DNA of 64,000 bases, from the NCBI GenBank assembly GCA_965248195.1, contig CBDFIQ010000002.1:64001-128000 (forward strand), given 5' to 3'. This document shows positions 1 through 64,000 of the stretch, one piece after another. Each line of letters starts with the position of its first letter. Within the stretch, counting starts at the first letter, position 1. Under the pieces are notes generated by a model. It searched no databases, was not told the DNA's origin, and saw only the letters and a list, made by a program, of their open reading frames with translations. The translations under genes and the position numbers were made by a program. The DNA comes from Longimicrobiales bacterium (GTDB lineage: Bacteria; Gemmatimonadota; Gemmatimonadetes; Longimicrobiales; Gaopeijiaceae).

Positions 1-669
1 CATGACCATACGGTCGAGACGCCACTGTCCGCCCTTGTACTGCTGGTATCCTTCGACCCTCAGCGACTTCACGTGTGTGTCTTCGCGATCGTAGTAGTCC
101 ACCCGAAGGAGCCTGTACTCTTCCGTGTCCATCCAGAGTACCTGCCGCGCGTATGCCGACCCGTCGTCGAGCGGAAATCGCTCCAGGACGTGCGAGGCAG
201 TCCCATCCAGCGTCTCCTCTCTTAAGTACCGATATCGGTACTGCCGCAGATCCTGCGATCCGATGTCCTCGAATGTGAACTCGCTGCCCATGAACGAGCT
301 GGACCGGTTGCTGGTCGCGATTCTCCGAGTACGTCGGATGGCCGGGAGATACAGCCATTGATCACTGGGCGAGTCGGGGTGCGAGACGGTGAGGATCGAC
401 GTCCCCTGCAGGTCCCGGGGAAGATCGAAGACGACGAGCGTCTTGTCCCCGTCCTCGGGGACCTCGAGCCCGAGGATGTGCATCTCGCGGACCCGCTCCG
501 AGCCGTCGGACCCCCTGAGAGTCATCGTCATCGCGGCGGTGAAGTCGGCATATCCCGACACACGGCGATCCGCTTCGTCGACGACCGCCCCTGCGCACGG
601 GTCGGGGGCCTGCGCCCACGCGGGCGTGCCGATCAACAGGAGTGCTACAGGAAGGGTGAACTTGTTCAT
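1..669 (-). CDS. Outer-membrane lipoprotein-sorting (LolA-like) periplasmic protein; runs off the window edge
   Basis: Not in the ORF track. Manual translation from ATG 669: MNKFTLPVALLLIGTPAWAQ (signal peptide)...DQWLYLPAIRRTRRIATSNRSSSFMGSEFTFEDI, a hallmark of LolA-like proteins that follow MMPL genes. Confidence 0.85.
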   Translation of the reverse strand, partial: MNKFTLPVALLLIGTPAWAQAPDPCAGAVVDEADRRVSGYADFTAAMTMTLRGSDGSERVREMHILGLEVPEDGDKTLVVFDLPRDLQGTSILTVSHPDSPSDQWLYLPAIRRTRRIATSNRSSSFMGSEFTFEDIGSQDLRQYRYRYLREETLDGTASHVLERFPLDDGSAYARQVLWMDTEEYRLLRVDYYDREDTHVKSLRVEGYQQYKGGQWRLDRMVM

Positions 670-684
670 GAGCAGTATCCTCGT

Positions 685-2991
685 TCAGGTCCGAGTCGGA
701 CCGATTCCGTTACGACTGGATGCCACCTCGATCAGCGAGGGAAGCGCGAACAGGTCGGCGAATACGGCGGCAACCACGCTGACCGCCGTCATCGTCCCGA
801 CCAGTACCAAGACCTGGAATTGCGACATCAGAAGCAGGGAGAACCCGGCGCCCATCGCCAAGCTGGTCATCAGGATCGGCGGGCCGGTCTCGCGTAGCGT
901 GTCCTCTACGGCATCTCGAACGCTCAGATTGGCCGCCAGATGGTCTCGCAGCTTGGACAGGAAGTGGAGCGTGTCGTCCACCGCCAACCCGAATGCGATG
1001 GAGAAGACCAGTATGGTGGAGGGCTTCAGGTCGACGCCCAGAACCTTCATCGCGGCCATCAGCATCAGGAGCGGGAAAACGTTCGGGACGAGGCCGAGGA
1101 GCCCGAGCTTGAACGAGCCGAACATGCGCACCATCGCCGCGAAGACGAGCACGAGCGCGATGAGCAGGCTCGGCCCGAACGTCTTCACGAGGCTGGACTG
1201 GTAGGTCTGCGCCATTTGCGCCGTCCCCGTGGGTGCAGCCGTCCCGATCGGTGGCGGATCGTTCGTGAGGAAGGCCTCGATGCGCTCGAGGAGGGGCAGC
1301 ATCAATACCGAGCCCTCGTCACGCACGGAGAGGACGATCTGTGCCACGCCCGCGTCCCGCAGGTACACGTCCTCCACCCTGCTCTGCTCGTTCATTTCGG
1401 CGAGGAAGAGCAGCTGCGCGGCTTCCTCCTCGCTCTGAGGCAGACCGGTCTCTTCGTCTCCGACGATCCCCCGGCGGAGCTCGGCCATGAGGTCCGGGAG
1501 ACCCAGGGCCTTGAGGACCAGCGGCTCGTTCCGCGCGAAGTCCTCGAACCGCGCCATCCAGGCCAGCATCTCGGGATCGTGGAGGACGCCGTCACCTTCG
1601 CCGCGGATGAACAGATTGACCTGAAAGACGCCGAAGCCGTGCGCCTCGATCCAGTCCAGGTCCTGCACGGGAGCACTCTCGGGCCCCATGTCGTCCATGA
1701 TGAACGTGTTCACCCTGAGGGTGGATCCCATGGTAAGACCGACAGCGCTGATGATCGCGAAGGAGAGGACCGCCCAGGACGCGTGCCCACCAGACAGTGA
1801 CAGCGCGCCTCTCAACGTCGCACGGATCCAACCGGGACTCAGGCCGCGATCGTTGAACTTCAGCCTGGCGGTGAAGCCCAGAAGCGCCGGCAGGAGCGTC
1901 ATGCTGAAGACGTACGTCAGCAGGATCGCCACCGCCGTGAAGAACCCAAATTCCATGATGATGCCGATTCGTGTTCCGACCAGGCTGAGGAACCCGATGG
2001 CGGTCGTGGCCGACGTATAGAAGCACGCGATCGAAAGCGCGGAGAACGTGCGGGCGATCGCTTCCTCGTTATCCTTGAGCTCGCTCCGGTCGTGGCGATA
2101 GCGAGCGAGCAGGTGGATCGCATCGCTGACCCCGACCACCAGCACGATGATCGGAATGAAGCTGGTGAGGATGCTGATGCTACGACCGCTCAGCCCGAGC
2201 AGGGCAACTGCGCACAGGTACGCGGGGAGCACTGAGGTCAGGCAGAGCATGACGTGGCCAAGGTGCCGGAAGAAGTAGAAGAGGATACCGCAGAAGACGA
2301 GGAAGCCGCCGCCGAGGAAAAGTGCCTGATCCACCTCGAGCATCTTCGGGATGCGAGAACGGAATACCGGCACTCCTGCCAGGGTGGCTCTCGTCGCAGC
2401 GTCGTCTATGTTCTCCAGCGCCTCCGTGATTGCCCCTTCTATCTCGGTGCGACGCGCATGCGTGTTGAGCTCGGGCTCGAGATATCCGGAGACCGTGAAT
2501 ACGGATTGGTCCTCATTCCACAACAGACCACTGAAGAGCTCGTTGGCCCGGTGGCGGTCCAACATCCCGCGGATCATCGCGTCGGAGAGCTCGGGCTCTT
2601 CGACGAGGCGATAGAGGTGGGTCGCCACCTCACCGTCCAGATCGACGGTCTCGGTGACCTCCGTGTTGCCGAACCACTGGACGTCTATGAGCCCGGCGTC
2701 CTCGAAGACTTCGGCCACACGCTCGAGGTCGTGGAACATCGGTAGCCCGGGGGCACGCTCGTCCTCCCAGAACATCGTGAACTGGGCGTCCTCTTTCTCG
2801 AAGTAGCGCTTGTAGTCGTCGTACGTCTCGCGCTCGACTCCGAACGAGGGGAAGAACTGCTCCATGCCGTAGTTGATCGGCACACGGCCACCGTAGACGG
2901 CTGCGGCCCCGGTCACCACCGCCGCGATCGCGGTCACCGAGCGTCGGTGCGCAACGATCCAGCGGAAGTACGCCTCTTTGTCGACGCTCAT
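685..2991 (-). CDS. MMPL/RND-family exporter
   Basis: Two TM/periplasmic halves with GVSDAIH and GLAVDDTLH motifs. Start placed at MSVDKE (ORF track extends to 3054). Confidence 0.9.
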   Translation of the reverse strand: MSVDKEAYFRWIVAHRRSVTAIAAVVTGAAAVYGGRVPINYGMEQFFPSFGVERETYDDYKRYFEKEDAQFTMFWEDERAPGLPMFHDLERVAEVFEDAGLIDVQWFGNTEVTETVDLDGEVATHLYRLVEEPELSDAMIRGMLDRHRANELFSGLLWNEDQSVFTVSGYLEPELNTHARRTEIEGAITEALENIDDAATRATLAGVPVFRSRIPKMLEVDQALFLGGGFLVFCGILFYFFRHLGHVMLCLTSVLPAYLCAVALLGLSGRSISILTSFIPIIVLVVGVSDAIHLLARYRHDRSELKDNEEAIARTFSALSIACFYTSATTAIGFLSLVGTRIGIIMEFGFFTAVAILLTYVFSMTLLPALLGFTARLKFNDRGLSPGWIRATLRGALSLSGGHASWAVLSFAIISAVGLTMGSTLRVNTFIMDDMGPESAPVQDLDWIEAHGFGVFQVNLFIRGEGDGVLHDPEMLAWMARFEDFARNEPLVLKALGLPDLMAELRRGIVGDEETGLPQSEEEAAQLLFLAEMNEQSRVEDVYLRDAGVAQIVLSVRDEGSVLMLPLLERIEAFLTNDPPPIGTAAPTGTAQMAQTYQSSLVKTFGPSLLIALVLVFAAMVRMFGSFKLGLLGLVPNVFPLLMLMAAMKVLGVDLKPSTILVFSIAFGLAVDDTLHFLSKLRDHLAANLSVRDAVEDTLRETGPPILMTSLAMGAGFSLLLMSQFQVLVLVGTMTAVSVVAAVFADLFALPSLIEVASSRNGIGPTRT

Positions 2992-3202
2992 TCTCCGTAT
3001 CCTCCTGGGCTTGATCCTGTTCACGCCTAGAGGATACGTCACCGGGCACCCCATTACCCTACGTCAAATTACGTAGTCTGGAACCGTGATTACGTATACT
3101 TCTGCTTGCGCCCACCGGCCTGCTCTCGGATGTTGATCTTGGTCCGATCACGTTGACCCGATCCGGCAATGGGCCTTTGTTTTTCCTATCCCTGGCGCAC
3201 TG

Positions 3203-6200
3203 ATGACAGAGCTCACACGCCACCTCGCCGCGGTGATGTTCACCGACGTGGTGGGCTATACAACCATCATTGCGGAGGACGAGAAGGCTGGGCTCGCCGC
3301 CCGCAAGAGGCACCGGGATGCCCTGGAGACGGCCATCGCCCACAGCAATGGTCGGCTCATTCAGTACTTCGGCGACGGTAGCCTGAGCATTTTCCCCAGT
3401 GCCGTTGTGGGCGTCACCGCGGCAATCGCGGTCCAAAGGCACCTCCACTCGGCTCCGAGCCTCCCCGTTCGAATCGGCCTGCACGTCGGCGACATCGCCT
3501 ACGATGAGCAAGGGGCGTACGGCGATGCCGTCAACATTGCCTCGCGGATCGAGAGCCTAGCCGTTCCGGGTGGGATCCTGATCTCGCGTAAGGTCGTCGA
3601 CGAGATCAGGAATCATCCGGAGCTCCCGACCGTACGGCTCGGCACGGTCGAGCTCAAGAACGTGCGTGACCCGGTAGAGGTGTATGCGATCTACACTGAA
3701 GGCGTCGAGGTCCCCAGACCCACTGAACTGGCAAGAGAGGGAGACGGGTCCGCCGCCGAACATGCGTCCCCTCTTCCGGAATCTCTGCGGGCCCACCTCG
3801 ACCGAATGCAACCACGCCTCGTTTATCGTGAGCGCGGGACCGGAGCGTTCCCACGAACTCTGCCCTTCGTGGGCCGTGCGGCGGAAATGGATGCACTCCG
3901 AACGCTATTGGAGACCACTCAGTCGGGTCGGGGCGGAACCGCCCTGATCTGTGGCGATCGCGGGGTCGGAAAGTCTCGACTCGCTGAGGCTGTGGCACAG
4001 CACGCTCGCGAACGCGGCTGGTTGGTCGCACTCGGTCGTGCCTACCCGGCAGAAAGGCTGGTCTCGTTCGCGCCGCTGTCGGATGCGCTTGTTCCGATCC
4101 TTCGAGGGATCGATGCGACGACCCTCCAAGCGTTAATAGGGGACGAGAACCTCATCTATAACCTGTTCCCAGCATTGGGGCCCAGCTCGCCGAGCCTCGG
4201 TCTCAGATACGCAGACCCGACCGAACTGCAGGCACGGCTCTTCGACCGCCTTACGGCCCTCCTGATCCGCCTAGCCGAACATCAGCCCATACTGATCATC
4301 TTGGAGGATCTCCAGTGGTCGGACGAGTCGTCAATCGAGTTCCTGCATTTTGTCGCCCGCCAGACTGCAAACGAGCCTATATTCTTCATCTGCCAGTACA
4401 GCGAGCACTACCTTGCACACGACCACCCCCTGCGCACGGTTGAGCAGTCGCTTCTCAGGATCAACGTCGCGACACGCTTCCAGCTCGACCCGCTGACCAT
4501 GCGCCAGACTGAGGACCTCGTCCGAGAGGCTTTCGAGGCAAAAGATCCCGCGGTTTCGCAGTTTGCCAGCAAGCTATTCCATTGGACCGGCGGCAATCCC
4601 TTGTTCCTCGAGGGCACGCTGCGCGCTCTAGTCGAGACACGGCATCTTTTTCAGGAAGACGGAGCTTGGCGTGGCTGGCAAGTCGAAGAGTTCGACGTGC
4701 CGCGATCGGTGCGGGATCACCTGCTCGCACTTGCCGGAGAACTCTCGCCAACCGCCCGCCAAGTCGCTGACCTCGCCTCAGTGATCGGCGTACGCTCATC
4801 ACATGACGTCCTCGAGTCCGTGTGTCAACTGAATGAAGACCAGCTGGGAGAAGCCCTGGACGAGCTTCAACGGGCCCAGATTCTGGCCGAGGTGGATCTG
4901 GATCGGGCGATCGGGTACGACTTCTGCCATCCACTGATTCGGGAGACGCTTCAGTTCCACCTTTCGGCCACACGTCGCCGCGCTTTACATGGTCACGTGG
5001 CCCACGCCCTTGAGCAATTCTACGCGGACCGGGCAAGGGCTCATGCGGCCGAGTTGGCCCACCACTTTGCACGCGCGCATAGGCGAGGGGCCGGTGCGAA
5101 GGCCGTGCTCTACCTGGCGCTGGCGGGTAAGGATGCGTTGTCACGGCAAGCGAATCCGGAAGCGGTCAAGCATCTGCGTGCGGCTCTCGACCAGATCGAT
5201 GGCACGGGGTGGAAAGCCGGAAGCGAAGGATTCGATCAGCTGATCGATTTCGACACCGACGACATCGTGAAGGCCCTCGCCCGCGCCGAGACCAGGCTCG
5301 GCAACTATGAGGCAAGTATAGACCTCTGGAGGCGGGCGCTGGCGGGCGCACACACCAGGGACGACAGCCGCCAGTTGGCCGGCATCCACCGCGAGATCGG
5401 GCTCGCTTTCTTCTGGGATGCTCGTCTGGAAGAGGCGCAAGATGAGTTCCAGGAAGGTCTGCGCGTGGCCCGAGCCATAGGCGAAGATCTGATGGTCGCG
5501 AGCATCGACCTCTCATCGAGCTTGTGCTATCAGCATGTGGGACGACAACAAGAGGCACGCCAGGCGGCTGAAGAATCACTGAGCCTGGGAGAGAAACATG
5601 GCAATGTACCTCTCCTGGCGCGGGCTCACATTTCGATGGCTCGCCTGCATCTGTGGCTGGGCGAGCCAGACGCGGCGAAGATCCACAGCGAAAAAGCGCT
5701 CGAGCTCGCCACGGAGTGTGGTGATCCGGGCGTGGTTTACTGGAGTCACTGGGCGACCGGGGTCATGGAGGGTATGCGAGGCAACACTCGCGAGATCGCT
5801 CTCCGCATCGAGGCGATGAACCAGATCGTCGACGACGTGCGCTCGCCAACCTTGAAGCTCTGGACCGCCGAACTCTCCATCGAGCACGCCTACTGCTATG
5901 GAGATTGGGACGCCGGAATGGAGCTGGGGGAGTCGGCTGTCGATCTCGCTCGCTCGCTGAACCAGAAGACCCTCCTGCCTCGACTTCTCGTGTGGCTTTC
6001 CCTGATTTACATCGGCCGTGGTGACTTCGACCGGGTGAAAGAGCTCACGGACGAGGCGTGGGAGGTATCCGGCGCCGATCTTGCCGCCGATCAGAGCGGG
6101 TTCATTGACGTCCACACGGTGGTTCCGGCGCACATCGGACGAGCGGCGTACCACCTCGGCGTCGAAGAATGGCAAGAGGCGATTCGTGTGGGTGAGGCCG

Positions 6201-6721
6201 GTCTCGCCATCGCCGAGAGGACGGGGTACGCAATGTGGAGCATCCATCGTCTGCTTCCGCTCGTGGGCGAAGCCTACCTGCAGTCCCGCAACCTCGAGCA
6301 GGCCAAGAGAATCAGCGAGCGACTCCGAAGCCTGTCCGCACCGCTGGGACACCCACTAGGTTTGGCCTGGGCCGATGCCTTAGACTCGATCATCGCATGG
6401 TTGGAAGGTGACAGCGAGCGCGGTGCCGACCTGCTTCGCAAGGCCGCGGACCTGCTCGACGCGTTTCCGATGAGGCTAGACGCCACGCGCCTCCGCCGGC
6501 AACTCGCGGGGCGCCTGGCTGAGATCGGAGACCGCGATGGTGCGCTTCCGGAGCTCCGTTCCGTGCACGCGACCTTTGCATGGCTCGGTTGCGCAGGCGA
6601 GTTGCAAAAGACGCGTGTGCAGTTCGGCGAATTGAACGCAGAGCCACCGCCGCTGGTTCACACTGACAGCCGCGGTGGTGCATGGCTCGTAGCTGAGGAC
6701 GGATCCGCCGCCGCCCAATAG
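3203..6721 (+). CDS. Class III nucleotide cyclase domain + STAND (AAA_16-type) ATPase + TPR repeats
   Basis: N-terminal MFTDVVGYT...FGDG...RIGLHVGD...GDAVNIASRIE; Walker A GDRGVGKS; Walker B ILEDLQWSD; TGGNPLF; helical TPR-like C-terminus. Confidence 0.88.
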   Translation: MTELTRHLAAVMFTDVVGYTTIIAEDEKAGLAARKRHRDALETAIAHSNGRLIQYFGDGSLSIFPSAVVGVTAAIAVQRHLHSAPSLPVRIGLHVGDIAYDEQGAYGDAVNIASRIESLAVPGGILISRKVVDEIRNHPELPTVRLGTVELKNVRDPVEVYAIYTEGVEVPRPTELAREGDGSAAEHASPLPESLRAHLDRMQPRLVYRERGTGAFPRTLPFVGRAAEMDALRTLLETTQSGRGGTALICGDRGVGKSRLAEAVAQHARERGWLVALGRAYPAERLVSFAPLSDALVPILRGIDATTLQALIGDENLIYNLFPALGPSSPSLGLRYADPTELQARLFDRLTALLIRLAEHQPILIILEDLQWSDESSIEFLHFVARQTANEPIFFICQYSEHYLAHDHPLRTVEQSLLRINVATRFQLDPLTMRQTEDLVREAFEAKDPAVSQFASKLFHWTGGNPLFLEGTLRALVETRHLFQEDGAWRGWQVEEFDVPRSVRDHLLALAGELSPTARQVADLASVIGVRSSHDVLESVCQLNEDQLGEALDELQRAQILAEVDLDRAIGYDFCHPLIRETLQFHLSATRRRALHGHVAHALEQFYADRARAHAAELAHHFARAHRRGAGAKAVLYLALAGKDALSRQANPEAVKHLRAALDQIDGTGWKAGSEGFDQLIDFDTDDIVKALARAETRLGNYEASIDLWRRALAGAHTRDDSRQLAGIHREIGLAFFWDARLEEAQDEFQEGLRVARAIGEDLMVASIDLSSSLCYQHVGRQQEARQAAEESLSLGEKHGNVPLLARAHISMARLHLWLGEPDAAKIHSEKALELATECGDPGVVYWSHWATGVMEGMRGNTREIALRIEAMNQIVDDVRSPTLKLWTAELSIEHAYCYGDWDAGMELGESAVDLARSLNQKTLLPRLLVWLSLIYIGRGDFDRVKELTDEAWEVSGADLAADQSGFIDVHTVVPAHIGRAAYHLGVEEWQEAIRVGEAGLAIAERTGYAMWSIHRLLPLVGEAYLQSRNLEQAKRISERLRSLSAPLGHPLGLAWADALDSIIAWLEGDSERGADLLRKAADLLDAFPMRLDATRLRRQLAGRLAEIGDRDGALPELRSVHATFAWLGCAGELQKTRVQFGELNAEPPPLVHTDSRGGAWLVAEDGSAAAQ

Positions 6722-6830
6722 GGGGATCACTCCGAGCGGTAGCTGTCGGGCATTCCGAGACGGAGACGCTCTCGGCCTCCCATCAGTCCCATCCAGCCAT
6801 TGCACCGCCCCGTAGTGGTACAGTTTCTTT

Positions 6831-7041
6831 CACAACCCGACGATCCCAGACTTGACCGAAAGCATGAGCTTCACCTTGCTAAGGGGTGAATCCGCAAAGG
6901 GGGGAAATCTCGAAATACCGGAACATATGTTTTCCGGCGCAACCCTTTTGGGAAACGTTCGGGCGTTCTGATTCGAGGACCTATGAGTCCACGTCGTGGG
7001 AGAGACGGCCACCTCCATCGTTCGGAGGTGGACGTCTTTTT
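6831..7041 (+). ncRNA. Candidate structured non-coding RNA, family not recognised
   Basis: No credible ORF. Extended -10 TGGTACAGT (6816-6824) upstream, several nested stems, and a hairpin plus T-run at 7003-7041. Confidence 0.35.
7003..7041 (+). terminator. Hairpin repeat copy 1 / intrinsic terminator
   Basis: AGACGGCCACCTCC-ATCGTTC-GGAGGTGGACGTCT followed by TTTT. Confidence 0.65.
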
Positions 7042-7182
7042 CGTTCGGGGCGTGATGGGTGGAGTAGAGCCGTTCCCCTACGTAATCTGCGCTTCGCTGC
7101 TACGTAGTTTGACCTATCCTGTCGTAACCCGACTGAGCGCATCTTCCCCGTACACTCACATCGTAAATGGAGGAAGATCAAA

Positions 7183-7281
7183 ATGAAGAAGCGCACACTG
7201 CAACTCGTCTGCATCATGATGCTTTGGTCGATGACCGCCTGTGTCGTCCATTCCCACCATCCCGAACCCTGGTGGTGGTAG
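7183..7281 (+). CDS. 32-aa putative micro-lipoprotein MKKRTLQLVCIMMLWSMTACVVHSHHPEPWWW
   Basis: GGAGG RBS upstream, basic N-terminus, hydrophobic core, lipobox-like MTAC. Below the ORF-track length cutoff. Confidence 0.55.
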   Translation: MKKRTLQLVCIMMLWSMTACVVHSHHPEPWWW

Positions 7282-7330
7282 ACATCCAGCCGGAACCTGT
7301 CAACGACAATGGGACACTCTACGGGATTAA

Positions 7331-8338
7331 TTAGAGAGCAATATCCTGTGTGGTGAGGGAAGGGATGGGAGGATTGATGTAGACGGCCTCCGGGAGCGGT
7401 TTGGGCTTCGGCACACCTGTGACGAAGCGTTCGGGATGAGCGGCCCATGCTTCGCGGAGCACGGATTTCCTGCCGGCAATGACCTGATCGGCGTTCCCGA
7501 AGTGGACCTGCTCGGGGGTTAGCATCGAGATACCGCCATGGCGGTGCTCGGCATTGTACCAGCGGAAGAACGATCGACACAACGTCTTGGCCTGGCCCTG
7601 ATCCCCGAACCGCCCGGGAAACGAGGGATGGTACTTCAAGGTTTTGAACTGAGCCTCGGAAAACGGGTTGTCATCCGACACCTGAGGCCGGCTCAACGAG
7701 CGAGTCACGCCGAGGTCAGCGAGAAGTTGAGCGGTGCATTGGCTCGTCATTGGAGCTCCCCGATCCGAGTGCAGGGTCAGGACCCGGGGCTGGACGCCAT
7801 GCTTCAGGCAGCTCTGCTGGATCAACCGGCCGGCCAGGGCCGAGTTCTCCCGGTCCGCCACCATCCAGCCCACGACGTAGCGGCTGTAGATGTCCATGAT
7901 GACGTAGAGGTAGTAATAGCTCCACTTCTTCGGCCCGAGTAGCCGCGTGATATCCCAGGACCACACCTGGTTCGGCGCCGTGGCCATCAACTCGGGCTTC
8001 TTGTACTCGGGATGGGTGCGCTGCGCCCGGCGTTCCTGAACCGGCACCTCGGAGGCCAGAACACGATACATCGTGCGTTCGCTGCACAGGTAGACCTCTT
8101 CGTCGAGCAGCGTGGCCACCACCTCGGCGGGTGAGCGGTCCACGAACCGCTCCGAACACAGCGTGTCGAAGACCTCGCCTCGTTCCGTCTCGCTCAATGC
8201 CCGGGCGGGCGTCGGGCGGGGCTGCCGTTGCCCGGTCGATGGGCCTCGACGACGGTAGAACGTCGATCGGGAGACCTCGAGAGCCGCGCACGCCGGTTTT
8301 ACACCGACGTGCTTAGCCAGCTCATCGGCCGCCTTCAA
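7331..8338 (-). CDS. IS3-family transposase OrfB (DDE integrase core)
   Basis: PNQVWSWDIT...LHSDRG...DNPFSEAQFKTLK. Confidence 0.95.
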   Translation of the reverse strand: MKAADELAKHVGVKPACAALEVSRSTFYRRRGPSTGQRQPRPTPARALSETERGEVFDTLCSERFVDRSPAEVVATLLDEEVYLCSERTMYRVLASEVPVQERRAQRTHPEYKKPELMATAPNQVWSWDITRLLGPKKWSYYYLYVIMDIYSRYVVGWMVADRENSALAGRLIQQSCLKHGVQPRVLTLHSDRGAPMTSQCTAQLLADLGVTRSLSRPQVSDDNPFSEAQFKTLKYHPSFPGRFGDQGQAKTLCRSFFRWYNAEHRHGGISMLTPEQVHFGNADQVIAGRKSVLREAWAAHPERFVTGVPKPKPLPEAVYINPPIPSLTTQDIAL

Positions 8339-8784
8339 GAGTTCGTCCCGTCGTCGAGGCTTATCCCCAGCAGCCCCGCAACTTTTCCCTGCACGTCGAT
8401 GATCAGGTGTGCCTTCCTGAGCTCATTCTCGAGCCGTGCGTTTTGCCGCTCCAGCTTGCGTACCTTCTCATCCAGCGGATTCCGCTCCGGCTTGCGGCCG
8501 CGTTTCTTCGACAGGGCCTTCAGCGACCCGCTATGCGCCGCCTTGCGCCACGTCGTCAGGTGCGACGAGTACAGGCCCTCGCGCCGCAGGAGCTGACCCA
8601 CCTCGCCGGGCTCGGTGCACCGGTCCGCTTCTTCGACGATCCGCAGCTTGTACGATGGACTGAACCGCCGGCGTAGCGGCCTATCTACTACCTCCGGGTC
8701 CGCAGGAGCTGCCGCGCTTCGCTTGGCCTCCCCGATTCCAGGGGCACTACCATTCTCTTCCATTCTCTCTCGCAGTCCCAACAT
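8335..8784 (-). CDS. IS3-family transposase OrfA (HTH)
   Basis: RRRFSPSYKLRIVEEA...LLRREGLYSSHLTTWRK plus a coiled coil; 4-bp overlap with OrfB. Confidence 0.92.
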   Translation of the reverse strand: MLGLRERMEENGSAPGIGEAKRSAAAPADPEVVDRPLRRRFSPSYKLRIVEEADRCTEPGEVGQLLRREGLYSSHLTTWRKAAHSGSLKALSKKRGRKPERNPLDEKVRKLERQNARLENELRKAHLIIDVQGKVAGLLGISLDDGTNS

Positions 8785-8880
8785 GTTCGTTTTCTCTGCC
8801 TTCGCCCTACTCTAATTCTTTGCGTGCTCCGTGTCTCACGTACGTTGGCAGAGAGGGAGCCGCTCGGCCTCCCCACATAC

Positions 8881-8907
8881 GGCCACCCCCATCGTTCGGA
8901 GGTGGCC
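8881..8907 (+). repeat. Hairpin repeat copy 2 (GGCCACCCCCATCGTTCGGAGGTGGCC)
   Basis: Identical to 19556-19582 and 25/27 identical to 7007-7033. Confidence 0.8.
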
Positions 8908-9135
8908 GTCTTCTCGTTCAGGATACTGTGTCCCGATTGTGTCCCAAGAGGCGGCGAAAGGTGGCGGATGGAAAATGGCCCACTTTCACATTTCCCGGTT
9001 GGAGACATAGCCCACGGTCTCTTTAGAGGGGGCCCACGTCGCCAGCGTCTTGCCAGATCGCGCCGGCCAGTTGCGGATCTGCGGGGGGCAGGGGAGAATG
9101 AGGTAGACGCTACCGGACTTGAGGAGGATCATCCC

Positions 9136-10152
9136 ATGAAGACACCGACGGTCATCGGCACCTTCACGATTGGCATGTTGTGGCTGGTCGCCGCCGCAGC
9201 ACACGCGCAAGACTGCGAGTCGGATGGTGAGGTCCAGTTTCTGTGTGGACCGGTCAGCCCGGAAGATCTCGCACCCGTCCCCCAGTCCCCCTGGGTCATC
9301 GTCTCCAGCATGGTCGATGAAGGACACCTCTATCTGGCGGACACCCGTGACTACACGTCGACCATCCTCTTTCCCACGAGCACGTCGCGACCTCGACACG
9401 ACACCGCGACGTATGGCGCGTGCCCGGGCCCCGTGTCGAGGCAATTCAGGCCACACGGCCTCAACCTTCGCCCCGGGGAAAACGGGCGCCACACCTTGTA
9501 TGTCGTTGGCCACGGGGATCGGGAAGCGATCGAAGTCTTCGAGCTCGATGTGGGCGGTGCGGTCCCCACCCTCAACTGGGTGGGATGCGCTGTGGCACCC
9601 GAGGCGCTTGCCCTGAATTCCGTGGTGGCTCTTCCGGAGGGCGGCTTCGCGGCGACGAGTCCACGAACGGGCGACGTGTGGGAATGGAGTACAGACGCTG
9701 AGTGGAGCCGCGTGCCCGGCAGCGAGGGCATCGGTCCAAACGGGCTGGAGATCTCTCGAGACGGTCGCTGGTTTTACGTCGGTGGCTATGGAAGCCAGTC
9801 GTTGATCCGCTTGTCACGTGGACGGACACCGGTCCAGACGGACGCCGTGGAGGTCGGGTTTCATATCGACAACGTCCGGTGGGGCCCCGGCGAGACGTTG
9901 TTCGCCGCCGGTCATGTCGGGCCAACCCGGGCGGCGATCGGGGAATGCATCAGGCAGAGGCAGTGCGACGGGGTGACGTCGCGGGTTGCGCAGGTTGCTC
10001 TGCAGGGCCTCACGGCCAATGAAGTAGTCCGCTACCCTTCGAACGACCTCCTGATACTTGGCACCGTCGCCATTCAGGTTGGGGACGAGATATGGGTCGG
10101 CGGCGTCGCCGGCGGCGACAGGATTGCCCGTTTCCCAACTCCGTCTCGATAG
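9136..10152 (+). CDS. Secreted six-bladed beta-propeller, SMP-30/gluconolactonase/paraoxonase-like
   Basis: Signal peptide after a GAGGAGG RBS; SPEDL, PHGL, NSVV, GPNGL and IDNV motifs. Confidence 0.8.
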   Translation: MKTPTVIGTFTIGMLWLVAAAAHAQDCESDGEVQFLCGPVSPEDLAPVPQSPWVIVSSMVDEGHLYLADTRDYTSTILFPTSTSRPRHDTATYGACPGPVSRQFRPHGLNLRPGENGRHTLYVVGHGDREAIEVFELDVGGAVPTLNWVGCAVAPEALALNSVVALPEGGFAATSPRTGDVWEWSTDAEWSRVPGSEGIGPNGLEISRDGRWFYVGGYGSQSLIRLSRGRTPVQTDAVEVGFHIDNVRWGPGETLFAAGHVGPTRAAIGECIRQRQCDGVTSRVAQVALQGLTANEVVRYPSNDLLILGTVAIQVGDEIWVGGVAGGDRIARFPTPSR

Positions 10153-10164
10153 AACCATGCCCGG

Positions 10165-10449
10165 TTATGGGATCCGCGCTGTTATGGTGGCCACCGACGG
10201 CACTCCGTGTGCCCGGCAGGCCATCGCTTCCGCGCCGACGTTCTCTCCGGTCACGTCCTCACCGTTCACCAGGACGGTGGGTGACCCGAAGCGGTGGAAG
10301 TCAGCCGGTGTTGACTCCTCCATGAGGTCCCATTCCGACCAAGTCAGGTGCTGACTGGACGCCTCGACGGCCTCTCTCAGGTTGTCTCGTGCTTGCGACG
10401 TGTTGGGGCATCCTTCGAGGTAGACCAACTCGATTCGCGGCGTCTTCAT
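10165..10449 (-). CDS. Small thioredoxin-fold protein of the type associated with mer loci
   Basis: IELVYLEGCPN...FGSPTVLVNGEDV...ACR; lies downstream of merB. Confidence 0.75.
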   Translation of the reverse strand: MKTPRIELVYLEGCPNTSQARDNLREAVEASSQHLTWSEWDLMEESTPADFHRFGSPTVLVNGEDVTGENVGAEAMACRAHGVPSVATITARIP

Positions 10450-10492
10450 CCTTGTGTTCTCCTCTCTATGTTCTCCATGGGCCAAGAGATGG

Positions 10493-10609
10493 CTACCCGC
10501 CTTCGTCGGCCCGCTCTGTCGCACTGAAGCCAGTCATCCCTTCGAGTTCGCTCACGATCTCTGCAATGGTGGTCACCGTCGTGTCGAACGTCACGAGACG
10601 TGCCCCGCT
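10493..10609 (-). pseudogene. Probable C-terminal remnant of a heavy-metal-associated (MerP/HMA) domain
   Basis: Frame reads SGARLVTFDTTVTTIAEIVSELEGMTGFSAT...stop; no CxxC half and no start; overlaps the end of merB. Confidence 0.45.
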
Positions 10610-11283
10610 GGGCTGGAATTCGCCAACACGGCACCCCAATTCCTGGCGTTCAATCGTTTGGCGAGGTCGGCAGCTTCATCGAGCGTAAGAAGGAACGTGC
10701 CTTCGTGCCTGGTGGCCCAAGCTTCGCCCGACTCCCGGGACTCAAAGAAGAAGACGAAATGGCAGAAGCTCGCCATCACGTTGTCCGCTGAAGAGCTGAA
10801 CAGCTCGGCGTCTGGCGCGACAAAGGACACCACGATGGTCTCGGGCTCCTGAGACCGGACACCCTCGGGCGTGACCGTGAGTCGGATGGTGCCGGTATGG
10901 GGGTCTCGACTCTCGATCCGGGCCTGCTCTCCGAGGATCTCAGGGATGAAGAGTCTGTCCCAGGCGCACCACGTCCACAGGGTGCGCCCGTCGAGATCGA
11001 GCTTGTGAGACATCGGTGCGGCAGCGAGACCTCCGAAACCCAACACCTGGCCCTCTTCATCCGGGTAGACGAATGATCGAATGGAATCCCTGCCTAGCAG
11101 ATCCTCGGCACTCGCGACCGGCACGTCCAATGCTGCGGCAAGTTGCGTGGCGGATACCGGACTGCCTTTGGCTAGTTCTCGGTAAAGTGTGACGGCCGCA
11201 CGTTGCTCGTCTTCCGCAAACGTCGGAAGCACCGCTTCGAGTGCCTGCCAATACTGATCGATGTCGGGTGTTTCGTTCTTCAT
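10591..11283 (-). CDS. merB: Organomercurial (alkylmercury) lyase
   Basis: TWCAWD (catalytic Cys/Asp) and SFCHFVFF (second Cys); N-terminal winged helix; MerR operator upstream. Confidence 0.92.
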   Translation of the reverse strand: MKNETPDIDQYWQALEAVLPTFAEDEQRAAVTLYRELAKGSPVSATQLAAALDVPVASAEDLLGRDSIRSFVYPDEEGQVLGFGGLAAAPMSHKLDLDGRTLWTWCAWDRLFIPEILGEQARIESRDPHTGTIRLTVTPEGVRSQEPETIVVSFVAPDAELFSSSADNVMASFCHFVFFFESRESGEAWATRHEGTFLLTLDEAADLAKRLNARNWGAVLANSSPAGHVS

Positions 11284-11350
11284 CGGTCTACTTCCCTGTC
11301 GTCATCGTCCCTGAGCCGCTGATCTGTCGTGGACGCGCCTCGATCCATAC

Positions 11351-11382
11351 AACCTAAACCCTGTACCACGGTACGGAGTCAA
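11351..11382 (-). promoter_or_regulatory. MerR-type promoter/operator for merB
   Basis: TTGACT-CCGTACCGTGGTACAGGGT-TTAGGTT: 19-20-bp spacer with a GTAC..GTAC dyad, like the Tn21/Tn501 mer promoter. Confidence 0.88.
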
Positions 11383-11428
11383 GGGCGGGCGGGGGGAGGG
11401 GTCGGACATCAGCCCGGGCACAACGGCG

Positions 11429-11854
11429 TCAGCCGTCTGGCCAGTCCGCTTGGTCGAGTTCTTCGAGGATCGGGCACGCACCCGTCGGCTCCCGCGCCTC
11501 ACATGCTTCCACCAGACCCCGGAGTGCGGTCTCCATCCGCCGGAGAGCCTCTATCTTACCGGCGACTTGCTCTAGTTTCTCTCGCGCCTGTGCCTCGACC
11601 GGACCACACGCGGCGACCTCATCCACCCGCAGATCGAGCAGTTCCGAAGTCTCCCGGAGCGCGAAGCCGAGTCCCTGCGCCCGCCGGATGAACTTCACGC
11701 GGTCCACAGTGTCACGGGGGTACTGGCGGTACCCCGCCGGTGTCCGTGGCGGCTCCGGTAGCAGACCCGTGCGCTCGTAGAAACGGACGGTTTCGACTCC
11801 GACTCCAGCCGCTTGGGCCAAGGCACCGATTGTCAGCGTGGCGGTCTCAGACAT
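11429..11854 (-). CDS. merR: Hg(II)-responsive MerR-family regulator
   Basis: TIGALAQAAGVGVETVRFYER HTH; three Cys (AACG, EACE, ACPI) matching the Hg ligands. Confidence 0.88.
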   Translation of the reverse strand: MSETATLTIGALAQAAGVGVETVRFYERTGLLPEPPRTPAGYRQYPRDTVDRVKFIRRAQGLGFALRETSELLDLRVDEVAACGPVEAQAREKLEQVAGKIEALRRMETALRGLVEACEAREPTGACPILEELDQADWPDG

Positions 11855-11860
11855 GACCAC

Positions 11861-11891
11861 ACGGTAACCCCGTAGTCCGGTACGGGGTCAA
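11861..11891 (-). promoter_or_regulatory. Second MerR-type promoter/operator directly upstream of merR
   Basis: TTGACC-CCGTACCGGACTACGGGGT(19 bp)-TACCGT, then 6 nt to the merR ATG. Confidence 0.85.
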
Positions 11892-11950
11892 GCTCTAAGT
11901 CTAGACGGCTGGTCGAGGCGGATGTCCCGCAACGCCCGACGGAAACCCCT

Positions 11951-12373
11951 TCAGCGGCGGCCCCTCATCGTCACTTCGATGGCCCCGCCGGGATAGCCCG
12001 TGCCGTACTTTATGGTGGCGTCCGGGGCGGAGAGGAAACGTATGGATTCGATCTGGGAAGCACTCATTCGGTGCAGTGCACTTGGCGGGCCATAGGGCGT
12101 CCCATCGACCACGACCCGCGCAAATATGGGTCCACCGCCAAAAGTGCGGCCTCGGCGGTCGTCTTGTAACCATTGCCGGTTAAGCGATTCGACCACCTGG
12201 TAAGCGGTGTCGCCCGCGCGTTGGTCAAGCTCGGCCCGGACGATCAGCCTCGAGTTCCCCCGGGTGTCCCCTGCGGCTGTTTGCCCCCCCTCTCCCAGGG
12301 ATGTGTTTCCAGACGAAACACAGGCCGAGACTACGAGCGCCAAAACGAGTGATTCACAGCGGTGGAAAGACAT
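11951..12373 (-). CDS. Small lipoprotein with a TonB-receptor plug-like domain
   Basis: Lipobox VSAC; VVVDG...IESIRFLSAPDATIKYGTGYPGGAIEV. Confidence 0.7.
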   Translation of the reverse strand: MSFHRCESLVLALVVSACVSSGNTSLGEGGQTAAGDTRGNSRLIVRAELDQRAGDTAYQVVESLNRQWLQDDRRGRTFGGGPIFARVVVDGTPYGPPSALHRMSASQIESIRFLSAPDATIKYGTGYPGGAIEVTMRGRR

Positions 12374-12488
12374 TACGGCCCTCACTCTCGGATGTAACTT
12401 CCAATGCCGCACCTAAAACGGTGGTCGAACCGGGCCTTGTCAAGAAGCTCCCCCTCAAACCTTGACCTTGCTCGCTCGCTGACCCACC

Positions 12489-12512
12489 CTCTCAGTGACA
12501 CTCTCAGTGACA
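12489..12512. repeat. Perfect 12-bp tandem repeat CTCTCAGTGACA x2
   Basis: Read directly from the sequence. Confidence 0.7.
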
Positions 12513-12715
12513 AACCCCACGATTTCTGGCAGTTTCCGACGGCTTAAGAAAAACCGAAAACCCAATGAAATGGCGGGTTTCTGTTGCTGGTGGTTGGCCC
12601 TCGCTATGGGGACGTGGTGCGGACTCGTGACTTTAGGTTCGAGCCGAGGCAGGAAGGTGAACCTCCGCGACGCGGACCTGAATGCTGACCGCCGACCCAG
12701 CACGCCGCTAGCTAG

Positions 12716-13526
12716 GGCCTGTTAACACTATCTGAGGGCTTCGACGATGAGCGCGAAGTGGATGAAGGCGGTAAACATCACGTCGAGCTTGTCAAAGCGG
12801 GAGAAGATTCTTCTGAAGCCTTTGAGTCGCCGAAATAACCGCTCTATTTCGTTACGACGGCGATACATGACTCGGTCATACTGCCACGGGTTAACACGGC
12901 CCTGCTTGGGTGGCACGACCGGCGTAAACCCCAGCTCCAACACCAATTGCCGTGTTTCGCCCCCCTCGTACGCCCGGTCCATGATCATGGACACTGTGGA
13001 ATGTACCGGCTTCAACGTGCGTAGCAGTTCCCGTCCTTCCGGCGCGTCGTGCTTGTGGCCTGGCGATAGCGAGAAGGTTATCGCGGTTCGAGCATCTGCG
13101 GCAACCATATGAATCTTGGTGGTCCAGCCTCCACGCGACTTGCCGATGGCCTGCGGGCCGTTTTTTTTAGAGCGCCGGTGCCATCAGGGTGCACCTTGAC
13201 GATGGTACTGTCGATCGACAGAGCTTGGATCTTGATCCGGATAATTTGCTCGTCTTGCAGGGCCGCAAAGACACGATCCAGCACACCTGCCCTGGCCCAG
13301 CGATTCATTCGGGTGTAGATCGTATGCCAGTTACCGAAACGCGGAGGCAACCCCCGCCATTTGCAGCCGTGTTCGGCCACATACAGGATCGCGTTAAGCA
13401 CTTCGAGATTGGAGATGCTCTCATTGCCGCGCTGATGCGGAAAGCAAGCCTCTATCCGACGATATTGGGACTCTGTGATTTTCATAGCCCCAATATACTA
13501 CAAATTGCCCTTAGTGTTAACAGACC
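12716..13526 (-). mobile_element. IS5-family element copy 1 (~811 bp), CTAG target
   Basis: IRs GGCCTGTTAACACTA / GGTCTGTTAACACTA flanked by CTAG at 12712-12715 and 13527-13530. Confidence 0.93.
12728..13485 (-). CDS. IS5-family transposase in two frames joined at an A8 run (13161-13168)
   Basis: ORFs 13078-13485 (WRGLPPRFGNWHTIYTR, IDST) and 12728-13108 (DRAY, RNEIERLFRRLK). Confidence 0.9.
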
Positions 13527-13557
13527 CTAGTATGAGCACCAACACGAGCCGACGACG

Positions 13558-14865
13558 ATGATCATCATGAAGTTCGGTGGAACTTCGCTAGCAACCGCGG
13601 AATCCATCCAGAACGTATTCCGTATCGTCCGCGACCGCCTTGACCAAGACCCTGTGCTCGTGGTTTCGGCGCATGCAGGTGTGACGAATTCCCTCGTTGA
13701 GATCGCTCGAAGCGCCCCCGGTGGTGACGCCGACGTCTCCCAGATCGAGGATTTCCACCACCGACTCCTGGAGGATCTCGACCTGCCTGTCGACCTCCTA
13801 GACGAGCAGCTCGGCGAAATGGCCGGCCTGGCGCGAGGGATGAAGCTCGTGTCCGAGGCCAGTCCCAGGGCCCGGGATGTCCTCCTGAGTTTTGGAGAGC
13901 GGTGTTCAGTGCGGGTTCTCGCGGCCACCTTCAACCGGCAAGGTCTGCGGGCCCAGGCGGTCGATGCGTTCGACGTCGGCTTGCGCACCGACGGCAACTT
14001 CGGCCGCGCACGACCGGTTGCGGACGACGGCCGGATTGCCGAGAACATGAGCACGCTGGAGGGTATCCCGATCCTGACGGGCTTCCTGGGACGCGACGCC
14101 GATGGCAACATCACCACGCTAGGCCGAAACGGTTCCGACTTCTCAGCGGCTCTGTTCGGCAACGCGCTCGCTGCCTCGGAGATCCAGATCTGGACCGACG
14201 TCGATGGAGTGATGACCGCGGATCCGCGATTGGTCGAGGGCGCCCAGCCGATCCCGGTCATGAGCTTTGGCGAAGCGAGCGAGCTCGCCTACTACGGCGG
14301 TAAGGTGCTCCACCCAGCGACGATCCTGCCGGCGATCGAGAAGTCCATCCCAGTGCGGGTTCTGAACACCAACAACGCCGACAACCCCGGGACGGTCATC
14401 CTTCCGGTGTACGAGGAGCCCAATGCCCCCGTGCGGGCCGTGGTGCACAAGAACGACATTCATCTGATCAACCTCGTGTCCCCACCGATGCTGCAACAGC
14501 ACGGATTCCTCGCCAAGGTGTTCCGGATCGCCGAGGCCCATGAGGTCGACGTCGACCTGGTCGCCACCTCCGAGGTGTCGATCACGATGACCGCGGATCG
14601 CGCCGACCATCTACCGGTGTTCTGCGAGGAGCTTGGCGAGTTGGGTGATGTGACAGTCGAGCCTGACCATGCGTTGATCTGCGTTGTCGGCCAAGGGATC
14701 GCACACACCCATGGCATCGCGGCTCAAGTGCTGGGTACGCTCGCTGAGGCGGGGGTACATGTTCGAGTGATCAGTCAGGGGGCGATCAAGGTCAACATCG
14801 GTCTCGTGATCCAACAGGCCGACCTCCAGAACGCCGTCACTGCCTTGCACTCCCACTTCTTTTAG
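13558..14865 (+). CDS. lysC: Aspartate kinase
   Basis: MKFGGTSL, VVSA, TTLGRNGSDFSA, WTDVDG, GKVLHP; two C-terminal ACT domains. Confidence 0.93.
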   Translation: MIIMKFGGTSLATAESIQNVFRIVRDRLDQDPVLVVSAHAGVTNSLVEIARSAPGGDADVSQIEDFHHRLLEDLDLPVDLLDEQLGEMAGLARGMKLVSEASPRARDVLLSFGERCSVRVLAATFNRQGLRAQAVDAFDVGLRTDGNFGRARPVADDGRIAENMSTLEGIPILTGFLGRDADGNITTLGRNGSDFSAALFGNALAASEIQIWTDVDGVMTADPRLVEGAQPIPVMSFGEASELAYYGGKVLHPATILPAIEKSIPVRVLNTNNADNPGTVILPVYEEPNAPVRAVVHKNDIHLINLVSPPMLQQHGFLAKVFRIAEAHEVDVDLVATSEVSITMTADRADHLPVFCEELGELGDVTVEPDHALICVVGQGIAHTHGIAAQVLGTLAEAGVHVRVISQGAIKVNIGLVIQQADLQNAVTALHSHFF

Positions 14866-15070
14866 CCAGCCCTTCTCGATGCCCCTCCAGCCGCCGGCCC
14901 CCGAGGCCCACACCGGAGACACAAATACCAACGAGAGACGGCCTCGGCCAGGTCTTGAAAAGGAAAATTGCAACTTCTGCGGATATCGTGTACGGTGTTC
15001 ATGTTTGCGCTGGTGGTAGGGTCGGGAGAGGTGGGCTGCGTGCGATCGCAACTCTGAGCGAGGAGGTATC

Positions 15071-15928
15071 ATGGCCCGAACGGCATGGATTCTGATGACG
15101 GTGGCTCTCTGCCTGTCAGGTGGGCAGACGTTGGATGCACAGGGCGGTTACGAGACGACACGCATCGCTGAAGGGGTGTATCAGTTCCGGTGGCAGGCCC
15201 ACAACGGATTCTTCGTGGTGACACCCGCGGGCGTGCTGGCTGTCGACCCCATCTCCGTGGAGGCCGCGGCACAGTACGCTGAGGAGATCAAGAAGGTCGC
15301 CCCGAACGCTCCGCTCCGGGCCATCGTCTACAGCCATGAGGATGCCGATCACGCGACGGGCGCCCCGGCACTCATGAGTGCCATGGGCGTGAGCGTGCCG
15401 ATCATCGCCCAGCGTAACGCCGTGCCGAACCTCGCTCGGGCGGCGAGCGCCGATCTTCCCGTGCCGACGCTCACCTACCAGGAGTTCATGAGCTTGACGT
15501 TGGGCGGCCGCGTGATCGAGCTGCACTACCTCGGGGCCAATCACAGTGACAACTCGACGGTCGTGTACGTGCCCGACGTCAAGGTGGCCTTCGCGGTGGA
15601 TTTCGTGTCGAACGATCGCGTCGGCTTCCAGGAGCTTCCCGGTTGGCGTTTTCCCGACGTCTTCGCGTCTGTCGCACGCCTCCTCGACCTCGACTTCGAG
15701 GTCATGGTCTTCGGTCACGGGCCGGCCGGAGATCGTGACACGATCCATCGGCAGATCCGCTACTACGACGCCCTCAGGGCCGGAGTGCGTAGGGCCGTAG
15801 AGGCGGGTTGGTCGGAGGATCGCGCGGCGGCGGAGGTCAGGCTTCCGGAGTACGGGGATTGGGGCCAGTACGACGCCTGGTTCCCCTTGAACGTACGGGG
15901 CGTGTACCGGTGGATGAGCAGCCGGTAG
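15071..15928 (+). CDS. Secreted MBL-fold metallo-hydrolase
   Basis: AGGAGG RBS, signal peptide, YSHEDADH, NHS, FGHG. Confidence 0.85.
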   Translation: MARTAWILMTVALCLSGGQTLDAQGGYETTRIAEGVYQFRWQAHNGFFVVTPAGVLAVDPISVEAAAQYAEEIKKVAPNAPLRAIVYSHEDADHATGAPALMSAMGVSVPIIAQRNAVPNLARAASADLPVPTLTYQEFMSLTLGGRVIELHYLGANHSDNSTVVYVPDVKVAFAVDFVSNDRVGFQELPGWRFPDVFASVARLLDLDFEVMVFGHGPAGDRDTIHRQIRYYDALRAGVRRAVEAGWSEDRAAAEVRLPEYGDWGQYDAWFPLNVRGVYRWMSSR

Positions 15929-17199
15929 CTTCCCTACTCCGGCTGTGGCTTCTCCTATTGGGTCCAGCTTGGCTGGGCTGCGACAGCGGGACGGATCCGC
16001 GCCATGCGGCCCGGATCGACTTCGACTTTCCGGGCGCGAGTCTCGCCTATGCACAGTCGCTGGGTGGGGACACCTACCGGATCGGTCTCAAGGACGATAC
16101 CAATGCCACCGCCAAACTCTGGTTCTCCTTTCGGGTCCAGGAGGCCCAAGGCCGCACGCTGACCTTCCGCCTGGAAAACGCCGCGACCGCTACCGACCAG
16201 TGGGAGTACCGCCAACCCGTGCTGAGTACCGATCAGGGGCAGAGTTGGACGCGCATCACCGACACCGCATTCGATAGCCCCACGTTCAGCTTCACCTTCA
16301 CCGCCCACTCCAACGCCGATTGGGTGGCGCTCAGCCCTGCCTACTCCTTCGCCCGATACCTGGCGCTGGTTCAGGAGTTGGGGACACATCCCGAGGTCGC
16401 AGCCGTCACCGAGGTGGGACGGACCCTCGGGGGCCAGCCGCTCCATCACCTGGAGATCCGGAGCCAGCCGGGGGGAAACCTGCCGGCCGTTTGGGCCGTG
16501 GGGCGTCAACACCCTGGAGAACCCGGCGGATCCTACATGATCGAGGGCTTCCTCCGCTGGGCCGTGAGCGGGGATCCCGCCGCGGTGGCCCTACGGGAAC
16601 GGGCCGAGATCCACGCGATCCCCTTCCTGAACCCGGACGGGGTGCTCGCAGGGAACCAGCGGATGAACCTGGCAGGACTCGATCTGAACCGGCAGTGGAT
16701 GAATCCGACACTTTCCGAGTCACCGGCCATCTTCTGGGCGCAGAAGGCGATCACGGACTACCGGGACGGAGGGGGCGAGACCCGTATCCTCGTGGACTTC
16801 CATTCCGCCCCCACGGGCCGAAGCAACTTCTTCATCTACAGCGAGGAGTTCAGCACGACCACGGCCCTCTACACCGAGATACGCGCCCTCCTCGCTGACA
16901 TTCAGTCACTGAATGGAGACTTCGTTCCGCTGGACGACAATGTGGCCCGCACTGTTCAGGGGGAGCGAGGGCGAGGATGGGGATTCACGGCGCTCCAGAC
17001 CCACGGCCTTACGGTGGAGTCTTCCGGAAACGACGTGACTTACGGTCCGCACACCGGAGAGCAGATGACTCCGGAACGACTCGTTGCGTTGGGAGAGGCG
17101 GTCGGGCGGGGAATCCAGCGCCAACTGTTCGGCGGTTCGAACCGTAGCGCCTACTGCAGTCGCTGCGGGTTGTTTGCCCCTAGGCTGACAGCGCGATAA
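15910..17199 (+). CDS. M14 zinc carboxypeptidase (CCP-like), probable lipoprotein; start uncertain
   Basis: WFSF N-domain; RQHPGE, NPDG, NQR, DLNR and DFHS motifs; WLGC lipobox. Confidence 0.85.
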   Translation: MDEQPVASLLRLWLLLLGPAWLGCDSGTDPRHAARIDFDFPGASLAYAQSLGGDTYRIGLKDDTNATAKLWFSFRVQEAQGRTLTFRLENAATATDQWEYRQPVLSTDQGQSWTRITDTAFDSPTFSFTFTAHSNADWVALSPAYSFARYLALVQELGTHPEVAAVTEVGRTLGGQPLHHLEIRSQPGGNLPAVWAVGRQHPGEPGGSYMIEGFLRWAVSGDPAAVALRERAEIHAIPFLNPDGVLAGNQRMNLAGLDLNRQWMNPTLSESPAIFWAQKAITDYRDGGGETRILVDFHSAPTGRSNFFIYSEEFSTTTALYTEIRALLADIQSLNGDFVPLDDNVARTVQGERGRGWGFTALQTHGLTVESSGNDVTYGPHTGEQMTPERLVALGEAVGRGIQRQLFGGSNRSAYCSRCGLFAPRLTAR

Positions 17200-17377
17200 C
17201 CTCAGCGGCTCGACGCTGAGGTACGATCGGATGGTGGGAATCAACCCGAACGCGGTCCTGCCCGAGAACCAGCCCCGAGTGCGGCGGGTAGAGAATCTGA
17301 CCTCAAATCGCCTGGAAACCAGCGCAACCAACGCCAACGGTGTGAAGGTCATACTGAAGTATACGCGGGTCGAGTGA
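17195..17377 (+). pseudogene. Possible 3-prime gene fragment (lipocalin-like beta strands)
   Basis: Start-less frame DNLSGSTLRYDRMVGINPNA...VKVILKYTRVE-stop. Confidence 0.3.
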
Positions 17378-17453
17378 GTTGGAGGAATCCCCCGGAACAA
17401 CACAAGTAATGCCCCGTAACATTATGAGTTAGGTGCAGCCGGAGGATCGGACA

Positions 17454-18482
17454 ATGAAACGCGTCGTGCTAATCTCCCTGGCAAGTGTGGTTTTCGTCGG
17501 TTGCAAGGACGCCACGCAACCGGTCGACGGCGAGGTGGTGGTCCATGAGCTCAGAGCCTCGCCGTCGACTACCCACATTTCTTTCTTCGACGCTTCGCTC
17601 GAGCCGGTTCTGCGGATTGAATCGGGTGATGTGGTAAGATTGGAAACGGCAACAGGAAATCCGCGCTGGTTCGAGAACGCGGGCGTGCCCCGGGATCAGA
17701 TTCCGCCCGAGCTGTACGAAGTCTATGAAGCGTATGAGTCGACCGGTCGAGGAGACCATACCCTGAATGGTCCCATCTTCGTGAACGGAGCCGAGCCGGG
17801 CGACGTGTTGGAGATCCGCATCCTGTCGGTTGACGTCAGGTTGCCGATAGCGGGCCAGGGTATCGGCAGCAGGCTTTTCCCCGGGGAGATGGATGCCAAC
17901 GTGTCCCGAGTCCACTGGATTGACCTGGTAAACCGGACGGTCGAATTTGCGCCCGGGGTGGTGGTTCCCATCAAGCCATTTTGGGGGGTGATCGGAGTTG
18001 CGCCGCCTCCGGAAATGGGGCGAGTGAGGAGCGGCGCGCCGAACTTCTTCGGTGGCAACATGGACAATCGCGACCTCGGGGGGGGCAGTATCTTGTACCT
18101 GCCGGTCCATAATCCTGGTGCGCTGCTCTCTGTCGGAGACGGTCACGCAGTACAGGGGTATGGTGAGATCTCCGGTTCGGCCGTGGAAACTTCTCTCAGG
18201 GGTGCGATCCAGGTGTTTCTGCATAAGAACCAGGAACTGGAGTGGCCTCGCGCTGAGACCCCCACCCATTACATGACCATGGGTCTCAACGCTGATCTTG
18301 ACGAGGCCGCACGAATGGCCGCCGTCGAGATGATCGACTTTCTGGTCGAGACGAAGGGTATCGACCGTGAGACGGCAATCCTCCTGTGCAGCGTGGCCAT
18401 GGACATGATGGTGACTCAGGTCGTGGATGGGACCAAGGGCATTCACGCCATGATCGCGAAGGAAGTGTTTAGAGACTACTGA
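17454..18482 (+). CDS. Acetamidase/formamidase family lipoprotein
   Basis: HTLNGPIFVNGAEPGDVL, GGNMD, GDGHAVQGYGE; lipobox FVGC. Confidence 0.9.
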   Translation: MKRVVLISLASVVFVGCKDATQPVDGEVVVHELRASPSTTHISFFDASLEPVLRIESGDVVRLETATGNPRWFENAGVPRDQIPPELYEVYEAYESTGRGDHTLNGPIFVNGAEPGDVLEIRILSVDVRLPIAGQGIGSRLFPGEMDANVSRVHWIDLVNRTVEFAPGVVVPIKPFWGVIGVAPPPEMGRVRSGAPNFFGGNMDNRDLGGGSILYLPVHNPGALLSVGDGHAVQGYGEISGSAVETSLRGAIQVFLHKNQELEWPRAETPTHYMTMGLNADLDEAARMAAVEMIDFLVETKGIDRETAILLCSVAMDMMVTQVVDGTKGIHAMIAKEVFRDY

Positions 18483-18532
18483 GCCCCCCACGACCTCAAA
18501 CACGAGCGCAAGGTCCCGCTGAAGGAGGCAAC

Positions 18533-19546
18533 ATGAAGCGAACGTCCCTCCTCGTGGTTGTCTTTTCGAGCCTTCTGGCGGGTCCGCTCGCAGACAACCT
18601 CCGGGCCATGGATCAGGCGGTCGGCCTGGCGGACGACGGATTCCCGAGGTCCGGCCAGGTCGCGGATGCGGAGACGCGAGCTCCGCTCAGTGAGGCGATC
18701 GTGGAGTTGCCCGAGCTCGGAATTCGGGTGATCTCGGACGAGTTGGGTCGGGTCGACCTCGGTCGTCTCCCGACTGGGCGACATCGCATAACAGCAGAGC
18801 GGGTCGGCTACGACGGCATCGGAGTAGGCGAATTGCCGGTTCCCTGGAACGAAGATTTCCTGATTCTGCTGGACCGTGACCCGACCTACGACCCGCTGGT
18901 TCCGGGGCGCATCGTCGGTCGGGTCACAGAGGAGGGCAGAGACCGTGGGGTTTCAGACGTGGAGGTCACGGTACTGGGCCCTGCACGCGCTGGTACAGTG
19001 ACGGATGGACGTGGCCGTTTCGATTTGAGAGACCTGGAGCCGGGGTTGATGGAGGTCCAGTTCACGCACCTGGGTTACGCCTCCCGCACGACCACACTGA
19101 TCGTGCAACCCGGAGGAACGGTCGAAATCAACGCCTCGATGTCCGCCCAGCCGATCGAGCTCGAGCCGATCGAGGTCACGGTCCGCTCCGCGTACCTCGA
19201 ACGGAACGGGTTCTACCGGCGGTCCCGCCTCTGGGGTAAGCAGTTCACACGGACAGACCTGGACGAAATCAACCCGACGTACCTATCGGACGTCTTTTGG
19301 CGGGTTCCGGGCGTGACGGTGGAGCGTCGGGGGTTCGACGCGGTAGCCGTGAGCGGGCGGGTCACCAGTCTGAGCTTTGGCAGCTGTGTTCTGCCGGTGT
19401 ACGTGGACGGGGTTCGGTCGTTCGATGCGGATCTCGACCGATTCCCACCAGAGTGGATCGGTGCGATGGAGGTCTACCACGGAATCAGCACGCCCATCGA
19501 GTACGGCTTTCAATCCTGCGGCGTGGTCCTCATCTGGACGCGGTGA
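18533..19546 (+). CDS. Secreted protein with two carboxypeptidase-regulatory-like domains and a TonB plug-like domain
   Basis: GQVADAETRAPL.. and GRVTEEG..TDGRGRF repeats; C-terminal VYVDG..MEVYHG..CGVVLIWTR. Confidence 0.8.
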   Translation: MKRTSLLVVVFSSLLAGPLADNLRAMDQAVGLADDGFPRSGQVADAETRAPLSEAIVELPELGIRVISDELGRVDLGRLPTGRHRITAERVGYDGIGVGELPVPWNEDFLILLDRDPTYDPLVPGRIVGRVTEEGRDRGVSDVEVTVLGPARAGTVTDGRGRFDLRDLEPGLMEVQFTHLGYASRTTTLIVQPGGTVEINASMSAQPIELEPIEVTVRSAYLERNGFYRRSRLWGKQFTRTDLDEINPTYLSDVFWRVPGVTVERRGFDAVAVSGRVTSLSFGSCVLPVYVDGVRSFDADLDRFPPEWIGAMEVYHGISTPIEYGFQSCGVVLIWTR

Positions 19547-19555
19547 AGTGGCTCC

Positions 19556-19582
19556 GGCCACCCCCATCGTTCGGAGGTGGCC
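19556..19582 (+). repeat. Hairpin repeat copy 3
   Basis: Identical to 8881-8907; begins 10 bp after a stop codon. Confidence 0.8.
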
Positions 19583-19666
19583 CTTTACCAGGCTCTCGCA
19601 AACGGACTGAGCCCCGCTTAGGATATATGTGAAGCATGGCTTGAAGGTTCTCTCTCAGGATTCGGA

Positions 19667-20830
19667 ATGATGGTGGGTCGCGACGGCGCGTTTGGTTTAT
19701 TGATAGGCGCAGCAGTTGCAGCGCTCTTCCTCGTACCAGCGCACGGTTTGGCACAAAGGGGGGTTGTTCGCACGGACCCGTGCAGCTCGGGGGTCGTCTA
19801 CCTGTCACCGGTGGACGGCCTGATTGGTTGCGCAGCGGAAGGATATGCTCCAGACCAGTACACCCTTGGAGTGCTGTACGCCAATGGTATCCGCGTGGCG
19901 GAGGACGATGAGGAAGCCGTCCGATGGTTTCGGATGGCCGCCGAGCAAGGACATGCTTCAGCCCAGCACAACCTGGGACTGATGTACGCCGAGGGTGACG
20001 GCGTCCCCGAGGACGATGCGGAGGCCGTACGGTGGTATCGGCTAGCAGCCGAGCAAGGATATGCTCCAGCCCAGGGAGCCCTTGGGGTGATGTACGACAA
20101 TGGTAACGGCGTCCCAGAGGACGATGCGGAGGCCGTACGCTGGTATCGGCTTTCCGCCGAGCAGGAGTTTGCTGCCGCCCAGTACAACCTTGGACTGATG
20201 TACGACGATGGTAACGGCGTCCCAGAGGACGATGCGGAAGCCGTACGCTGGTTTCGGCTTTCCGCCGAGCAGGGGTTTGCTGCCGCCCAGTACAACCTTG
20301 GAGTGATGTACGGCAATGGTGACGGCGTCCCCGAAGATGCTGGGGAGGCCGTACGCTTGTATCGGCTTTCCGCCGAGCAGGGGTATGCTTCAGGCGAATA
20401 CAACCTTGGAGTGATGTACGCCCATGGTTACGGCGTCCCCGAAGACGATGCGGAGGCCGTACGCTGGTATCGGCTAGCGGCCGAGCAAGAGTATGCTAGT
20501 GCCCAGTTCAACCTTGGAGTGATGTATAGCCGGGGTGAAGGCGTCCCCGAGGACGATGCCGAAGCCGTACGCTGGTATCGGTTAGCGGCTGAGCAGGGGG
20601 ATGCTCTAGCCCAGACGAACCTTGGATTGATGTACGCCAATGGAGACGGCGTCCTACAGGATCCGGTCTTCGCCTATATGTGGTTCGATCTCTCGGCGGC
20701 CCAAGGAAACGAGACTGCGCAAAGCAACAAAGACGTAATCGAGCAGTGGCTGAGTCGCGAGCAGATCGCCGAGGCCCGAAGGCTGTCCCGTGAATGGACA
20801 GATACGCATCCCCAGGACGGGGGCAACTGA
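19667..20830 (+). CDS. Secreted Sel1-repeat protein (8 repeats)
   Basis: 36-aa repeats AQYNLGxMYxxGxGVPEDDAEAVRWYRLAAEQG, visible as 108-bp DNA repeats. Confidence 0.95.
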   Translation: MMVGRDGAFGLLIGAAVAALFLVPAHGLAQRGVVRTDPCSSGVVYLSPVDGLIGCAAEGYAPDQYTLGVLYANGIRVAEDDEEAVRWFRMAAEQGHASAQHNLGLMYAEGDGVPEDDAEAVRWYRLAAEQGYAPAQGALGVMYDNGNGVPEDDAEAVRWYRLSAEQEFAAAQYNLGLMYDDGNGVPEDDAEAVRWFRLSAEQGFAAAQYNLGVMYGNGDGVPEDAGEAVRLYRLSAEQGYASGEYNLGVMYAHGYGVPEDDAEAVRWYRLAAEQEYASAQFNLGVMYSRGEGVPEDDAEAVRWYRLAAEQGDALAQTNLGLMYANGDGVLQDPVFAYMWFDLSAAQGNETAQSNKDVIEQWLSREQIAEARRLSREWTDTHPQDGGN

Positions 20831-20988
20831 GGGCCTAACGGCGTTGTCGCCGTTCTGGAGCGGGGTGGAGGGGGTGGCTTTGAAGTTCCTGAGCCGGAAT
20901 GGCGAGATTATCCTGCCCATTCAGCACCCTGGTTCTCGTCTTGACGTGACCGGCAGGGCGATCGTCGTAAAGTCTACGAGGTGACGAC

Positions 20989-21912
20989 ATGAAGATCTCG
21001 CGTCGAGAGATGCTCAAGATCAGCGCGGGGACCGGGGCCGCGCTGCTCCTGGGTGAGCTGCCCGCCGTAGCCCAGCAGCAACCGGTGCTCATGCGTTCGA
21101 TCCCGTCCTCGGGAGAGGAAATCCCCGCCGTGGGTCTCGGTAGTGCGCGCACGTTCAGTGTGGGCCCGCCGAACCCGGAGTGGGTGCCCTTGAGTGACGT
21201 GCTGGAGCTCTTCCATGAGATGGGGGGTCGCTTCTTCGATACGGCTCCCTCCTACGGGACCTCGGAGAGAGTGGCCGGCCAGCTCGTTCAGGAGCTCGGA
21301 ATCCAGAACGATCTCTTCTTCGCGACCAAGATCTCGACGGGTGGAGGGCGGGAGGCCGGGATCGATCAGGAGCAGGGGTCGCATGAGAGCTGGGGGCGCG
21401 ACACCATCGACCTGAACCAGGTGCACAACTTGCGGGATGTCGACATTCACCTGAGGACGATCCGACAGGCGAAGGAGGAGGGTCGAACGCGGTACGTGGG
21501 CGTGACCACCTCTTTCTCGCGGCAGTACCAGCGGATGGAGCAGGTGCTCCGGACCGAAGAACTCGATTTCGTCCAGGTCAACTACTCGCTCGGGGAACGC
21601 GAGGCCGCTGAGCGGCTCCTACCCCTGGCGCAGGATCGAGGGATCGCGGTAATCGTAAACGAGCCGTACAACGTCGGCCGACTTTTTAGCGCGACGGGCG
21701 GCCGCGAGCTTCCGGACTGGGCGGCCGAGTTCGATTGTCAAAGCTGGGGGCATTTCTTCCTCAAGTACATCCTGGCGCATCCGGCGGTGACGGTCGTCAT
21801 TCCGGCAACCTCGGATCCGGAGCACCTCGTCGACAACATGGGCGCGGGCGTGGGGCGGTTACCCGACGAGCGGACCCGGAGGCGCATGGAAGAGTTGTTC
21901 GATGAGTTGTAG
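20989..21912 (+). CDS. Aldo/keto reductase with Tat signal
   Basis: SRREMLK twin-arginine motif; DTAPSYG, ATK, QVHNL, VIPATS. Confidence 0.92.
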   Translation: MKISRREMLKISAGTGAALLLGELPAVAQQQPVLMRSIPSSGEEIPAVGLGSARTFSVGPPNPEWVPLSDVLELFHEMGGRFFDTAPSYGTSERVAGQLVQELGIQNDLFFATKISTGGGREAGIDQEQGSHESWGRDTIDLNQVHNLRDVDIHLRTIRQAKEEGRTRYVGVTTSFSRQYQRMEQVLRTEELDFVQVNYSLGEREAAERLLPLAQDRGIAVIVNEPYNVGRLFSATGGRELPDWAAEFDCQSWGHFFLKYILAHPAVTVVIPATSDPEHLVDNMGAGVGRLPDERTRRRMEELFDEL

Positions 21913-21957
21913 TCCCCCTCCAAGACATCCACGACTTAAGCGTCACGGGAGCCTGTC

Positions 21958-23343
21958 ATGCCAACGGTGAAGACCGCAAACGCACCCTCGTCGTACGAGT
22001 CACGCACACGGGTGCTCAGCCCGTCTCTTTGTGTTGGTGTCGGGCTCCTGCTCTGCGTGGGGCTGAACTCCGCCGGGGCGCAGGATCTGCCCGTACAGCT
22101 TCCCCCGCGCGTGCCCGCGCAGTTCATGAGTTATCAGGGAGCCGGCTGGCTCGAACGCCCCGAGCGTGTCGCGGAAGAGATGCCCGACGACATGCTGGCG
22201 ATGATGGGCCTCGAGGACGGTGACGTTGTCGCGGACATCGGGGCCGGCTCCGGATTCTTCACCCGGAGGATGGCCAGGCTCGTGGCTCCATCGGGCACGG
22301 TCTACGCCGTCGACATTCAACCCGAGATGCTGGAGATCTTACAGGGCTACGTTGAAGAAGAAGGCCTCACCGGCATCGTGCCCGTCCTGAGCGAGTTCGA
22401 TGACCCGAAGCTTCCCGAGGGCGAGATCGATTGGATCCTGCTCGTCGACGTGTATCACGAGTTCGGGAACCACGAGGCCATGCTCGCCAAGATGCGGCAG
22501 GCGCTGAAGCGCAACGGAAGGGTGGCTCTGCTCGAGTATAGGGTCGAGGACGGCACGGGCGACCACATCAAGGGCGATCACCGGATGTCGGTCCGCCAGG
22601 TCCTCAGCGAGTGGAAACCGGCGGGTTTCGACCTCGTCGAGCTGCACGAGTTCCTGCCGAGTCAGCACCTGTTCATCTTTCAGCCCGCTCGCCAGGATCG
22701 CACGGTCGGGATCGAGCCCCGGCCGGCCATCGCGAATTACGACGTCCTCGAGGCGATCAGAGAGGGCCTTATCGAGGTGAGCGGCGCGAATCCGGGACCC
22801 GAGACCGTCAACATGACGATAAGGAGAACCCGGCCCGAACCGATGGTAATTACGCTTCCTGTCGGAACGTACTTTGGGACTCAGGGACGAGCGATCGACA
22901 TGATCGCGCGTAGAGACGGGGCCGTCGTGCTCTTCGAGGACGGCCCCCAGGCTTGGCCGGTGCTGGCCCGCAGCATGCCTCCGACCCGGTCCGCCTCCCA
23001 GCCCCGGGACCGATTCGAAATCCGATCGGCCGACGAAAACATCGCCATGCGCAATGTCATGTGGCTGTTTCAGGGGCTGAACCTTCACCCCATGGTCGCC
23101 CCGATCGTCCAGCAGCTCGCCCTATGGATTGCCTCGGAGAACGCCGGTTACGATGATCTCGCCGAGCATGCGTCGGGCGCGCCGATCCCGGCCGAGGAAG
23201 CCGTGGCGCTCGCCGTGGCCTACCTGGACTCGAGCGGGACCGACGTCACCCAGAAGCGAATTTGGGCCGACCGCGAGAGGTTCGTCCCCGCACTCAGCGA
23301 CCCGGGTCTGAAGAGATTCTTCGAGACTCGAGATGGGAGATGA
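21958..23343 (+). CDS. Class I SAM-dependent methyltransferase with signal peptide and unknown C-terminal domain
   Basis: VADIGAGSG, AVDIQ, DVYHE; ~200-aa C-terminal extension. Confidence 0.8.
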   Translation: MPTVKTANAPSSYESRTRVLSPSLCVGVGLLLCVGLNSAGAQDLPVQLPPRVPAQFMSYQGAGWLERPERVAEEMPDDMLAMMGLEDGDVVADIGAGSGFFTRRMARLVAPSGTVYAVDIQPEMLEILQGYVEEEGLTGIVPVLSEFDDPKLPEGEIDWILLVDVYHEFGNHEAMLAKMRQALKRNGRVALLEYRVEDGTGDHIKGDHRMSVRQVLSEWKPAGFDLVELHEFLPSQHLFIFQPARQDRTVGIEPRPAIANYDVLEAIREGLIEVSGANPGPETVNMTIRRTRPEPMVITLPVGTYFGTQGRAIDMIARRDGAVVLFEDGPQAWPVLARSMPPTRSASQPRDRFEIRSADENIAMRNVMWLFQGLNLHPMVAPIVQQLALWIASENAGYDDLAEHASGAPIPAEEAVALAVAYLDSSGTDVTQKRIWADRERFVPALSDPGLKRFFETRDGR

Positions 23344-24025
23344 TCTGCGCCTGATCATCCGGGCGCAGCGAGAATCCCGATGAAACGCTCCGACAGGAGA
23401 TGGCTTCAGACCCGGCTCGACGCGTGGGTGGCCCGGGACCTGATCCGTACGGACCAGGCCGAAGCCATTCGCAAGTATCAGGAGCAAAATCCTGAAAAGC
23501 AGCTCTTCACGGTCTTCGGGCTCCTGGTCGGCGTGGGCGCCCTGAGTGTCGGCATCGGAATCATCCTGGTCGTGAGCTACAACTGGGAAAGGATCCCACC
23601 TGTCGTCCGACAGTCGGCGTTCCTGCTTGCCATCGTGGGCCTCGCGGAGGCCAGGCTTCGTTTGGCCGGGAGGACCCTCGTGGAGAAGGGCCTGGACGTC
23701 ATTTGGGTGGTCCTGCCGCTGGCCGGGATCGGCCTGTGGGGGCAGATCTACCAACTTTCTGGCGATGCCTTCACCCCGCTTGCCATGACGCTTGGCCTCG
23801 CCCTGCCCATCGTCTGGCTGGGTGGCCATGGGGGAGCCGCCACGACCCACGCCTTCATCTTCGTATGGGCGATGTTCACGGGGGTCTTCGAGGCCGGCAG
23901 TTGGATTTCCATGCTCGACCTGGCACCGCTCCGCGCTTGGTTGACACTAGGCGTCTGCGTTGCGCTGTGGATGGGCATGCTGTACCAAACACGACGTTTC
24001 GGCGGCCCGAGGGCGGCACTGACGC

Positions 24026-25401
24026 GGTAGTGTCCCTAGATTTGTGTAAAAGCGGATAAGCTGGACAGGAGGGAAAGAAAAACGGAAGCTCCTCTGTTGT
24101 TGTTCACTGTCACATGAACCCGGGAGTCCGGGTCTGCAGAGCAGGCTCGGAACCGGAGAGGAGCTTCCGATGCAAGAGATTGTGGAGATCGGTCGGGCCA
24201 CGCAAGACGAGCTACGCGATGATTTGCGCGAGCTGTTTCAAGGCGCGATCCGGCTGACGCTCGAGATGGTGCTGGAAGAGGAGCTGAAGGCCATGGTAGG
24301 TGCACGCCGCTTCGAGCGGGTGGGAAGCCGGAAGGACCATAGGAACGGCACATACCTGAGGCGGCTGCTGACGAGCCTGGGGCAGATCGAGGTCGCCATG
24401 CCCCGGAGCCGGGACAACGGTTCGCCGGCCGACGTGATCGGCCGCTACCAGCGCAGGAGCCCCGAGCTCGACGAGATGATGGTCGAGGCGTATGTGAGCG
24501 GCGTGTCACAGCGCAAGATGGGCGACGTCACCGAGGCGCTGATGGGCGAGCGTGTTGGGCGCTCGACGGTGAGTCGTGTGGCAAAACGGCTCGACGAGGC
24601 CGTGGAAGGGCTGCGCCGTGCGCCGATCGAGGGGCCTCACCCCTATCTGTACCTGGACGCCACGTTCTTGGACGCCCGCTGGGCCCGCAAAGTCGAGAAC
24701 GTGAGTGCGCTCGTGGCGTATGCAGTGGGCCCTGAGGGTCACCGACGGCTCCTGGCCGTCACGCTGGGCGCTGAGGAGTCGCAGCAGAGCTGGTCGGAGC
24801 TCCTCGAGCAACTCCAGGACCGCGGCCTCGGCGGTGTCGAGCTCGTGATCGCCGATGAGCACGCAGGCCTGGCAGCTGCGGTCCGCCGCTTCCTGCCCGA
24901 GGCACGCCGTCAGAGGTGTACGGTCCATCTGCAGCGTAATGTGGGGGCGAGGGTCCCCCACCGCCTACGCAAGCGCGTGGCGCGTGAGGTCTCGGTGATC
25001 TTCCAGACATCCGGACTCGCCGAGGCGAAGAAGCTCCTGGGCGAGTTCGGCGCACGCTGGAAGAAGGAGCTGCCCGAGGCCGTGGAGGTCCTGGAGCGGG
25101 GCTTCGGGGCAGCGACGCAGTTCTACGCGTTCCCCGAGGCGCACTGGCCCCGGCTGCGTACCACCAACAGCCTCGAGCGGCTGCACGGCGAGATCAAACG
25201 CAGGATCAAGGCCGCCGGCGCCTTCCCGGACCGGGCCAGCGCCCTCAGGCTCATCACGGCCGTCGCACTCAGGACCACACACGTCTGGGGCGACCGGCGT
25301 TACCTCGACCTCTCACTCCTCCAGAAACAGGAGGTCGCCCAAGCAGCCTAGCCGAAGGCGAGGAGCTTCCTCCGCTTTTACACACAAATCGGGACTTGAC
25401 C
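24026..25401 (+). mobile_element. IS256-family element copy 1 (1376 bp), 8-bp target duplication ACTGACGC
   Basis: Imperfect IRs GGTAGTGTCCC... / GGTCAAGTCCC...; duplication at 24018-24025 and 25402-25409. Confidence 0.95.
24170..25351 (+). CDS. IS256-family transposase
   Basis: RNG, YLYLDA, IADEH, QRCTVH, TTNSLERLHGEIKRR. Confidence 0.95.
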   Translation: MQEIVEIGRATQDELRDDLRELFQGAIRLTLEMVLEEELKAMVGARRFERVGSRKDHRNGTYLRRLLTSLGQIEVAMPRSRDNGSPADVIGRYQRRSPELDEMMVEAYVSGVSQRKMGDVTEALMGERVGRSTVSRVAKRLDEAVEGLRRAPIEGPHPYLYLDATFLDARWARKVENVSALVAYAVGPEGHRRLLAVTLGAEESQQSWSELLEQLQDRGLGGVELVIADEHAGLAAAVRRFLPEARRQRCTVHLQRNVGARVPHRLRKRVAREVSVIFQTSGLAEAKKLLGEFGARWKKELPEAVEVLERGFGAATQFYAFPEAHWPRLRTTNSLERLHGEIKRRIKAAGAFPDRASALRLITAVALRTTHVWGDRRYLDLSLLQKQEVAQAA

Positions 25402-26088
25402 ACTGACGCTCTGGGTCGCGTTCCTCGTCTTCATGTTTTCCGTAGTCGTGGCAGGAGGCACCCTCGAGGTGGACCATGGTGGGGTGTACTTCTTGATCGC
25501 CAGTGCCTTGGGGATGCTCTTCTGGGCCGGCCGGGGACTGCTCCGCCTCGAGATGCAGCAAAGTGGTGATCTCGGCTGGGCCACGGCGGCGATGCTCCTG
25601 TATGCGCTTTCCTACCTACACAATGACTTCGGTCTCGAAGGAAGCGTATCTACGCCCGGCCTTTACTACGGCCTTCTCATGAGCGTGATCGCCGTAGCCG
25701 GCCTTGCCTCGGCCGATGTCGAGGAGAAGGCGGGCGTGGGCGGCGGGGGCGGCTTCAAGTTGCTCCTGGGGTTGCCGCTGGCCCTGAGCGCTCTGTTGGT
25801 GTTCACGAGCCAGGAGGTGTTGGTCGGCTACCTCGCCAACGTCGCGCTCCTCGGGTTCTGCCTCTATACGATGCACGTGGGGGTGCTCAGGGCCGACAAG
25901 CGTCTGATCAATCAGGGGGTCGCTGTGGTCGGACTTCTCATGGTGACCCGCTTTATCGACTATTTCGGGAGCCTGCTGACGAGCGGGAGCGCGTTCATCG
26001 TCATGGGTCTTCTGTTCCTGGGGTTGGCCTACGGCCTGGATCGAGGGCGCCGGCATCTTCTGGAACGAGTGCTGGGAGGGAGCGCCGC

Positions 26089-26607
26089 ATGAACGTGAAC
26101 TGGATGCGATGGACCATGGCCATGCAGGTGCTTGTCTTCGTGGGTTGGGCGGGCGTGGAGGAGTATGGCCGTGTCGATGCCGTAGAATTCGTCTTGGAGA
26201 CCCGGCCAGTCGACCCCCGCGACTTTCTGAGCGGGCTCTACATGACGCTGGGTTACCGCTTCATGGATCCCGAAGGATCGGTTCCGGGGAGGGAAGCTCT
26301 GGTGAGGTTGGAGTTCGAGAGGGAGGTCACCGTCAACGGCGCAACGTGGCCGGTGTGGCGGGCGGCCTTGAAGTCGGAGCCCTCTCTGGTCCAGGATCGG
26401 CGACTAACCGCGAGGAGCGGATGGGCCAGAGCGAGCGTCGAAGGCGGGCGGCTCGACTACGGAATCGACCGCTACTACTTCAGTGAGGCTCGCCAGGAAG
26501 AGCTCAACCAACTTCGGGGGGGTCAGTTTTACGTGCTGGTAAGCCTGGGGCGGGACGGGACTCTGCGGGTGCAGGATCTGATCTGGGAGGCGGAAGCGGG
26601 TAACTAG
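26089..26607 (+). CDS. GDYXXLXY-domain membrane-anchored protein
   Basis: TRPVDPRDFLSGLYMTLGY, YGIDRYY; ATGA overlap with the DUF2157 gene. Confidence 0.85.
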   Translation: MNVNWMRWTMAMQVLVFVGWAGVEEYGRVDAVEFVLETRPVDPRDFLSGLYMTLGYRFMDPEGSVPGREALVRLEFEREVTVNGATWPVWRAALKSEPSLVQDRRLTARSGWARASVEGGRLDYGIDRYYFSEARQEELNQLRGGQFYVLVSLGRDGTLRVQDLIWEAEAGN

Positions 26608-26730
26608 GGCCTGTTAACACTATCTGAGGGCTTCGACGATGAGCGCGAAGTGGATGAAGGCGGTAAACATCACGTCGAGCTTGTCAAAGCGGGAGAAGAT
26701 TCTTCTGAAGCCTTTGAGTCGCCGAAATAA

Positions 26731-28106
26731 GGTAGTGTCCCTAGATTTGTGTAAAAACGGATAAGCTGGACAGGAGGGAAAGAAAAACGGAAGCTCCTCT
26801 GTTGTTGTTCACTGTCACATGAACCCGGGAGTCCGGGTCTGCAGAGCAGGCTCGGAACCGGAGAGGAGCTTCCGATGCAAGAGATTGTGGAGATCGGTCG
26901 GGCCACGCAAGACGAGCTACGCGATGATTTGCGCGAGCTGTTTCAAGGCGCGATCCGGCTGACGCTCGAGATGGTGCTGGAAGAGGAGCTGAAGGCCATG
27001 GTAGGTGCACGCCGCTTCGAGCGGGTGGGAAGCCGGAAGGACCATAGGAACGGCACATACCTGAGGCGGCTGCTGACGAGCCTGGGGCAGATCGAGGTCG
27101 CCATGCCCCGGAGCCGGGACAACGGTTCGCCGGCCGACGTGATCGGCCGCTACCAGCGCAGGAGCCCCGAGCTCGACGAGATGATGGTCGAGGCGTATGT
27201 GAGCGGCGTGTCACAGCGCAAGATGGGCGACGTCACCGAGGCGCTGATGGGCGAGCGTGTTGGGCGCTCGACGGTGAGTCGTGTGGCAAAACGGCTCGAC
27301 GAGGCCGTGGAAGGGCTGCGCCGTGCGCCGATCGAGGGGCCTCACCCCTATCTGTACCTGGACGCCACGTTCTTGGACGCCCGCTGGGCCCGCAAAGTCG
27401 AGAACGTGAGTGCGCTCGTGGCGTATGCAGTGGGCCCTGAGGGTCACCGACGGCTCCTGGCCGTCACGCTGGGCGCTGAGGAGTCGCAGCAGAGCTGGTC
27501 GGAGCTCCTCGAGCAACTCCAGGACCGCGGCCTCGGCGGTGTCGAGCTCGTGATCGCCGATGAGCACGCAGGCCTGGCAGCTGCGGTCCGCCGCTTCCTG
27601 CCCGAGGCACGCCGTCAGAGGTGTACGGTCCATCTGCAGCGTAATGTGGGGGCGAGGGTCCCCCACCGCCTACGCAAGCGCGTGGCGCGTGAGGTCTCGG
27701 TGATCTTCCAGACATCCGGACTCGCCGAGGCGAAGAAGCTCCTGGGCGAGTTCGGCGCACGCTGGAAGAAGGAGCTGCCCGAGGCCGTGGAGGTCCTGGA
27801 GCGGGGCTTCGGGGCAGCGACGCAGTTCTACGCGTTCCCCGAGGCGCACTGGCCCCGGCTGCGTACCACCAACAGCCTCGAGCGGCTGCACGGCGAGATC
27901 AAACGCAGGATCAAGGCCGCCGGCGCCTTCCCGGACCGGGCCAGCGCCCTCAGGCTCATCACGGCCGTCGCACTCAGGACCACACACGTCTGGGGCGACC
28001 GGCGTTACCTCGACCTCTCACTCCTCCAGAAACAGGAGGTCGCCCAAGCAGCCTAGCCGAAGGCGAGGAGCTTCCTCCGCTTTTACACACAAATCGGGAC
28101 TTGACC
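26731..28106 (+). mobile_element. IS256-family element copy 2 (1376 bp), 9-bp target duplication CCGAAATAA
   Basis: Near-identical to copy 1; duplication at 26722-26730 and 28107-28115. Confidence 0.95.
26875..28056 (+). CDS. IS256-family transposase
   Basis: Protein identical to 24170-25351. Confidence 0.95.
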   Translation: MQEIVEIGRATQDELRDDLRELFQGAIRLTLEMVLEEELKAMVGARRFERVGSRKDHRNGTYLRRLLTSLGQIEVAMPRSRDNGSPADVIGRYQRRSPELDEMMVEAYVSGVSQRKMGDVTEALMGERVGRSTVSRVAKRLDEAVEGLRRAPIEGPHPYLYLDATFLDARWARKVENVSALVAYAVGPEGHRRLLAVTLGAEESQQSWSELLEQLQDRGLGGVELVIADEHAGLAAAVRRFLPEARRQRCTVHLQRNVGARVPHRLRKRVAREVSVIFQTSGLAEAKKLLGEFGARWKKELPEAVEVLERGFGAATQFYAFPEAHWPRLRTTNSLERLHGEIKRRIKAAGAFPDRASALRLITAVALRTTHVWGDRRYLDLSLLQKQEVAQAA

Positions 28107-28804
28107 CCGAAATAACCGCTCTATTTCGTTACGACGGCGATACATGACTCGGTCATACTGCCACGGGTTAACACGGCCCTGCTTGGGTGGCACGACCGGC
28201 GTAAACCCCAGCTCCAACACCAATTGCCGTGTTTCGCCCCCCTCGTACGCCCGGTCCATGATCATGGACACTGTGGAATGTACCGGCTTCAACGTGCGTA
28301 GCAGTTCCCGTCCTTCCGGCGCGTCGTGCTTGTGGCCTGGCGATAGCGAGAAGGTTATCGCGGTTCGAGCATCTGCGGCAACCATATGAATCTTGGTGGT
28401 CCAGCCTCCACGCGACTTGCCGATGGCCTGCGGGCCGTTTTTTTTTAGAGCGCCGGTGCCATCAGGGTGCACCTTGACGATGGTACTGTCGATCGACAGA
28501 GCTTGGATCTTGATCCGGATAATTTGCTCGTCTTGCAGGGCCGCAAAGACACGATCCAGCACACCTGCCCTGGCCCAGCGATTCATTCGGGTGTAGATCG
28601 TATGCCAGTTACCGAAACGCGGAGGCAACCCCCGCCATTTGCAGCCGTGTTCGGCCACATACAGGATCGCGTTAAGCACTTCGAGATTGGAGATGCTCAC
28701 ATTGCCGCGCTGATGCGGAAAGCAAGCCTCTATCCGACGATATTGGGACTCTGTGATTTTCATAGCCCCAATATACTACAAATTGCCCTTAGTGTTAACA
28801 GACC

Positions 28805-29665
28805 CTAGTCGAGAGTCTCCGCGAGACGACGCTCCGCGATGGCCTGAAACCGGGGGTCGGGCGGCTCCAGGACCGGCAGCTCCAGCACTCGCTGAAATTG
28901 GCTTCGGGCCTCTTCCTTCCGATCCCGATTCAGGTACATCCTCCCGAGGTCCAGACGGAATAGGATGTACTCGGGCCTCAGCTCCACGGCCCGTGTAAGG
29001 TACCGCTCGGCGTCCTCCCAACTGGTCGAGTTCATGACGTCGCCCCCGAGGAAATTCCTCGCCACCCAACGCTCGAGGCCGGAGAGCCTGCGGACCCTGT
29101 AGTTGAGAACCCCAAGGGCGTGGTAAGCGCCGGCATGCAGGGAATCCATTTCCAAGACCTGGTGGGCCAGGTCGTATACCTCCCCACCGAGTGCCGACGC
29201 TTCTCGGCCCCCCGACTGGACGGCTCGGAGACCCTTAGCGCTCAACAACCAGTACAGCCCTACGAGATTTTCCGGCTCGATCTCGGTGGCCCGACGAGCG
29301 TAGGACTCCGCGATCTTGTACCACTGATTTTGTATCCTTCTCCCCCGGGAGAGGAGCCCCTGAGCGATGGCAGAGCGGGCCGCGCCCCACAACGCTTCGT
29401 AGTTCTCCGGAAACTCGTCGATGACGTCCTCGAAGAGTTGAAGGGACTCCATGACCCGATGGTCGAGGAAGAGGTCGTGCGCCTCTGAGATCCGGGGGTC
29501 GGCGCCGGCTCGGGCTGGGTCCGTGATCACCTGTGAGCGCGGCCCGGAGATCGGCCCGGAATCTGCGGCGGTCCGCAGTCCAGTCTGAGCCGCAGCGACG
29601 GGCGGCACCACCAACAGGGTGGCGCCGAGTATCGCGAGAAGGGGTCGTCTGGACGAGACGTTCAC
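28805..29665 (-). CDS. Secreted TPR-repeat protein
   Basis: Signal peptide; TPR-like helices (YEALWGAAR, GAYHALG, YLTRAVELRP). Confidence 0.75.
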   Translation of the reverse strand: MNVSSRRPLLAILGATLLVVPPVAAAQTGLRTAADSGPISGPRSQVITDPARAGADPRISEAHDLFLDHRVMESLQLFEDVIDEFPENYEALWGAARSAIAQGLLSRGRRIQNQWYKIAESYARRATEIEPENLVGLYWLLSAKGLRAVQSGGREASALGGEVYDLAHQVLEMDSLHAGAYHALGVLNYRVRRLSGLERWVARNFLGGDVMNSTSWEDAERYLTRAVELRPEYILFRLDLGRMYLNRDRKEEARSQFQRVLELPVLEPPDPRFQAIAERRLAETLD

Positions 29666-29811
29666 AGTATCGCGCTGCCTACAGTTCGTGAGAGATTCAG
29701 GGATTCAGGTGGGCATCGACCATGCCAGTGGCTCGTACCCCCGCGGCCCGAAAAAGTCATGGGAAGTCTCGTTACCTGTGTAGCTGGCCGCAACCCGTGC
29801 TCCGCAGATGG

Positions 29812-30753
29812 TCAGCCCATGCGCAAACACCGCTTACAACGGAGGCCTCGACCTCCGGCGTACTTTAATACGCGCCCCAGACCCACGTCGTCGAAGTAGC
29901 TGCCCAAGCAGAGCGTAAGACTGTCGGGCTCTGCGAGGAACGCCTTTACAGCCCAAGGCCGGCCCATGATGCCGCATAGGAGCAGCAGGGTCCGCGGTCC
30001 GGTGGGTCCGTCGGTCGTGTTCACCCCCCATCCGATCTCGTCGGCCCACACATCGAACACCTCGGCTGTTTCGTGCGCTCGGAAGCGATCGACTCTCAGT
30101 ACCGCACGGAAAGAGACTCCGAGCAGACGCTCGATGGCGTCGACATCGTGTTCCGTACTGCACACGAGGAATGCCTCACCGCCCCTTTTGGCCAGGGCGG
30201 CCGCCAGCCGCGGCCGACTCCAACGCATCGCGTGATGGAAGACCGTCGCGGGCAAGCGGTGGAAATGCCGGAGGTCGGGAAACCCTCGCAGCACGTCCTC
30301 CGCCTGAACTCCATGGCAGCGCGAACGGGGTAGGCCCACGAGAAACCTCTCGCGGATCCTCGGATCGGATGAGGCGGTCAACCGCTCGAGGCAGTCCTCG
30401 AGAAGATGTCTGACATGCGCAGAACAGATCTCGACGCCATCCCTGTTGGAATGTGCCCCCTCGATCAAACAACGGCACTCACCGTCGTTGAAGTGTGCGA
30501 ATCCGAACCCCCGACCCTGGTCCAGCTCTCGGAGCACGACGTGAATGGGCCATGCGTCGCACCCAGGCGATTTTCCGTGCTCGGAAGACTCCGTGCGCCC
30601 GACGTCGGATCCCTGTCCGACGCCGGATTTCTGCACGCCCCAGATCGACCGCGAGTAGACCCGGCGTTGTGGCAAAATGCCTCGTCGTGCGAGCCAGCCT
30701 CGCAGAACCCGTAGAGGCGGAGTGTCCATCCAAGCTCCTACCCGTCGTATCAT
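29812..30753 (-). CDS. Hypothetical protein, possibly GT-D-fold glycosyltransferase-like
   Basis: FGFAHFNDGE resembles the GT-D RFxDGE motif; coupled to the upstream sulfotransferase by an ATGA overlap. Confidence 0.5.
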   Translation of the reverse strand: MIRRVGAWMDTPPLRVLRGWLARRGILPQRRVYSRSIWGVQKSGVGQGSDVGRTESSEHGKSPGCDAWPIHVVLRELDQGRGFGFAHFNDGECRCLIEGAHSNRDGVEICSAHVRHLLEDCLERLTASSDPRIRERFLVGLPRSRCHGVQAEDVLRGFPDLRHFHRLPATVFHHAMRWSRPRLAAALAKRGGEAFLVCSTEHDVDAIERLLGVSFRAVLRVDRFRAHETAEVFDVWADEIGWGVNTTDGPTGPRTLLLLCGIMGRPWAVKAFLAEPDSLTLCLGSYFDDVGLGRVLKYAGGRGLRCKRCLRMG

Positions 30754-31715
30754 GCTTTGCTAAAGGGCGCCCTCAGGGCGCGCAAACGCCAGAGTTGGGA
30801 CCGGATGATCATGGTGGTGGCGGCCCTCGCCAGGGGGTGACTGCTCTTTGGGACCTGAAGTGTGGGGGCATATCCCCCCGCTGAGAGGACCCGGGCTAGA
30901 AGGGCCTCGGTCTTCTCCAGTTGAGACCGCGAGAGGACGTCGTGGTAACGGCCTACGGCCGCCTTCGAGACGCCATGTAGAGCAGAGTCGAATCTCGAGT
31001 TTCCGAAATACTCGGCCCCGAGAACGGTCGGCATGGCAACGACGGGGTCGTAGGGAACGTCCAGAAACCGACAGACCTCCCGCATGACACGAACAGGGTC
31101 TTCTACGAGTCGTTCATAGGAAACTACGAGGAAGCGCGTGTCCTGCTCGTGTTGGGTCACGACCTGATGTGCGAGTCGCCCCGTGAGTGCCAGCTGAAAA
31201 ATGGAGCGCGACGGTTTCTGTTTCAGGGCGGAAGCGATCACGTCGCGAGGATCCCGGCGCATCACCAGAATTCGCGCGTCTGCCGGAAACCACCTCAGGA
31301 GTAGGTCGCACTCGTAGAGATGGCGTGGGGTCTTTTCCACCCACCGGGCTTCCTGAGACGACCGTGTAAGCTCCCGCCATGCCTCTACCAGGGCGAGCAA
31401 TCGCGCCCGCGGCCCCCGTGTCCGGTTGAATGCACGCTCGAGGGCCTCCTCGACATCCTCCCTCGACATGGATGGCCGGTGCCGGTGAATGGTGGTCCAA
31501 AGGTAAGTTCGGTCGAGCACGGCGGTGACCGGGTCTCCAGATCTAGCCCAGTCGAACAGGTGTGTCTCGAACGGGATGACGAGGAGTTGCGGATGATTAT
31601 CCAGCAGTGCCCGCAGCAGATTCGTGCCCGATCGCGGATGGCCGACGATGAAGGTCGCGGAGGCAGCGCTCCGGGCGTCCCTCGATCGGGGTACACCAGC
31701 ATCAGAACCGTTCAA
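30750..31715 (-). CDS. Sulfotransferase (Sulfotransfer_3 type)
   Basis: 5-prime PSB FIVGHPRSGTNLL, WVEKTP, 3-prime PB RDPRDVIAS, YERLVEDP. Confidence 0.92.
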   Translation of the reverse strand: MNGSDAGVPRSRDARSAASATFIVGHPRSGTNLLRALLDNHPQLLVIPFETHLFDWARSGDPVTAVLDRTYLWTTIHRHRPSMSREDVEEALERAFNRTRGPRARLLALVEAWRELTRSSQEARWVEKTPRHLYECDLLLRWFPADARILVMRRDPRDVIASALKQKPSRSIFQLALTGRLAHQVVTQHEQDTRFLVVSYERLVEDPVRVMREVCRFLDVPYDPVVAMPTVLGAEYFGNSRFDSALHGVSKAAVGRYHDVLSRSQLEKTEALLARVLSAGGYAPTLQVPKSSHPLARAATTMIIRSQLWRLRALRAPFSKA

Positions 31716-32464
31716 GGTTCTTCAAATCGGTAACCGAAGTGATCGACGTGACGATGATACGCCTTGGCTACGATCTCTCGTGTTCGATCATCGTAGTACG
31801 CCGAATAGTGTTGCCGCTCGGGCCTGCTCTTCGACTTCAATGACGGAAGGTTGGATTGGGCTACTCCGATCCGTTCGCAGACCGACCTGTAGTCGTCCTG
31901 GAGATTCTCGTAGCGGATCACGAAGTCGAGCCCCATCGAGCCCGAACGGTCGAAGTAGAAACGATCGTTTGACGGATAAAAACGCAACATGTAAGTCACG
32001 AAAAACTCGAGCGTGAGCTCCTCGATCTTCAGGAAGGATCGGGCGAGCCCCGCCCCCAGGACGATGAAATTCTTCCGCAATTGGAAGGGTTTCCTCCAAA
32101 ACCGACGCAGGCTCCTCCCAACGGTTCCCTCATAACGGTGCCAAACGTCCCCCCGGGTCGCCCAGTGGTACTGGGACACCACCAGATCCCAGGGATTGCG
32201 AATGACGGCGAACTTGAAATAGTCATCCCATAACTCTCGACCGAGGCGCCTTCGGACCGGGATCAGGCCTGAGTGACGGTCGTAACCTCGCCATCTCGTT
32301 CCTGGGTGTTCGTACTGGTCCTCGTCCCATTTGGGGTTGAACGCACCGATCGGAGTGACGATGTCGCCGTCTCGACAGTGCTGAGCGAGTGCTACTTCCA
32401 CGCTGGTCCCGGCGACTTTCCGGGCCTTGAGGTATATGAATTTATGGCGATGAGAAATGATCAT
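31712..32464 (-). CDS. Sulfotransferase family 2
   Basis: MIISHRHKFIYLKARKVAGTS, FAVIRNPWDLVVS, RYENL. Confidence 0.92.
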   Translation of the reverse strand: MIISHRHKFIYLKARKVAGTSVEVALAQHCRDGDIVTPIGAFNPKWDEDQYEHPGTRWRGYDRHSGLIPVRRRLGRELWDDYFKFAVIRNPWDLVVSQYHWATRGDVWHRYEGTVGRSLRRFWRKPFQLRKNFIVLGAGLARSFLKIEELTLEFFVTYMLRFYPSNDRFYFDRSGSMGLDFVIRYENLQDDYRSVCERIGVAQSNLPSLKSKSRPERQHYSAYYDDRTREIVAKAYHRHVDHFGYRFEEP

Positions 32465-32584
32465 GGATGGATTGCGAACGAGAGCCCACCTCGGTCAGCG
32501 GATGTTGCAGTTCCCTTGGGAGAATAGCAAACTGGTCAACCATGATGGTCCTGTCGGCGTCCATGCTCGTCTCGCGAACGTGAG

Positions 32585-33526
32585 ATGACCTCGCCACGTG
32601 ACGTGACCCCGGGAGGGCCTGCCGTCGACCTCGTGTACACTTGGGTCGACGGGGACGACGCGCAGCTTCGGGCCGACATAAAACAATACGCCTCTGGTTC
32701 GAAGCATCTCAACCCTGAGCGGATGCGCGATCCGTATGATCTGCTCCGCTATAGTCTCCGGTCGGCGGACATGTTCGCGCCCTGGATCAGAAATGTCCAC
32801 ATCATTACGCGTCGCCCGCAGGTCCCGAGGTGGCTCGACACGAACAATCCACGGATGCACGTCGTTCACCACGACGAACTGAGTGGCTTTGGACCCTATC
32901 TACCGACGTTCAACTCGACCGTCATCGAAAGCTTCGTCCATGCCGTCCCCGGTCTCTCAGACCACTTCCTCTATCTAAATGACGATTTTCTTTTCGGGGC
33001 CCCGTCAGTACGGGAGGACTTCTTGACGACCACCGGAAAGCACAAGGTCTTCGGAACGTATTTCGGCATCTGGCTTCCTTTCCGGATCTATCGAAAACGA
33101 TGGAAATTCTACAACAACGGCCACATCGAGCACTGTCCCAGGTTCATCTATCGACCGTTTTGGGAAGCCATGTTGGAGGCCCATGGCAAGGCGCTGCACC
33201 GGACGCGCAGCAACCGCTTCCGGGCTGGATCAGATCTACGCATGGATCGACTCTACCGAATGTGGATGCTCGGGCCGAGGAGGCGGGACTCCGAGCCGGT
33301 GAAGGCTCGCGATCTGCTTCGGTACCACCGCTTTCACCGGATCGATAACAACCGCAAGAGGCAGGACCGCCGTCTGGACGCCCTCGTAAGGATGCGGCCC
33401 AAGTTCTATTGTCTCAACGATGACCAGGGAGCAAATCCCGATGCCTGGGTCTGCGACCGCGTGCAGGGGTTCCTGGACGCCTATTACCCCGACGCGTCCG
33501 AGTTCGAGCGGCGGGCAACACCGTGA
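32585..33526 (+). CDS. Stealth-family hexose-1-phosphate transferase
   Basis: CR1 DLVYTWVDG; CR2 LRYSLRS..PW...PTFNS..IE...GLSDHFLYLNDD; CR4 FYCLNDD. Confidence 0.92.
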   Translation: MTSPRDVTPGGPAVDLVYTWVDGDDAQLRADIKQYASGSKHLNPERMRDPYDLLRYSLRSADMFAPWIRNVHIITRRPQVPRWLDTNNPRMHVVHHDELSGFGPYLPTFNSTVIESFVHAVPGLSDHFLYLNDDFLFGAPSVREDFLTTTGKHKVFGTYFGIWLPFRIYRKRWKFYNNGHIEHCPRFIYRPFWEAMLEAHGKALHRTRSNRFRAGSDLRMDRLYRMWMLGPRRRDSEPVKARDLLRYHRFHRIDNNRKRQDRRLDALVRMRPKFYCLNDDQGANPDAWVCDRVQGFLDAYYPDASEFERRATP

Positions 33527-34278
33527 GCGTCAGCGCGGTCATCCTGAACTGGAATCGGCCGTTATGGTTACGCCGTGTGATCCTGCCCTTGCTCGCTCGG
33601 CATCCTCTCGTCGACGAGATTCACGTTTCTCACGGCCGTGAGCGGACGTGCTTCTCGTTCGAGAGCCCACGCTGTGAGATCGTCCACCGTCACGACTGGG
33701 ATCTCGACGATCGTTATGGGCTCGCTTTGCGTTTTGTGGCAGCGAGGGAAGTAGAGAACGACGCGGTTTTGATCCTCGACGACGACTTGGTCGTAGCCGG
33801 GCGCTCGATCACGCATCTCAAGGCTTCCTTCGACGCAGCGCCCCATACGCTACACGGGATCTTCGGACGTCGTATCAGCCCGGCCTACGAATACTCCTAC
33901 GACGGATACGAGCAGGGTGAGACACCGCTCGTACTGACTCGCTGCCTCATGATGCACCGTTCCTACGCGGACGTATTCCTCGAAGCGGAGCCATCCGCAG
34001 CCGGGCTCATCGCCCGGGGCGTACCCAAGTGGAACGGGGAGGACATCTTCCTTTCGCTTCTGTCGATTCGGAGGACAGGCACCCTGCCCCGTGCCTACGA
34101 TCTTCCCTACAAGAATGTCTGGGGAAGGCGTCGCGGCAGCGTCTCAACGACGAAGGTGCCCCCTGGTGAGGGGGAGAAGATGGCCCACAAGGCCTACCGT
34201 TCCTGGTTCACGGGTGAGGCCATCGAACTGCTCGGGGTCCAGACCCAGATCGACGGTTACCTGGGGAGGACTGGCTGA
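33523..34278 (+). CDS. GT64 (EXTL/exostosin C-terminal-like) glycosyltransferase
   Basis: LRF..., DAVLILDDD, GIFGR, LVLT, NGEDI and H..YRS match the GT64 motif order. Confidence 0.75.
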   Translation: MSVSAVILNWNRPLWLRRVILPLLARHPLVDEIHVSHGRERTCFSFESPRCEIVHRHDWDLDDRYGLALRFVAAREVENDAVLILDDDLVVAGRSITHLKASFDAAPHTLHGIFGRRISPAYEYSYDGYEQGETPLVLTRCLMMHRSYADVFLEAEPSAAGLIARGVPKWNGEDIFLSLLSIRRTGTLPRAYDLPYKNVWGRRRGSVSTTKVPPGEGEKMAHKAYRSWFTGEAIELLGVQTQIDGYLGRTG

Positions 34279-34282
34279 GGGG

Positions 34283-35971
34283 TCAGGGCTCGCCCTGCCG
34301 GAATTCGAACGTGAGCCCAAGTCGCAAGAGGAAGGAGAAGCGTCCCTCCCTCGACCCGTCCACATGGCCTGCATTGGAGATGAAGCTTCGTCCCATGTCC
34401 CACTCCAGGAAGAACTCGCTGCGGGGCTGATACCGCCCCTGCAGCGCCACACGCTTGGTGGTCTCCTTTACCCCGATGAAGATCCCGGGTAGGGCCAAAA
34501 ATTCATCCAGCGGCGGAAAGGGAATGCGGTAATCACCCTCCCCCGTGCGCTGAAACTGAAACACGGGTGAAAGGCGGAGACCCTCAACGGAGGGATACAG
34601 GTCGGCCCGCAAGGTGAGACGGTCGTAGTCTGACCACGGGTCGCCCAGCCCCCGGTCGAGGTGCGTCCAAATTTCTGTTAGGACACCTGAACGGTACGAC
34701 AACGCGGAAACTCTGCGGTAGTCGAAGCCGAGCTCGAGGCGATCGGATACACCGAGGTAACGTCCACCCAGGCTCAGCTGAAACGAGGTCGCCTCGATGG
34801 GGCGGTCCACCTGCCCGGTGCGCGGGTTGAGGTCGAAATCGTCGAGGGTGAACTCGCCGTAGAGCGTTACCTGCCCCACCCGTGACCAGAACATCCCGTT
34901 GAACATCAGGTTTCCCGAGATCTCCGTCCGCTTATTGTTGGCGTTGTGGTCGAAGAAGATCAACTCCAGCGGGTTGAAAAGCCTTAACACCGCACTCTCA
35001 CCCGAGTATAGAGCGGCCTCACCGAGCGACACCCAAAAATTGCCGCGGCGGTAGTCGAGCCGATTGCCGACGATGTAGCGCTGTCGCCCGTCGACCGACT
35101 CCAACTCGCCGGCCATGAAGCGGAAGCTGAGGGCTCCCCGCCCCAGGTCGAGTCCGACCTGGGGATAGGTAGTGGCATTGTCCCCGATCATCATGCCCGT
35201 CTGGCCGATGGGCCCCCAGTTCCGTTTGAATCGGCCGACCCAGATGTTGCCCCACGGGTAGGCCAAGGTCAGGTAGGCGTTGTCCGTGCGCCCTAGGGCC
35301 TTGAAACCTCCTGGATTCTGGCCGTCCGGATCTCCGTGCTTCTTATAAAACCAGGTGTCCCAGAAGAGCCTCGTCTCCACAGCGACGTTATGGGTTTCCA
35401 GCCAGAGACCGCCTGCCCAGGACCACCAGGCGCGATCATTAAACCCTTCATTTTCGGAGGTGCGGAAAGGCATCAAGGGATCACGGCGTCGGCTGTCCGC
35501 ACCGGTACGCCCATGAAGGAACTGGAAGCCCACTCGCTGCCTAGACGCCTCATCCTCCGATTCCGAGAGGCGCCTGAACTCAGGGGCGAGTTCGCGCATC
35601 AGCATACGGACCCAGCCGGCGGCCGGCGCTTTTAGCGAATCCGGTTCGACGCCGAGCAGCTCCATTGCGACATCGATCCTGCGATAGGGCTGTGCTAGCG
35701 GATTCAGGCCCGGCAGGTACCCTCTGCTCCGGAGCCGTTCGATGTTTTCGTACGTCCACGAGTCTAGCGAAAGGATGCGTGATCCCATGCGGCCCGGGTC
35801 TTGGGCGGACGCGCGAGGGGGAGCCCAAAGCTCGGGACCCAGCAACACCATGCCAATGAGCATCGAGCGCAGGGTGAACCCTACGGCGCCGGATACCACG
35901 ATGATGCGCTCTGCCGGGCCGGGTGCCGCCATGCTGGCCTCCACTGATATCGGACTCATGCTGCTCTTCAC
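34283..35971 (-). CDS. Wzi-like capsule-assembly outer-membrane beta-barrel
   Basis: Helical N-terminus (PYRRIDVA), GRFKRNWGP, LYGEFTLDD; amphipathic beta strands. Confidence 0.7.
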   Translation of the reverse strand: MKSSMSPISVEASMAAPGPAERIIVVSGAVGFTLRSMLIGMVLLGPELWAPPRASAQDPGRMGSRILSLDSWTYENIERLRSRGYLPGLNPLAQPYRRIDVAMELLGVEPDSLKAPAAGWVRMLMRELAPEFRRLSESEDEASRQRVGFQFLHGRTGADSRRRDPLMPFRTSENEGFNDRAWWSWAGGLWLETHNVAVETRLFWDTWFYKKHGDPDGQNPGGFKALGRTDNAYLTLAYPWGNIWVGRFKRNWGPIGQTGMMIGDNATTYPQVGLDLGRGALSFRFMAGELESVDGRQRYIVGNRLDYRRGNFWVSLGEAALYSGESAVLRLFNPLELIFFDHNANNKRTEISGNLMFNGMFWSRVGQVTLYGEFTLDDFDLNPRTGQVDRPIEATSFQLSLGGRYLGVSDRLELGFDYRRVSALSYRSGVLTEIWTHLDRGLGDPWSDYDRLTLRADLYPSVEGLRLSPVFQFQRTGEGDYRIPFPPLDEFLALPGIFIGVKETTKRVALQGRYQPRSEFFLEWDMGRSFISNAGHVDGSREGRFSFLLRLGLTFEFRQGEP

Positions 35972-36037
35972 GAGCGAGAGTCGCCTAGGTTAACCGAGGC
36001 GAATGGCCGTCTCAAGGCAGATCGATCCGGCGATGGG

Positions 36038-37891
36038 TCAAGCTCCCACGGGTGCGTCCGTCTCGGATTGGGCCCGATAGAGTTGGTGAAAAGCACCACG
36101 CCGCTCGATCAACTCACTCCAAGTGCCGCTCTCGACGATGCGACCACCCTCGAATACGAGGATGAGGTCCGCGTCCCGAATGGTGGACAGTCTGTGTGCG
36201 ATGACGATGAGCGTATGTCCCGTCAGCCGCCGCTTGATCGCGTCAGCCACACCCTGCTCGATCACGCTGTCTAGTGCCGAGGTCGCTTCGTCTAGAATCA
36301 CTATGTCCGGATTTCGCAAGAGAGCTCGAGCGAGTGCGATGCGCTGCCGCTGTCCGCCGGAAAGACGCACGCCCCTGTCACCCACCTCCGTGTCGAGACC
36401 GTTCGGAAGGTCCTCGAGAAAGCCGTCGAGCGCGACGTCGGAGAGGGCCCGGACCAACTCCCCGTCCGGCACCGTCCTCTCGAGACCAAACGTGAGATTG
36501 TCGCGCAAAGACCTGTTCAATAGCCAGACATCCTGGCTGACGATGGCCATGCGGGCATGCAGCGACGGGAGGGAGTACTCCCGGACGTCGGTACCATCCA
36601 GAAGGATCGTGCCGGGATCACAATCGTAGAAGCGTGCAAGGAGATCGACGAACGTCGTCTTGCCGGCTCCACTCGAGCCCACGATAGCGGTGACTTTACC
36701 GGCGCGGATGGTCGTATTCAGGTCATGCAGAGCCTCCGTCGCGCCTGCGTAGCGGAAGTAGAGCTTTGAGACCTCGATCTCGTGCTCGAGCCCGCCGAAG
36801 GTCTTGTCGCCGGAGGGCACGATGAACTTGCCCTCATCGGAAAAGAGCCCTGCCACGGCTTCCAAACGAGGAAGTTCCTCGAAGACTCGGACGCCAAAAC
36901 GGCTGATCAGCTTGTAGTCGCGAAGTGCTTGCTGAAGCACGATCAGAAAAGCGCCGAAAACCGCCAAGTCCGCCGGGCGAAAATCCCCGGTCGCATAGAT
37001 GAACACGCCCTGTACCAGGAGCATCGCCAGGAGGATGGTGATTTCCTCGATGGGATAGCGAATTCCGATCGCCCGTTCGCGCCGCACGGCCACGCTCTCG
37101 CCTTGGCGGAGGACCCCCTCGTACATACCCGATGCGGTCTCTTCCTGCGAGTACGCCTTTATGAGCGGAATGGCGCCCAAGAGATCGAGGATTTGTGCGC
37201 GTATCTGTCGGTCTACCTCGACCCCCTCCTCCGAAATGCGCTTCACGGCCCGATTCACTGCGGCCACCAGACGTTGCACCAACGGCAGCGTCACGATGAA
37301 GGCGATGGAGAGCGGGATCGAGATCGCCATCATCACGGCGGCCTTCACCAGCAGTGAGACCACATAACGGAAGAGCTCCTGAGCCGCGATCAGCAGTCCG
37401 AGCACGGAGCTGGACCAACCGATTTCCGCATCGATTCTGCCAATCGCCTGGCCGTCGAAGTACTGTCGACCGAACGCGAGCACTCTGCCGAACGTCTCCT
37501 TGCCGACCTTTACCCGGTACCGTTCGTTGCGCGCCGTCGCGATGATCCGCGACACATATTGGAGCCCCTGCTTCCCGACACGTCCGAGAATCATCAGGAC
37601 GGCGAGGCAGAGCACGAGGTAGGCGTCTCTCGCGGAGGGGTCCAGTCCCTCCGGGACGAGCCGGAGGATCCACCCGAAGGCTCTCGACTCCTCGAGGAAG
37701 TCGAAGGAGTTCTCCACCACCGCGTCCTTGAGCGGGATGAGAAGTGAGAACGAGACCCCTTCGAAAGCGCTCGCGACCAGGATCAAGCCCATAGGTAGCG
37801 CCAGGTGCCACGCCTTGACCTCAGCCACCCGCCAGTAGTGGCGGAGGACGCCGATCGGCGTCGCTCGTGTCCCTTTTTCCGTTGCCGTCAT
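36038..37891 (-). CDS. MsbA-like ABC exporter (fused permease/ATPase)
   Basis: TM domain, GSSGAGKT, LSGGQRQR, LDEATSALD, IAHRLST. Start uncertain (up to 37957). Confidence 0.93.
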   Translation of the reverse strand: MTATEKGTRATPIGVLRHYWRVAEVKAWHLALPMGLILVASAFEGVSFSLLIPLKDAVVENSFDFLEESRAFGWILRLVPEGLDPSARDAYLVLCLAVLMILGRVGKQGLQYVSRIIATARNERYRVKVGKETFGRVLAFGRQYFDGQAIGRIDAEIGWSSSVLGLLIAAQELFRYVVSLLVKAAVMMAISIPLSIAFIVTLPLVQRLVAAVNRAVKRISEEGVEVDRQIRAQILDLLGAIPLIKAYSQEETASGMYEGVLRQGESVAVRRERAIGIRYPIEEITILLAMLLVQGVFIYATGDFRPADLAVFGAFLIVLQQALRDYKLISRFGVRVFEELPRLEAVAGLFSDEGKFIVPSGDKTFGGLEHEIEVSKLYFRYAGATEALHDLNTTIRAGKVTAIVGSSGAGKTTFVDLLARFYDCDPGTILLDGTDVREYSLPSLHARMAIVSQDVWLLNRSLRDNLTFGLERTVPDGELVRALSDVALDGFLEDLPNGLDTEVGDRGVRLSGGQRQRIALARALLRNPDIVILDEATSALDSVIEQGVADAIKRRLTGHTLIVIAHRLSTIRDADLILVFEGGRIVESGTWSELIERRGAFHQLYRAQSETDAPVGA

Positions 37892-38105
37892 CCGGTCGTC
37901 GGCCTTCTGCTGGAACTTTAGGGTATCGGATTGCCTCCCTGCGGTTGAGTATAGCACTGGCCGGGGGCGTGAACGACCGGGCTCGGGCCTTGGACGGCAC
38001 GTCGGCCTTGACGTTGCCTCACGGCGCGGTGTCTTTCAGATTCCCAGCGGACCGATTTCCAGCACCCTATGAACCAGAGGGGCGTGTGGGACCTCCTGTA
38101 CCATC

Positions 38106-39059
38106 GTGAGGGATGGCATGATTGACGAGGGCGACCGGGGGCACCCGAAGGTCTTCTGTGTAGGCTTCAACAAGACCGGCACGGTTACGCTGCACAGAAT
38201 TTTCTGCGATCAGCTCTCCTATCGCTCCGCCCATAAGCCCTTGTGGACAGACTGGTCGGTCAGCAGGAATCGGAACCAACTCGACCAATTCGATGCGTTC
38301 TCCGATGGCGGTTGCGCCTCGATCAAGAATCTCGACGAACTCTATCCCGAGGCTCTCTTCATCCTCAACACAAGACCGCTGAAGCACTGGGTGCTGAGCC
38401 GACACAAAGCGGTCGAGCGATCCCGTAGAGCCGTCGGTTGGGCCCTCACCAAGTACGTTCCGCTGGGATTTGTTGCCTGGATCATCAATCGGTGGGTCCT
38501 CGATAACCGAGAGGGAGCGGTTAAGCGTTGGATTCGGATCCGGAACTCATATCACGAACACGTGATGGCTTATTTTGGGGATCGGAACGGAAAACTTCTG
38601 GTGGTGAATATCGAGAACGCCGACTTCGCGGAGCAGTTGGCACGATTCCTCGGGACCGAGACCTCCATCGCTCCGACCGTGGAGAATCGTGACGGAAGCG
38701 GCTCGACGACCCGAGCCATTCTCGAAACCATCGGCGAGAAGATGGGAACGCGTACGAGCGAAAGGGAAGTGGATGCGTTCTTCTCGTCGCATTCTTTGAA
38801 CCAGCACGGCGACAATCTCACGTTTTTCACATCGCCCTCGTTTCACTTGTCCCGAAGCGCTTCAGACTACTTGCTGATTCTTCTGCCCTTCTTGAGGCCT
38901 GTGTTTCGATGGATCTACACCAAGCTCGTAGCGGTTAGATCGAGGGCTCTCAGCTTCCTGGCGAAGTGGCTGATCGATTTTCTCATCCGATTCTTCCGGA
39001 GCGAATCGGACATGCACTATTTCACGTCGGTTCGGCGACTCGCCAGCGCCTCGAAGTGA
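38106..39059 (+). CDS. Sulfotransferase (P-loop, Sulfotransfer_4/5-like)
   Basis: KVFCVGFNKTGT, AFSDG, YPEALFILNTR..W..S; amphipathic inserts. Confidence 0.85.
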   Translation: MRDGMIDEGDRGHPKVFCVGFNKTGTVTLHRIFCDQLSYRSAHKPLWTDWSVSRNRNQLDQFDAFSDGGCASIKNLDELYPEALFILNTRPLKHWVLSRHKAVERSRRAVGWALTKYVPLGFVAWIINRWVLDNREGAVKRWIRIRNSYHEHVMAYFGDRNGKLLVVNIENADFAEQLARFLGTETSIAPTVENRDGSGSTTRAILETIGEKMGTRTSEREVDAFFSSHSLNQHGDNLTFFTSPSFHLSRSASDYLLILLPFLRPVFRWIYTKLVAVRSRALSFLAKWLIDFLIRFFRSESDMHYFTSVRRLASASK

Positions 39060-40234
39060 GCCTGTCTCTCGAGATCACCCAGGTGGAGGGCCGGCGCGGT
39101 ACGTCCCGTTTTGTGGACGCCGCCTGGAGAGTCCACGACCAAGCCGCCTCGTCGGGCTGGATCCCGCCACTTCGTGCCGTCGTGAGGGATGGTCTTGATC
39201 GGGGGGGAAATCCCTTCTACCAGCAGGCGGACCGGGCGCTCTTCATCGCGAAGCGTAATGGCCGGGCCGTCGGGAGGGTAGCGGCGATCGAGAACCGAAG
39301 GCACAACGACCATCACGATGATCGCGTCGGCTTCTTCGGTTTCTTCGACTGTCGTGACGATCAAGAGGCCGCGAGCGGGCTTTTCGAGCGGGCGGAGGCG
39401 TGGCTCCGAGATAGAGGACTGAATTCAGTGCGTGGTCCCGTGAGCCCGTCGATGAACCATGAGTGCGGTGTGCTCATTGACGGGTTCGACTTTCCGCCGG
39501 TGATCATGACGCCCTGGAACCCATCGTATTACGGTCCGTTGATCGAACGGGCGGGTTATGATCGTGCCCGAGACCTGCTCGGGTATCATTTGCCCGCCGC
39601 CGAGGAATCGGCTGTTCCGGATCGGTTGCGCCGGCTTGCCGAGCGAACCCGTCGGAGGACCCGCCTCGTTTTCCGCGAATGGGATTTCGGCACAATGGAA
39701 GAGGAGGTGAGAAACGCCTTCGACCTTTACTGCGACGCATGGGAAGGCAACTGGGGCTTTGTCCCCCCGTCCTGGGAGGAGTTCTGGCACATCGCGAAAG
39801 ACCTGAAGTCCGTCCTGCATCCGGATTTCGCCTTCGTAGCGGAGCTAGACGGCAAAACCGTCGGGTTCCTCATGATCGCACGCGACATGAACCGAGTACT
39901 TTCTCGGATTCCGTCGGGACGGCTCTGGCCGTGGAGTATCGCCAGGCTCCTCATCGGCCTTCCCAAAGTCCTCAACGGGCGGATCGTCCTCCTGGGCCTC
40001 AGGCGAGAATACCAGAACCGGGGATTTTTCCCGCTCTTTGTCCTCGAGATGGCCCGCCGCGCGATCAAGATTGGGGCCGAGGGGGCTGAAGCGTCGTGGA
40101 TTCTCGAGGACAACGAGTCGCTGATCGCACCACTCAAGGGACTGGATCTGGATCCCTATAAGCGGTGGCGTATCTACGAGAAGTCCCTGGGTCCCCCCAG
40201 CGCCGCTCACTCCGCTGCTCCAACAGGCCTCTAG
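39056..40234 (+). CDS. YghO-like GNAT protein, probable bacterial ceramide synthase (bCerS)
   Basis: WIPPL, NPFY, VGRVAA, GFFGFFD, RGPVSPSMNHECGVLIDGF, MTPWNPSYY, DAWEGNWGFVP, SWILEDN, YKRWRIY; adjacent to spt. Confidence 0.85.
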   Translation: MSLSLEITQVEGRRGTSRFVDAAWRVHDQAASSGWIPPLRAVVRDGLDRGGNPFYQQADRALFIAKRNGRAVGRVAAIENRRHNDHHDDRVGFFGFFDCRDDQEAASGLFERAEAWLRDRGLNSVRGPVSPSMNHECGVLIDGFDFPPVIMTPWNPSYYGPLIERAGYDRARDLLGYHLPAAEESAVPDRLRRLAERTRRRTRLVFREWDFGTMEEEVRNAFDLYCDAWEGNWGFVPPSWEEFWHIAKDLKSVLHPDFAFVAELDGKTVGFLMIARDMNRVLSRIPSGRLWPWSIARLLIGLPKVLNGRIVLLGLRREYQNRGFFPLFVLEMARRAIKIGAEGAEASWILEDNESLIAPLKGLDLDPYKRWRIYEKSLGPPSAAHSAAPTGL

Positions 40235-40244
40235 GCCCCGTGCC

Positions 40245-40940
40245 ATGATTCCGCGCGTGATTCACCAGACCTGGAAGGACCGTGACGTCCCGGAGCGGTT
40301 TCTCGCTGCGCAGCGCAGCTGGCAGGAGACACACCCCGACTGGGAGTACCGCTTCTGGACCGACGTGGACCTCGCAGTCCTGGTGCGGGAGCGGGCGCCC
40401 GAGCTGGTCCCCGTCTATGAGCGGTACCCCGAGGCCATTCAGCGGGTCGATGCCGCGCGTTATGTGATTCTCAGAGAATTTGGAGGGGTCTACGCGGACC
40501 TGGACTTGGTATGCCTCCGCCCGATCGACGCACTCCTCGACGCCGAGGTGGTGCTTCCGCGAACGACACCCTTCGGTGTTTCGAATCAGTTCATGCTTTC
40601 CGTGAAAGGACATTCACTGTTCTGCCATGCGGTGGCCTCCCTGCCGCGGGCCTACGCGAAGTGGGGCAGGGCGTGGCCGCGCCACGTGCGGGTCCTCACT
40701 ACGGCGGGCCCTCTCTTCCTGACTGGGCGATTGCGAGAGCACGGAACCAATGCAGGGATGCGAATCCTCACACTGGACGAGCACGGACACGGTGACCCGG
40801 AGGTCGCCTACGTGGGCCACCTTCGCGGCAATACCTGGGCGGCTTGGGACACTCACGTGATCAACTTCTTCCACGACAACTGGAAGTGGCTCGCGGCGGG
40901 TGCCGCGGTCTCGGCCGTGCTGTTGCGAACCCTCGTTTGA
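40245..40940 (+). CDS. GT32 DXD glycosyltransferase, Sur1/MIPC-synthase-like, C-terminal TM helix
   Basis: IPRVIHQTWK, HPDWEYRFWTD, RVDAARY..L..FGGVYADLD, TTPFGVSN, AGPLFLT. Confidence 0.88.
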   Translation: MIPRVIHQTWKDRDVPERFLAAQRSWQETHPDWEYRFWTDVDLAVLVRERAPELVPVYERYPEAIQRVDAARYVILREFGGVYADLDLVCLRPIDALLDAEVVLPRTTPFGVSNQFMLSVKGHSLFCHAVASLPRAYAKWGRAWPRHVRVLTTAGPLFLTGRLREHGTNAGMRILTLDEHGHGDPEVAYVGHLRGNTWAAWDTHVINFFHDNWKWLAAGAAVSAVLLRTLV

Positions 40941-41091
40941 GCGCCGGCCGCGTTGCCGCTTGCCATGAAAGATTGACGACAGGCGATCCGCGACCCTAAG
41001 CTCCTCGGACGAACCCCACCCTCTGCCTCGTCACATATGATTCGCCTAAATCGTTCTTTCTTCGGGTATTCGATCGACCGCCGGATCCAAG

Positions 41092-42303
41092 GTGTCTGAA
41101 CGCGGACCCGACGTGTTGGACAAGGCGTACGAGTTCCACGTCGCGGACGACGCCAGAAAGGCAGGCGTCTACCCGTACTTCAAACCTTTTGACTACAACG
41201 ACGGACCCGAGTCGGTCATCGATGGCAAACGTGTGACGATGTTCGGCTCCAACAACTACCTGGGGCTGACCACACACCCCAGGGTTCGGGAGGCGGCCGT
41301 CGCCGCCATCGCGAGGTTCGGAACGAGCATGACCGGGTCTCGCTTCGTGAACGGCTCTATGAAGCTGCATGGAGATTTCGAAGAGAAAATCGCCTCTTTT
41401 TATGGGAGAGAGTCCGCGCTCGTCTTCACCACTGGTTATCAGGTGAACCTCGCCTTGGGCTCTGCCCTCCTCGGTGCGGAGGACAGCGTCGCTGTGGTGG
41501 ACCGAAGCGTGCATGCGTCGATCTATGACGGCGTACGCCTGGGCCAGGCGGCGGGCGGGCGGATGGTTCGGTTCAGACACAACTCGGCGGCTTCCCTGGA
41601 CCGCGCACTCTCCAAGCTCAAGGCCACTGAATCCGCACTCGTGATGACGGATGGCGTGTTCAGCGCCGAGGGTGACATCGCGAAGCTTAACGACCTGATC
41701 CCGGTGGTCCAGAAGCATGGTGCGAGACTCTTTTTGGACGACGCTCACGCTCTTGGAGTCATCGGGCCAGGCGGGCGCGGCACCGCGCATTACTTCGGCT
41801 TGGAGGGTGATGTCGATCTTATCGGAGGCACGTTCAGCAAGTCGCTGGCCAGTGTCGGCGGGTACCTCGTCGGAGAGCGGAAGGTGCTGGATTACATAAG
41901 ACATTTCGCACCTTCCTTCATGTTTGCGGCAAGTGGGGCGCCGTCCTGTATTGCCGCGGCGATGGCCGCGTTCGAGGTAATGCAGGAAGAGACTTGGCGG
42001 ATTGATAAATTGAGGGAGAACTACACCTACATGAAGGATGAGCTCACAAGGATGGGGTTCGAGCTGAGTGCCACGGAGAGCGCCGTCATCCCGATCTACG
42101 TTCGTGATGATGCGCGCACACTGGAGTTTTGGAGGGTGTTGTTGGAGGATTACTCCGTGTACACGAATCCATTTATCTCGCCGGGCGTGCTGCCCCGGGA
42201 CTCTCTCCTGCGCACGAGCTACATGGCCACCCATGATCGCGAACATCTCGATCGGGGCCTCGAGGCCCTCCGAAGCGTCGGGAAGCACCTCGGGGTAATC
42301 TGA
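41092..42303 (+). CDS. spt: Serine palmitoyltransferase (alpha-oxoamine synthase)
   Basis: GVYPYF N-terminus, GSNNYLGL, GSRFVNG, DDAH, GTFSKSLA (PLP Lys); context with bCerS, reductase and ACP. Confidence 0.85.
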   Translation: MSERGPDVLDKAYEFHVADDARKAGVYPYFKPFDYNDGPESVIDGKRVTMFGSNNYLGLTTHPRVREAAVAAIARFGTSMTGSRFVNGSMKLHGDFEEKIASFYGRESALVFTTGYQVNLALGSALLGAEDSVAVVDRSVHASIYDGVRLGQAAGGRMVRFRHNSAASLDRALSKLKATESALVMTDGVFSAEGDIAKLNDLIPVVQKHGARLFLDDAHALGVIGPGGRGTAHYFGLEGDVDLIGGTFSKSLASVGGYLVGERKVLDYIRHFAPSFMFAASGAPSCIAAAMAAFEVMQEETWRIDKLRENYTYMKDELTRMGFELSATESAVIPIYVRDDARTLEFWRVLLEDYSVYTNPFISPGVLPRDSLLRTSYMATHDREHLDRGLEALRSVGKHLGVI

Positions 42304-42378
42304 ATCGTCGGCGAACCCGTCCAAGGGCGGAGTTCGCGTTCAGGGCGCGGATGAGCGGCGAAAAGGGGACGACAGTCT

Positions 42379-43365
42379 GTGCGAATCTTGCTGACGGGAG
42401 CCTCTGGATTTCTCGGCTCTCACATTGCCGAGCAACTCGATCAGCAAGGTGCCGATGTCCGTGCGTTGGTCCGGCCGACGAGTGATACCCGATTTCTGGA
42501 AGGGCTCGCGCATGTGACACTTCTGTCCGGGGCGATGAGCGACGAGGGCAGCTTACTCGCGGCGACAGAAGGTGTGGACGGAATTATCCATGCTGCTGGT
42601 TTGGTCAAGGCCAGGGCGCCGGCCGACTTTTACCGGACGAACGAGCAGGGGACAGCCAATCTACTCGATGCAGCGAAGCAAAACGCTCCGGATATCGAGC
42701 GCTTCGTGTTGATCTCGTCGCTGGCGGTGATGGGACCTAGCGAGGACGGACGGCCCGTCCTGGGGGGCGCGCCTCCCAATCCAGTGACCCACTATGGACG
42801 GAGTAAACTGGCCGCAGAACGAGCCGCGCGGGCCGAGGCGCACTCGCTGCCGATCACGATCATCAGGCCCCCGATGATCTACGGACCCCGCGATCGGGAG
42901 ATCTTTCCCTTCTTCAAGTCCGTGCAGCTAGGGGTTCTTCCGTTGACGGGCTTGTCGGGTTCCCGGCTGAGCGCCATTTACGCCACCGACTGTGCCGCGG
43001 CGTGCATCAAGGCGCTCGGGGCGAACGTACCTAGCGGCTCTAGATATTTTGTCGAGGATGGACACCTGGAAACTCTAGGGGGACTGATTGCCCACATCGA
43101 AAACGCGCTCGGCAGGCGCGCCTGGTTGCGAATCCCGGTGCCCCGCCTCCTGATGCACGGGGCGGCTCTGGCCAGCGAACTCTACGGAAGGGTCAGGGGA
43201 CGTGCGGTCATGTTGACGCGGGACAAACTGAACGAAATATTGGCCCCACACTGGGTGTGCGATTCATCGGAAGCGCAATCCGCGCTTGGGTGGAAGCCTC
43301 GCATTTCCTTCGAGGAGGGGACCCGGATCACCGGCGCATGGTATCGCAGCGAGGGTTGGCTTTAG
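42379..43365 (+). CDS. Extended SDR/NAD-dependent epimerase, probable ceramide (3-keto) reductase, CerR-like
   Basis: TGASGFLG, YGRSK, RPPMIYGPRD; directly after spt. Confidence 0.8.
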   Translation: MRILLTGASGFLGSHIAEQLDQQGADVRALVRPTSDTRFLEGLAHVTLLSGAMSDEGSLLAATEGVDGIIHAAGLVKARAPADFYRTNEQGTANLLDAAKQNAPDIERFVLISSLAVMGPSEDGRPVLGGAPPNPVTHYGRSKLAAERAARAEAHSLPITIIRPPMIYGPRDREIFPFFKSVQLGVLPLTGLSGSRLSAIYATDCAAACIKALGANVPSGSRYFVEDGHLETLGGLIAHIENALGRRAWLRIPVPRLLMHGAALASELYGRVRGRAVMLTRDKLNEILAPHWVCDSSEAQSALGWKPRISFEEGTRITGAWYRSEGWL

Positions 43366-43452
43366 GGTCAGACGGGCACAAAGCGTGCAAGCATGGTATG
43401 TTAATATTCGATTCCTGCAGGATTGTCGTCTAAGTCCAAGTTGGAGGCCCCG

Positions 43453-43692
43453 TTGAAGTCTTATGATTTTCTCGTCAAGCTTCTTGTAGAGGAGTTTGGC
43501 GTGGACGCCGGCGAGTTGGTCCCCGACGCGTCGCCGGTGGGTCTCGGACTGGACTCCCTTTCCACCATGGAGATGGTGAGGGAGCTGGAGGACGAGTTCG
43601 GCATCAAGTTCTCGACACAGCAGGTTAATTTTTCCACCCTGGGTGAGGCGGCGGCCCTAGCCGATGAGTTGATCGAGGCCAAGGGTCTCTGA
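43453..43692 (+). CDS. Acyl carrier protein 1
   Basis: LGLDSL; GGAGG RBS before TTG 43453; 79 aa. Confidence 0.9.
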   Translation: MKSYDFLVKLLVEEFGVDAGELVPDASPVGLGLDSLSTMEMVRELEDEFGIKFSTQQVNFSTLGEAAALADELIEAKGL

Positions 43693-43697
43693 GCCCT

Positions 43698-44942
43698 GTG
43701 CCCGTTCGCCGCACGTTCATCACAGGGATCGGCATCGTGTCTCCTCACGGGGACGACATGGATGCCGTGTTCGATCGGGTTTTTGCGGGAGAATCTGCGG
43801 TCCGCAAGGTGCCGATCGAGGCCAACGGGTCGAGGAGCGACATGCTTCTGTCACCGGTCGACTTCGATCCCGGCCACCTGATTCCCAAGCTACCGGGCCG
43901 TTACATGGCCCGGGCGAGCAAGATGGCGGTGGTCGCCGCGCATCACGCCTTGGAGGGATCGGGCCTGTTGGTATCCGGTGCTGGGCCGGCGGAGACGGGA
44001 ATTTACATAGGGTGTGGACTGGGGGGCTCCGAAGAGCTCCAGGCGCACTATGAACGTTATCTGGCTGATCCCCCCAGGAGGCTGAGAGCCGCGACCACGC
44101 CGATGATCATGGCGAGTGGTCCGGCCTCACACATCTCCATGACGTATGGGATTACCGGCCCGAGCGTGACCTATTCCATCGCATGCGTATCCTCGGCGGT
44201 GGCGATCGGCGAGGCGTTTCGTGCGATTCGACATGGGTACCTCGAGACGGCCTTGGCCGGCGGAGCCGAAGCCCAACTCAACACCGGGACCTTGGCTGGT
44301 TGGAGGGAGCTTAGCGTCCTCGCGAGTGAACACGCGACCGGTGCCGAGGCTTCCAGCCGGCCGTTCGACACGCAGCGGACAGGCCTGGTGCTCGGCGAGG
44401 GCTCCGTCGTTCTCGTGCTCGAAAGCGAGAGCGCAGCTCGAGCCAGAGGTGCAGAGCCACTCGCGGAGATCGTGGGCTACGGTGTCTCCAGCGATGCGTA
44501 CAACCTTACGGAGCCTTCTCCGGATGGTCAGGCTCGTGCGATGCGCTTGGCGCTGGAGGACGCATCCGTTTCGTGCGCGCGCATAGGGTATGTGAACGCA
44601 CACGCCACCGGCACGCTCTTGGGAGATCGGGTGGAGACGGAAGCCATCAAGAATACCTTCGGCTCGCATGCCGACAAGCTGGCGGTAAGCTCCACAAAGT
44701 CGGTTCACGGCCACCTGATCGGCGCCACGAGCGCGCTGGAGACTGCGTTGACGGTTCGTATGTTAGAGACCGGCCGGATCGCGCCAACCGCAAACCTCAC
44801 CGATCCCGATCCGCAGTGCGACTTGGATTGTGTGCCGTTGGTCGGCCGAGAGGCTCCGGGGCTGGAGTACGCCATTACGAACTCATTTGCTTTTGGTGGC
44901 ACCAATGCGACGCTGGTGCTGCGAAAGGCGATCGCCTCATGA
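43698..44942 (+). CDS. Beta-ketoacyl-ACP synthase (FabF-like) 1
   Basis: SIACVSS, NAHATGT, STKSVHGH, NSFAFGG. Confidence 0.93.
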   Translation: MPVRRTFITGIGIVSPHGDDMDAVFDRVFAGESAVRKVPIEANGSRSDMLLSPVDFDPGHLIPKLPGRYMARASKMAVVAAHHALEGSGLLVSGAGPAETGIYIGCGLGGSEELQAHYERYLADPPRRLRAATTPMIMASGPASHISMTYGITGPSVTYSIACVSSAVAIGEAFRAIRHGYLETALAGGAEAQLNTGTLAGWRELSVLASEHATGAEASSRPFDTQRTGLVLGEGSVVLVLESESAARARGAEPLAEIVGYGVSSDAYNLTEPSPDGQARAMRLALEDASVSCARIGYVNAHATGTLLGDRVETEAIKNTFGSHADKLAVSSTKSVHGHLIGATSALETALTVRMLETGRIAPTANLTDPDPQCDLDCVPLVGREAPGLEYAITNSFAFGGTNATLVLRKAIAS

Positions 44943-45000
44943 AGACGAATGGTACATTATGTCTTCCGTACCAGATCATGTCTTCAGGAGGTGTGAGCGC

Positions 45001-45240
45001 GTGACCCCCTATGCGTTCTTGGCCGAGACTTTGGCCGAAAAATACGAGGTCGATCGGGACGCGATCAGCCCCGAGGCGACGCTGACCGAGCTCGGACTCG
45101 ACTCCCTCACGATCGTCGAGCTCCTGTTCGACGTTGAAGACGAATTCGACATCGAGGTTCCCGAGGAGCGCGCCACCTTTCAGACGCTTGCGGAAGCCGC
45201 GGCGTTGGTGGAGGAACTCGTCCGAGCCAAGGGGGCCTGA
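45001..45240 (+). CDS. Acyl carrier protein 2
   Basis: LGLDSL; AGGAGG RBS before GTG 45001; 79 aa. Confidence 0.92.
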   Translation: MTPYAFLAETLAEKYEVDRDAISPEATLTELGLDSLTIVELLFDVEDEFDIEVPEERATFQTLAEAAALVEELVRAKGA

Positions 45241-45246
45241 GCCCCC

Positions 45247-46482
45247 GTGCATGGCCGCCGCGTCTTCGTGACGGGGCTCGGGTCAGTTTCCCCGCACGGG
45301 GATGACCCGGCGGCGATGTTCGAGAGGATCTGTCTCGGAGAGTCTGCCATCCGTATGGTCCGATCCGGCACTCCGGAAATGGGGGCCGATGTGCTGCTCG
45401 CCTCCATCGAATTTGAGCCTGGCGACCGAATCAATAAGGTTGACCGCCTCTTCATGGCGCGGGCGGCCCAAATGGCCGTGGTCGCCACCCGAAACGCTCT
45501 GGAGGACTCCGGTCTCATGGCTGAAGGGCGTGGGCCCGAGGAGGCAGGAGTGTTCATGGGGTGCGGGCTCGGAGGAGCCGAAGTCCTTCAGCATTCCTAC
45601 AGTATCTACTTCGAGCGACAAACCAGGCGGGGTAGGCCGACCACGGTCCCTATGATCATGGCCAATGGGCCAGCCTCTCAGGTTTGCATGCAATTCGGAA
45701 TCTACGGGCCCGCCCATACATACTCGATCGCGTGCGCCTCGTCATCCGTTGCCATCGGCGAAGCCTTTCGGTCCATCCGAGACGGGTACTCTGACGTGGT
45801 CATCGCCGGGGGAGCGGAGGCCATGCTCAACGACGGGTCCGTGGCTGCATGGCAGGCCGTCGGTGTGATTGCCAAGGAGCACGCGGATGGCGCGGGGGCG
45901 TCTTGCCGTCCGTTCGACCTGGAACGTACGGGCCTCGTTCTGGGAGAAGGGGCCGCCACGCTCATTCTCGAGAGCGAGGAGCGAGCCGCGGCACGGGGGG
46001 CCGACCTCCTCGCGGAGATCATCGGTTTCGGCGCTTCAAGCGACGCGCACAAGCTCACGGAGCCGTCGGTCGACGGGCAGGAGCGTGCCATTCGGAATGC
46101 TCTCGAAGATGCCGGGCTCCCGGCCGATGCTGTGGGTTACATCAATGCGCACGCGACGGGAACCCCTGCTGGTGATCGGGTCGAGATCGAGGCGATCAAG
46201 CGGGCGTTCGGGGGGGCGGCTCAGCGCGTCGCCATCAGTTCGACCAAGTCCATGCATGGACACCTCGTGGGAGCATCCGGTGCGCTCGAGTGCGCAGTTA
46301 CAGCGCTGGCGCTCTGCGAGCGCCGGATTCCGCCGACGGCCCACTTGACTGTGCCGGATCCGGCATGCGATCTCGATTGTGTCCCCGGTGTGGGTCGCGA
46401 CGCTCCGGATCTCGAGGTCGCCATGTCGAATTCGTTCGCTTTCGGGGGGTCGAACGCCACGCTGGTACTGCGGCGGGCTTGA
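45247..46482 (+). CDS. Beta-ketoacyl-ACP synthase (FabF-like) 2
   Basis: SIACASS, NAHATGT, STKSMHGH, NSFAFGG. Confidence 0.93.
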   Translation: MHGRRVFVTGLGSVSPHGDDPAAMFERICLGESAIRMVRSGTPEMGADVLLASIEFEPGDRINKVDRLFMARAAQMAVVATRNALEDSGLMAEGRGPEEAGVFMGCGLGGAEVLQHSYSIYFERQTRRGRPTTVPMIMANGPASQVCMQFGIYGPAHTYSIACASSSVAIGEAFRSIRDGYSDVVIAGGAEAMLNDGSVAAWQAVGVIAKEHADGAGASCRPFDLERTGLVLGEGAATLILESEERAAARGADLLAEIIGFGASSDAHKLTEPSVDGQERAIRNALEDAGLPADAVGYINAHATGTPAGDRVEIEAIKRAFGGAAQRVAISSTKSMHGHLVGASGALECAVTALALCERRIPPTAHLTVPDPACDLDCVPGVGRDAPDLEVAMSNSFAFGGSNATLVLRRA

Positions 46483-46496
46483 CGCGGAGCGTCATC

Positions 46497-47480
46497 ATGC
46501 CCGGTGTGCGCCTCGCCCCTTGGAGCCCGACTCTCTTGCGGGCTGGCATCCTCGTCGGCGCGACGCTGCTGCTCGTGGTGGCGCTTCGGGACATCGATTG
46601 GGACCGGCTGCTTCAACTGCTTCGAGCGCTCCGCCTCCCCTGGGTCGCCGTCGCCATCGGTCTGAACGGGTCGATCATCGTTCTGTGGTCGCTACAGTGG
46701 AGGATTTTGGTGCCTGGCGAAGGCTCAGTGACATGGGCTGACATGTTCCTGGTGGTCTCTGCCATGGCCATGATCTCGAATTCGGTTCCGTTCATGGTCG
46801 GCCAAGCCTCGGGCGTGTTGCTTCTGGCTCGATACGGGCGCATCGGCCCGGCCTCCGCGCTGTCGGTTTATACGATGGAGCAAGTGGCCGAAGGGATCGC
46901 CAAGATCGTGGTGGTGGTCGGTGTGGCATTGTTCGCCCCGTTACCCCCTTGGCTCGCTCGCGGCGTGCGGGGTCTCGCGGTGCTAGTGTCGGTGCTCGGC
47001 GTGACGTTCGTCGCCCTTGCCTTTCGCTTCCGACACCCTCCTTTTGCTCCGCAGCCAGCGGGTGCGCTTGGCCGATTGAAGCGCTTTGGAGCCCAATGGG
47101 CCCACTCGCTCGAAGGGCTACGTACGCCGCACGTGTTCGGGGCCGGGCTCGCTCTCGCATTGGGGATGAAAACGGCCGAATTGGGGGGAATCATCGCTGT
47201 TCAGCATTCTCTGGGCTTGGACTTGCCGGTGGGCACCGCCCTTTTGGTTTTGGCGAGCGTCAACTTTGCGACGATCGTTTCAGTCTCACCCGGAAATCTG
47301 GGCGTGTTCGAGGCTGCGTCGTTTGCCGCATACCGGCTCGCGGGCGTCAGTCCGGAGCAGGCCTTTGCGTTGAGCCTGGTCCAGCACGTCTGCTACCTGA
47401 TTCCGATGCTGGGGGTGGGGTACGTCAATGGTGGGATGCGGGTGTTCAAGGAGCTTCGAGATCCGGCAGCTCCCTCATGA
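46497..47480 (+). CDS. Lysylphosphatidylglycerol-synthase TM / flippase-like membrane protein
   Basis: Multi-TM; QWRILV, ISNSVP, VSPGNLGVFE. Confidence 0.82.
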   Translation: MPGVRLAPWSPTLLRAGILVGATLLLVVALRDIDWDRLLQLLRALRLPWVAVAIGLNGSIIVLWSLQWRILVPGEGSVTWADMFLVVSAMAMISNSVPFMVGQASGVLLLARYGRIGPASALSVYTMEQVAEGIAKIVVVVGVALFAPLPPWLARGVRGLAVLVSVLGVTFVALAFRFRHPPFAPQPAGALGRLKRFGAQWAHSLEGLRTPHVFGAGLALALGMKTAELGGIIAVQHSLGLDLPVGTALLVLASVNFATIVSVSPGNLGVFEAASFAAYRLAGVSPEQAFALSLVQHVCYLIPMLGVGYVNGGMRVFKELRDPAAPS

Positions 47481-48529
47481 GCGACTCATCCCAATCGGTG
47501 CGGATCGTCATCGCCAGCTATCTGGAGCCACACCATGTGGATCGCATTCGTGCGGTGAATCCACGCCTCGAGGTCGTGTACGAGCCTCACCTGCTTCCGC
47601 GGCCGCGGTTTGCGGCGGACCATGTGGGGCACACGTTCGAGCGTCCGGAGGAGGACGAGAAGCGTTGGTTGTCTCTGCTCGCCGAGGCCGAGGTCCTGTT
47701 CGATTTCGACCGAACTCACCTGGAGGATCTCCCGGAGCTGGCACCCTCGCTGAGGTGGATCCAGGCGACGAGCGCCGGGATCGGCCAACTCGTCGCCCGG
47801 CATCGGTACGTGGAGCGCATGCCTAACGCCGTGTTCACGACGGCCAGTGGGGTCCATGCGATACCCCTGGCCGAGTACGCCCTGATGTCCATCCTCATTT
47901 TCCGGAAGAGGGTCCCTGGGATGCTCACCGATCAGCGGGAACGCCGGTGGGAGCCCTTCGCCTCGACCGATCTCACGAAGCGGAGTCTTGCCGTCGTGGG
48001 GATGGGCTCGATCGGGCGGGAGGTGGCTCGTGTGGCATCGGAGTTCGGAATGCGGACCATCGGCGTGAAGCGGACCGTGGCCGGGGTCGACCCTGCTTCT
48101 CTTCACCTGGAGACTCTTTACCCGTTCGATGAACTCCACGCGGCCCTCCGCGGAGCCGAGCACCTCGTATTATCGGCTCCCCACACGCCCGAGACGGAGG
48201 GGCTGATAGGAGCGGCCGAGCTCGCTCTGCTCGCTCCCGGTGCCATCCTCGTCAACGTGGCACGTGGCGCGCTCGTCGACGAATCCGCCTTGGTCGACGC
48301 CCTCGAGTCGGGTCACATCGGAGGGGCGGCGCTCGACGTGTTCCAAGAGGAACCGCTCCCCGCCGACTCCCCGTTCTGGATGATGCCGAACGTGTTCGTC
48401 TGCTCGCATTCGGCGGGAACGAGCGACCGCGAGAACGAGAGGATTATGGATATCTTCTGCGAGAACCTTCTCCGGTACCTTGCGGACGAGCCACTACTGA
48501 ACGTGCTGGATGCGGCCAGGATGTACTAG
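47477..48529 (+). CDS. D-2-hydroxyacid dehydrogenase
   Basis: GMGSIG, PHTPET, NVARG, LDVFQEEPL, SH. Confidence 0.92.
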   Translation: MSDSSQSVRIVIASYLEPHHVDRIRAVNPRLEVVYEPHLLPRPRFAADHVGHTFERPEEDEKRWLSLLAEAEVLFDFDRTHLEDLPELAPSLRWIQATSAGIGQLVARHRYVERMPNAVFTTASGVHAIPLAEYALMSILIFRKRVPGMLTDQRERRWEPFASTDLTKRSLAVVGMGSIGREVARVASEFGMRTIGVKRTVAGVDPASLHLETLYPFDELHAALRGAEHLVLSAPHTPETEGLIGAAELALLAPGAILVNVARGALVDESALVDALESGHIGGAALDVFQEEPLPADSPFWMMPNVFVCSHSAGTSDRENERIMDIFCENLLRYLADEPLLNVLDAARMY

Positions 48530-48643
48530 ATCCTCCTTCGTTCGTATCATGGTGTAGGCTACGGCCCTCCCCGTTATTGGGGTTTTGAGCATGATCACGC
48601 GAGGGGGCTTCTTCGCGCCGACCCCCCCCTTTGCCGGACGGAG

Positions 48644-50410
48644 GTGACAATGCGTCGCACGCGACCGTTTGCGACCCTTTTCGCGGCATCCCTTGTTAGT
48701 GCTTGTGCGGGGGCTACGCCGCCGCCCGTTGCTTCGCCCATTCTCGAGCCAGAGCCGCCGGCGCTTGCCGTTCCCGATCCCGGCGTCGATTACGATCTGA
48801 TCATCGAGAATGGCCGGGTCGTGGATGGTACGGGGAGCGCGTGGTTTTATGGCGACGTGGCCGTGAAGGACGGCCGGATCGCTCGGATCACGCCGGGCGG
48901 CCTGCTGAGGGGCGCGACGGCGACCGAGAGGGTGGATGCCCGTGGGCACGTGGTATCGCCCGGCTTCATCGACATTCAGAGCCAGTCCCGCTACGCCCTG
49001 TTGTCGGGCGACAGCCGAGTCATCAGCAAGGTCACTCAAGGCGTCACCACCGAGATCATGGGGGAGGGGACGACAACGGCTCCGGTCAATCCGAGCTACC
49101 TCGCCCCGCCCACGGACGCCGACTCGGAGGCTGACCGCCAGGCCCGACTTTTCTCGGGGGAGCGGGGGTTCGACCAGTGGCTTCGGGCCATGGAGGCCCG
49201 GGGTACCTCCGTAAACCAGGGATCCTTCCTCGGGGGTGGCACGCTCCGCGCATATGCCGTCGGATCGCGGATGGGGGAAGCCAGTCCGGCCGAGCTGGAC
49301 TCGATGAAGGCGGTGGTGCGCAGAGCCATGGAGGACGGCGCTTTCGGCGTAGCGACCGCGCTGATCTATGCGCCGGGAAACTTCGCCTCCACCGCAGAGT
49401 TGGGAGAAGTCGCGGCGGCGATGGCCCCCTACGGTGGCGTTTACATCACCCACCTCCGCTCCGAGGCCAACAACCTTCTTCAAGCCATCGACGAGGCGAT
49501 CGAGATCGGAGCCCTTGGCGATGTGCCGGTGGAGATCTTTCATCTCAAGGCCGGCGGCCGGGAGAATTGGTCCAAGACGGCACAAGCCATCGCGAAGATC
49601 GATTCGGCGAGGGCCGCCGGCGTCGACGTTCAGGCGAACATGTATCCGTATGTGGCAGGCAGCACTGGGCTCACATCGTGTTTCCCGCCGTCGGCGTCGG
49701 CCAACGGGAGACTTTTCCGCAATCTAGCAGACACCGAAGCACGGGCGCGGATTCGGGCTGAGATCGAAAACCAGACTGAGGACTGGGAGAACCTCTGTGC
49801 CCTGGCGGCGCCGCGCGGGGTGCTCCTTCTCGGCTTCGACAACGCGGAAAACCGGCGAAAGTACTCCGGGCGTTATCTGGACGACGTTGCGCGGGAGTTC
49901 GGCAAAGACTGGATCGAGACCGCGATGGACCTGGTCCTCGACGAGCGTCAACGGATCGGCACCGTCTTCTTCATGATGAGTGAGGACAACGTCCGGCTTC
50001 AGATCAGACAGCCGTGGATGAAATTCGGTACCGATGCGGGGGGGGTGAATCCCCGGACTACCACGGCTCTGATTCACCCGAGGTCGTACGGCACCTACAC
50101 CCGGATCCTTGGCCGGTACGTTAGAGAGCAGGGTGTCGTGCCCCTTGAAGACGCTATCCGAAAGATGTCTTCAGCAGTCGCAACACGTCTGTCGATTCCT
50201 GATCGGGGTGTGCTCCGTGAGGGTTTTTATGCCGACGTCGTCATTTTCAACCCAGAGACCGTCATCGACAGGGCCACGTACGAAGATCCCCACCAGGTCT
50301 CGGACGGGATCCGAGACGTTTTCGTGAACGGCGTGGCCGTTGTTCGGGGAGGCGCGCACACGGGTGCCAAGCCGGGCATGATCGTGCGAGGGCCCGGGTA
50401 TCGCCCCTGA
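48644..50410 (+). CDS. N-acyl-D-amino-acid deacylase (amidohydrolase), lipoprotein
   Basis: NGRVVDGTG, SPGFID, HLRSE, HPRSYGTYTRILG; lipobox VSAC. Confidence 0.88.
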   Translation: MTMRRTRPFATLFAASLVSACAGATPPPVASPILEPEPPALAVPDPGVDYDLIIENGRVVDGTGSAWFYGDVAVKDGRIARITPGGLLRGATATERVDARGHVVSPGFIDIQSQSRYALLSGDSRVISKVTQGVTTEIMGEGTTTAPVNPSYLAPPTDADSEADRQARLFSGERGFDQWLRAMEARGTSVNQGSFLGGGTLRAYAVGSRMGEASPAELDSMKAVVRRAMEDGAFGVATALIYAPGNFASTAELGEVAAAMAPYGGVYITHLRSEANNLLQAIDEAIEIGALGDVPVEIFHLKAGGRENWSKTAQAIAKIDSARAAGVDVQANMYPYVAGSTGLTSCFPPSASANGRLFRNLADTEARARIRAEIENQTEDWENLCALAAPRGVLLLGFDNAENRRKYSGRYLDDVAREFGKDWIETAMDLVLDERQRIGTVFFMMSEDNVRLQIRQPWMKFGTDAGGVNPRTTTALIHPRSYGTYTRILGRYVREQGVVPLEDAIRKMSSAVATRLSIPDRGVLREGFYADVVIFNPETVIDRATYEDPHQVSDGIRDVFVNGVAVVRGGAHTGAKPGMIVRGPGYRP

Positions 50411-50413
50411 CCC

Positions 50414-50439
50414 TGAAACACTTTCTCTCCACAAACGTA
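50414..50439 (+). promoter_or_regulatory. ECF (SigW-type) promoter
   Basis: TGAAAC-N16-CGTA. Confidence 0.6.
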
Positions 50440-50506
50440 TTAGGTAAGCAAGAGTTCGAGGGGAGAGGATCGATTGGGACGGGTCCGGTGAGGAAGGAGG
50501 CGGAAG

Positions 50507-50668
50507 ATGAGCATCGAGCAGAAGATCCGAAAACTACTTAAGGCAGCATGCAGGGTGGAACGCGAGGGAGACCTGCACGTGGCGGAGGTGCTCAGGAAAA
50601 TGGCCGTAGAATCCCTTCCGGCTGGCGGAATACAGACGCTTCCATCCTTCGAATGTCCTGAAGACTGA
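50507..50668 (+). CDS. 53-aa small protein MSIEQKIRKLLKAACRVEREGDLHVAEVLRKMAVESLPAGGIQTLPSFECPED
   Basis: AAGGAGG RBS, upstream ECF promoter, downstream terminator. Confidence 0.65.
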   Translation: MSIEQKIRKLLKAACRVEREGDLHVAEVLRKMAVESLPAGGIQTLPSFECPED

Positions 50669-50694
50669 GTTGTTACTCCCGTTCGAGGCCTCGG

Positions 50695-50725
50695 GCGCCG
50701 CCTTCCCAAGGGCGGCGCTTTTTTT
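50695..50725 (+). terminator. Rho-independent terminator
   Basis: GCGCCGCC...GGCGGCGC followed by T7. Confidence 0.8.
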
Positions 50726-51493
50726 CTAGGCGGAGGCGGACGGACCTCCGGTGGTGGGAGACATGACCCCCACGCGCTTCCTCTTCGAACGGGTTCGCTT
50801 AGCCCGGAGATTCAAAGACTCCACGAAGACCGAAAAACCCATCGCGAAGTAGATGTACCCCTTGGGGAAGTGGAAACCCACGCCCTCGGCAATGAGGCTC
50901 GTTCCGATGAGAAGCAGAAAACTCAGGGCGAGCATCTTCACCGTGGGATAATTGGATACGAAGTTCCCGACCGGGCCGGCCGAAATCATCATGACGCCCA
51001 CGGCCAGGATCACGGCCGTGACCATGACGGCTAAGTCGTCGGCCATGCCGACGGCCGTGATGACGGAGTCGAGCGAAAAAACCATGTCCAGGATCGCGAT
51101 CTGGGTCAGTACGCCGACGAACGTCGCCGCTTTGCTGCCGCCTCTTCCCTCGTCACCCTCGCCCTCCATCTTGTGGTGGATCTCGCGCGTGGACTTGGTC
51201 AGGAGAAAGAGACCACCCACGATCAAGATGAGATCGCGCCCCGACACGCCGTGCTCGAAAAGGGTGAACAGCACTGTGGTGAGCCGCATGATCAGCGTGA
51301 TGGTGAAGAGCAACAGGATCCGCGTGAGCATCGCCAGTGCCAGTCCTACCTGACGGGCCTTAGGCCGTTGTTCAGGTGGAAGCCGGTCGGCCAGGACGGT
51401 GATGAAGACAATGTTGTCGATCCCGAGAACGATCTCGAGTGTCGTGAGCGTGGCCAGTGCGATCCACGCTTCAGGGCTGGTCAAGAGGTCCAT
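50726..51493 (-). CDS. TerC-family membrane protein
   Basis: LEIVLGIDNIVFI, DMVFSLDSVITAVG, KGYIYFAMGFS. Confidence 0.93.
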   Translation of the reverse strand: MDLLTSPEAWIALATLTTLEIVLGIDNIVFITVLADRLPPEQRPKARQVGLALAMLTRILLLFTITLIMRLTTVLFTLFEHGVSGRDLILIVGGLFLLTKSTREIHHKMEGEGDEGRGGSKAATFVGVLTQIAILDMVFSLDSVITAVGMADDLAVMVTAVILAVGVMMISAGPVGNFVSNYPTVKMLALSFLLLIGTSLIAEGVGFHFPKGYIYFAMGFSVFVESLNLRAKRTRSKRKRVGVMSPTTGGPSASA

Positions 51494-51739
51494 CCCACAA
51501 TTATGTACGAGGCGCGGAGTGCGAAAAAGAGGTGCACCCTGCGACGCTCGATTGGATTCGATGATTGATGGCGTTCCAACAACCGTACCTCCGCCGGGAT
51601 CTCAAATAATGAAGAGCCGGACACGTCGGTGCTCGAGCCGAGCGAATTTCATGCTCGTCGTGCCCCCAGTTGACCGCGAGCCGATCGAGCGTAGTTGGTC
51701 GAGAAAGCTCTGGAGCACCAGACTCAATACCGAGATGCA

Positions 51740-53882
51740 ATGGACCTGGCGCCCGTGAGGCGGATCGACGCTGAAGTGGATGACGCGATCGATTTGGTGA
51801 ATCAGATGGTGCGCCACGCGCAGTCCGGCGATGGCGACGCGTTCGAGGGTGTCTACCGGGCCCATGTGGGGCGGATTCACGCGCTCTGTTTACGCATGAG
51901 CGGGGATGCACAGCACGCCGAATCTTTGACGCAGGACGTGTTCGTAACGGAACCTGTCAACGACAATGGGACACTCTACGGGATTAATTAGAGAGCAATA
52001 TCCTGTGTGGTGAGGGAAGGGATGGGAGGATTGATGTAGATGGCCTCCGGGAGCGGTTTGGGCTTCGGCACACCTGTGACGAAGCGTTCGGGATGAGCGG
52101 CCCATGCTTCGCGGAGCACGGATTTCCTGCCGGCAATGACCTGATCGGCGTTCCCGAAGTGGACCTGCTCGGGGGTTAGCATCGAGATACCGCCATGGCG
52201 GTGCTCGGCATTGTACCAGCGGAAGAACGATCGACACAACGTCTTGGCCTGGCCCTGATCCCCGAACCGCCCGGGAAACGAGGGATGGTACTTCAAGGTT
52301 TTGAACTGAGCCTCGGAAAACGGGTTGTCATCCGACACCTGAGGCCGGCTCAACGAGCGAGTCACGCCGAGGTCAGCGAGAAGTTGAGCGGTGCATTGGC
52401 TCGTCATTGGAGCTCCCCGATCCGAGTGCAGGGTCAGGACCCGGGGCTGGACGCCATGCTTCAGGCAGCTCTGCTGGATCAACCGGCCGGCCAGGGCCGA
52501 GTTCTCCCGGTCCGCCACCATCCAGCCCACGACGTAGCGGCTGTAGATGTCCATGATGACGTAGAGGTAGTAATAGCTCCACTTCTTCGGCCCGAGTAGC
52601 CGCGTGATATCCCAGGACCACACCTGGTTCGGCGCCGTGGCCATCAACTCGGGCTTCTTGTACTCGGGATGGGTGCGCTGCGCCCGGCGTTCCTGAACCG
52701 GCACCTCGGAGGCCAGAACACGATACATCGTGCGTTCGCTGCACAGGTAGACCTCTTCGTCGAGCAGCGTGGCCACCACCTCGGCGGGTGAGCGGTCCAC
52801 GAACCGCTCCGAACACAGCGTGTCGAAGACCTCGCCTCGTTCCGTCTCGCTCAATGCCCGGGCGGGCGTCGGGCGGGGCTGCCGTTGCCCGGTCGATGGG
52901 CCTCGACGACGGTAGAACGTCGATCGGGAGACCTCGAGAGCCGCGCACGCCGGTTTTACACCGACGTGCTTAGCCAGCTCATCGGCCGCCTTCAAGAGTT
53001 CGTCCCGTCGTCGAGGCTTATCCCCAGCAGCCCCGCAACTTTTCCCTGCACGTCGATGATCAGGTGTGCCTTCCTGAGCTCATTCTCGAGCCGTGCGTTT
53101 TGCCGCTCCAGCTTGCGTACCTTCTCATCCAGCGGATTCCGCTCCGGCTTGCGGCCGCGTTTCTTCGACAGGGCCTTCAGCGACCCGCTATGCGCCGCCT
53201 TGCGCCACGTCGTCAGGTGCGACGAGTACAGGCCCTCGCGCCGCAGGAGCTGACCCACCTCGCCGGGCTCGGTGCACCGGTCCGCTTCTTCGACGATCCG
53301 CAGCTTGTACGATGGACTGAACCGCCGGCGTAGCGGCCTATCTATTACCTCCGGGTCCGCAGGAGCTGCCGCGCTTCGCTTGGCCTCCCCGATTCCAGGG
53401 GCACTACCATTCTCTTCCATTCTCTCTCGCAGTCCCAACATGTTCGTTTTCTCTGCCTTCGCCCTACTCTAATTCTTTGCGTGCTCCGTGTCTCACGTAC
53501 GTTGGCAGAGAGGGTAAGGGCCTGGGAGAAGCTCTCGAGCTTCCGCGGGGAGAGCCAGTTTTCGACTTGGCTGCACCGCCTGGCCATCAACGTGGTCTTG
53601 CAGGATCGGCGATCACGGGGTCGCAGACAGGCTCGGGAGAACACGGTGGAGGATCTGGAGCATTACGCAACAGCGGTGACGCAGGCGATGCCCGGAACGA
53701 AGGTGGACCTCGAGCGGGCCATCGCCGGCTTGCCGCCCGGCGTGCGGGGGGTCTTGGTGCTCAAGGACGTACAGGGTTTCAAGTACCGCGAGATTGCCGA
53801 GATGAAGGGCGTGAGCCTCGGCACGGTAAAGGCACAAATCCACAGGGCCAGGAAACTGGTCCAAGAGGCGTTGGAGCGATGA
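51740..53882 (+). pseudogene. ECF sigma-70 factor interrupted by IS3
   Basis: Halves rejoin as LTQDVFV|RAWEKLSSFRGESQFSTWLHRLAIN; region 4 YREIAEMKGVSLGTVKAQIHRAR. Confidence 0.92.
51948..53514 (-). mobile_element. IS3-family element copy 2 (1567 bp), 3-bp target duplication TAA
   Basis: TAA at 51945-51947 and 53515-53517; OrfB 51988-52995, OrfA 52992-53441. Confidence 0.95.
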
Positions 53883-54622
53883 CCAGACACATCGATGATA
53901 CACGGCTGAACGACTACCTCGAGGGCTTCGTTACGGAGGAGGTCGCACGAGCCGTAGCCGCGCATTTGGCGGAGTGCGAGAAGTGTTCGGGGCGGTTGGA
54001 GGCTCTGACCGAGCTCCTCTCGGAGTTGGCTGGATTGCCCGAGGACGCCATGCCGACCCGGGATCTGTGGACCGGCGTCCGGGCCGGGATCGAAGCAGGC
54101 TTGGATCACGGTGGAGTAGAGAATCAAGAAACCGTGGATGACGAGGGTGTCGCCATACCGATCCAGCGTGGGTGGTCCGCTGGGACCCGGCGATTCTCGT
54201 TTTCGGCCGCTCAACTTCTGGCCGCCTCCGTCGTATGGACTCTACTGTCCGGTGGAACCGTGTGGATGGCCCTCACCGGTGGGGCGGAGGAAGAGGCGGT
54301 GGCTGCGACCGACATCACGCCGCTGGCTGGAGACCGCGGCGGGTTTGGAAGCATCCTGCCCGCCATGCAGGTGGCGACCGCCGAGTATGAGCAAGCAATC
54401 GCGAGCCTCGAAGCGATTCTCGAACAGGGGCGAGACCGGTTGGATCCTCAGACCGTCGCGACCATCGAAGCGAGCCTAGGCATCATCGATCGAGCCATCG
54501 GGGAGGCGCGTCGGGCGCTTGCGGACGATCCCAACAATCCCGCTCTCAATCGGCTTCTGATCAAGCACGAACAGTCCAAGCTGAGGGTGCTCCGCCAGGC
54601 ATCAGCAGCCGTACAGATTTGA
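53879..54622 (+). CDS. Zinc-finger anti-sigma factor
   Basis: HLAECEKC (HxxxCxxC), one TM helix; ATGA overlap with the sigma gene. Confidence 0.88.
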   Translation: MTRHIDDTRLNDYLEGFVTEEVARAVAAHLAECEKCSGRLEALTELLSELAGLPEDAMPTRDLWTGVRAGIEAGLDHGGVENQETVDDEGVAIPIQRGWSAGTRRFSFSAAQLLAASVVWTLLSGGTVWMALTGGAEEEAVAATDITPLAGDRGGFGSILPAMQVATAEYEQAIASLEAILEQGRDRLDPQTVATIEASLGIIDRAIGEARRALADDPNNPALNRLLIKHEQSKLRVLRQASAAVQI

Positions 54623-54675
54623 TGCAGACCGATCGAAGAAGATGACAATTCGACCATGACAGAGAGTAACCAACC

Positions 54676-55539
54676 ATGACTGGAGCCATGATCGGGGCCC
54701 TGATGGCCCTCAGCTTAGTTCAGCAGACCGACACCGTGATCGCGTTGGATGGGGCCACCGGTCTCGACATCGAGAATTCCGGGGGACGTATTTCCGTGAC
54801 CACATGGGATCGCCCCGAGATCCGAATTCAGGCGGACCATTCGCGCAGGTCGGTGATCGAGATACGACGGCGGCGCTCGGGCGTCATTTCTGTGGAAGCC
54901 GAATCGAATCTTCGTGGGGGATTCGCCTCGATCGTCGACTTCGATCTTACGGTTCCCGCTTCGCTGAACCTCTCCTTCGAAGGCTGGTCGACCGATATCA
55001 CGGTCGAGGGCTCCAGCGGGGAGATCGACGTGGAGACCTTTCAGGGGGACATCACCATCGTGGGTGGAAGGGGGTCCGTCACTGTGGAGACGGTGTCTGG
55101 TGAAATCCGCATCGACGGAGCGGAGGGGGTCATCGAGGCCAACTCGGTCGCAGAGGACATACGCGTCTCGAATTCCTCGGGGGAGGTATACGTTGAAACT
55201 GTGGGTGGCTCCATCATCATGGAGGGCATGTCTGCCACTGTCGTCGAAGCCGGGTCCGTGGGCGGACGCGTATCCTACGACGGAACCATAGTCGACGGCG
55301 GTGAATACTTCTTCGGCTCGCACGGCGGCACGGTCACGATCACAATCCCCGAGGCTTCCAACGCCTCGGTAAGCGTCGCGTCCATTCAGGGGAACATCTC
55401 GTCCGATTTTCCGGGGACCCCCGACCTGGAGAGAGGGGCCAGGAATAGGTTCACGATCGGGAATGGGGGAGCGAACATCGAGGTCGAGACGTTTGGTGGA
55501 CGGATCCTGCTTCGGCGTCAGAACGGCGACGGCCTCTAA
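54676..55539 (+). CDS. DUF4097 / putative adhesin beta-repeat protein
   Basis: Signal peptide; repeated VET.SG.I strands. Confidence 0.85.
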   Translation: MTGAMIGALMALSLVQQTDTVIALDGATGLDIENSGGRISVTTWDRPEIRIQADHSRRSVIEIRRRRSGVISVEAESNLRGGFASIVDFDLTVPASLNLSFEGWSTDITVEGSSGEIDVETFQGDITIVGGRGSVTVETVSGEIRIDGAEGVIEANSVAEDIRVSNSSGEVYVETVGGSIIMEGMSATVVEAGSVGGRVSYDGTIVDGGEYFFGSHGGTVTITIPEASNASVSVASIQGNISSDFPGTPDLERGARNRFTIGNGGANIEVETFGGRILLRRQNGDGL

Positions 55540-55619
55540 CACGGGTGCGGCGGTTCTCCGCCGGTAGTGGCTCTCCCGGCCACTGCCGCGGATCGTTCGG
55601 CGGTAGGAGGCACCGTCCG

Positions 55620-55648
55620 TGCAACTTATGGCAGCCGAATCTCGTCTA
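55620..55648 (+). promoter_or_regulatory. ECF-type promoter upstream of the ABC ATPase
   Basis: TGCAAC-N17-CGTCTA. Confidence 0.5.
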
Positions 55649-55731
55649 TACCTGAGAGTGTCGGGGGCTGCCCTCGACGCGGACGGTCGGTCGGGCCGAC
55701 GTCCGATTATCGGAAAACCAAGGGGAATGGG

Positions 55732-56457
55732 ATGGAGACCAGGGACTCGGGCCAAGACTCGCCGCTCATCCAGCTGAATGGGCTTAGCAAAGTGTTCTAT
55801 ACCGAAGAGGTGGAGACCCACGCGCTTTCTGAGATCCAACTGAGCATCGCCCCGGGCGAGTTCGTGTCGATAGCCGGCCCCTCGGGTTGCGGCAAGACCA
55901 CGATGCTCTCGATCCTCGGGCTCCTTGATTCCCCGACGGGAGGGGAATATCTGCTCGATGGGGACCCGGTGGCGAATCTGACCGCCTCCCAGCGAGCGAA
56001 GATCCGAAACCAGGCCATCGGTTTCATCTTTCAGGCGTTCAACTTGATCGGTGACTTGACCGTCTATGAGAACGTGGAGCTTCCCCTTACGTACAGGGGC
56101 ATGGCCGGAAGTGAGCGTAAGGAGCGGGTGCAAGCATCGCTCGAAAGAGTCGGGATGGCCCACCGAATGAGGCACTACCCGAGCCAGCTGTCGGGAGGTC
56201 AACAGCAGCGGGTGGCGGTAGCGTGCGCGATCGTCGGAAAACCGCTCATTCTCCTGGCAGACGAGCCGACGGGTAACCTCGATTCCAAGAACGGCAACGC
56301 CGTCATGGAGCTGATGAAGGAGCTACACGACGAGGGAGCCACGATCTGCATGGTGACGCACGATCCGCGATACTCGGCGGTGGCGGAGCGGGCGGTCCAC
56401 CTATTCGACGGGCAGGTCGTGGACGAGAAAGAGGCTCAGCGCGCGGTGGGAGTCTAG
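55732..56457 (+). CDS. ABC transporter ATP-binding protein (LolD/MacB type)
   Basis: GPSGCGKT, LSGGQQQRVA, ADEPTGNLD, VTHD. Confidence 0.93.
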   Translation: METRDSGQDSPLIQLNGLSKVFYTEEVETHALSEIQLSIAPGEFVSIAGPSGCGKTTMLSILGLLDSPTGGEYLLDGDPVANLTASQRAKIRNQAIGFIFQAFNLIGDLTVYENVELPLTYRGMAGSERKERVQASLERVGMAHRMRHYPSQLSGGQQQRVAVACAIVGKPLILLADEPTGNLDSKNGNAVMELMKELHDEGATICMVTHDPRYSAVAERAVHLFDGQVVDEKEAQRAVGV

Positions 56458-56583
56458 GACAGGGTCTTACTCCCCTCCCGGTTGGTTGGGTGGCTGATGG
56501 AAGGGCCTCTGAGAGATCCCCAAGAGCCGACGGGTCTGCCTGGAAGAAGGTTCGGCCAAATCCGACCTTGATCGTTCTCCTGT

Positions 56584-57630
56584 ATGGACCCATCGTCTAC
56601 CATGAGCCGGCAAGTCGATTCGGGCGCGGTCACGTTGGCCGCGCCTCCGCGGGGCCGAGAAGCCGAAGGCGGCGGGCCCACCGTCACCGTGGTTATCCCC
56701 GTGTACTTCGCGGAGGCCACCATCGGCCGCCTTGCGGAAGCCGTGATCGATGCTTTTGGGCCGCGTCCTGGGCTTCAGCTGGTACTCGTGAACGACGGAA
56801 GCACGGACGGGACGCATGCCGAGTGCGAGCGATTGGTAGAAGATCACCCCGACGTCGTGACCTACGTTCGCCTCGCTCGGAACTTCGGTGAGCACAACGC
56901 CGTGATGGCCGGCCTCCATCGTGCGGAGGGCGAATATGTTCTCATCATGGACGATGACTTCCAGAATGATCCGGCGGATGCCGTTCGGCTCGTAGAGGAG
57001 GCCCGCGCCGGGGATTTCGATATCGTCTACTCCCGCTACCCCAAGCGGCGCCACAGCCTGACTCGTGTCCTGGGCAGCAAGTTCAACGGTTGGGTTGCCA
57101 ACTTCATGATCGACAAGCCGCCCGACCTCTACTTGTCCAGCTTCAAGTGCATGCGCCATTGGCTGGTCCAGGAAATCCTCTCGTACCAGGGACCGTTCCC
57201 CTATCTGGATGGGCTTGCCCTCCGGTGTACTCGGAACATCGGGCGGGTCACAGTCGAACAGGGCGAGCGAACGGCGGGCGAATCCGGTTATACGTCGAGG
57301 AAGCTCATGCGTCTATGGGGCAACATGTTCGTGAATTTTTCTGTCATGCCACTCCGCACGAGTACGGTTTTGGGTGGGCTTCTTGTGGTTGTCGCGGTGG
57401 TCCTGAGCCTGGTTGTCCTATTCGAGACGATTTCCGGACGGCCTCTGCCCTCCGGTTGGCCGTTCCTCGCGATCGTCGTCATCTTCTTCTCCGGAGGACA
57501 GCTTCTGATACTCGGCATCATCGGCGAGTATTTGGGCCGGCTCTTCCTCACCGCGAATCGCACACCACAGTTCGTGGTCCGTGAGGAGAAGGGCCGCTCC
57601 GTCGAGGATCGACAGGGAACCGGTGGCTGA
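56584..57630 (+). CDS. GT2 polyprenol-phosphate glycosyltransferase (ArnC/GtrB-like)
   Basis: VVIPVY, VNDGSTD, RNFGEHNA, MDDDFQN, two C-terminal TM helices, GEYLGR. Confidence 0.92.
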   Translation: MDPSSTMSRQVDSGAVTLAAPPRGREAEGGGPTVTVVIPVYFAEATIGRLAEAVIDAFGPRPGLQLVLVNDGSTDGTHAECERLVEDHPDVVTYVRLARNFGEHNAVMAGLHRAEGEYVLIMDDDFQNDPADAVRLVEEARAGDFDIVYSRYPKRRHSLTRVLGSKFNGWVANFMIDKPPDLYLSSFKCMRHWLVQEILSYQGPFPYLDGLALRCTRNIGRVTVEQGERTAGESGYTSRKLMRLWGNMFVNFSVMPLRTSTVLGGLLVVVAVVLSLVVLFETISGRPLPSGWPFLAIVVIFFSGGQLLILGIIGEYLGRLFLTANRTPQFVVREEKGRSVEDRQGTGG

Positions 57631-57639
57631 TCCTACATC

Positions 57640-58248
57640 GTGACCGGAATTGGGGAGCGCTTGAGCGCTGTCCTCTCGAACCCCAGGACCTGGCACTTTC
57701 TCCGCAAGTTGCCCGAGTTCGACTATCGGCGTACGAAAGAGCGCATCCGATGCATTCTTGGGGACACCGAGGGTAACGTACTGGATCTCGGGTGCGGCAC
57801 CGGTGAATATGCGCGTCTCTTTTCGGCCCAACGGTACGTGGGGCTGGATCTGTCGCCTCCCTTTGTGCGTTATGCGTCCACCAGGCTTGGAGGCTTCGCC
57901 TTTCTCGTGGGTGACGGGGAGCGCCTCCCCTTCCCGGATGATCGGTTCCACCGCGTGCTCGTCAACGGTGTCATCCACCACTTGGACGATGGCAGCGCGG
58001 ACCGGCTGCTCCGGGAGGCGAGCCGAGTTGTGCGACCGTCGGGTGCGGTCCTCATCATCGAGGACGTGCCAAGCTCGGCTGTGAACCTACCGGGTCGTTT
58101 GATGCACGCCCTCGACCAGGGTGATCACATACGCACGGCGGAGGCCTATGGAGAACTCATCGAGCGGCATTTCTCGATCATGCGGACTGAGGCGTATCGT
58201 TCGGGGATCTGCGAATACGCCCTCTTCGAGACGGCCCCTCATGGCTGA
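57640..58248 (+). CDS. Class I SAM methyltransferase
   Basis: VLDLGCGTG, LPFPDDRF, VIHHL. Confidence 0.88.
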   Translation: MTGIGERLSAVLSNPRTWHFLRKLPEFDYRRTKERIRCILGDTEGNVLDLGCGTGEYARLFSAQRYVGLDLSPPFVRYASTRLGGFAFLVGDGERLPFPDDRFHRVLVNGVIHHLDDGSADRLLREASRVVRPSGAVLIIEDVPSSAVNLPGRLMHALDQGDHIRTAEAYGELIERHFSIMRTEAYRSGICEYALFETAPHG

Positions 58249-58323
58249 ACCCAGAGTTCCCTTTCTCGATTCATTGGGTATGGATGACTCTCCGAGCTCC
58301 GAGCGATAGGTCCGGGCCCCGAC

Positions 58324-59067
58324 GTGGAGAACTCAGAATTCGCATTGATGCGGCACCACGAGGACACCTATTGGTGGTACCGCGGAATCCGTGAGCTAGC
58401 CGCGACCGCCATTCGTAGGTACTCGAAGGGTAAGAGCCTCTCGCTCCTCGACGCCGGCTGCGGAACCGGTGGGCAGCTGGCCCGCCTCATGGGCGAGGAC
58501 CGGATCGGTCGGGTGGCGGGCCTCGATTTCTCGATGGGGGCCGTGAGAATGGCGGCTGAGCGCGGGCTCGGTGGTCTCCTACGCGGATCGACGATGACGC
58601 TGCCGTTCCGCAACAACACGTTCGACGTGGTCACCTCGATCGATGTCCTGTACATCAAAGGGGTCGACGACCGATTGGCGATGTCGGAGATGCGTCGGGT
58701 ATTGAAGCTCGGGGGACTGATCGTGCTCAACTTGCCGGCGTTCGAGATGCTGCGCGGGCGCCACGACGCGGCCGTGCAGACGCGGCACCGGTATAGGAAG
58801 TCGGAGGTGGGCGGGCTCCTCCGAGAGCACGGCTTCGACGTCCTGAAGTTGAGTTATTGGAACATGACTCTGTTTCCCGTGATGATGGCGAAGCGCACAA
58901 TGGAGCGTCTGTTTCGCAAGGGAGCGCCGCCCGCGTCGGATATGTCCGACCTTCCCGGACCCGTGAATCACATACTCACCGGGCTGATGCGGGTCGAGAA
59001 CCAAATACTTTTGGCGACCGGGATGCCTTTCGGCGGCTCGATTTTTGCGGTGGGCATGCGTCAATAG
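58324..59067 (+). CDS. Class I SAM methyltransferase
   Basis: EDTYWWY, LDAGCGTG, DVL, HD...HRY. Confidence 0.88.
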   Translation: MENSEFALMRHHEDTYWWYRGIRELAATAIRRYSKGKSLSLLDAGCGTGGQLARLMGEDRIGRVAGLDFSMGAVRMAAERGLGGLLRGSTMTLPFRNNTFDVVTSIDVLYIKGVDDRLAMSEMRRVLKLGGLIVLNLPAFEMLRGRHDAAVQTRHRYRKSEVGGLLREHGFDVLKLSYWNMTLFPVMMAKRTMERLFRKGAPPASDMSDLPGPVNHILTGLMRVENQILLATGMPFGGSIFAVGMRQ

Positions 59068-59082
59068 TACAGGCCCCCTCCA

Positions 59083-60960
59083 CTAGGGCCGTCTTACGAT
59101 GAGGTAGTGGCCGACCTCAATTGCGAGTGGGTAACGCGCCTCCAACTCCTGCATCAACGCCAGCGGAGGGGCCCCTGAGAATGATGGGTTGAGTTTAATG
59201 ACAACGATGCCCACATCGTGCTCGTCCAGCGTACTCAGAACTCGCTCCACACGCTCATCGTCCTCCGAGAAAAAGTCGAAAAGCACCCCTGTCGGGTTTC
59301 GGAGCCCGCTCAGAAAGTAAACCTCCGGGGCGTCCGGAAAGGCCAGCGTGGCTCCTCCCGGAGAGAGCTGCTGAAGAGTCGCGACCAGACGCTCTAACTC
59401 GTCTCGCTCTTCGGGCGTCACGCGAATGCCGCCTCTCTCCATCCTGAGGCGCTCGGTGTCGCGCCGAGTCTCATACCCCCCGAAACCCACCGTGACCATG
59501 TTCCCGGTCCCCAGCCATCGAACTCCAAACGCCAAAGCGAAGACCAACAGGACGGTACCGGGGAGATGCGCCTTCTTGCCACCGACTGCGACTAGCGCCA
59601 GCGCCACGAGCGGAATCAGGCTTCCCACGTACAGCGTGTAGATCGCTCCGGCGAAGGGGAATTGGGCCAGACCGAAGATGGCGGCCTGCGCCAGGAGCGC
59701 GGCAGCTAGAACGGGCTGAAGGTCGGGACGCAGCGTGCCCTTGGTCGAATTCGGGCGACCCCCCGACATCGCGACTCTCAAGACGAGTACCCCCGCGGCG
59801 ACGCACACGGGGATCGCTATGACGTATCCTGACCACACGGCCTGGAACACGGCCTGGTTTCCACCGATCGCGAGAATCACAACGAGAAGGATCACCGCTC
59901 CCCCGAGGAACGCCCATCGAGCGGTTCCGCGGAGCGCCCCGCCGAGCACGAGTACGGCGAAAAGCCCGAGGCTCGGAAGCGCCTGACCGAGCGTGGGAGG
60001 GGAAAGCGTGACTTCACCCACTCGTCTGAGTGGGGAGACGAAGACCCCTTGGATCAGCTCACCTAGGGCGCCCGATGCCACATACGGCACGGCGAATAGG
60101 AGGACGGGTACGAGCGCACCCGCGATTATGGGCCCGGCCGTCCGTACCGTCCGCGCGAGACGCTTTCCGGATGACAGGACATGCGGCTGCCGCCACTCGA
60201 AATAGACCATCAGGCCCGCTACGAGGCTCGTGGGGAGCAGGAAATGAACAGCACTCGGCCAGGAAAGGCTCGAGTAAATCAGGCCGACGATCATCAGAAC
60301 GAGAACCACAGCCGCCGTAGTGAGGACGACCGAGTACCAGCGTAGAACTTCTCGTACCGGTCCGGTGGAGTCTTCCGCTCTGCCGGCCGCGTCCTGCTCC
60401 AAGAAGCCGACCGCCAGAAGAAGCCCAGCGAGCGTATAGAGGCCGATCACCTTCATGAGGATCGAGGCGCCTGCGCAGGCTCCGGCAAAGACGAGCCACC
60501 GAGTCCGGGGCGATTCCAGGTAACGGGCAAGCCCCCAAACGGCTCCGACGGCGAGGAAGAGGTTGTACCAGCTGGGCATAGCGGCTGGATAGTTGGGCAT
60601 CCCCCAAACGGTCATGCAAAGAACCACCGCAGCCGAGGTCCGGGGAGCCGCGAATCTCCGTGCGATCGCGTACGACGCCCCCAAGAAAACCAAGAAAGAC
60701 AAGAAGAGAAGGATGCGGGGGGCGAGCAAATTCACTCCGAAGAGCACGAACGAGAGGGCGTTCCAGTACGCCAGGCCACCCGTGTACACGTCCGAGAAGT
60801 CCCGGTGTGGTAGCTGCCCGCCCAGAACACGGAGGGCCGTCTCCCCGAGTGTCCCGTCGTCGTGCGGTATCCAGCCGCGGTCCAGAAGAAGGGCCGCGTA
60901 GACGACTGCCGCCCCAAGCAGAATCATTACCAGGGGGTCCAGGCGGCGGGGACCTTTCAA
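59083..60960 (-). CDS. GT-C (ArnT/GT39-like) integral membrane glycosyltransferase
   Basis: PHDDG, GQLPHRDFSDVY loop after TM1, many TM helices, YFLSG. Confidence 0.8.
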   Translation of the reverse strand: MKGPRRLDPLVMILLGAAVVYAALLLDRGWIPHDDGTLGETALRVLGGQLPHRDFSDVYTGGLAYWNALSFVLFGVNLLAPRILLFLSFLVFLGASYAIARRFAAPRTSAAVVLCMTVWGMPNYPAAMPSWYNLFLAVGAVWGLARYLESPRTRWLVFAGACAGASILMKVIGLYTLAGLLLAVGFLEQDAAGRAEDSTGPVREVLRWYSVVLTTAAVVLVLMIVGLIYSSLSWPSAVHFLLPTSLVAGLMVYFEWRQPHVLSSGKRLARTVRTAGPIIAGALVPVLLFAVPYVASGALGELIQGVFVSPLRRVGEVTLSPPTLGQALPSLGLFAVLVLGGALRGTARWAFLGGAVILLVVILAIGGNQAVFQAVWSGYVIAIPVCVAAGVLVLRVAMSGGRPNSTKGTLRPDLQPVLAAALLAQAAIFGLAQFPFAGAIYTLYVGSLIPLVALALVAVGGKKAHLPGTVLLVFALAFGVRWLGTGNMVTVGFGGYETRRDTERLRMERGGIRVTPEERDELERLVATLQQLSPGGATLAFPDAPEVYFLSGLRNPTGVLFDFFSEDDERVERVLSTLDEHDVGIVVIKLNPSFSGAPPLALMQELEARYPLAIEVGHYLIVRRP

Positions 60961-61150
60961 CGCGAAGTCTCCTTCCGCGTGAGTTCTGGACGAAGGATAG
61001 GAGGTAGCCTAGTCAAAGCTTTTTGAAGCGTCGGGACAACGTGAGGGCCAGGGACAAAGCGGTCAACATGAGATCTCTGAATGGAGCGGTATCATGGTTG
61101 GGTTTGAACGGGATGTACAACACACTGGTACTCGTTCGTCAAACGGGATG

Positions 61151-61177
61151 TGCAACATCCGGCCCCTCATTCGTCAT
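61151..61177 (+). promoter_or_regulatory. ECF-type autoregulatory promoter
   Basis: TGCAAC-N15-CGTCAT upstream of the ECF gene; overlaps the dyad GGATGT-GCA-ACATCC. Confidence 0.45.
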
Positions 61178-61215
61178 TAGATTTGAAAGGGGCCGATTGA
61201 TCGATCGAGGACGCC

Positions 61216-61722
61216 GTGGATGTAGACTGGGGAGAACTTTACAGGACCGCGCTGCCGGATCTGGTGCGCTTCCTTCACCGGAAGGTGTGGGATATGGAGC
61301 GCGCGAGGGATCTGGCGCAGGATACCTTCGTCCGGGCGCTCCGGGAGAATCCGGCTGATCCACGGGCTTGGCTGTTCACCGTCGCGGCCAACCTCGCCAG
61401 AGACGAGGCGCGTACGGCGATTCGCCGCAAGCGCCACTTGACGCTGCTGAAAACGGAAGCGGAAGTAAGCTCCGTGACCGTAGATCCAGTCGGGGAGCTC
61501 GAGCGGGGTGAACGGGAGGCCGTAGTTCGCCGGGCGCTCGAGGCGTTGAGCGAGCGAGATCGGGAGGCTCTCCTCCTCTGGGACGCGGGACTCGATTACG
61601 GTGAGATCGCGGGAACACTCGAGATCTCGACGGGATCGGTCGGCACCACGCTCGCCCGTGCCCGGGAGCGGCTCGTGAAGGCACATCGAGATCAGGAGCG
61701 GGATGATGTCGCACATCAGTAA
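61216..61722 (+). CDS. ECF sigma-70 factor
   Basis: DLAQDTFVRAL, WLFTVAAN, YGEIAGTLEISTGSVGTTLARAR. Confidence 0.92.
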   Translation: MDVDWGELYRTALPDLVRFLHRKVWDMERARDLAQDTFVRALRENPADPRAWLFTVAANLARDEARTAIRRKRHLTLLKTEAEVSSVTVDPVGELERGEREAVVRRALEALSERDREALLLWDAGLDYGEIAGTLEISTGSVGTTLARARERLVKAHRDQERDDVAHQ

Positions 61723-62917
61723 GGGAGACATTCACGCCTACCTCGACGGCGCGTTGGGCGCCTATCCGGAGGAGGCCGCCAGGCACGTTCGGGAACACCT
61801 GGATGCATGCCGGGTGTGTGCGCAGTCGCTCGAGGGTGAAAGGCGCCTGCGGGAAGAGGCGTCCGCGATCCTTGCGGCTTCGGCCCAGGGACCGGTGGAA
61901 CTCGACTCACTCGAGGAGCTGCGGGCCAGGGCCGCCGCGGTCGCAGGGCAGGAGCGGGCCGAAGGGGCCGAGGGGTCTGAGCGGACAGAGAGGGCCCGAC
62001 CCTCGCTGGGCACCCGTATGTACTCGCTTCGTTGGGCGGCGATGGTGGTGATATCGCTCGGGGCCGGTTGGATGGCCCGGGATCTTACGGGGCCGGCGGG
62101 CGATGTCGGCCGCGGGGCCCTGACCGAGCCCGTCGTGACCAGCATCGGGTTGCGGCCGTCCGCGGATGACCAGCGTCTGGAACGTGACAACGCCGGGGGA
62201 CTCGCTGAAGCGGAAACCCTGCGCGAGTCCCAACCTGCGGCGGCCGGTCGGCTCGCTGAAGCGGAGACACCGCCCGAGTCGCCAGATGCCGTGGCTGTCG
62301 GGGGGGTCGCCCTTGGTTCCGACCGGAGCGCTGGTCGGTTCGATGACGATGCGGTCCTGGATCAGGTGGAGGCTGTGCCTGCTCGACAGCGGGTAGAGTC
62401 GGCTGCTGCTCGTGGGGTGGAGCTCGCCGACGGGAACGTGAGGGCCCCGGCAGCGGAACCCCCGCCGCAGGCGCTGGCCCTCTCCGAGGAGCTCCGTCGC
62501 TCCGTGTCGGCTGCGGACCGGCGAGACGGAGCCTCGCTGTTTAGCGACGCCGCGCCGGGACCTTCTGGGGTCCCCTCGGCCTCCACGACTTCATTTCTGG
62601 TGCCGGGACTGCCGGTCCGTGATGTGCGGTTGGATGTGGAGACCGAGGGCCTGGCCGGAGCGCGCGGCGGTTCGGTGGTCGTGACTCAGGAGTTAGAAGA
62701 TGGGCGCCTCGTCGAGCTTCAGTTCATTCCGGTGGCCGGAAGCGATCCGGCGCCCGGCGAGCCAACGCAGGAGCGAAGCGGCTTCCTCGGCCGTACACGG
62801 CCGGCGGGTTGGAGAATGGCCGTGCGCGACGTGCCTGGAGGTGTGGCGGTGTTGTCGGGCCCACTCACCGAGCGTGAGTTGGAGGAGCTGTTGGACCGCG
62901 CCTTGGGGCCGCGCTGA
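61706..62917 (+). CDS. Zinc-finger anti-sigma factor
   Basis: HLDACRVC, TM segment LRWAAMVVISLGAGW. Confidence 0.85.
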   Translation: MSHISKGDIHAYLDGALGAYPEEAARHVREHLDACRVCAQSLEGERRLREEASAILAASAQGPVELDSLEELRARAAAVAGQERAEGAEGSERTERARPSLGTRMYSLRWAAMVVISLGAGWMARDLTGPAGDVGRGALTEPVVTSIGLRPSADDQRLERDNAGGLAEAETLRESQPAAAGRLAEAETPPESPDAVAVGGVALGSDRSAGRFDDDAVLDQVEAVPARQRVESAAARGVELADGNVRAPAAEPPPQALALSEELRRSVSAADRRDGASLFSDAAPGPSGVPSASTTSFLVPGLPVRDVRLDVETEGLAGARGGSVVVTQELEDGRLVELQFIPVAGSDPAPGEPTQERSGFLGRTRPAGWRMAVRDVPGGVAVLSGPLTERELEELLDRALGPR

Positions 62918-63066
62918 AGCTCGCCCTCTGATCGGATCCGCGGGATTACTGCGAGGGGCGGCTGGCGTCCACCGTTTCGGCAGGTAAGTTATGGGCCCCG
63001 AACCCTCCGCTCCGGTCCTTCTGACGGGCGCGGACCACCTCTCTGGCGAATGCGTAGGAAGGTCTG

Positions 63067-64000
63067 ATGAAATCAGGGTATTTGGTGTCGACGCTCTTCT
63101 TCATGGTGACAGCGGCCGGCTCCGCCTGTGCTCAGGAGCGAGCTAACGGCGAACTCCAGCCCCTCCCCGAAAATGTGGTAGCGGCGGCCGCGTCCATTGA
63201 TCCGGGCGAATATCTGCGAAAGCTCGGCGTGATCGCCCACGACAGCATGAGCGGCAGGGATACCCCTAGCCCTGGCCTCGAGATGACGGCCGCGTGGATC
63301 GCCAGCGAGTTCGACCGGGTGGGCCTGGTGCCCATGGGCGATGGCGGATCCTACGTGCAGCGTTACCCGATCGAGACGGTCCGGCCTGATCTGGTTGCAT
63401 CTTCCGCGAAGGTGAATGGCGGAGGTGACCTACGCTTCGGTCGCGACCTTGTGATCGCAGGGGCGTCCGAGGGAGACCTCGAGGGAGAGGTGGTGATGCT
63501 CGTGGGTACGGGTGAGATGACCCCCGCAGCGGTCTCCGAGATCGTAGGGAAGCACGTAGTCGTGGCTTCGATGCCTGGTGGACTTGATCGCGAGGGACGG
63601 AGGTTCGTGACGAACCTGCGCCGGGACGGAGCGATTTCCGTGCTCGTGGTCGTCGACGCAGCGGATCGTGCGTGGAATCAATACGTCGAGCGTCTTTCGG
63701 GTAGCAGCGCCATCCGGCTGGGCCGCAACCGTACACAGACGGGCTTCTCCGTAGAGGTGCGCGCCGGCGCCATCCGGCCGATTCTCTCGGCCCATGGCGT
63801 TGACCTCGACAAGGCTAGTGGGCCGGGGGCCGTGTCCATCATGGACGTGCCCGGATTGGCGCTTACGCTCTCGCCCAGGGTCCAGGTGCTACAGAGCCAG
63901 TCCGCTCCGAATGTGGTCGGAATCCTCGAAGGCAGCGACCCGGTCCTCAAGGAGGAGTACGTGGTCTTCAGTGCCCACATGGATCACATCGGAATCGGCC
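63067..64000 (+). CDS. M28-family peptidase (3-prime end beyond window)
   Basis: Not in the ORF track. Manual translation MKSGYLV...AHDSMSGRDTPSPG...NVVGILEGSDPVLKEEYVVFSAHMDHIG. Confidence 0.9.
   Translation, partial: MKSGYLVSTLFFMVTAAGSACAQERANGELQPLPENVVAAAASIDPGEYLRKLGVIAHDSMSGRDTPSPGLEMTAAWIASEFDRVGLVPMGDGGSYVQRYPIETVRPDLVASSAKVNGGGDLRFGRDLVIAGASEGDLEGEVVMLVGTGEMTPAAVSEIVGKHVVVASMPGGLDREGRRFVTNLRRDGAISVLVVVDAADRAWNQYVERLSGSSAIRLGRNRTQTGFSVEVRAGAIRPILSAHGVDLDKASGPGAVSIMDVPGLALTLSPRVQVLQSQSAPNVVGILEGSDPVLKEEYVVFSAHMDHIGIG

Follow-up and report, generated by a model that had tools for sequence, protein, structure and literature searches.

The window analysed here is a 64,000-nt stretch of assembly GCA_965248195.1 (contig CBDFIQ010000002.1, positions 64,001 to 128,000, forward strand) from an uncultured Longimicrobiales bacterium (Gemmatimonadota; Gemmatimonadetes; Longimicrobiales; Gaopeijiaceae in GTDB). 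Ceramide genes, enzymes adding sugars, sugar phosphates and sulfate, and export proteins lie there in a single block at 28.8–48.5 kb (Table 1). Domains were called from Pfam matches above the curated cut-offs, except for Stealth CR3, which fell just under its cut-off. Genes A to F (the left arm) encode a GT-D-like protein, two sulfotransferases, a Stealth protein, a GT64 enzyme and a Wzi-like barrel. Genes H to R (38106–48529, + strand) read as a single operon with intergenic gaps of at most 151 bp; it carries ST4, a bCerS-type GNAT, GT32, Spt, a CerR-type SDR, two ACP and ketoacyl synthase (KS) pairs, an MprF-type protein and a 2-hydroxyacid dehydrogenase. Overlaps of 4 bp (ATGA, TTGA or GTGA) were found at A/B, B/C, D/E (GTGA), H/I (GTGA) and Q/R (ATGA), and possibly at P/Q, as a preliminary description of this DNA had reported for several genes.

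Table 1. Genes of the block and adjoining genes, with their positions in the window.
Gene	Position	Strand	Assignment	Basis
TPR	28805..29665	-	Secreted TPR protein, left neighbour of the cluster	TPR Pfam; signal-peptide-like N-terminus
A	29812..30753	-	GT-D-fold glycosyltransferase-like protein	Fold match
B	30750..31715	-	Sulfotransferase (Sulfotransfer_3/_1), ST3	Pfam 104.2 bits
C	31712..32464	-	Sulfotransferase (Sulfotransfer_2), ST2	Pfam 37.7 bits
D	32585..33526	+	Stealth-family hexose-1-phosphate transferase	Pfam Stealth CR1-CR4 (CR3 just under cut-off)
E	33523..34278	+	GT64-family glycosyltransferase	Pfam Glyco_transf_64 47.4 bits
F	34283..35971	-	Wzi-like outer-membrane beta-barrel	AF2 model; fold match
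G	36038..37957	-	Fused TMD-NBD ABC exporter, MsbA/HepA-like architecture	Pfam ABC_membrane + ABC_tran
H	38106..39059	+	Sulfotransferase (Sulfotransfer_4), ST4, first core-operon gene	Pfam 53.2 bits
I	39056..40234	+	bCerS-type GNAT N-acyltransferase	GNAT Pfam
J	40245..40940	+	GT32 glycosyltransferase, between GNAT and Spt	Pfam Gly_transf_sug 66.2 bits
K	41092..42303	+	Serine palmitoyltransferase (Spt), class I/II aminotransferase	Pfam; PDB matches
L	42379..43365	+	CerR-type SDR reductase	Pfam SDR / Epimerase
M	43423..43692	+	Acyl carrier protein (ACP) 1	PP-binding Pfam; DSL motif
N	43698..44942	+	FabF-type ketoacyl synthase 1	Pfam; NCBIfam fabF 387.9 bits
O	45001..45240	+	Acyl carrier protein 2	PP-binding Pfam
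P	45247..46482	+	FabF-type ketoacyl synthase 2	Pfam; NCBIfam fabF 404.3 bits
Q	46479..47480	+	MprF-type (LPG_synthase_TM) membrane protein	Pfam 121.6 bits; seven hydrophobic segments
R	47477..48529	+	D-2-hydroxyacid / phosphoglycerate dehydrogenase-like enzyme	Pfam 2-Hacid_dh_C 172 bits
S	48644..50410	+	Amidohydrolase, lipoprotein-like signal; possible cluster member	Pfam Amidohydro_3

All genes listed in that description were recovered with Pfam and NCBIfam, F and A being settled by fold. Their coordinates held overall; the GNAT start was corrected from 38966 to 39056, and 45001 is the most likely start of the second ACP, to judge from an upstream AGGAGG. The genes of the 29812–47480 cluster were confirmed and the unit is larger: predicted translational coupling of R to Q, formerly the last gene, extends it to 48529, and the TPR gene is a conserved neighbour (G005, G006, G011). 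Gene S was kept in the same three genomes, with synteny seen within the genus only.

The best PDB matches of K were serine palmitoyltransferases (8guh/3a2b, E 1e-104), ahead of KBL (2e-64) and cysteate acyltransferase (1.6e-57). Its best NCBIfam model was the CFB-type Spt (443.9 bits, below the equivalog cut-off of 640). I and L were aligned over their full length with two proteins of a Sphingomonas sphingolipid locus, the N-acetyltransferase (31% identity, E 6e-58) and the NAD(P)H-binding protein adjoining ACP-Spt (31%, E 1e-37). That locus additionally carries ACP, Spt, LptF and LptG, and the preprint 10.64898/2026.04.12.717747 describes sphingolipid loci with this layout. SDR, Spt and GNAT were neighbours in 7/7 order-level loci, and of 80 loci with GNAT relatives, drawn from several phyla, 32 had Spt next to the GNAT. 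On homology and gene order, K, I and L are thus a predicted bacterial ceramide triad homologous to the proven Sphingomonas locus, which bears out the ceramide core (Spt/bCerS/CerR) proposed earlier, and we rate the window locus as a variant of the bacterial sphingolipid pathway. The nearest GNAT relatives outside the genus (55–75% identity, 22 loci) had no Spt within the locus (0/22, and 0/15 where at least 8 kb was present on both sides), and none of five such genomes contained an AOS above 42% identity to the window Spt. Because these closest relatives come without Spt, the GNAT family is not strictly tied to sphingoid bases.

Both ketoacyl synthases contain Cys/His/His motifs, which we take to be those of this enzyme class. 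Q is a candidate lipid flippase whose start lies at 46479 (TTG) or 46497 (ATG); its homologues adjoined GNAT relatives in 22/80 loci (6/7, 5/22, 11/36 and 0/15 by identity class). A homologue of R (28–29% identity) was present in five GNAT loci from other genera.

No Pfam match was obtained for A. Its AF2 model (pLDDT 74.9) matched the GT-D enzyme DUF1792 (5v4a_B) with a VIA Z of 14.2, the next chain reaching 8.5, and Foldseek returned only three matches at E<=0.001, all DUF1792. A search of 1.84 billion representatives gave only 20 relatives at E<=0.001; they share an NDGE motif, and the window copy has R at Cys143, a Cys in at least 90% of them. In the PDB, D matched GlcNAc-1-phosphotransferase and CpsY by sequence (E 1e-29 to 3e-34). 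E covers positions 59–187 of the 245 in the Glyco_transf_64 profile and has a DDD motif; J matched Och1 in the PDB (2.2e-9) and has a DLD motif. The label 'eukaryote-like' given to GT32 and GT64 (compared with Sur1, A4GALT, GMT1 and GINT1) rests only on CAZy family membership. The decorating enzymes, GT32, Stealth, GT64 and the GT-D-like protein among them, are without signal peptide or TM segment.

Genome-wide, matches to the three sulfotransferase families were confined to B, C, H and one weak additional Sulfotransfer_3 match. B contains PRSGT and RRDPRD..S, presumably PAPS-binding-type motifs. The PAPS synthase is a Sat-CysC fusion (G000:C2:906008-907837) about 800 kb from the cluster, in a polysaccharide-type locus with Bac_transf and GT4 (G000:C2, about 897–917 kb). 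Sulfated ceramides with C32–39 fatty acids and unknown genetic basis are reported from the Black Sea in PMC11334938, a text with 0 occurrences of 'sulfotransferase'.

The exporter G, a candidate inner-membrane flippase and the seventh of nine MsbA-like genes in the genome, scored best in NCBIfam with HepA_fam (385.9 bits) and next with MsbA (336.7 bits), both below cut-offs, that of the MsbA equivalog included. F had no Pfam match; its AF2 model shows an N-terminal helical bundle and 18 strands, and the best solved match was Wzi (2ynk, TM 0.56/0.69), followed by AlgE (0.40/0.51). It also has a signal-like N-terminus and an Atlas score of 0.98 to Wzi-named clusters. The TPR protein is a possible periplasmic partner, and its homologues (29–39% identity) adjoin GNAT relatives at other loci.

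Within the genus, H to P were kept in 7/7 loci (no Q was detected in L038), and at least five arrangements of the left arm occurred. A, B, C and E are genus-specific, vary among close relatives (C is present in G011, L140 and L141 and was not found in the G005 and G006 clusters), and none of the four adjoined spt in the loci examined from outside the genus. This shifting content resembles that of O-antigen loci. The preliminary description had named lack of synteny between the left block and spt as an argument against itself; the block was syntenic with spt in relatives, so this objection falls away.

The lipid core, ABC exporter and Wzi-type barrel recur in two further genera (g66, g68) with other glycosyltransferases. 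In G307 and G343 (Spt 66–68% identity), Spt-SDR-ACP-KS-GNAT is accompanied by the ABC exporter (47–48%) and a Pfam-recognised Wzi, and the differing glycosyltransferases include Glyco_transf_21 matches. In G345 (g66; Spt 68%), ST4, GNAT, GT32, Stealth, ABC and Wzi again share either the Spt contig or a single unit: contig C17 has ST4 (59%) directly upstream of GNAT (61%), then a GT32 piece, and contig C28 has Stealth (34%), ABC (52%) and Wzi at a distance of 22 kb from Spt. Pieces of a J homologue (66–87%) adjoin ST4/GNAT and Stealth in this genome, and homologues of G (47–52%) adjoin the Spt clusters of all three.

We lean, by a modest degree, towards the block at 28.8–48.5 kb being one system that makes, decorates and exports an anionic sphingolipid. 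The ACP/KS pairs (M–P) would assemble, on carriers of their own, specialised acyl chains that are probably very long; Spt would join one such chain to serine, the GNAT would attach a second and the SDR would reduce the 3-keto group. GT32, the Stealth hexose-1-phosphate transferase, GT64 and the GT-D-like protein would act on the head group at the cytoplasmic face of the inner membrane, and up to three PAPS-dependent sulfotransferases would sulfate the product with PAPS from the Sat-CysC fusion. G, perhaps with Q, would flip the finished lipid, and the TPR protein and F may take it over or retain it at the cell surface. The earlier proposal of a locus for a sulfated glycosphingolipid is partly supported, by ST4 and GT32 within the operon and by another genus in which ST4, GNAT, GT32, Stealth, ABC and Wzi recur together with Spt; it is weakened for ST3, ST2, GT64 and GT-D, tied to spt within the genus only.

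It is rather unlikely, though the most serious competing reading, that two systems adjoin here, with H–R making a ceramide that may carry simple glycosylation or sulfation, and A–F, perhaps with G, modifying, exporting or anchoring a sulfated polysaccharide or capsule with a backbone made at the distant G000:C2 locus. Stealth and Wzi are families known from capsule systems, as the PDB matches of D and F reflect, and the best NCBIfam family of G is that of the heterocyst-polysaccharide exporter HepA. The F orthologues of the congeners G005 and G006 (78–81% identity) lie outside the cluster, directly behind the PAPS synthase; sugar-nucleotide and GT genes surround them, and G005 has a Wzz-type gene there as well. 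Since these orthologues and the G000 PAPS synthase sit in polysaccharide-type loci, a sulfated polysaccharide is a possible alternative acceptor for part of the left arm; the lack of A, B, C and E beside spt in the loci examined beyond the genus and a GC content slightly lower at 28–40 kb than in the flanks point the same way. However, the ORFs scanned (13.5–63 kb of the window) included none for Wzx, Wzy, Wza, Wzc, KpsMT or an initiating sugar transferase, and glycosyltransferases of a polysaccharide are normally encoded within its own locus, here some 800 kb away. Moreover, in three genera the Spt clusters have a Wzi-type gene and the ABC exporter alongside, in two of them Stealth too, and the ceramide operon itself includes a sulfotransferase (H, one of three) and a glycosyltransferase (J).

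Somewhat less probable again is a ceramide-anchored sulfated phosphoglycan polymer, capsule- or lipophosphoglycan-like and larger than a small glycolipid, in which Stealth and GT64 would together add repeats to a glycosylceramide primer, as a polymerase pair, before the ABC exporter flipped the polymer and the Wzi-type lectin held it on the cell surface. Stealth enzymes include capsule polymerases making sugar-1-phosphate polymers, D and E are translationally coupled, F best fits a capsule-binding lectin and the left arm varies as serotype loci do. D is, however, a short single-domain protein (313 aa) without extra polymerase domains, a chain-length regulator and a KpsMT-type ABC-2 transporter are absent nearby, and the sequence is equally compatible with single transfer and polymerisation. 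We regard as very improbable that the core makes another N-acylated amino lipid, of capnine/sulfonolipid type (from cysteate) or with a 1-deoxy base (from alanine), the GNAT having a wider acceptor range. The Spt-less genomes of the closest GNAT relatives and the sub-threshold NCBIfam score of K would allow it, as would locus L046, in which GNAT occurs with a class-V aminotransferase, ACP, KS, GT4, GT32 and PAP2 and Spt is absent; the Black Sea sulfated sphingolipids are given as 1-deoxy forms in PMC11334938. Yet K scored 353.7 bits with solved SPTs and 198.5 with cysteate-C-fatty acyltransferase, the window showed no cysteate synthase, I and L are full-length homologues of Sphingomonas locus proteins, and a 1-deoxy base would remain a sphingolipid.

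As the preliminary description had held, no characterised bacterial pathway with such a gene set, nor a paper describing one, was found in a literature search of limited scope. In the single-system reading, the left arm A–F would be an exchangeable decoration module, and the gene set predicts a sulfated glycosphingolipid so far undescribed in bacteria.

The window corresponds to positions 64001-128000 of C2 in the source genome (G000). All protein families named in the preliminary description were found in it with Pfam and NCBIfam, and are listed in the table below together with the basis of each assignment. The cluster spans about 20 kb. The gene content described before was retained and the right border was moved from 47480 to 48529, so that the 2-hydroxyacid dehydrogenase gene (R) is included. 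Genes H to R lie on the plus strand (38106-48529) with gaps of at most 151 bp. Reading of the junctions revealed 4-base overlaps between A and B, B and C, D and E, H and I, and Q and R, and possibly between P and Q; the GTG of the GNAT gene (I) overlaps the TGA of the sulfotransferase gene (H), and R is coupled to Q. Because of these overlaps and short gaps, H-I-J-K-L-M-N-O-P-Q-R reads as a single operon. Genes A to F, the TPR gene and the exporter gene G are referred to as the left arm.

Genes of the cluster, their positions in the window and the basis of assignment
Gene	Product	Position	Basis
TPR	secreted TPR protein	28805-29665 (-)	
A	GT-D-like protein	29812-30753	predicted fold
B	sulfotransferase (Sulfotransfer_3, ST3)	30750-31715	Pfam, 104.2 bits, above cut-off
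C	sulfotransferase (Sulfotransfer_2, ST2)	31712-32464	Pfam, 37.7 bits, above cut-off
D	Stealth protein	32585-33526	Pfam CR regions
E	GT64	33523-34278	Pfam
F	Wzi-like barrel	34283-35971	predicted fold
G	fused ABC exporter	36038-37957	Pfam ABC_membrane and ABC_tran
H	sulfotransferase (Sulfotransfer_4, ST4)	38106-39059	Pfam, 53.2 bits, above cut-off
I	GNAT, bCerS type	start 39056	Pfam
J	GT32	40245-40940	Pfam Gly_transf_sug
K	alpha-oxoamine synthase (Spt)	41092-42303	Pfam/NCBIfam
L	SDR, CerR type	42379-43365	Pfam
M-P	two ACPs (M, O) and two FabF-type synthases (N, KS1; P, KS2)		Pfam/NCBIfam
Q	LPG_synthase_TM protein, MprF type		Pfam, 121.6 bits (cut-off 33.4)
R	2-hydroxyacid dehydrogenase	start 47477	

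Protein locations were estimated with a simple hydropathy scan. Neither a signal peptide nor a membrane segment was seen in A-E and H-L; signal-like N-termini were present in F, the TPR protein and the amidohydrolase S, and hydrophobic segments in G (five) and Q (seven). These predicted locations agree with assembly of a head group at the cytoplasmic face, with flipping afterwards.

Insertion elements lie on both sides of the cluster. Two copies of an IS256-family element, identical over 1349 bp and each with a Mutator-type transposase of 393 aa, were found at 24053-25401 and 26758-28106; they bracket two small membrane-protein genes (25433-26607), and an IS5-type transposase gene (28083-28763) follows the second copy. 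In the congener G011, homologues of the two small genes lie directly after the TPR gene, and the IS256 copies are therefore regarded as having inserted recently at the left border of the cluster. A near-identical pair of IS3-type elements (7291-8857 and 51948-53514; ORFs of 149 and 335 aa, with 2 differences within the ORF span) has one copy 1.5 kb past the amidohydrolase/TerC genes, to the right of the cluster.

The read data of all four runs consisted of contigs. The run recorded as RNA (X20) gave eight pieces of 180-287 nt, 90-99% alike (mostly 90-95%), on the TPR, GT32, Spt and KS1 genes; these indicate presence in an RNA library only, and are evidence neither of transcription in this strain nor of an operon. 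Absence of read cover over other parts carries no meaning. Lone low-depth DNA contigs skipping C (31661 to 32446) or D-E were discounted, their sides being shorter than 30 letters.

The ceramide core was assigned as follows. In a PDB sequence search, K matched the solved serine palmitoyltransferases 8guh/3a2b with 353.7 bits (E 1e-104), as compared with about 241-244 bits for the Sphingomonas SPT, 221 for KBL (2e-64), 198.5 for cysteate acyltransferase (1.6e-57) and about 174 or lower for BioF. The characterised serine palmitoyltransferases are thus nearer to K than KBL, BioF or cysteate acyltransferase are, and a sulfonolipid (capnine) pathway was rejected as the main reading on the same scores. 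The best NCBIfam model was the CFB-type Spt. K scored below every Spt equivalog cut-off (CFB type, 443.9 against 640; beta type, 365.9 against 500; alpha type, 278 against 670), in a set of lineage-specific models with none for Gemmatimonadota. The GNAT I aligned over its full length (388 columns, 31% identity, E 6e-58) with the N-acetyltransferase of a Sphingomonas parapaucimobilis locus, on a replicon found by tblastn of the GNAT against plasmids. The NAD(P)H-binding protein encoded upstream of the ACP-Spt genes in that locus aligned with the whole of L, likewise at 31% identity (E 1e-37), and L carries GxxGxxG and YxxxK motifs.

The three genes lie within 4.3 kb in the window, and SDR, Spt and GNAT genes were found side by side in seven of seven order-level genomes examined (33-46% identity to the window proteins). 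Around GNAT relatives from Gemmatimonadota, Bdellovibrionota, Planctomycetota, Bacteroidota and others, 80 loci were retrieved, and a Spt homologue was present in 32 of them. On homology and gene order, we take the triad to be a member of the Spt/bCerS/CerR pathway, and H-R very probably make a ceramide-type lipid.

The function of the GNAT was considered separately. A PDB sequence search with I gave no match. Spt was found in none of the 22 loci that hold its nearest relatives from beyond the genus (identity 55-75%), among them the 15 that extend 8 kb or more in both directions, and no alpha-oxoamine synthase with more than 42% identity to K was found in the five genomes of this class searched. 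Because these relatives occur apart from Spt, the subfamily is regarded as a lipid-cluster enzyme without a strict link to sphingoid bases. In the source genome (G000), I is the sole full GNAT of its family, and ceramide synthesis is its simplest reading, as it is flanked by Spt and the reductase.

Three further GNAT contexts were recorded. Locus L046 (65% identity to I) is a Spt-free lipid-type cluster with genes for a CoA-transferase, a class-V aminotransferase, an FAD oxidoreductase, GNAT, GT4, TPR, 2-hydroxyacid dehydrogenase, ACP and KS, and for an uncharacterised protein of 507 aa, LPG_synthase_TM, a deacetylase, GT32 and PAP2; clusters of this type point to an unknown N-acylated glycolipid, presumably built with the same GNAT subfamily. 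A distant paralogue (25% identity, E 3e-26, one in-frame TGA) lies just upstream of the window at G000:C2:61567-62565. In the Longimicrobiales locus L061 (about 13.5-17.7 kb), hopanoid genes are the direct neighbours of GNAT, of Glyco_trans_1_3 and of an ABC exporter that shares 50% identity with G; these hopanoid genes are squalene-hopene cyclase, a radical SAM enzyme with DUF3463 and an Epimerase-family SDR, the last two of which we take to be HpnH-like and HpnA-like.

The two ACP/KS pairs (M-P) retain the Cys-His-His and DSL motifs. A very-long-chain fatty acid cluster for lipid A in rhizobia combines AcpXL with FabF1XL/FabF2XL. The window likewise holds dedicated ACPs and two FabF-type synthases, without a reductase or dehydratase of their own, which by analogy would lengthen an acyl chain for an outer-membrane lipid; unlike the rhizobial system, the cluster has two ACPs, and a sphingolipid would be the acceptor.

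Conservation was examined in 401 evenly sampled genomes of the order. Of these, 143 gave a Spt match at E<=1e-90, with family counts of 18/256 (f1), 63/71 (f2) and 61/73 (f3); these tallies include the unpublished genomes G025, G122, G172, G109 and G181. Five family-level genomes carry Spt at 62-68% identity. In G307 and G343, from other genera of the family, the order is Spt-SDR-ACP-KS-GNAT (41-42%) followed by Glyco_trans_1_3, with an additional KS and ACP in G307; both also hold an ABC exporter (47-48%), a Pfam-positive Wzi (E 1.3e-14 and 1.2e-31) and GT2-type genes that include matches to Glyco_transf_21, presumably the ceramide glucosyltransferase family. The sulfotransferase H was found at E<=1e-8 in 12 of 401 genomes, these being the source genome, eight of the nine other genomes of the genus, G345 (another genus of the family) and two weak matches. 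Contig C17 of G345 carries ST4 (59%), GNAT (61%) and the first 53 residues of GT32, in the same order as in the window. Contig C28 carries, 22 kb from Spt, PAP2, the rest of GT32 with a 35-residue piece of ST4, Stealth (34%), the ABC exporter (52%) and Wzi (E 3.7e-31). The C17 part of the split GT32 (L142/L143) is joined to a C-terminal AcrB fragment, the remainder lying on C28 (L145/L125), and the split is either a real rearrangement or the result of a two-strain assembly.

Overall, the ABC exporter and the Wzi-type barrel accompany Spt clusters in three genera, and ST4, GT32 and Stealth accompany Spt in two; for A, B, C and E, an association with spt was seen in the genus only. An order-level Stealth scan gave weak matches in six other genomes, apparently none of them near Spt, that of G347 lying on another contig. 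Locus L102 was considered as a Caulobacter-like layout and rejected, as it has planctomycete-type genes and no LptFG.

Within the genus, H-P were kept in seven of seven loci, Q was not found in one of them (L038), and the whole block was kept in the congeners G005, G006 and G011. The left arm is modular. Its order is TPR-A-B-C-D-E-F-G in the window and in locus L140; C and F were not found in the cluster of G005 and G006, A was not found in G011, nor A, B and F in L035, and only TPR-C-F-G precede H in L141. A metagenome scan with H yielded 2 close loci only, and is informative for genus-level variation only.

The head-group enzymes were assigned as follows. In addition to their Pfam domains, B, C and H contain 5'-PSB and 3'-PB type motifs. 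For D, the Stealth regions CR1, CR2 and CR4 scored above the Pfam cut-offs and CR3 below (20.7 against 24.2), and GlcNAc-1-phosphotransferase (GNPT) and CpsY were matched in the PDB sequence search with E values of 1e-29 to 3e-34. J has a Gly_transf_sug domain (66.2 bits) with a DLD motif. E matches Glyco_transf_64 (47.4 bits; cut-off 21.3) over profile positions 59-187 of 245 only, and no solved structure was matched by its sequence in the PDB search. A gave no Pfam GT-D or GT-D-like match, even at E<=10. Its predicted model (pLDDT 74.9) superimposed on the DUF1792 chain 5v4a_B with a Z of 14.2 and an rmsd of 3.7 over 210 residues (next chain, 8.5), and all three Foldseek matches at E<=0.001 were DUF1792; A is GT-D-like by predicted fold only. 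The protein is rare: a search of 1.84 billion representatives gave 20 relatives at E<=0.001. The copy in the window has Arg at a CxxC position that is Cys in at least 90% of the relatives aligned.

Genome-wide, the three sulfotransferase families match only B, C and H in G000, besides one weak Sulfotransfer_3 match at C2:3084407. It is somewhat more likely than not that the lipid made by H-R, or its head group, is sulfated. On whether the whole left arm would decorate that same lipid, we are evenly divided. At 55567-60960 lies a second envelope-glycan block, with genes for an ABC ATPase and a GT2, for two methyltransferases, and for a membrane glycosyltransferase of the ArnT/PMT_2 type. The last of these (38% identity, E 4e-41) and one methyltransferase (32%, E 2e-23) are homologous to a pair directly adjoining Spt in G347 (L062), and because of this homology the sphingolipid may be a further target of the block, reached from the periplasm.

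For transport, the description of G as an MsbA-like ABC exporter stood with regard to its fused ABC_membrane/ABC_tran architecture, which is all that it shares with MsbA. G fell below the MsbA equivalog cut-off (336.7 bits against 602) and is not the best MsbA-like gene of the genome. As the seventh of 9 such genes in G000, it is regarded as a dedicated exporter rather than the housekeeping MsbA. The LPG_synthase_TM domain and hydrophobic segments of Q are in keeping with its earlier designation as flippase-like. In the predicted model of F (pLDDT 72.9), helices at 73-136 precede a run of 18 strands. Among solved structures Wzi fits it best (2ynk, TM 0.56/0.69), ahead of the second-ranked barrel AlgE (0.40/0.51), and the model thus points to a Wzi fold.

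Part of the left arm could instead serve a sulfated polysaccharide. Stealth phosphotransferases include capsule polymerases, and the two capsule-type components here are D, with CR1-CR4, and F, with the predicted fold of the Wzi of E. coli group 1 capsules. The strongest evidence for a polysaccharide target is that in G005 and G006 the F orthologue (78-81%) lies directly downstream of PAPS synthase, with a Wzz-type gene as well in G005. The PAPS synthase of G000, a PUA/ATP-sulfurylase/APS-kinase fusion (C2:906008-907837), is itself inside a polysaccharide locus (G000:C2:897000-917000, L137; L138 in G006; L139 in G005) with sugar-nucleotide enzymes, GT4 and Polysacc_synt_2, and with Bac_transf in G000. 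Against this, no Wzx, Wzy, Wza, Wzc, KpsMT or initiating transferase was found among the scanned ORFs of the window, and the genome's matches to the three sulfotransferase families are confined to B, C and H apart from the weak one. The ORFs scanned in the PAPS-synthase locus included no sulfotransferase. Unlike in capsule systems, Wza, Wzc, Wzx and Wzy were not found with F, which gave no match to the Pfam Caps_assemb_Wzi model, even at E<=10, and no convincing BLASTP similarity to Pfam-positive Wzi proteins (E 1.1 for the canonical Wzi of G343 and 0.001 for that of G307); the Wzi-type and Stealth genes instead travel with Spt clusters, in three and two genera, respectively.

Bacterial sphingolipid synthesis (Spt, bCerS, CerR) was elucidated only recently, and to our knowledge the head groups described are few, of sugar, phosphoglycerate, phosphoethanolamine or inositol types. 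In Caulobacter crescentus, the sphingolipid locus (ccna_01212-01226) encodes Spt, ACP, CerR, bCerS, ceramide phosphoglycerate enzymes and LptF2/G2 (PMC11087976; preprint 10.64898/2026.04.12.717747). Both loci cluster Spt, a GNAT-type ceramide synthase, an SDR reductase and a dedicated ACP with head-group and transport genes, and the predicted product is in both an anionic outer-membrane sphingolipid, a likeness drawn from the descriptions of the loci. They differ in the anionic groups, which would be sulfate and sugar-phosphate here and phosphoglycerate there, in the two ACP/KS pairs here as opposed to the Caulobacter acyl-ACP synthetase, and in transport, where the MsbA-type ABC exporter, the MprF-type membrane protein and the Wzi-type barrel would be the candidates here, in place of LptF2/G2.

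On the S. parapaucimobilis plasmid (NZ_CP155753.1, L144) the order is NAD(P)H-binding protein, ACP, class I/II aminotransferase, ATP-binding protein, LptF, LptG, desaturase and N-acetyltransferase, which agrees with the gene arrangement that the preprint 10.64898/2026.04.12.717747 gives for sphingolipid loci. There, as here, ACP and Spt share a neighbourhood with GNAT and SDR homologues; unlike the window, the Sphingomonas locus has LptF/G and a desaturase, and is without sulfotransferase, Stealth, GT32, GT64, KS pair or Wzi. LpxC is kept in G000, unlike in Sphingomonas as described in that preprint, and was found in 38 of 41 relatives searched. A role of the lipid as LPS replacement, as in Sphingomonas, was rejected on the presence of LpxC in G000.

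Eukaryotic complex sphingolipids include sulfatide (cerebroside sulfotransferase), GIPC (GT64 GINT1/GMT1), and MIPC and Gb3 (GT32 Sur1/Csg1 and A4GALT). The window shares with these pathways the PAPS sulfotransferase, GT32 and GT64 families, and the predicted logic of ceramide, then sugars, then sulfate. The term eukaryote-like, used in the preliminary description, holds at the level of Pfam family membership; common descent with the eukaryotic lipid enzymes is unsupported, the one solved GT32 match of J being the protein mannosyltransferase Och1 (2.2e-9). The term describes an analogy.

In a literature search of limited scope, no paper was found that connects bacterial spt clusters with sulfotransferases, or Gemmatimonadota genomes with sphingolipids. 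One study reports sulfate-1-deoxyceramides with C32-C39 fatty acids from the Black Sea water column. In these lipids the base is a 1-deoxy form and the sulfate sits on its fatty acid, and a glycan is not mentioned; no enzymes are named, the producers are unassigned, and 'Gemmatimonad' is absent from the main text (PMC11334938). Sulfated very-long-acyl sphingolipids of this bacterial type would fit a cluster with Spt, extra ACP/KS pairs and sulfotransferases.

From the observed homology, order and coupling of the genes, we infer the following steps. The two ACP/KS pairs would extend acyl chains on dedicated carriers, and Spt, GNAT and SDR would make dihydroceramide, for which R, as a phosphoglycerate-dehydrogenase-like enzyme, could supply serine. 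GT32, Stealth, GT64 and the GT-D-like enzyme would add sugar and sugar-phosphate, and H, B and C would add sulfate from PAPS provided by the C2 fusion protein. G, perhaps with Q, would flip the product, with the TPR protein and the Wzi-type barrel acting in the periplasm and outer membrane.

A more far-reaching joint reading, unlikely as a whole, is that the genus is coated with a ceramide-anchored sulfated phosphoglycan. Its head group would be begun by the GT32 and the sulfotransferase of the ceramide operon, the latter coupled to the ceramide synthase, and extended by Stealth and GT64; the MsbA-type exporter and MprF-type protein would flip it, and a Wzi-type lectin would hold it at the surface. 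The exchangeable left arm would then define strain-specific 'serotypes', and this core, equipped with additional ACP/KS pairs, would be a genetic source of the very-long-chain sulfated ceramides seen in marine waters.

The ceramide core belongs to the bacterial ceramide pathway already known; new in this cluster are its set of head-group enzymes, the pairing of ACP and KS genes and the candidates for transport. According to the 2026 Caulobacter preprint (10.64898/2026.04.12.717747), it is still open how sphingolipids are flipped at the inner membrane and handled at the outer membrane; the MsbA-type exporter, MprF-type protein and Wzi-type barrel are three candidate transport proteins that recur with Spt, none of them a Lpt paralogue. 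The cluster is compact enough for heterologous expression. A sulfotransferase coupled to a ceramide synthase, and likewise the Stealth, GT32, GT64 and GT-D enzymes of the block, would add sulfation and phosphoglycosylation to the known head groups. The cluster genes are candidates for the synthesis of environmental sulfated ceramides whose makers are unknown, and a widespread undescribed lipid class may exist.
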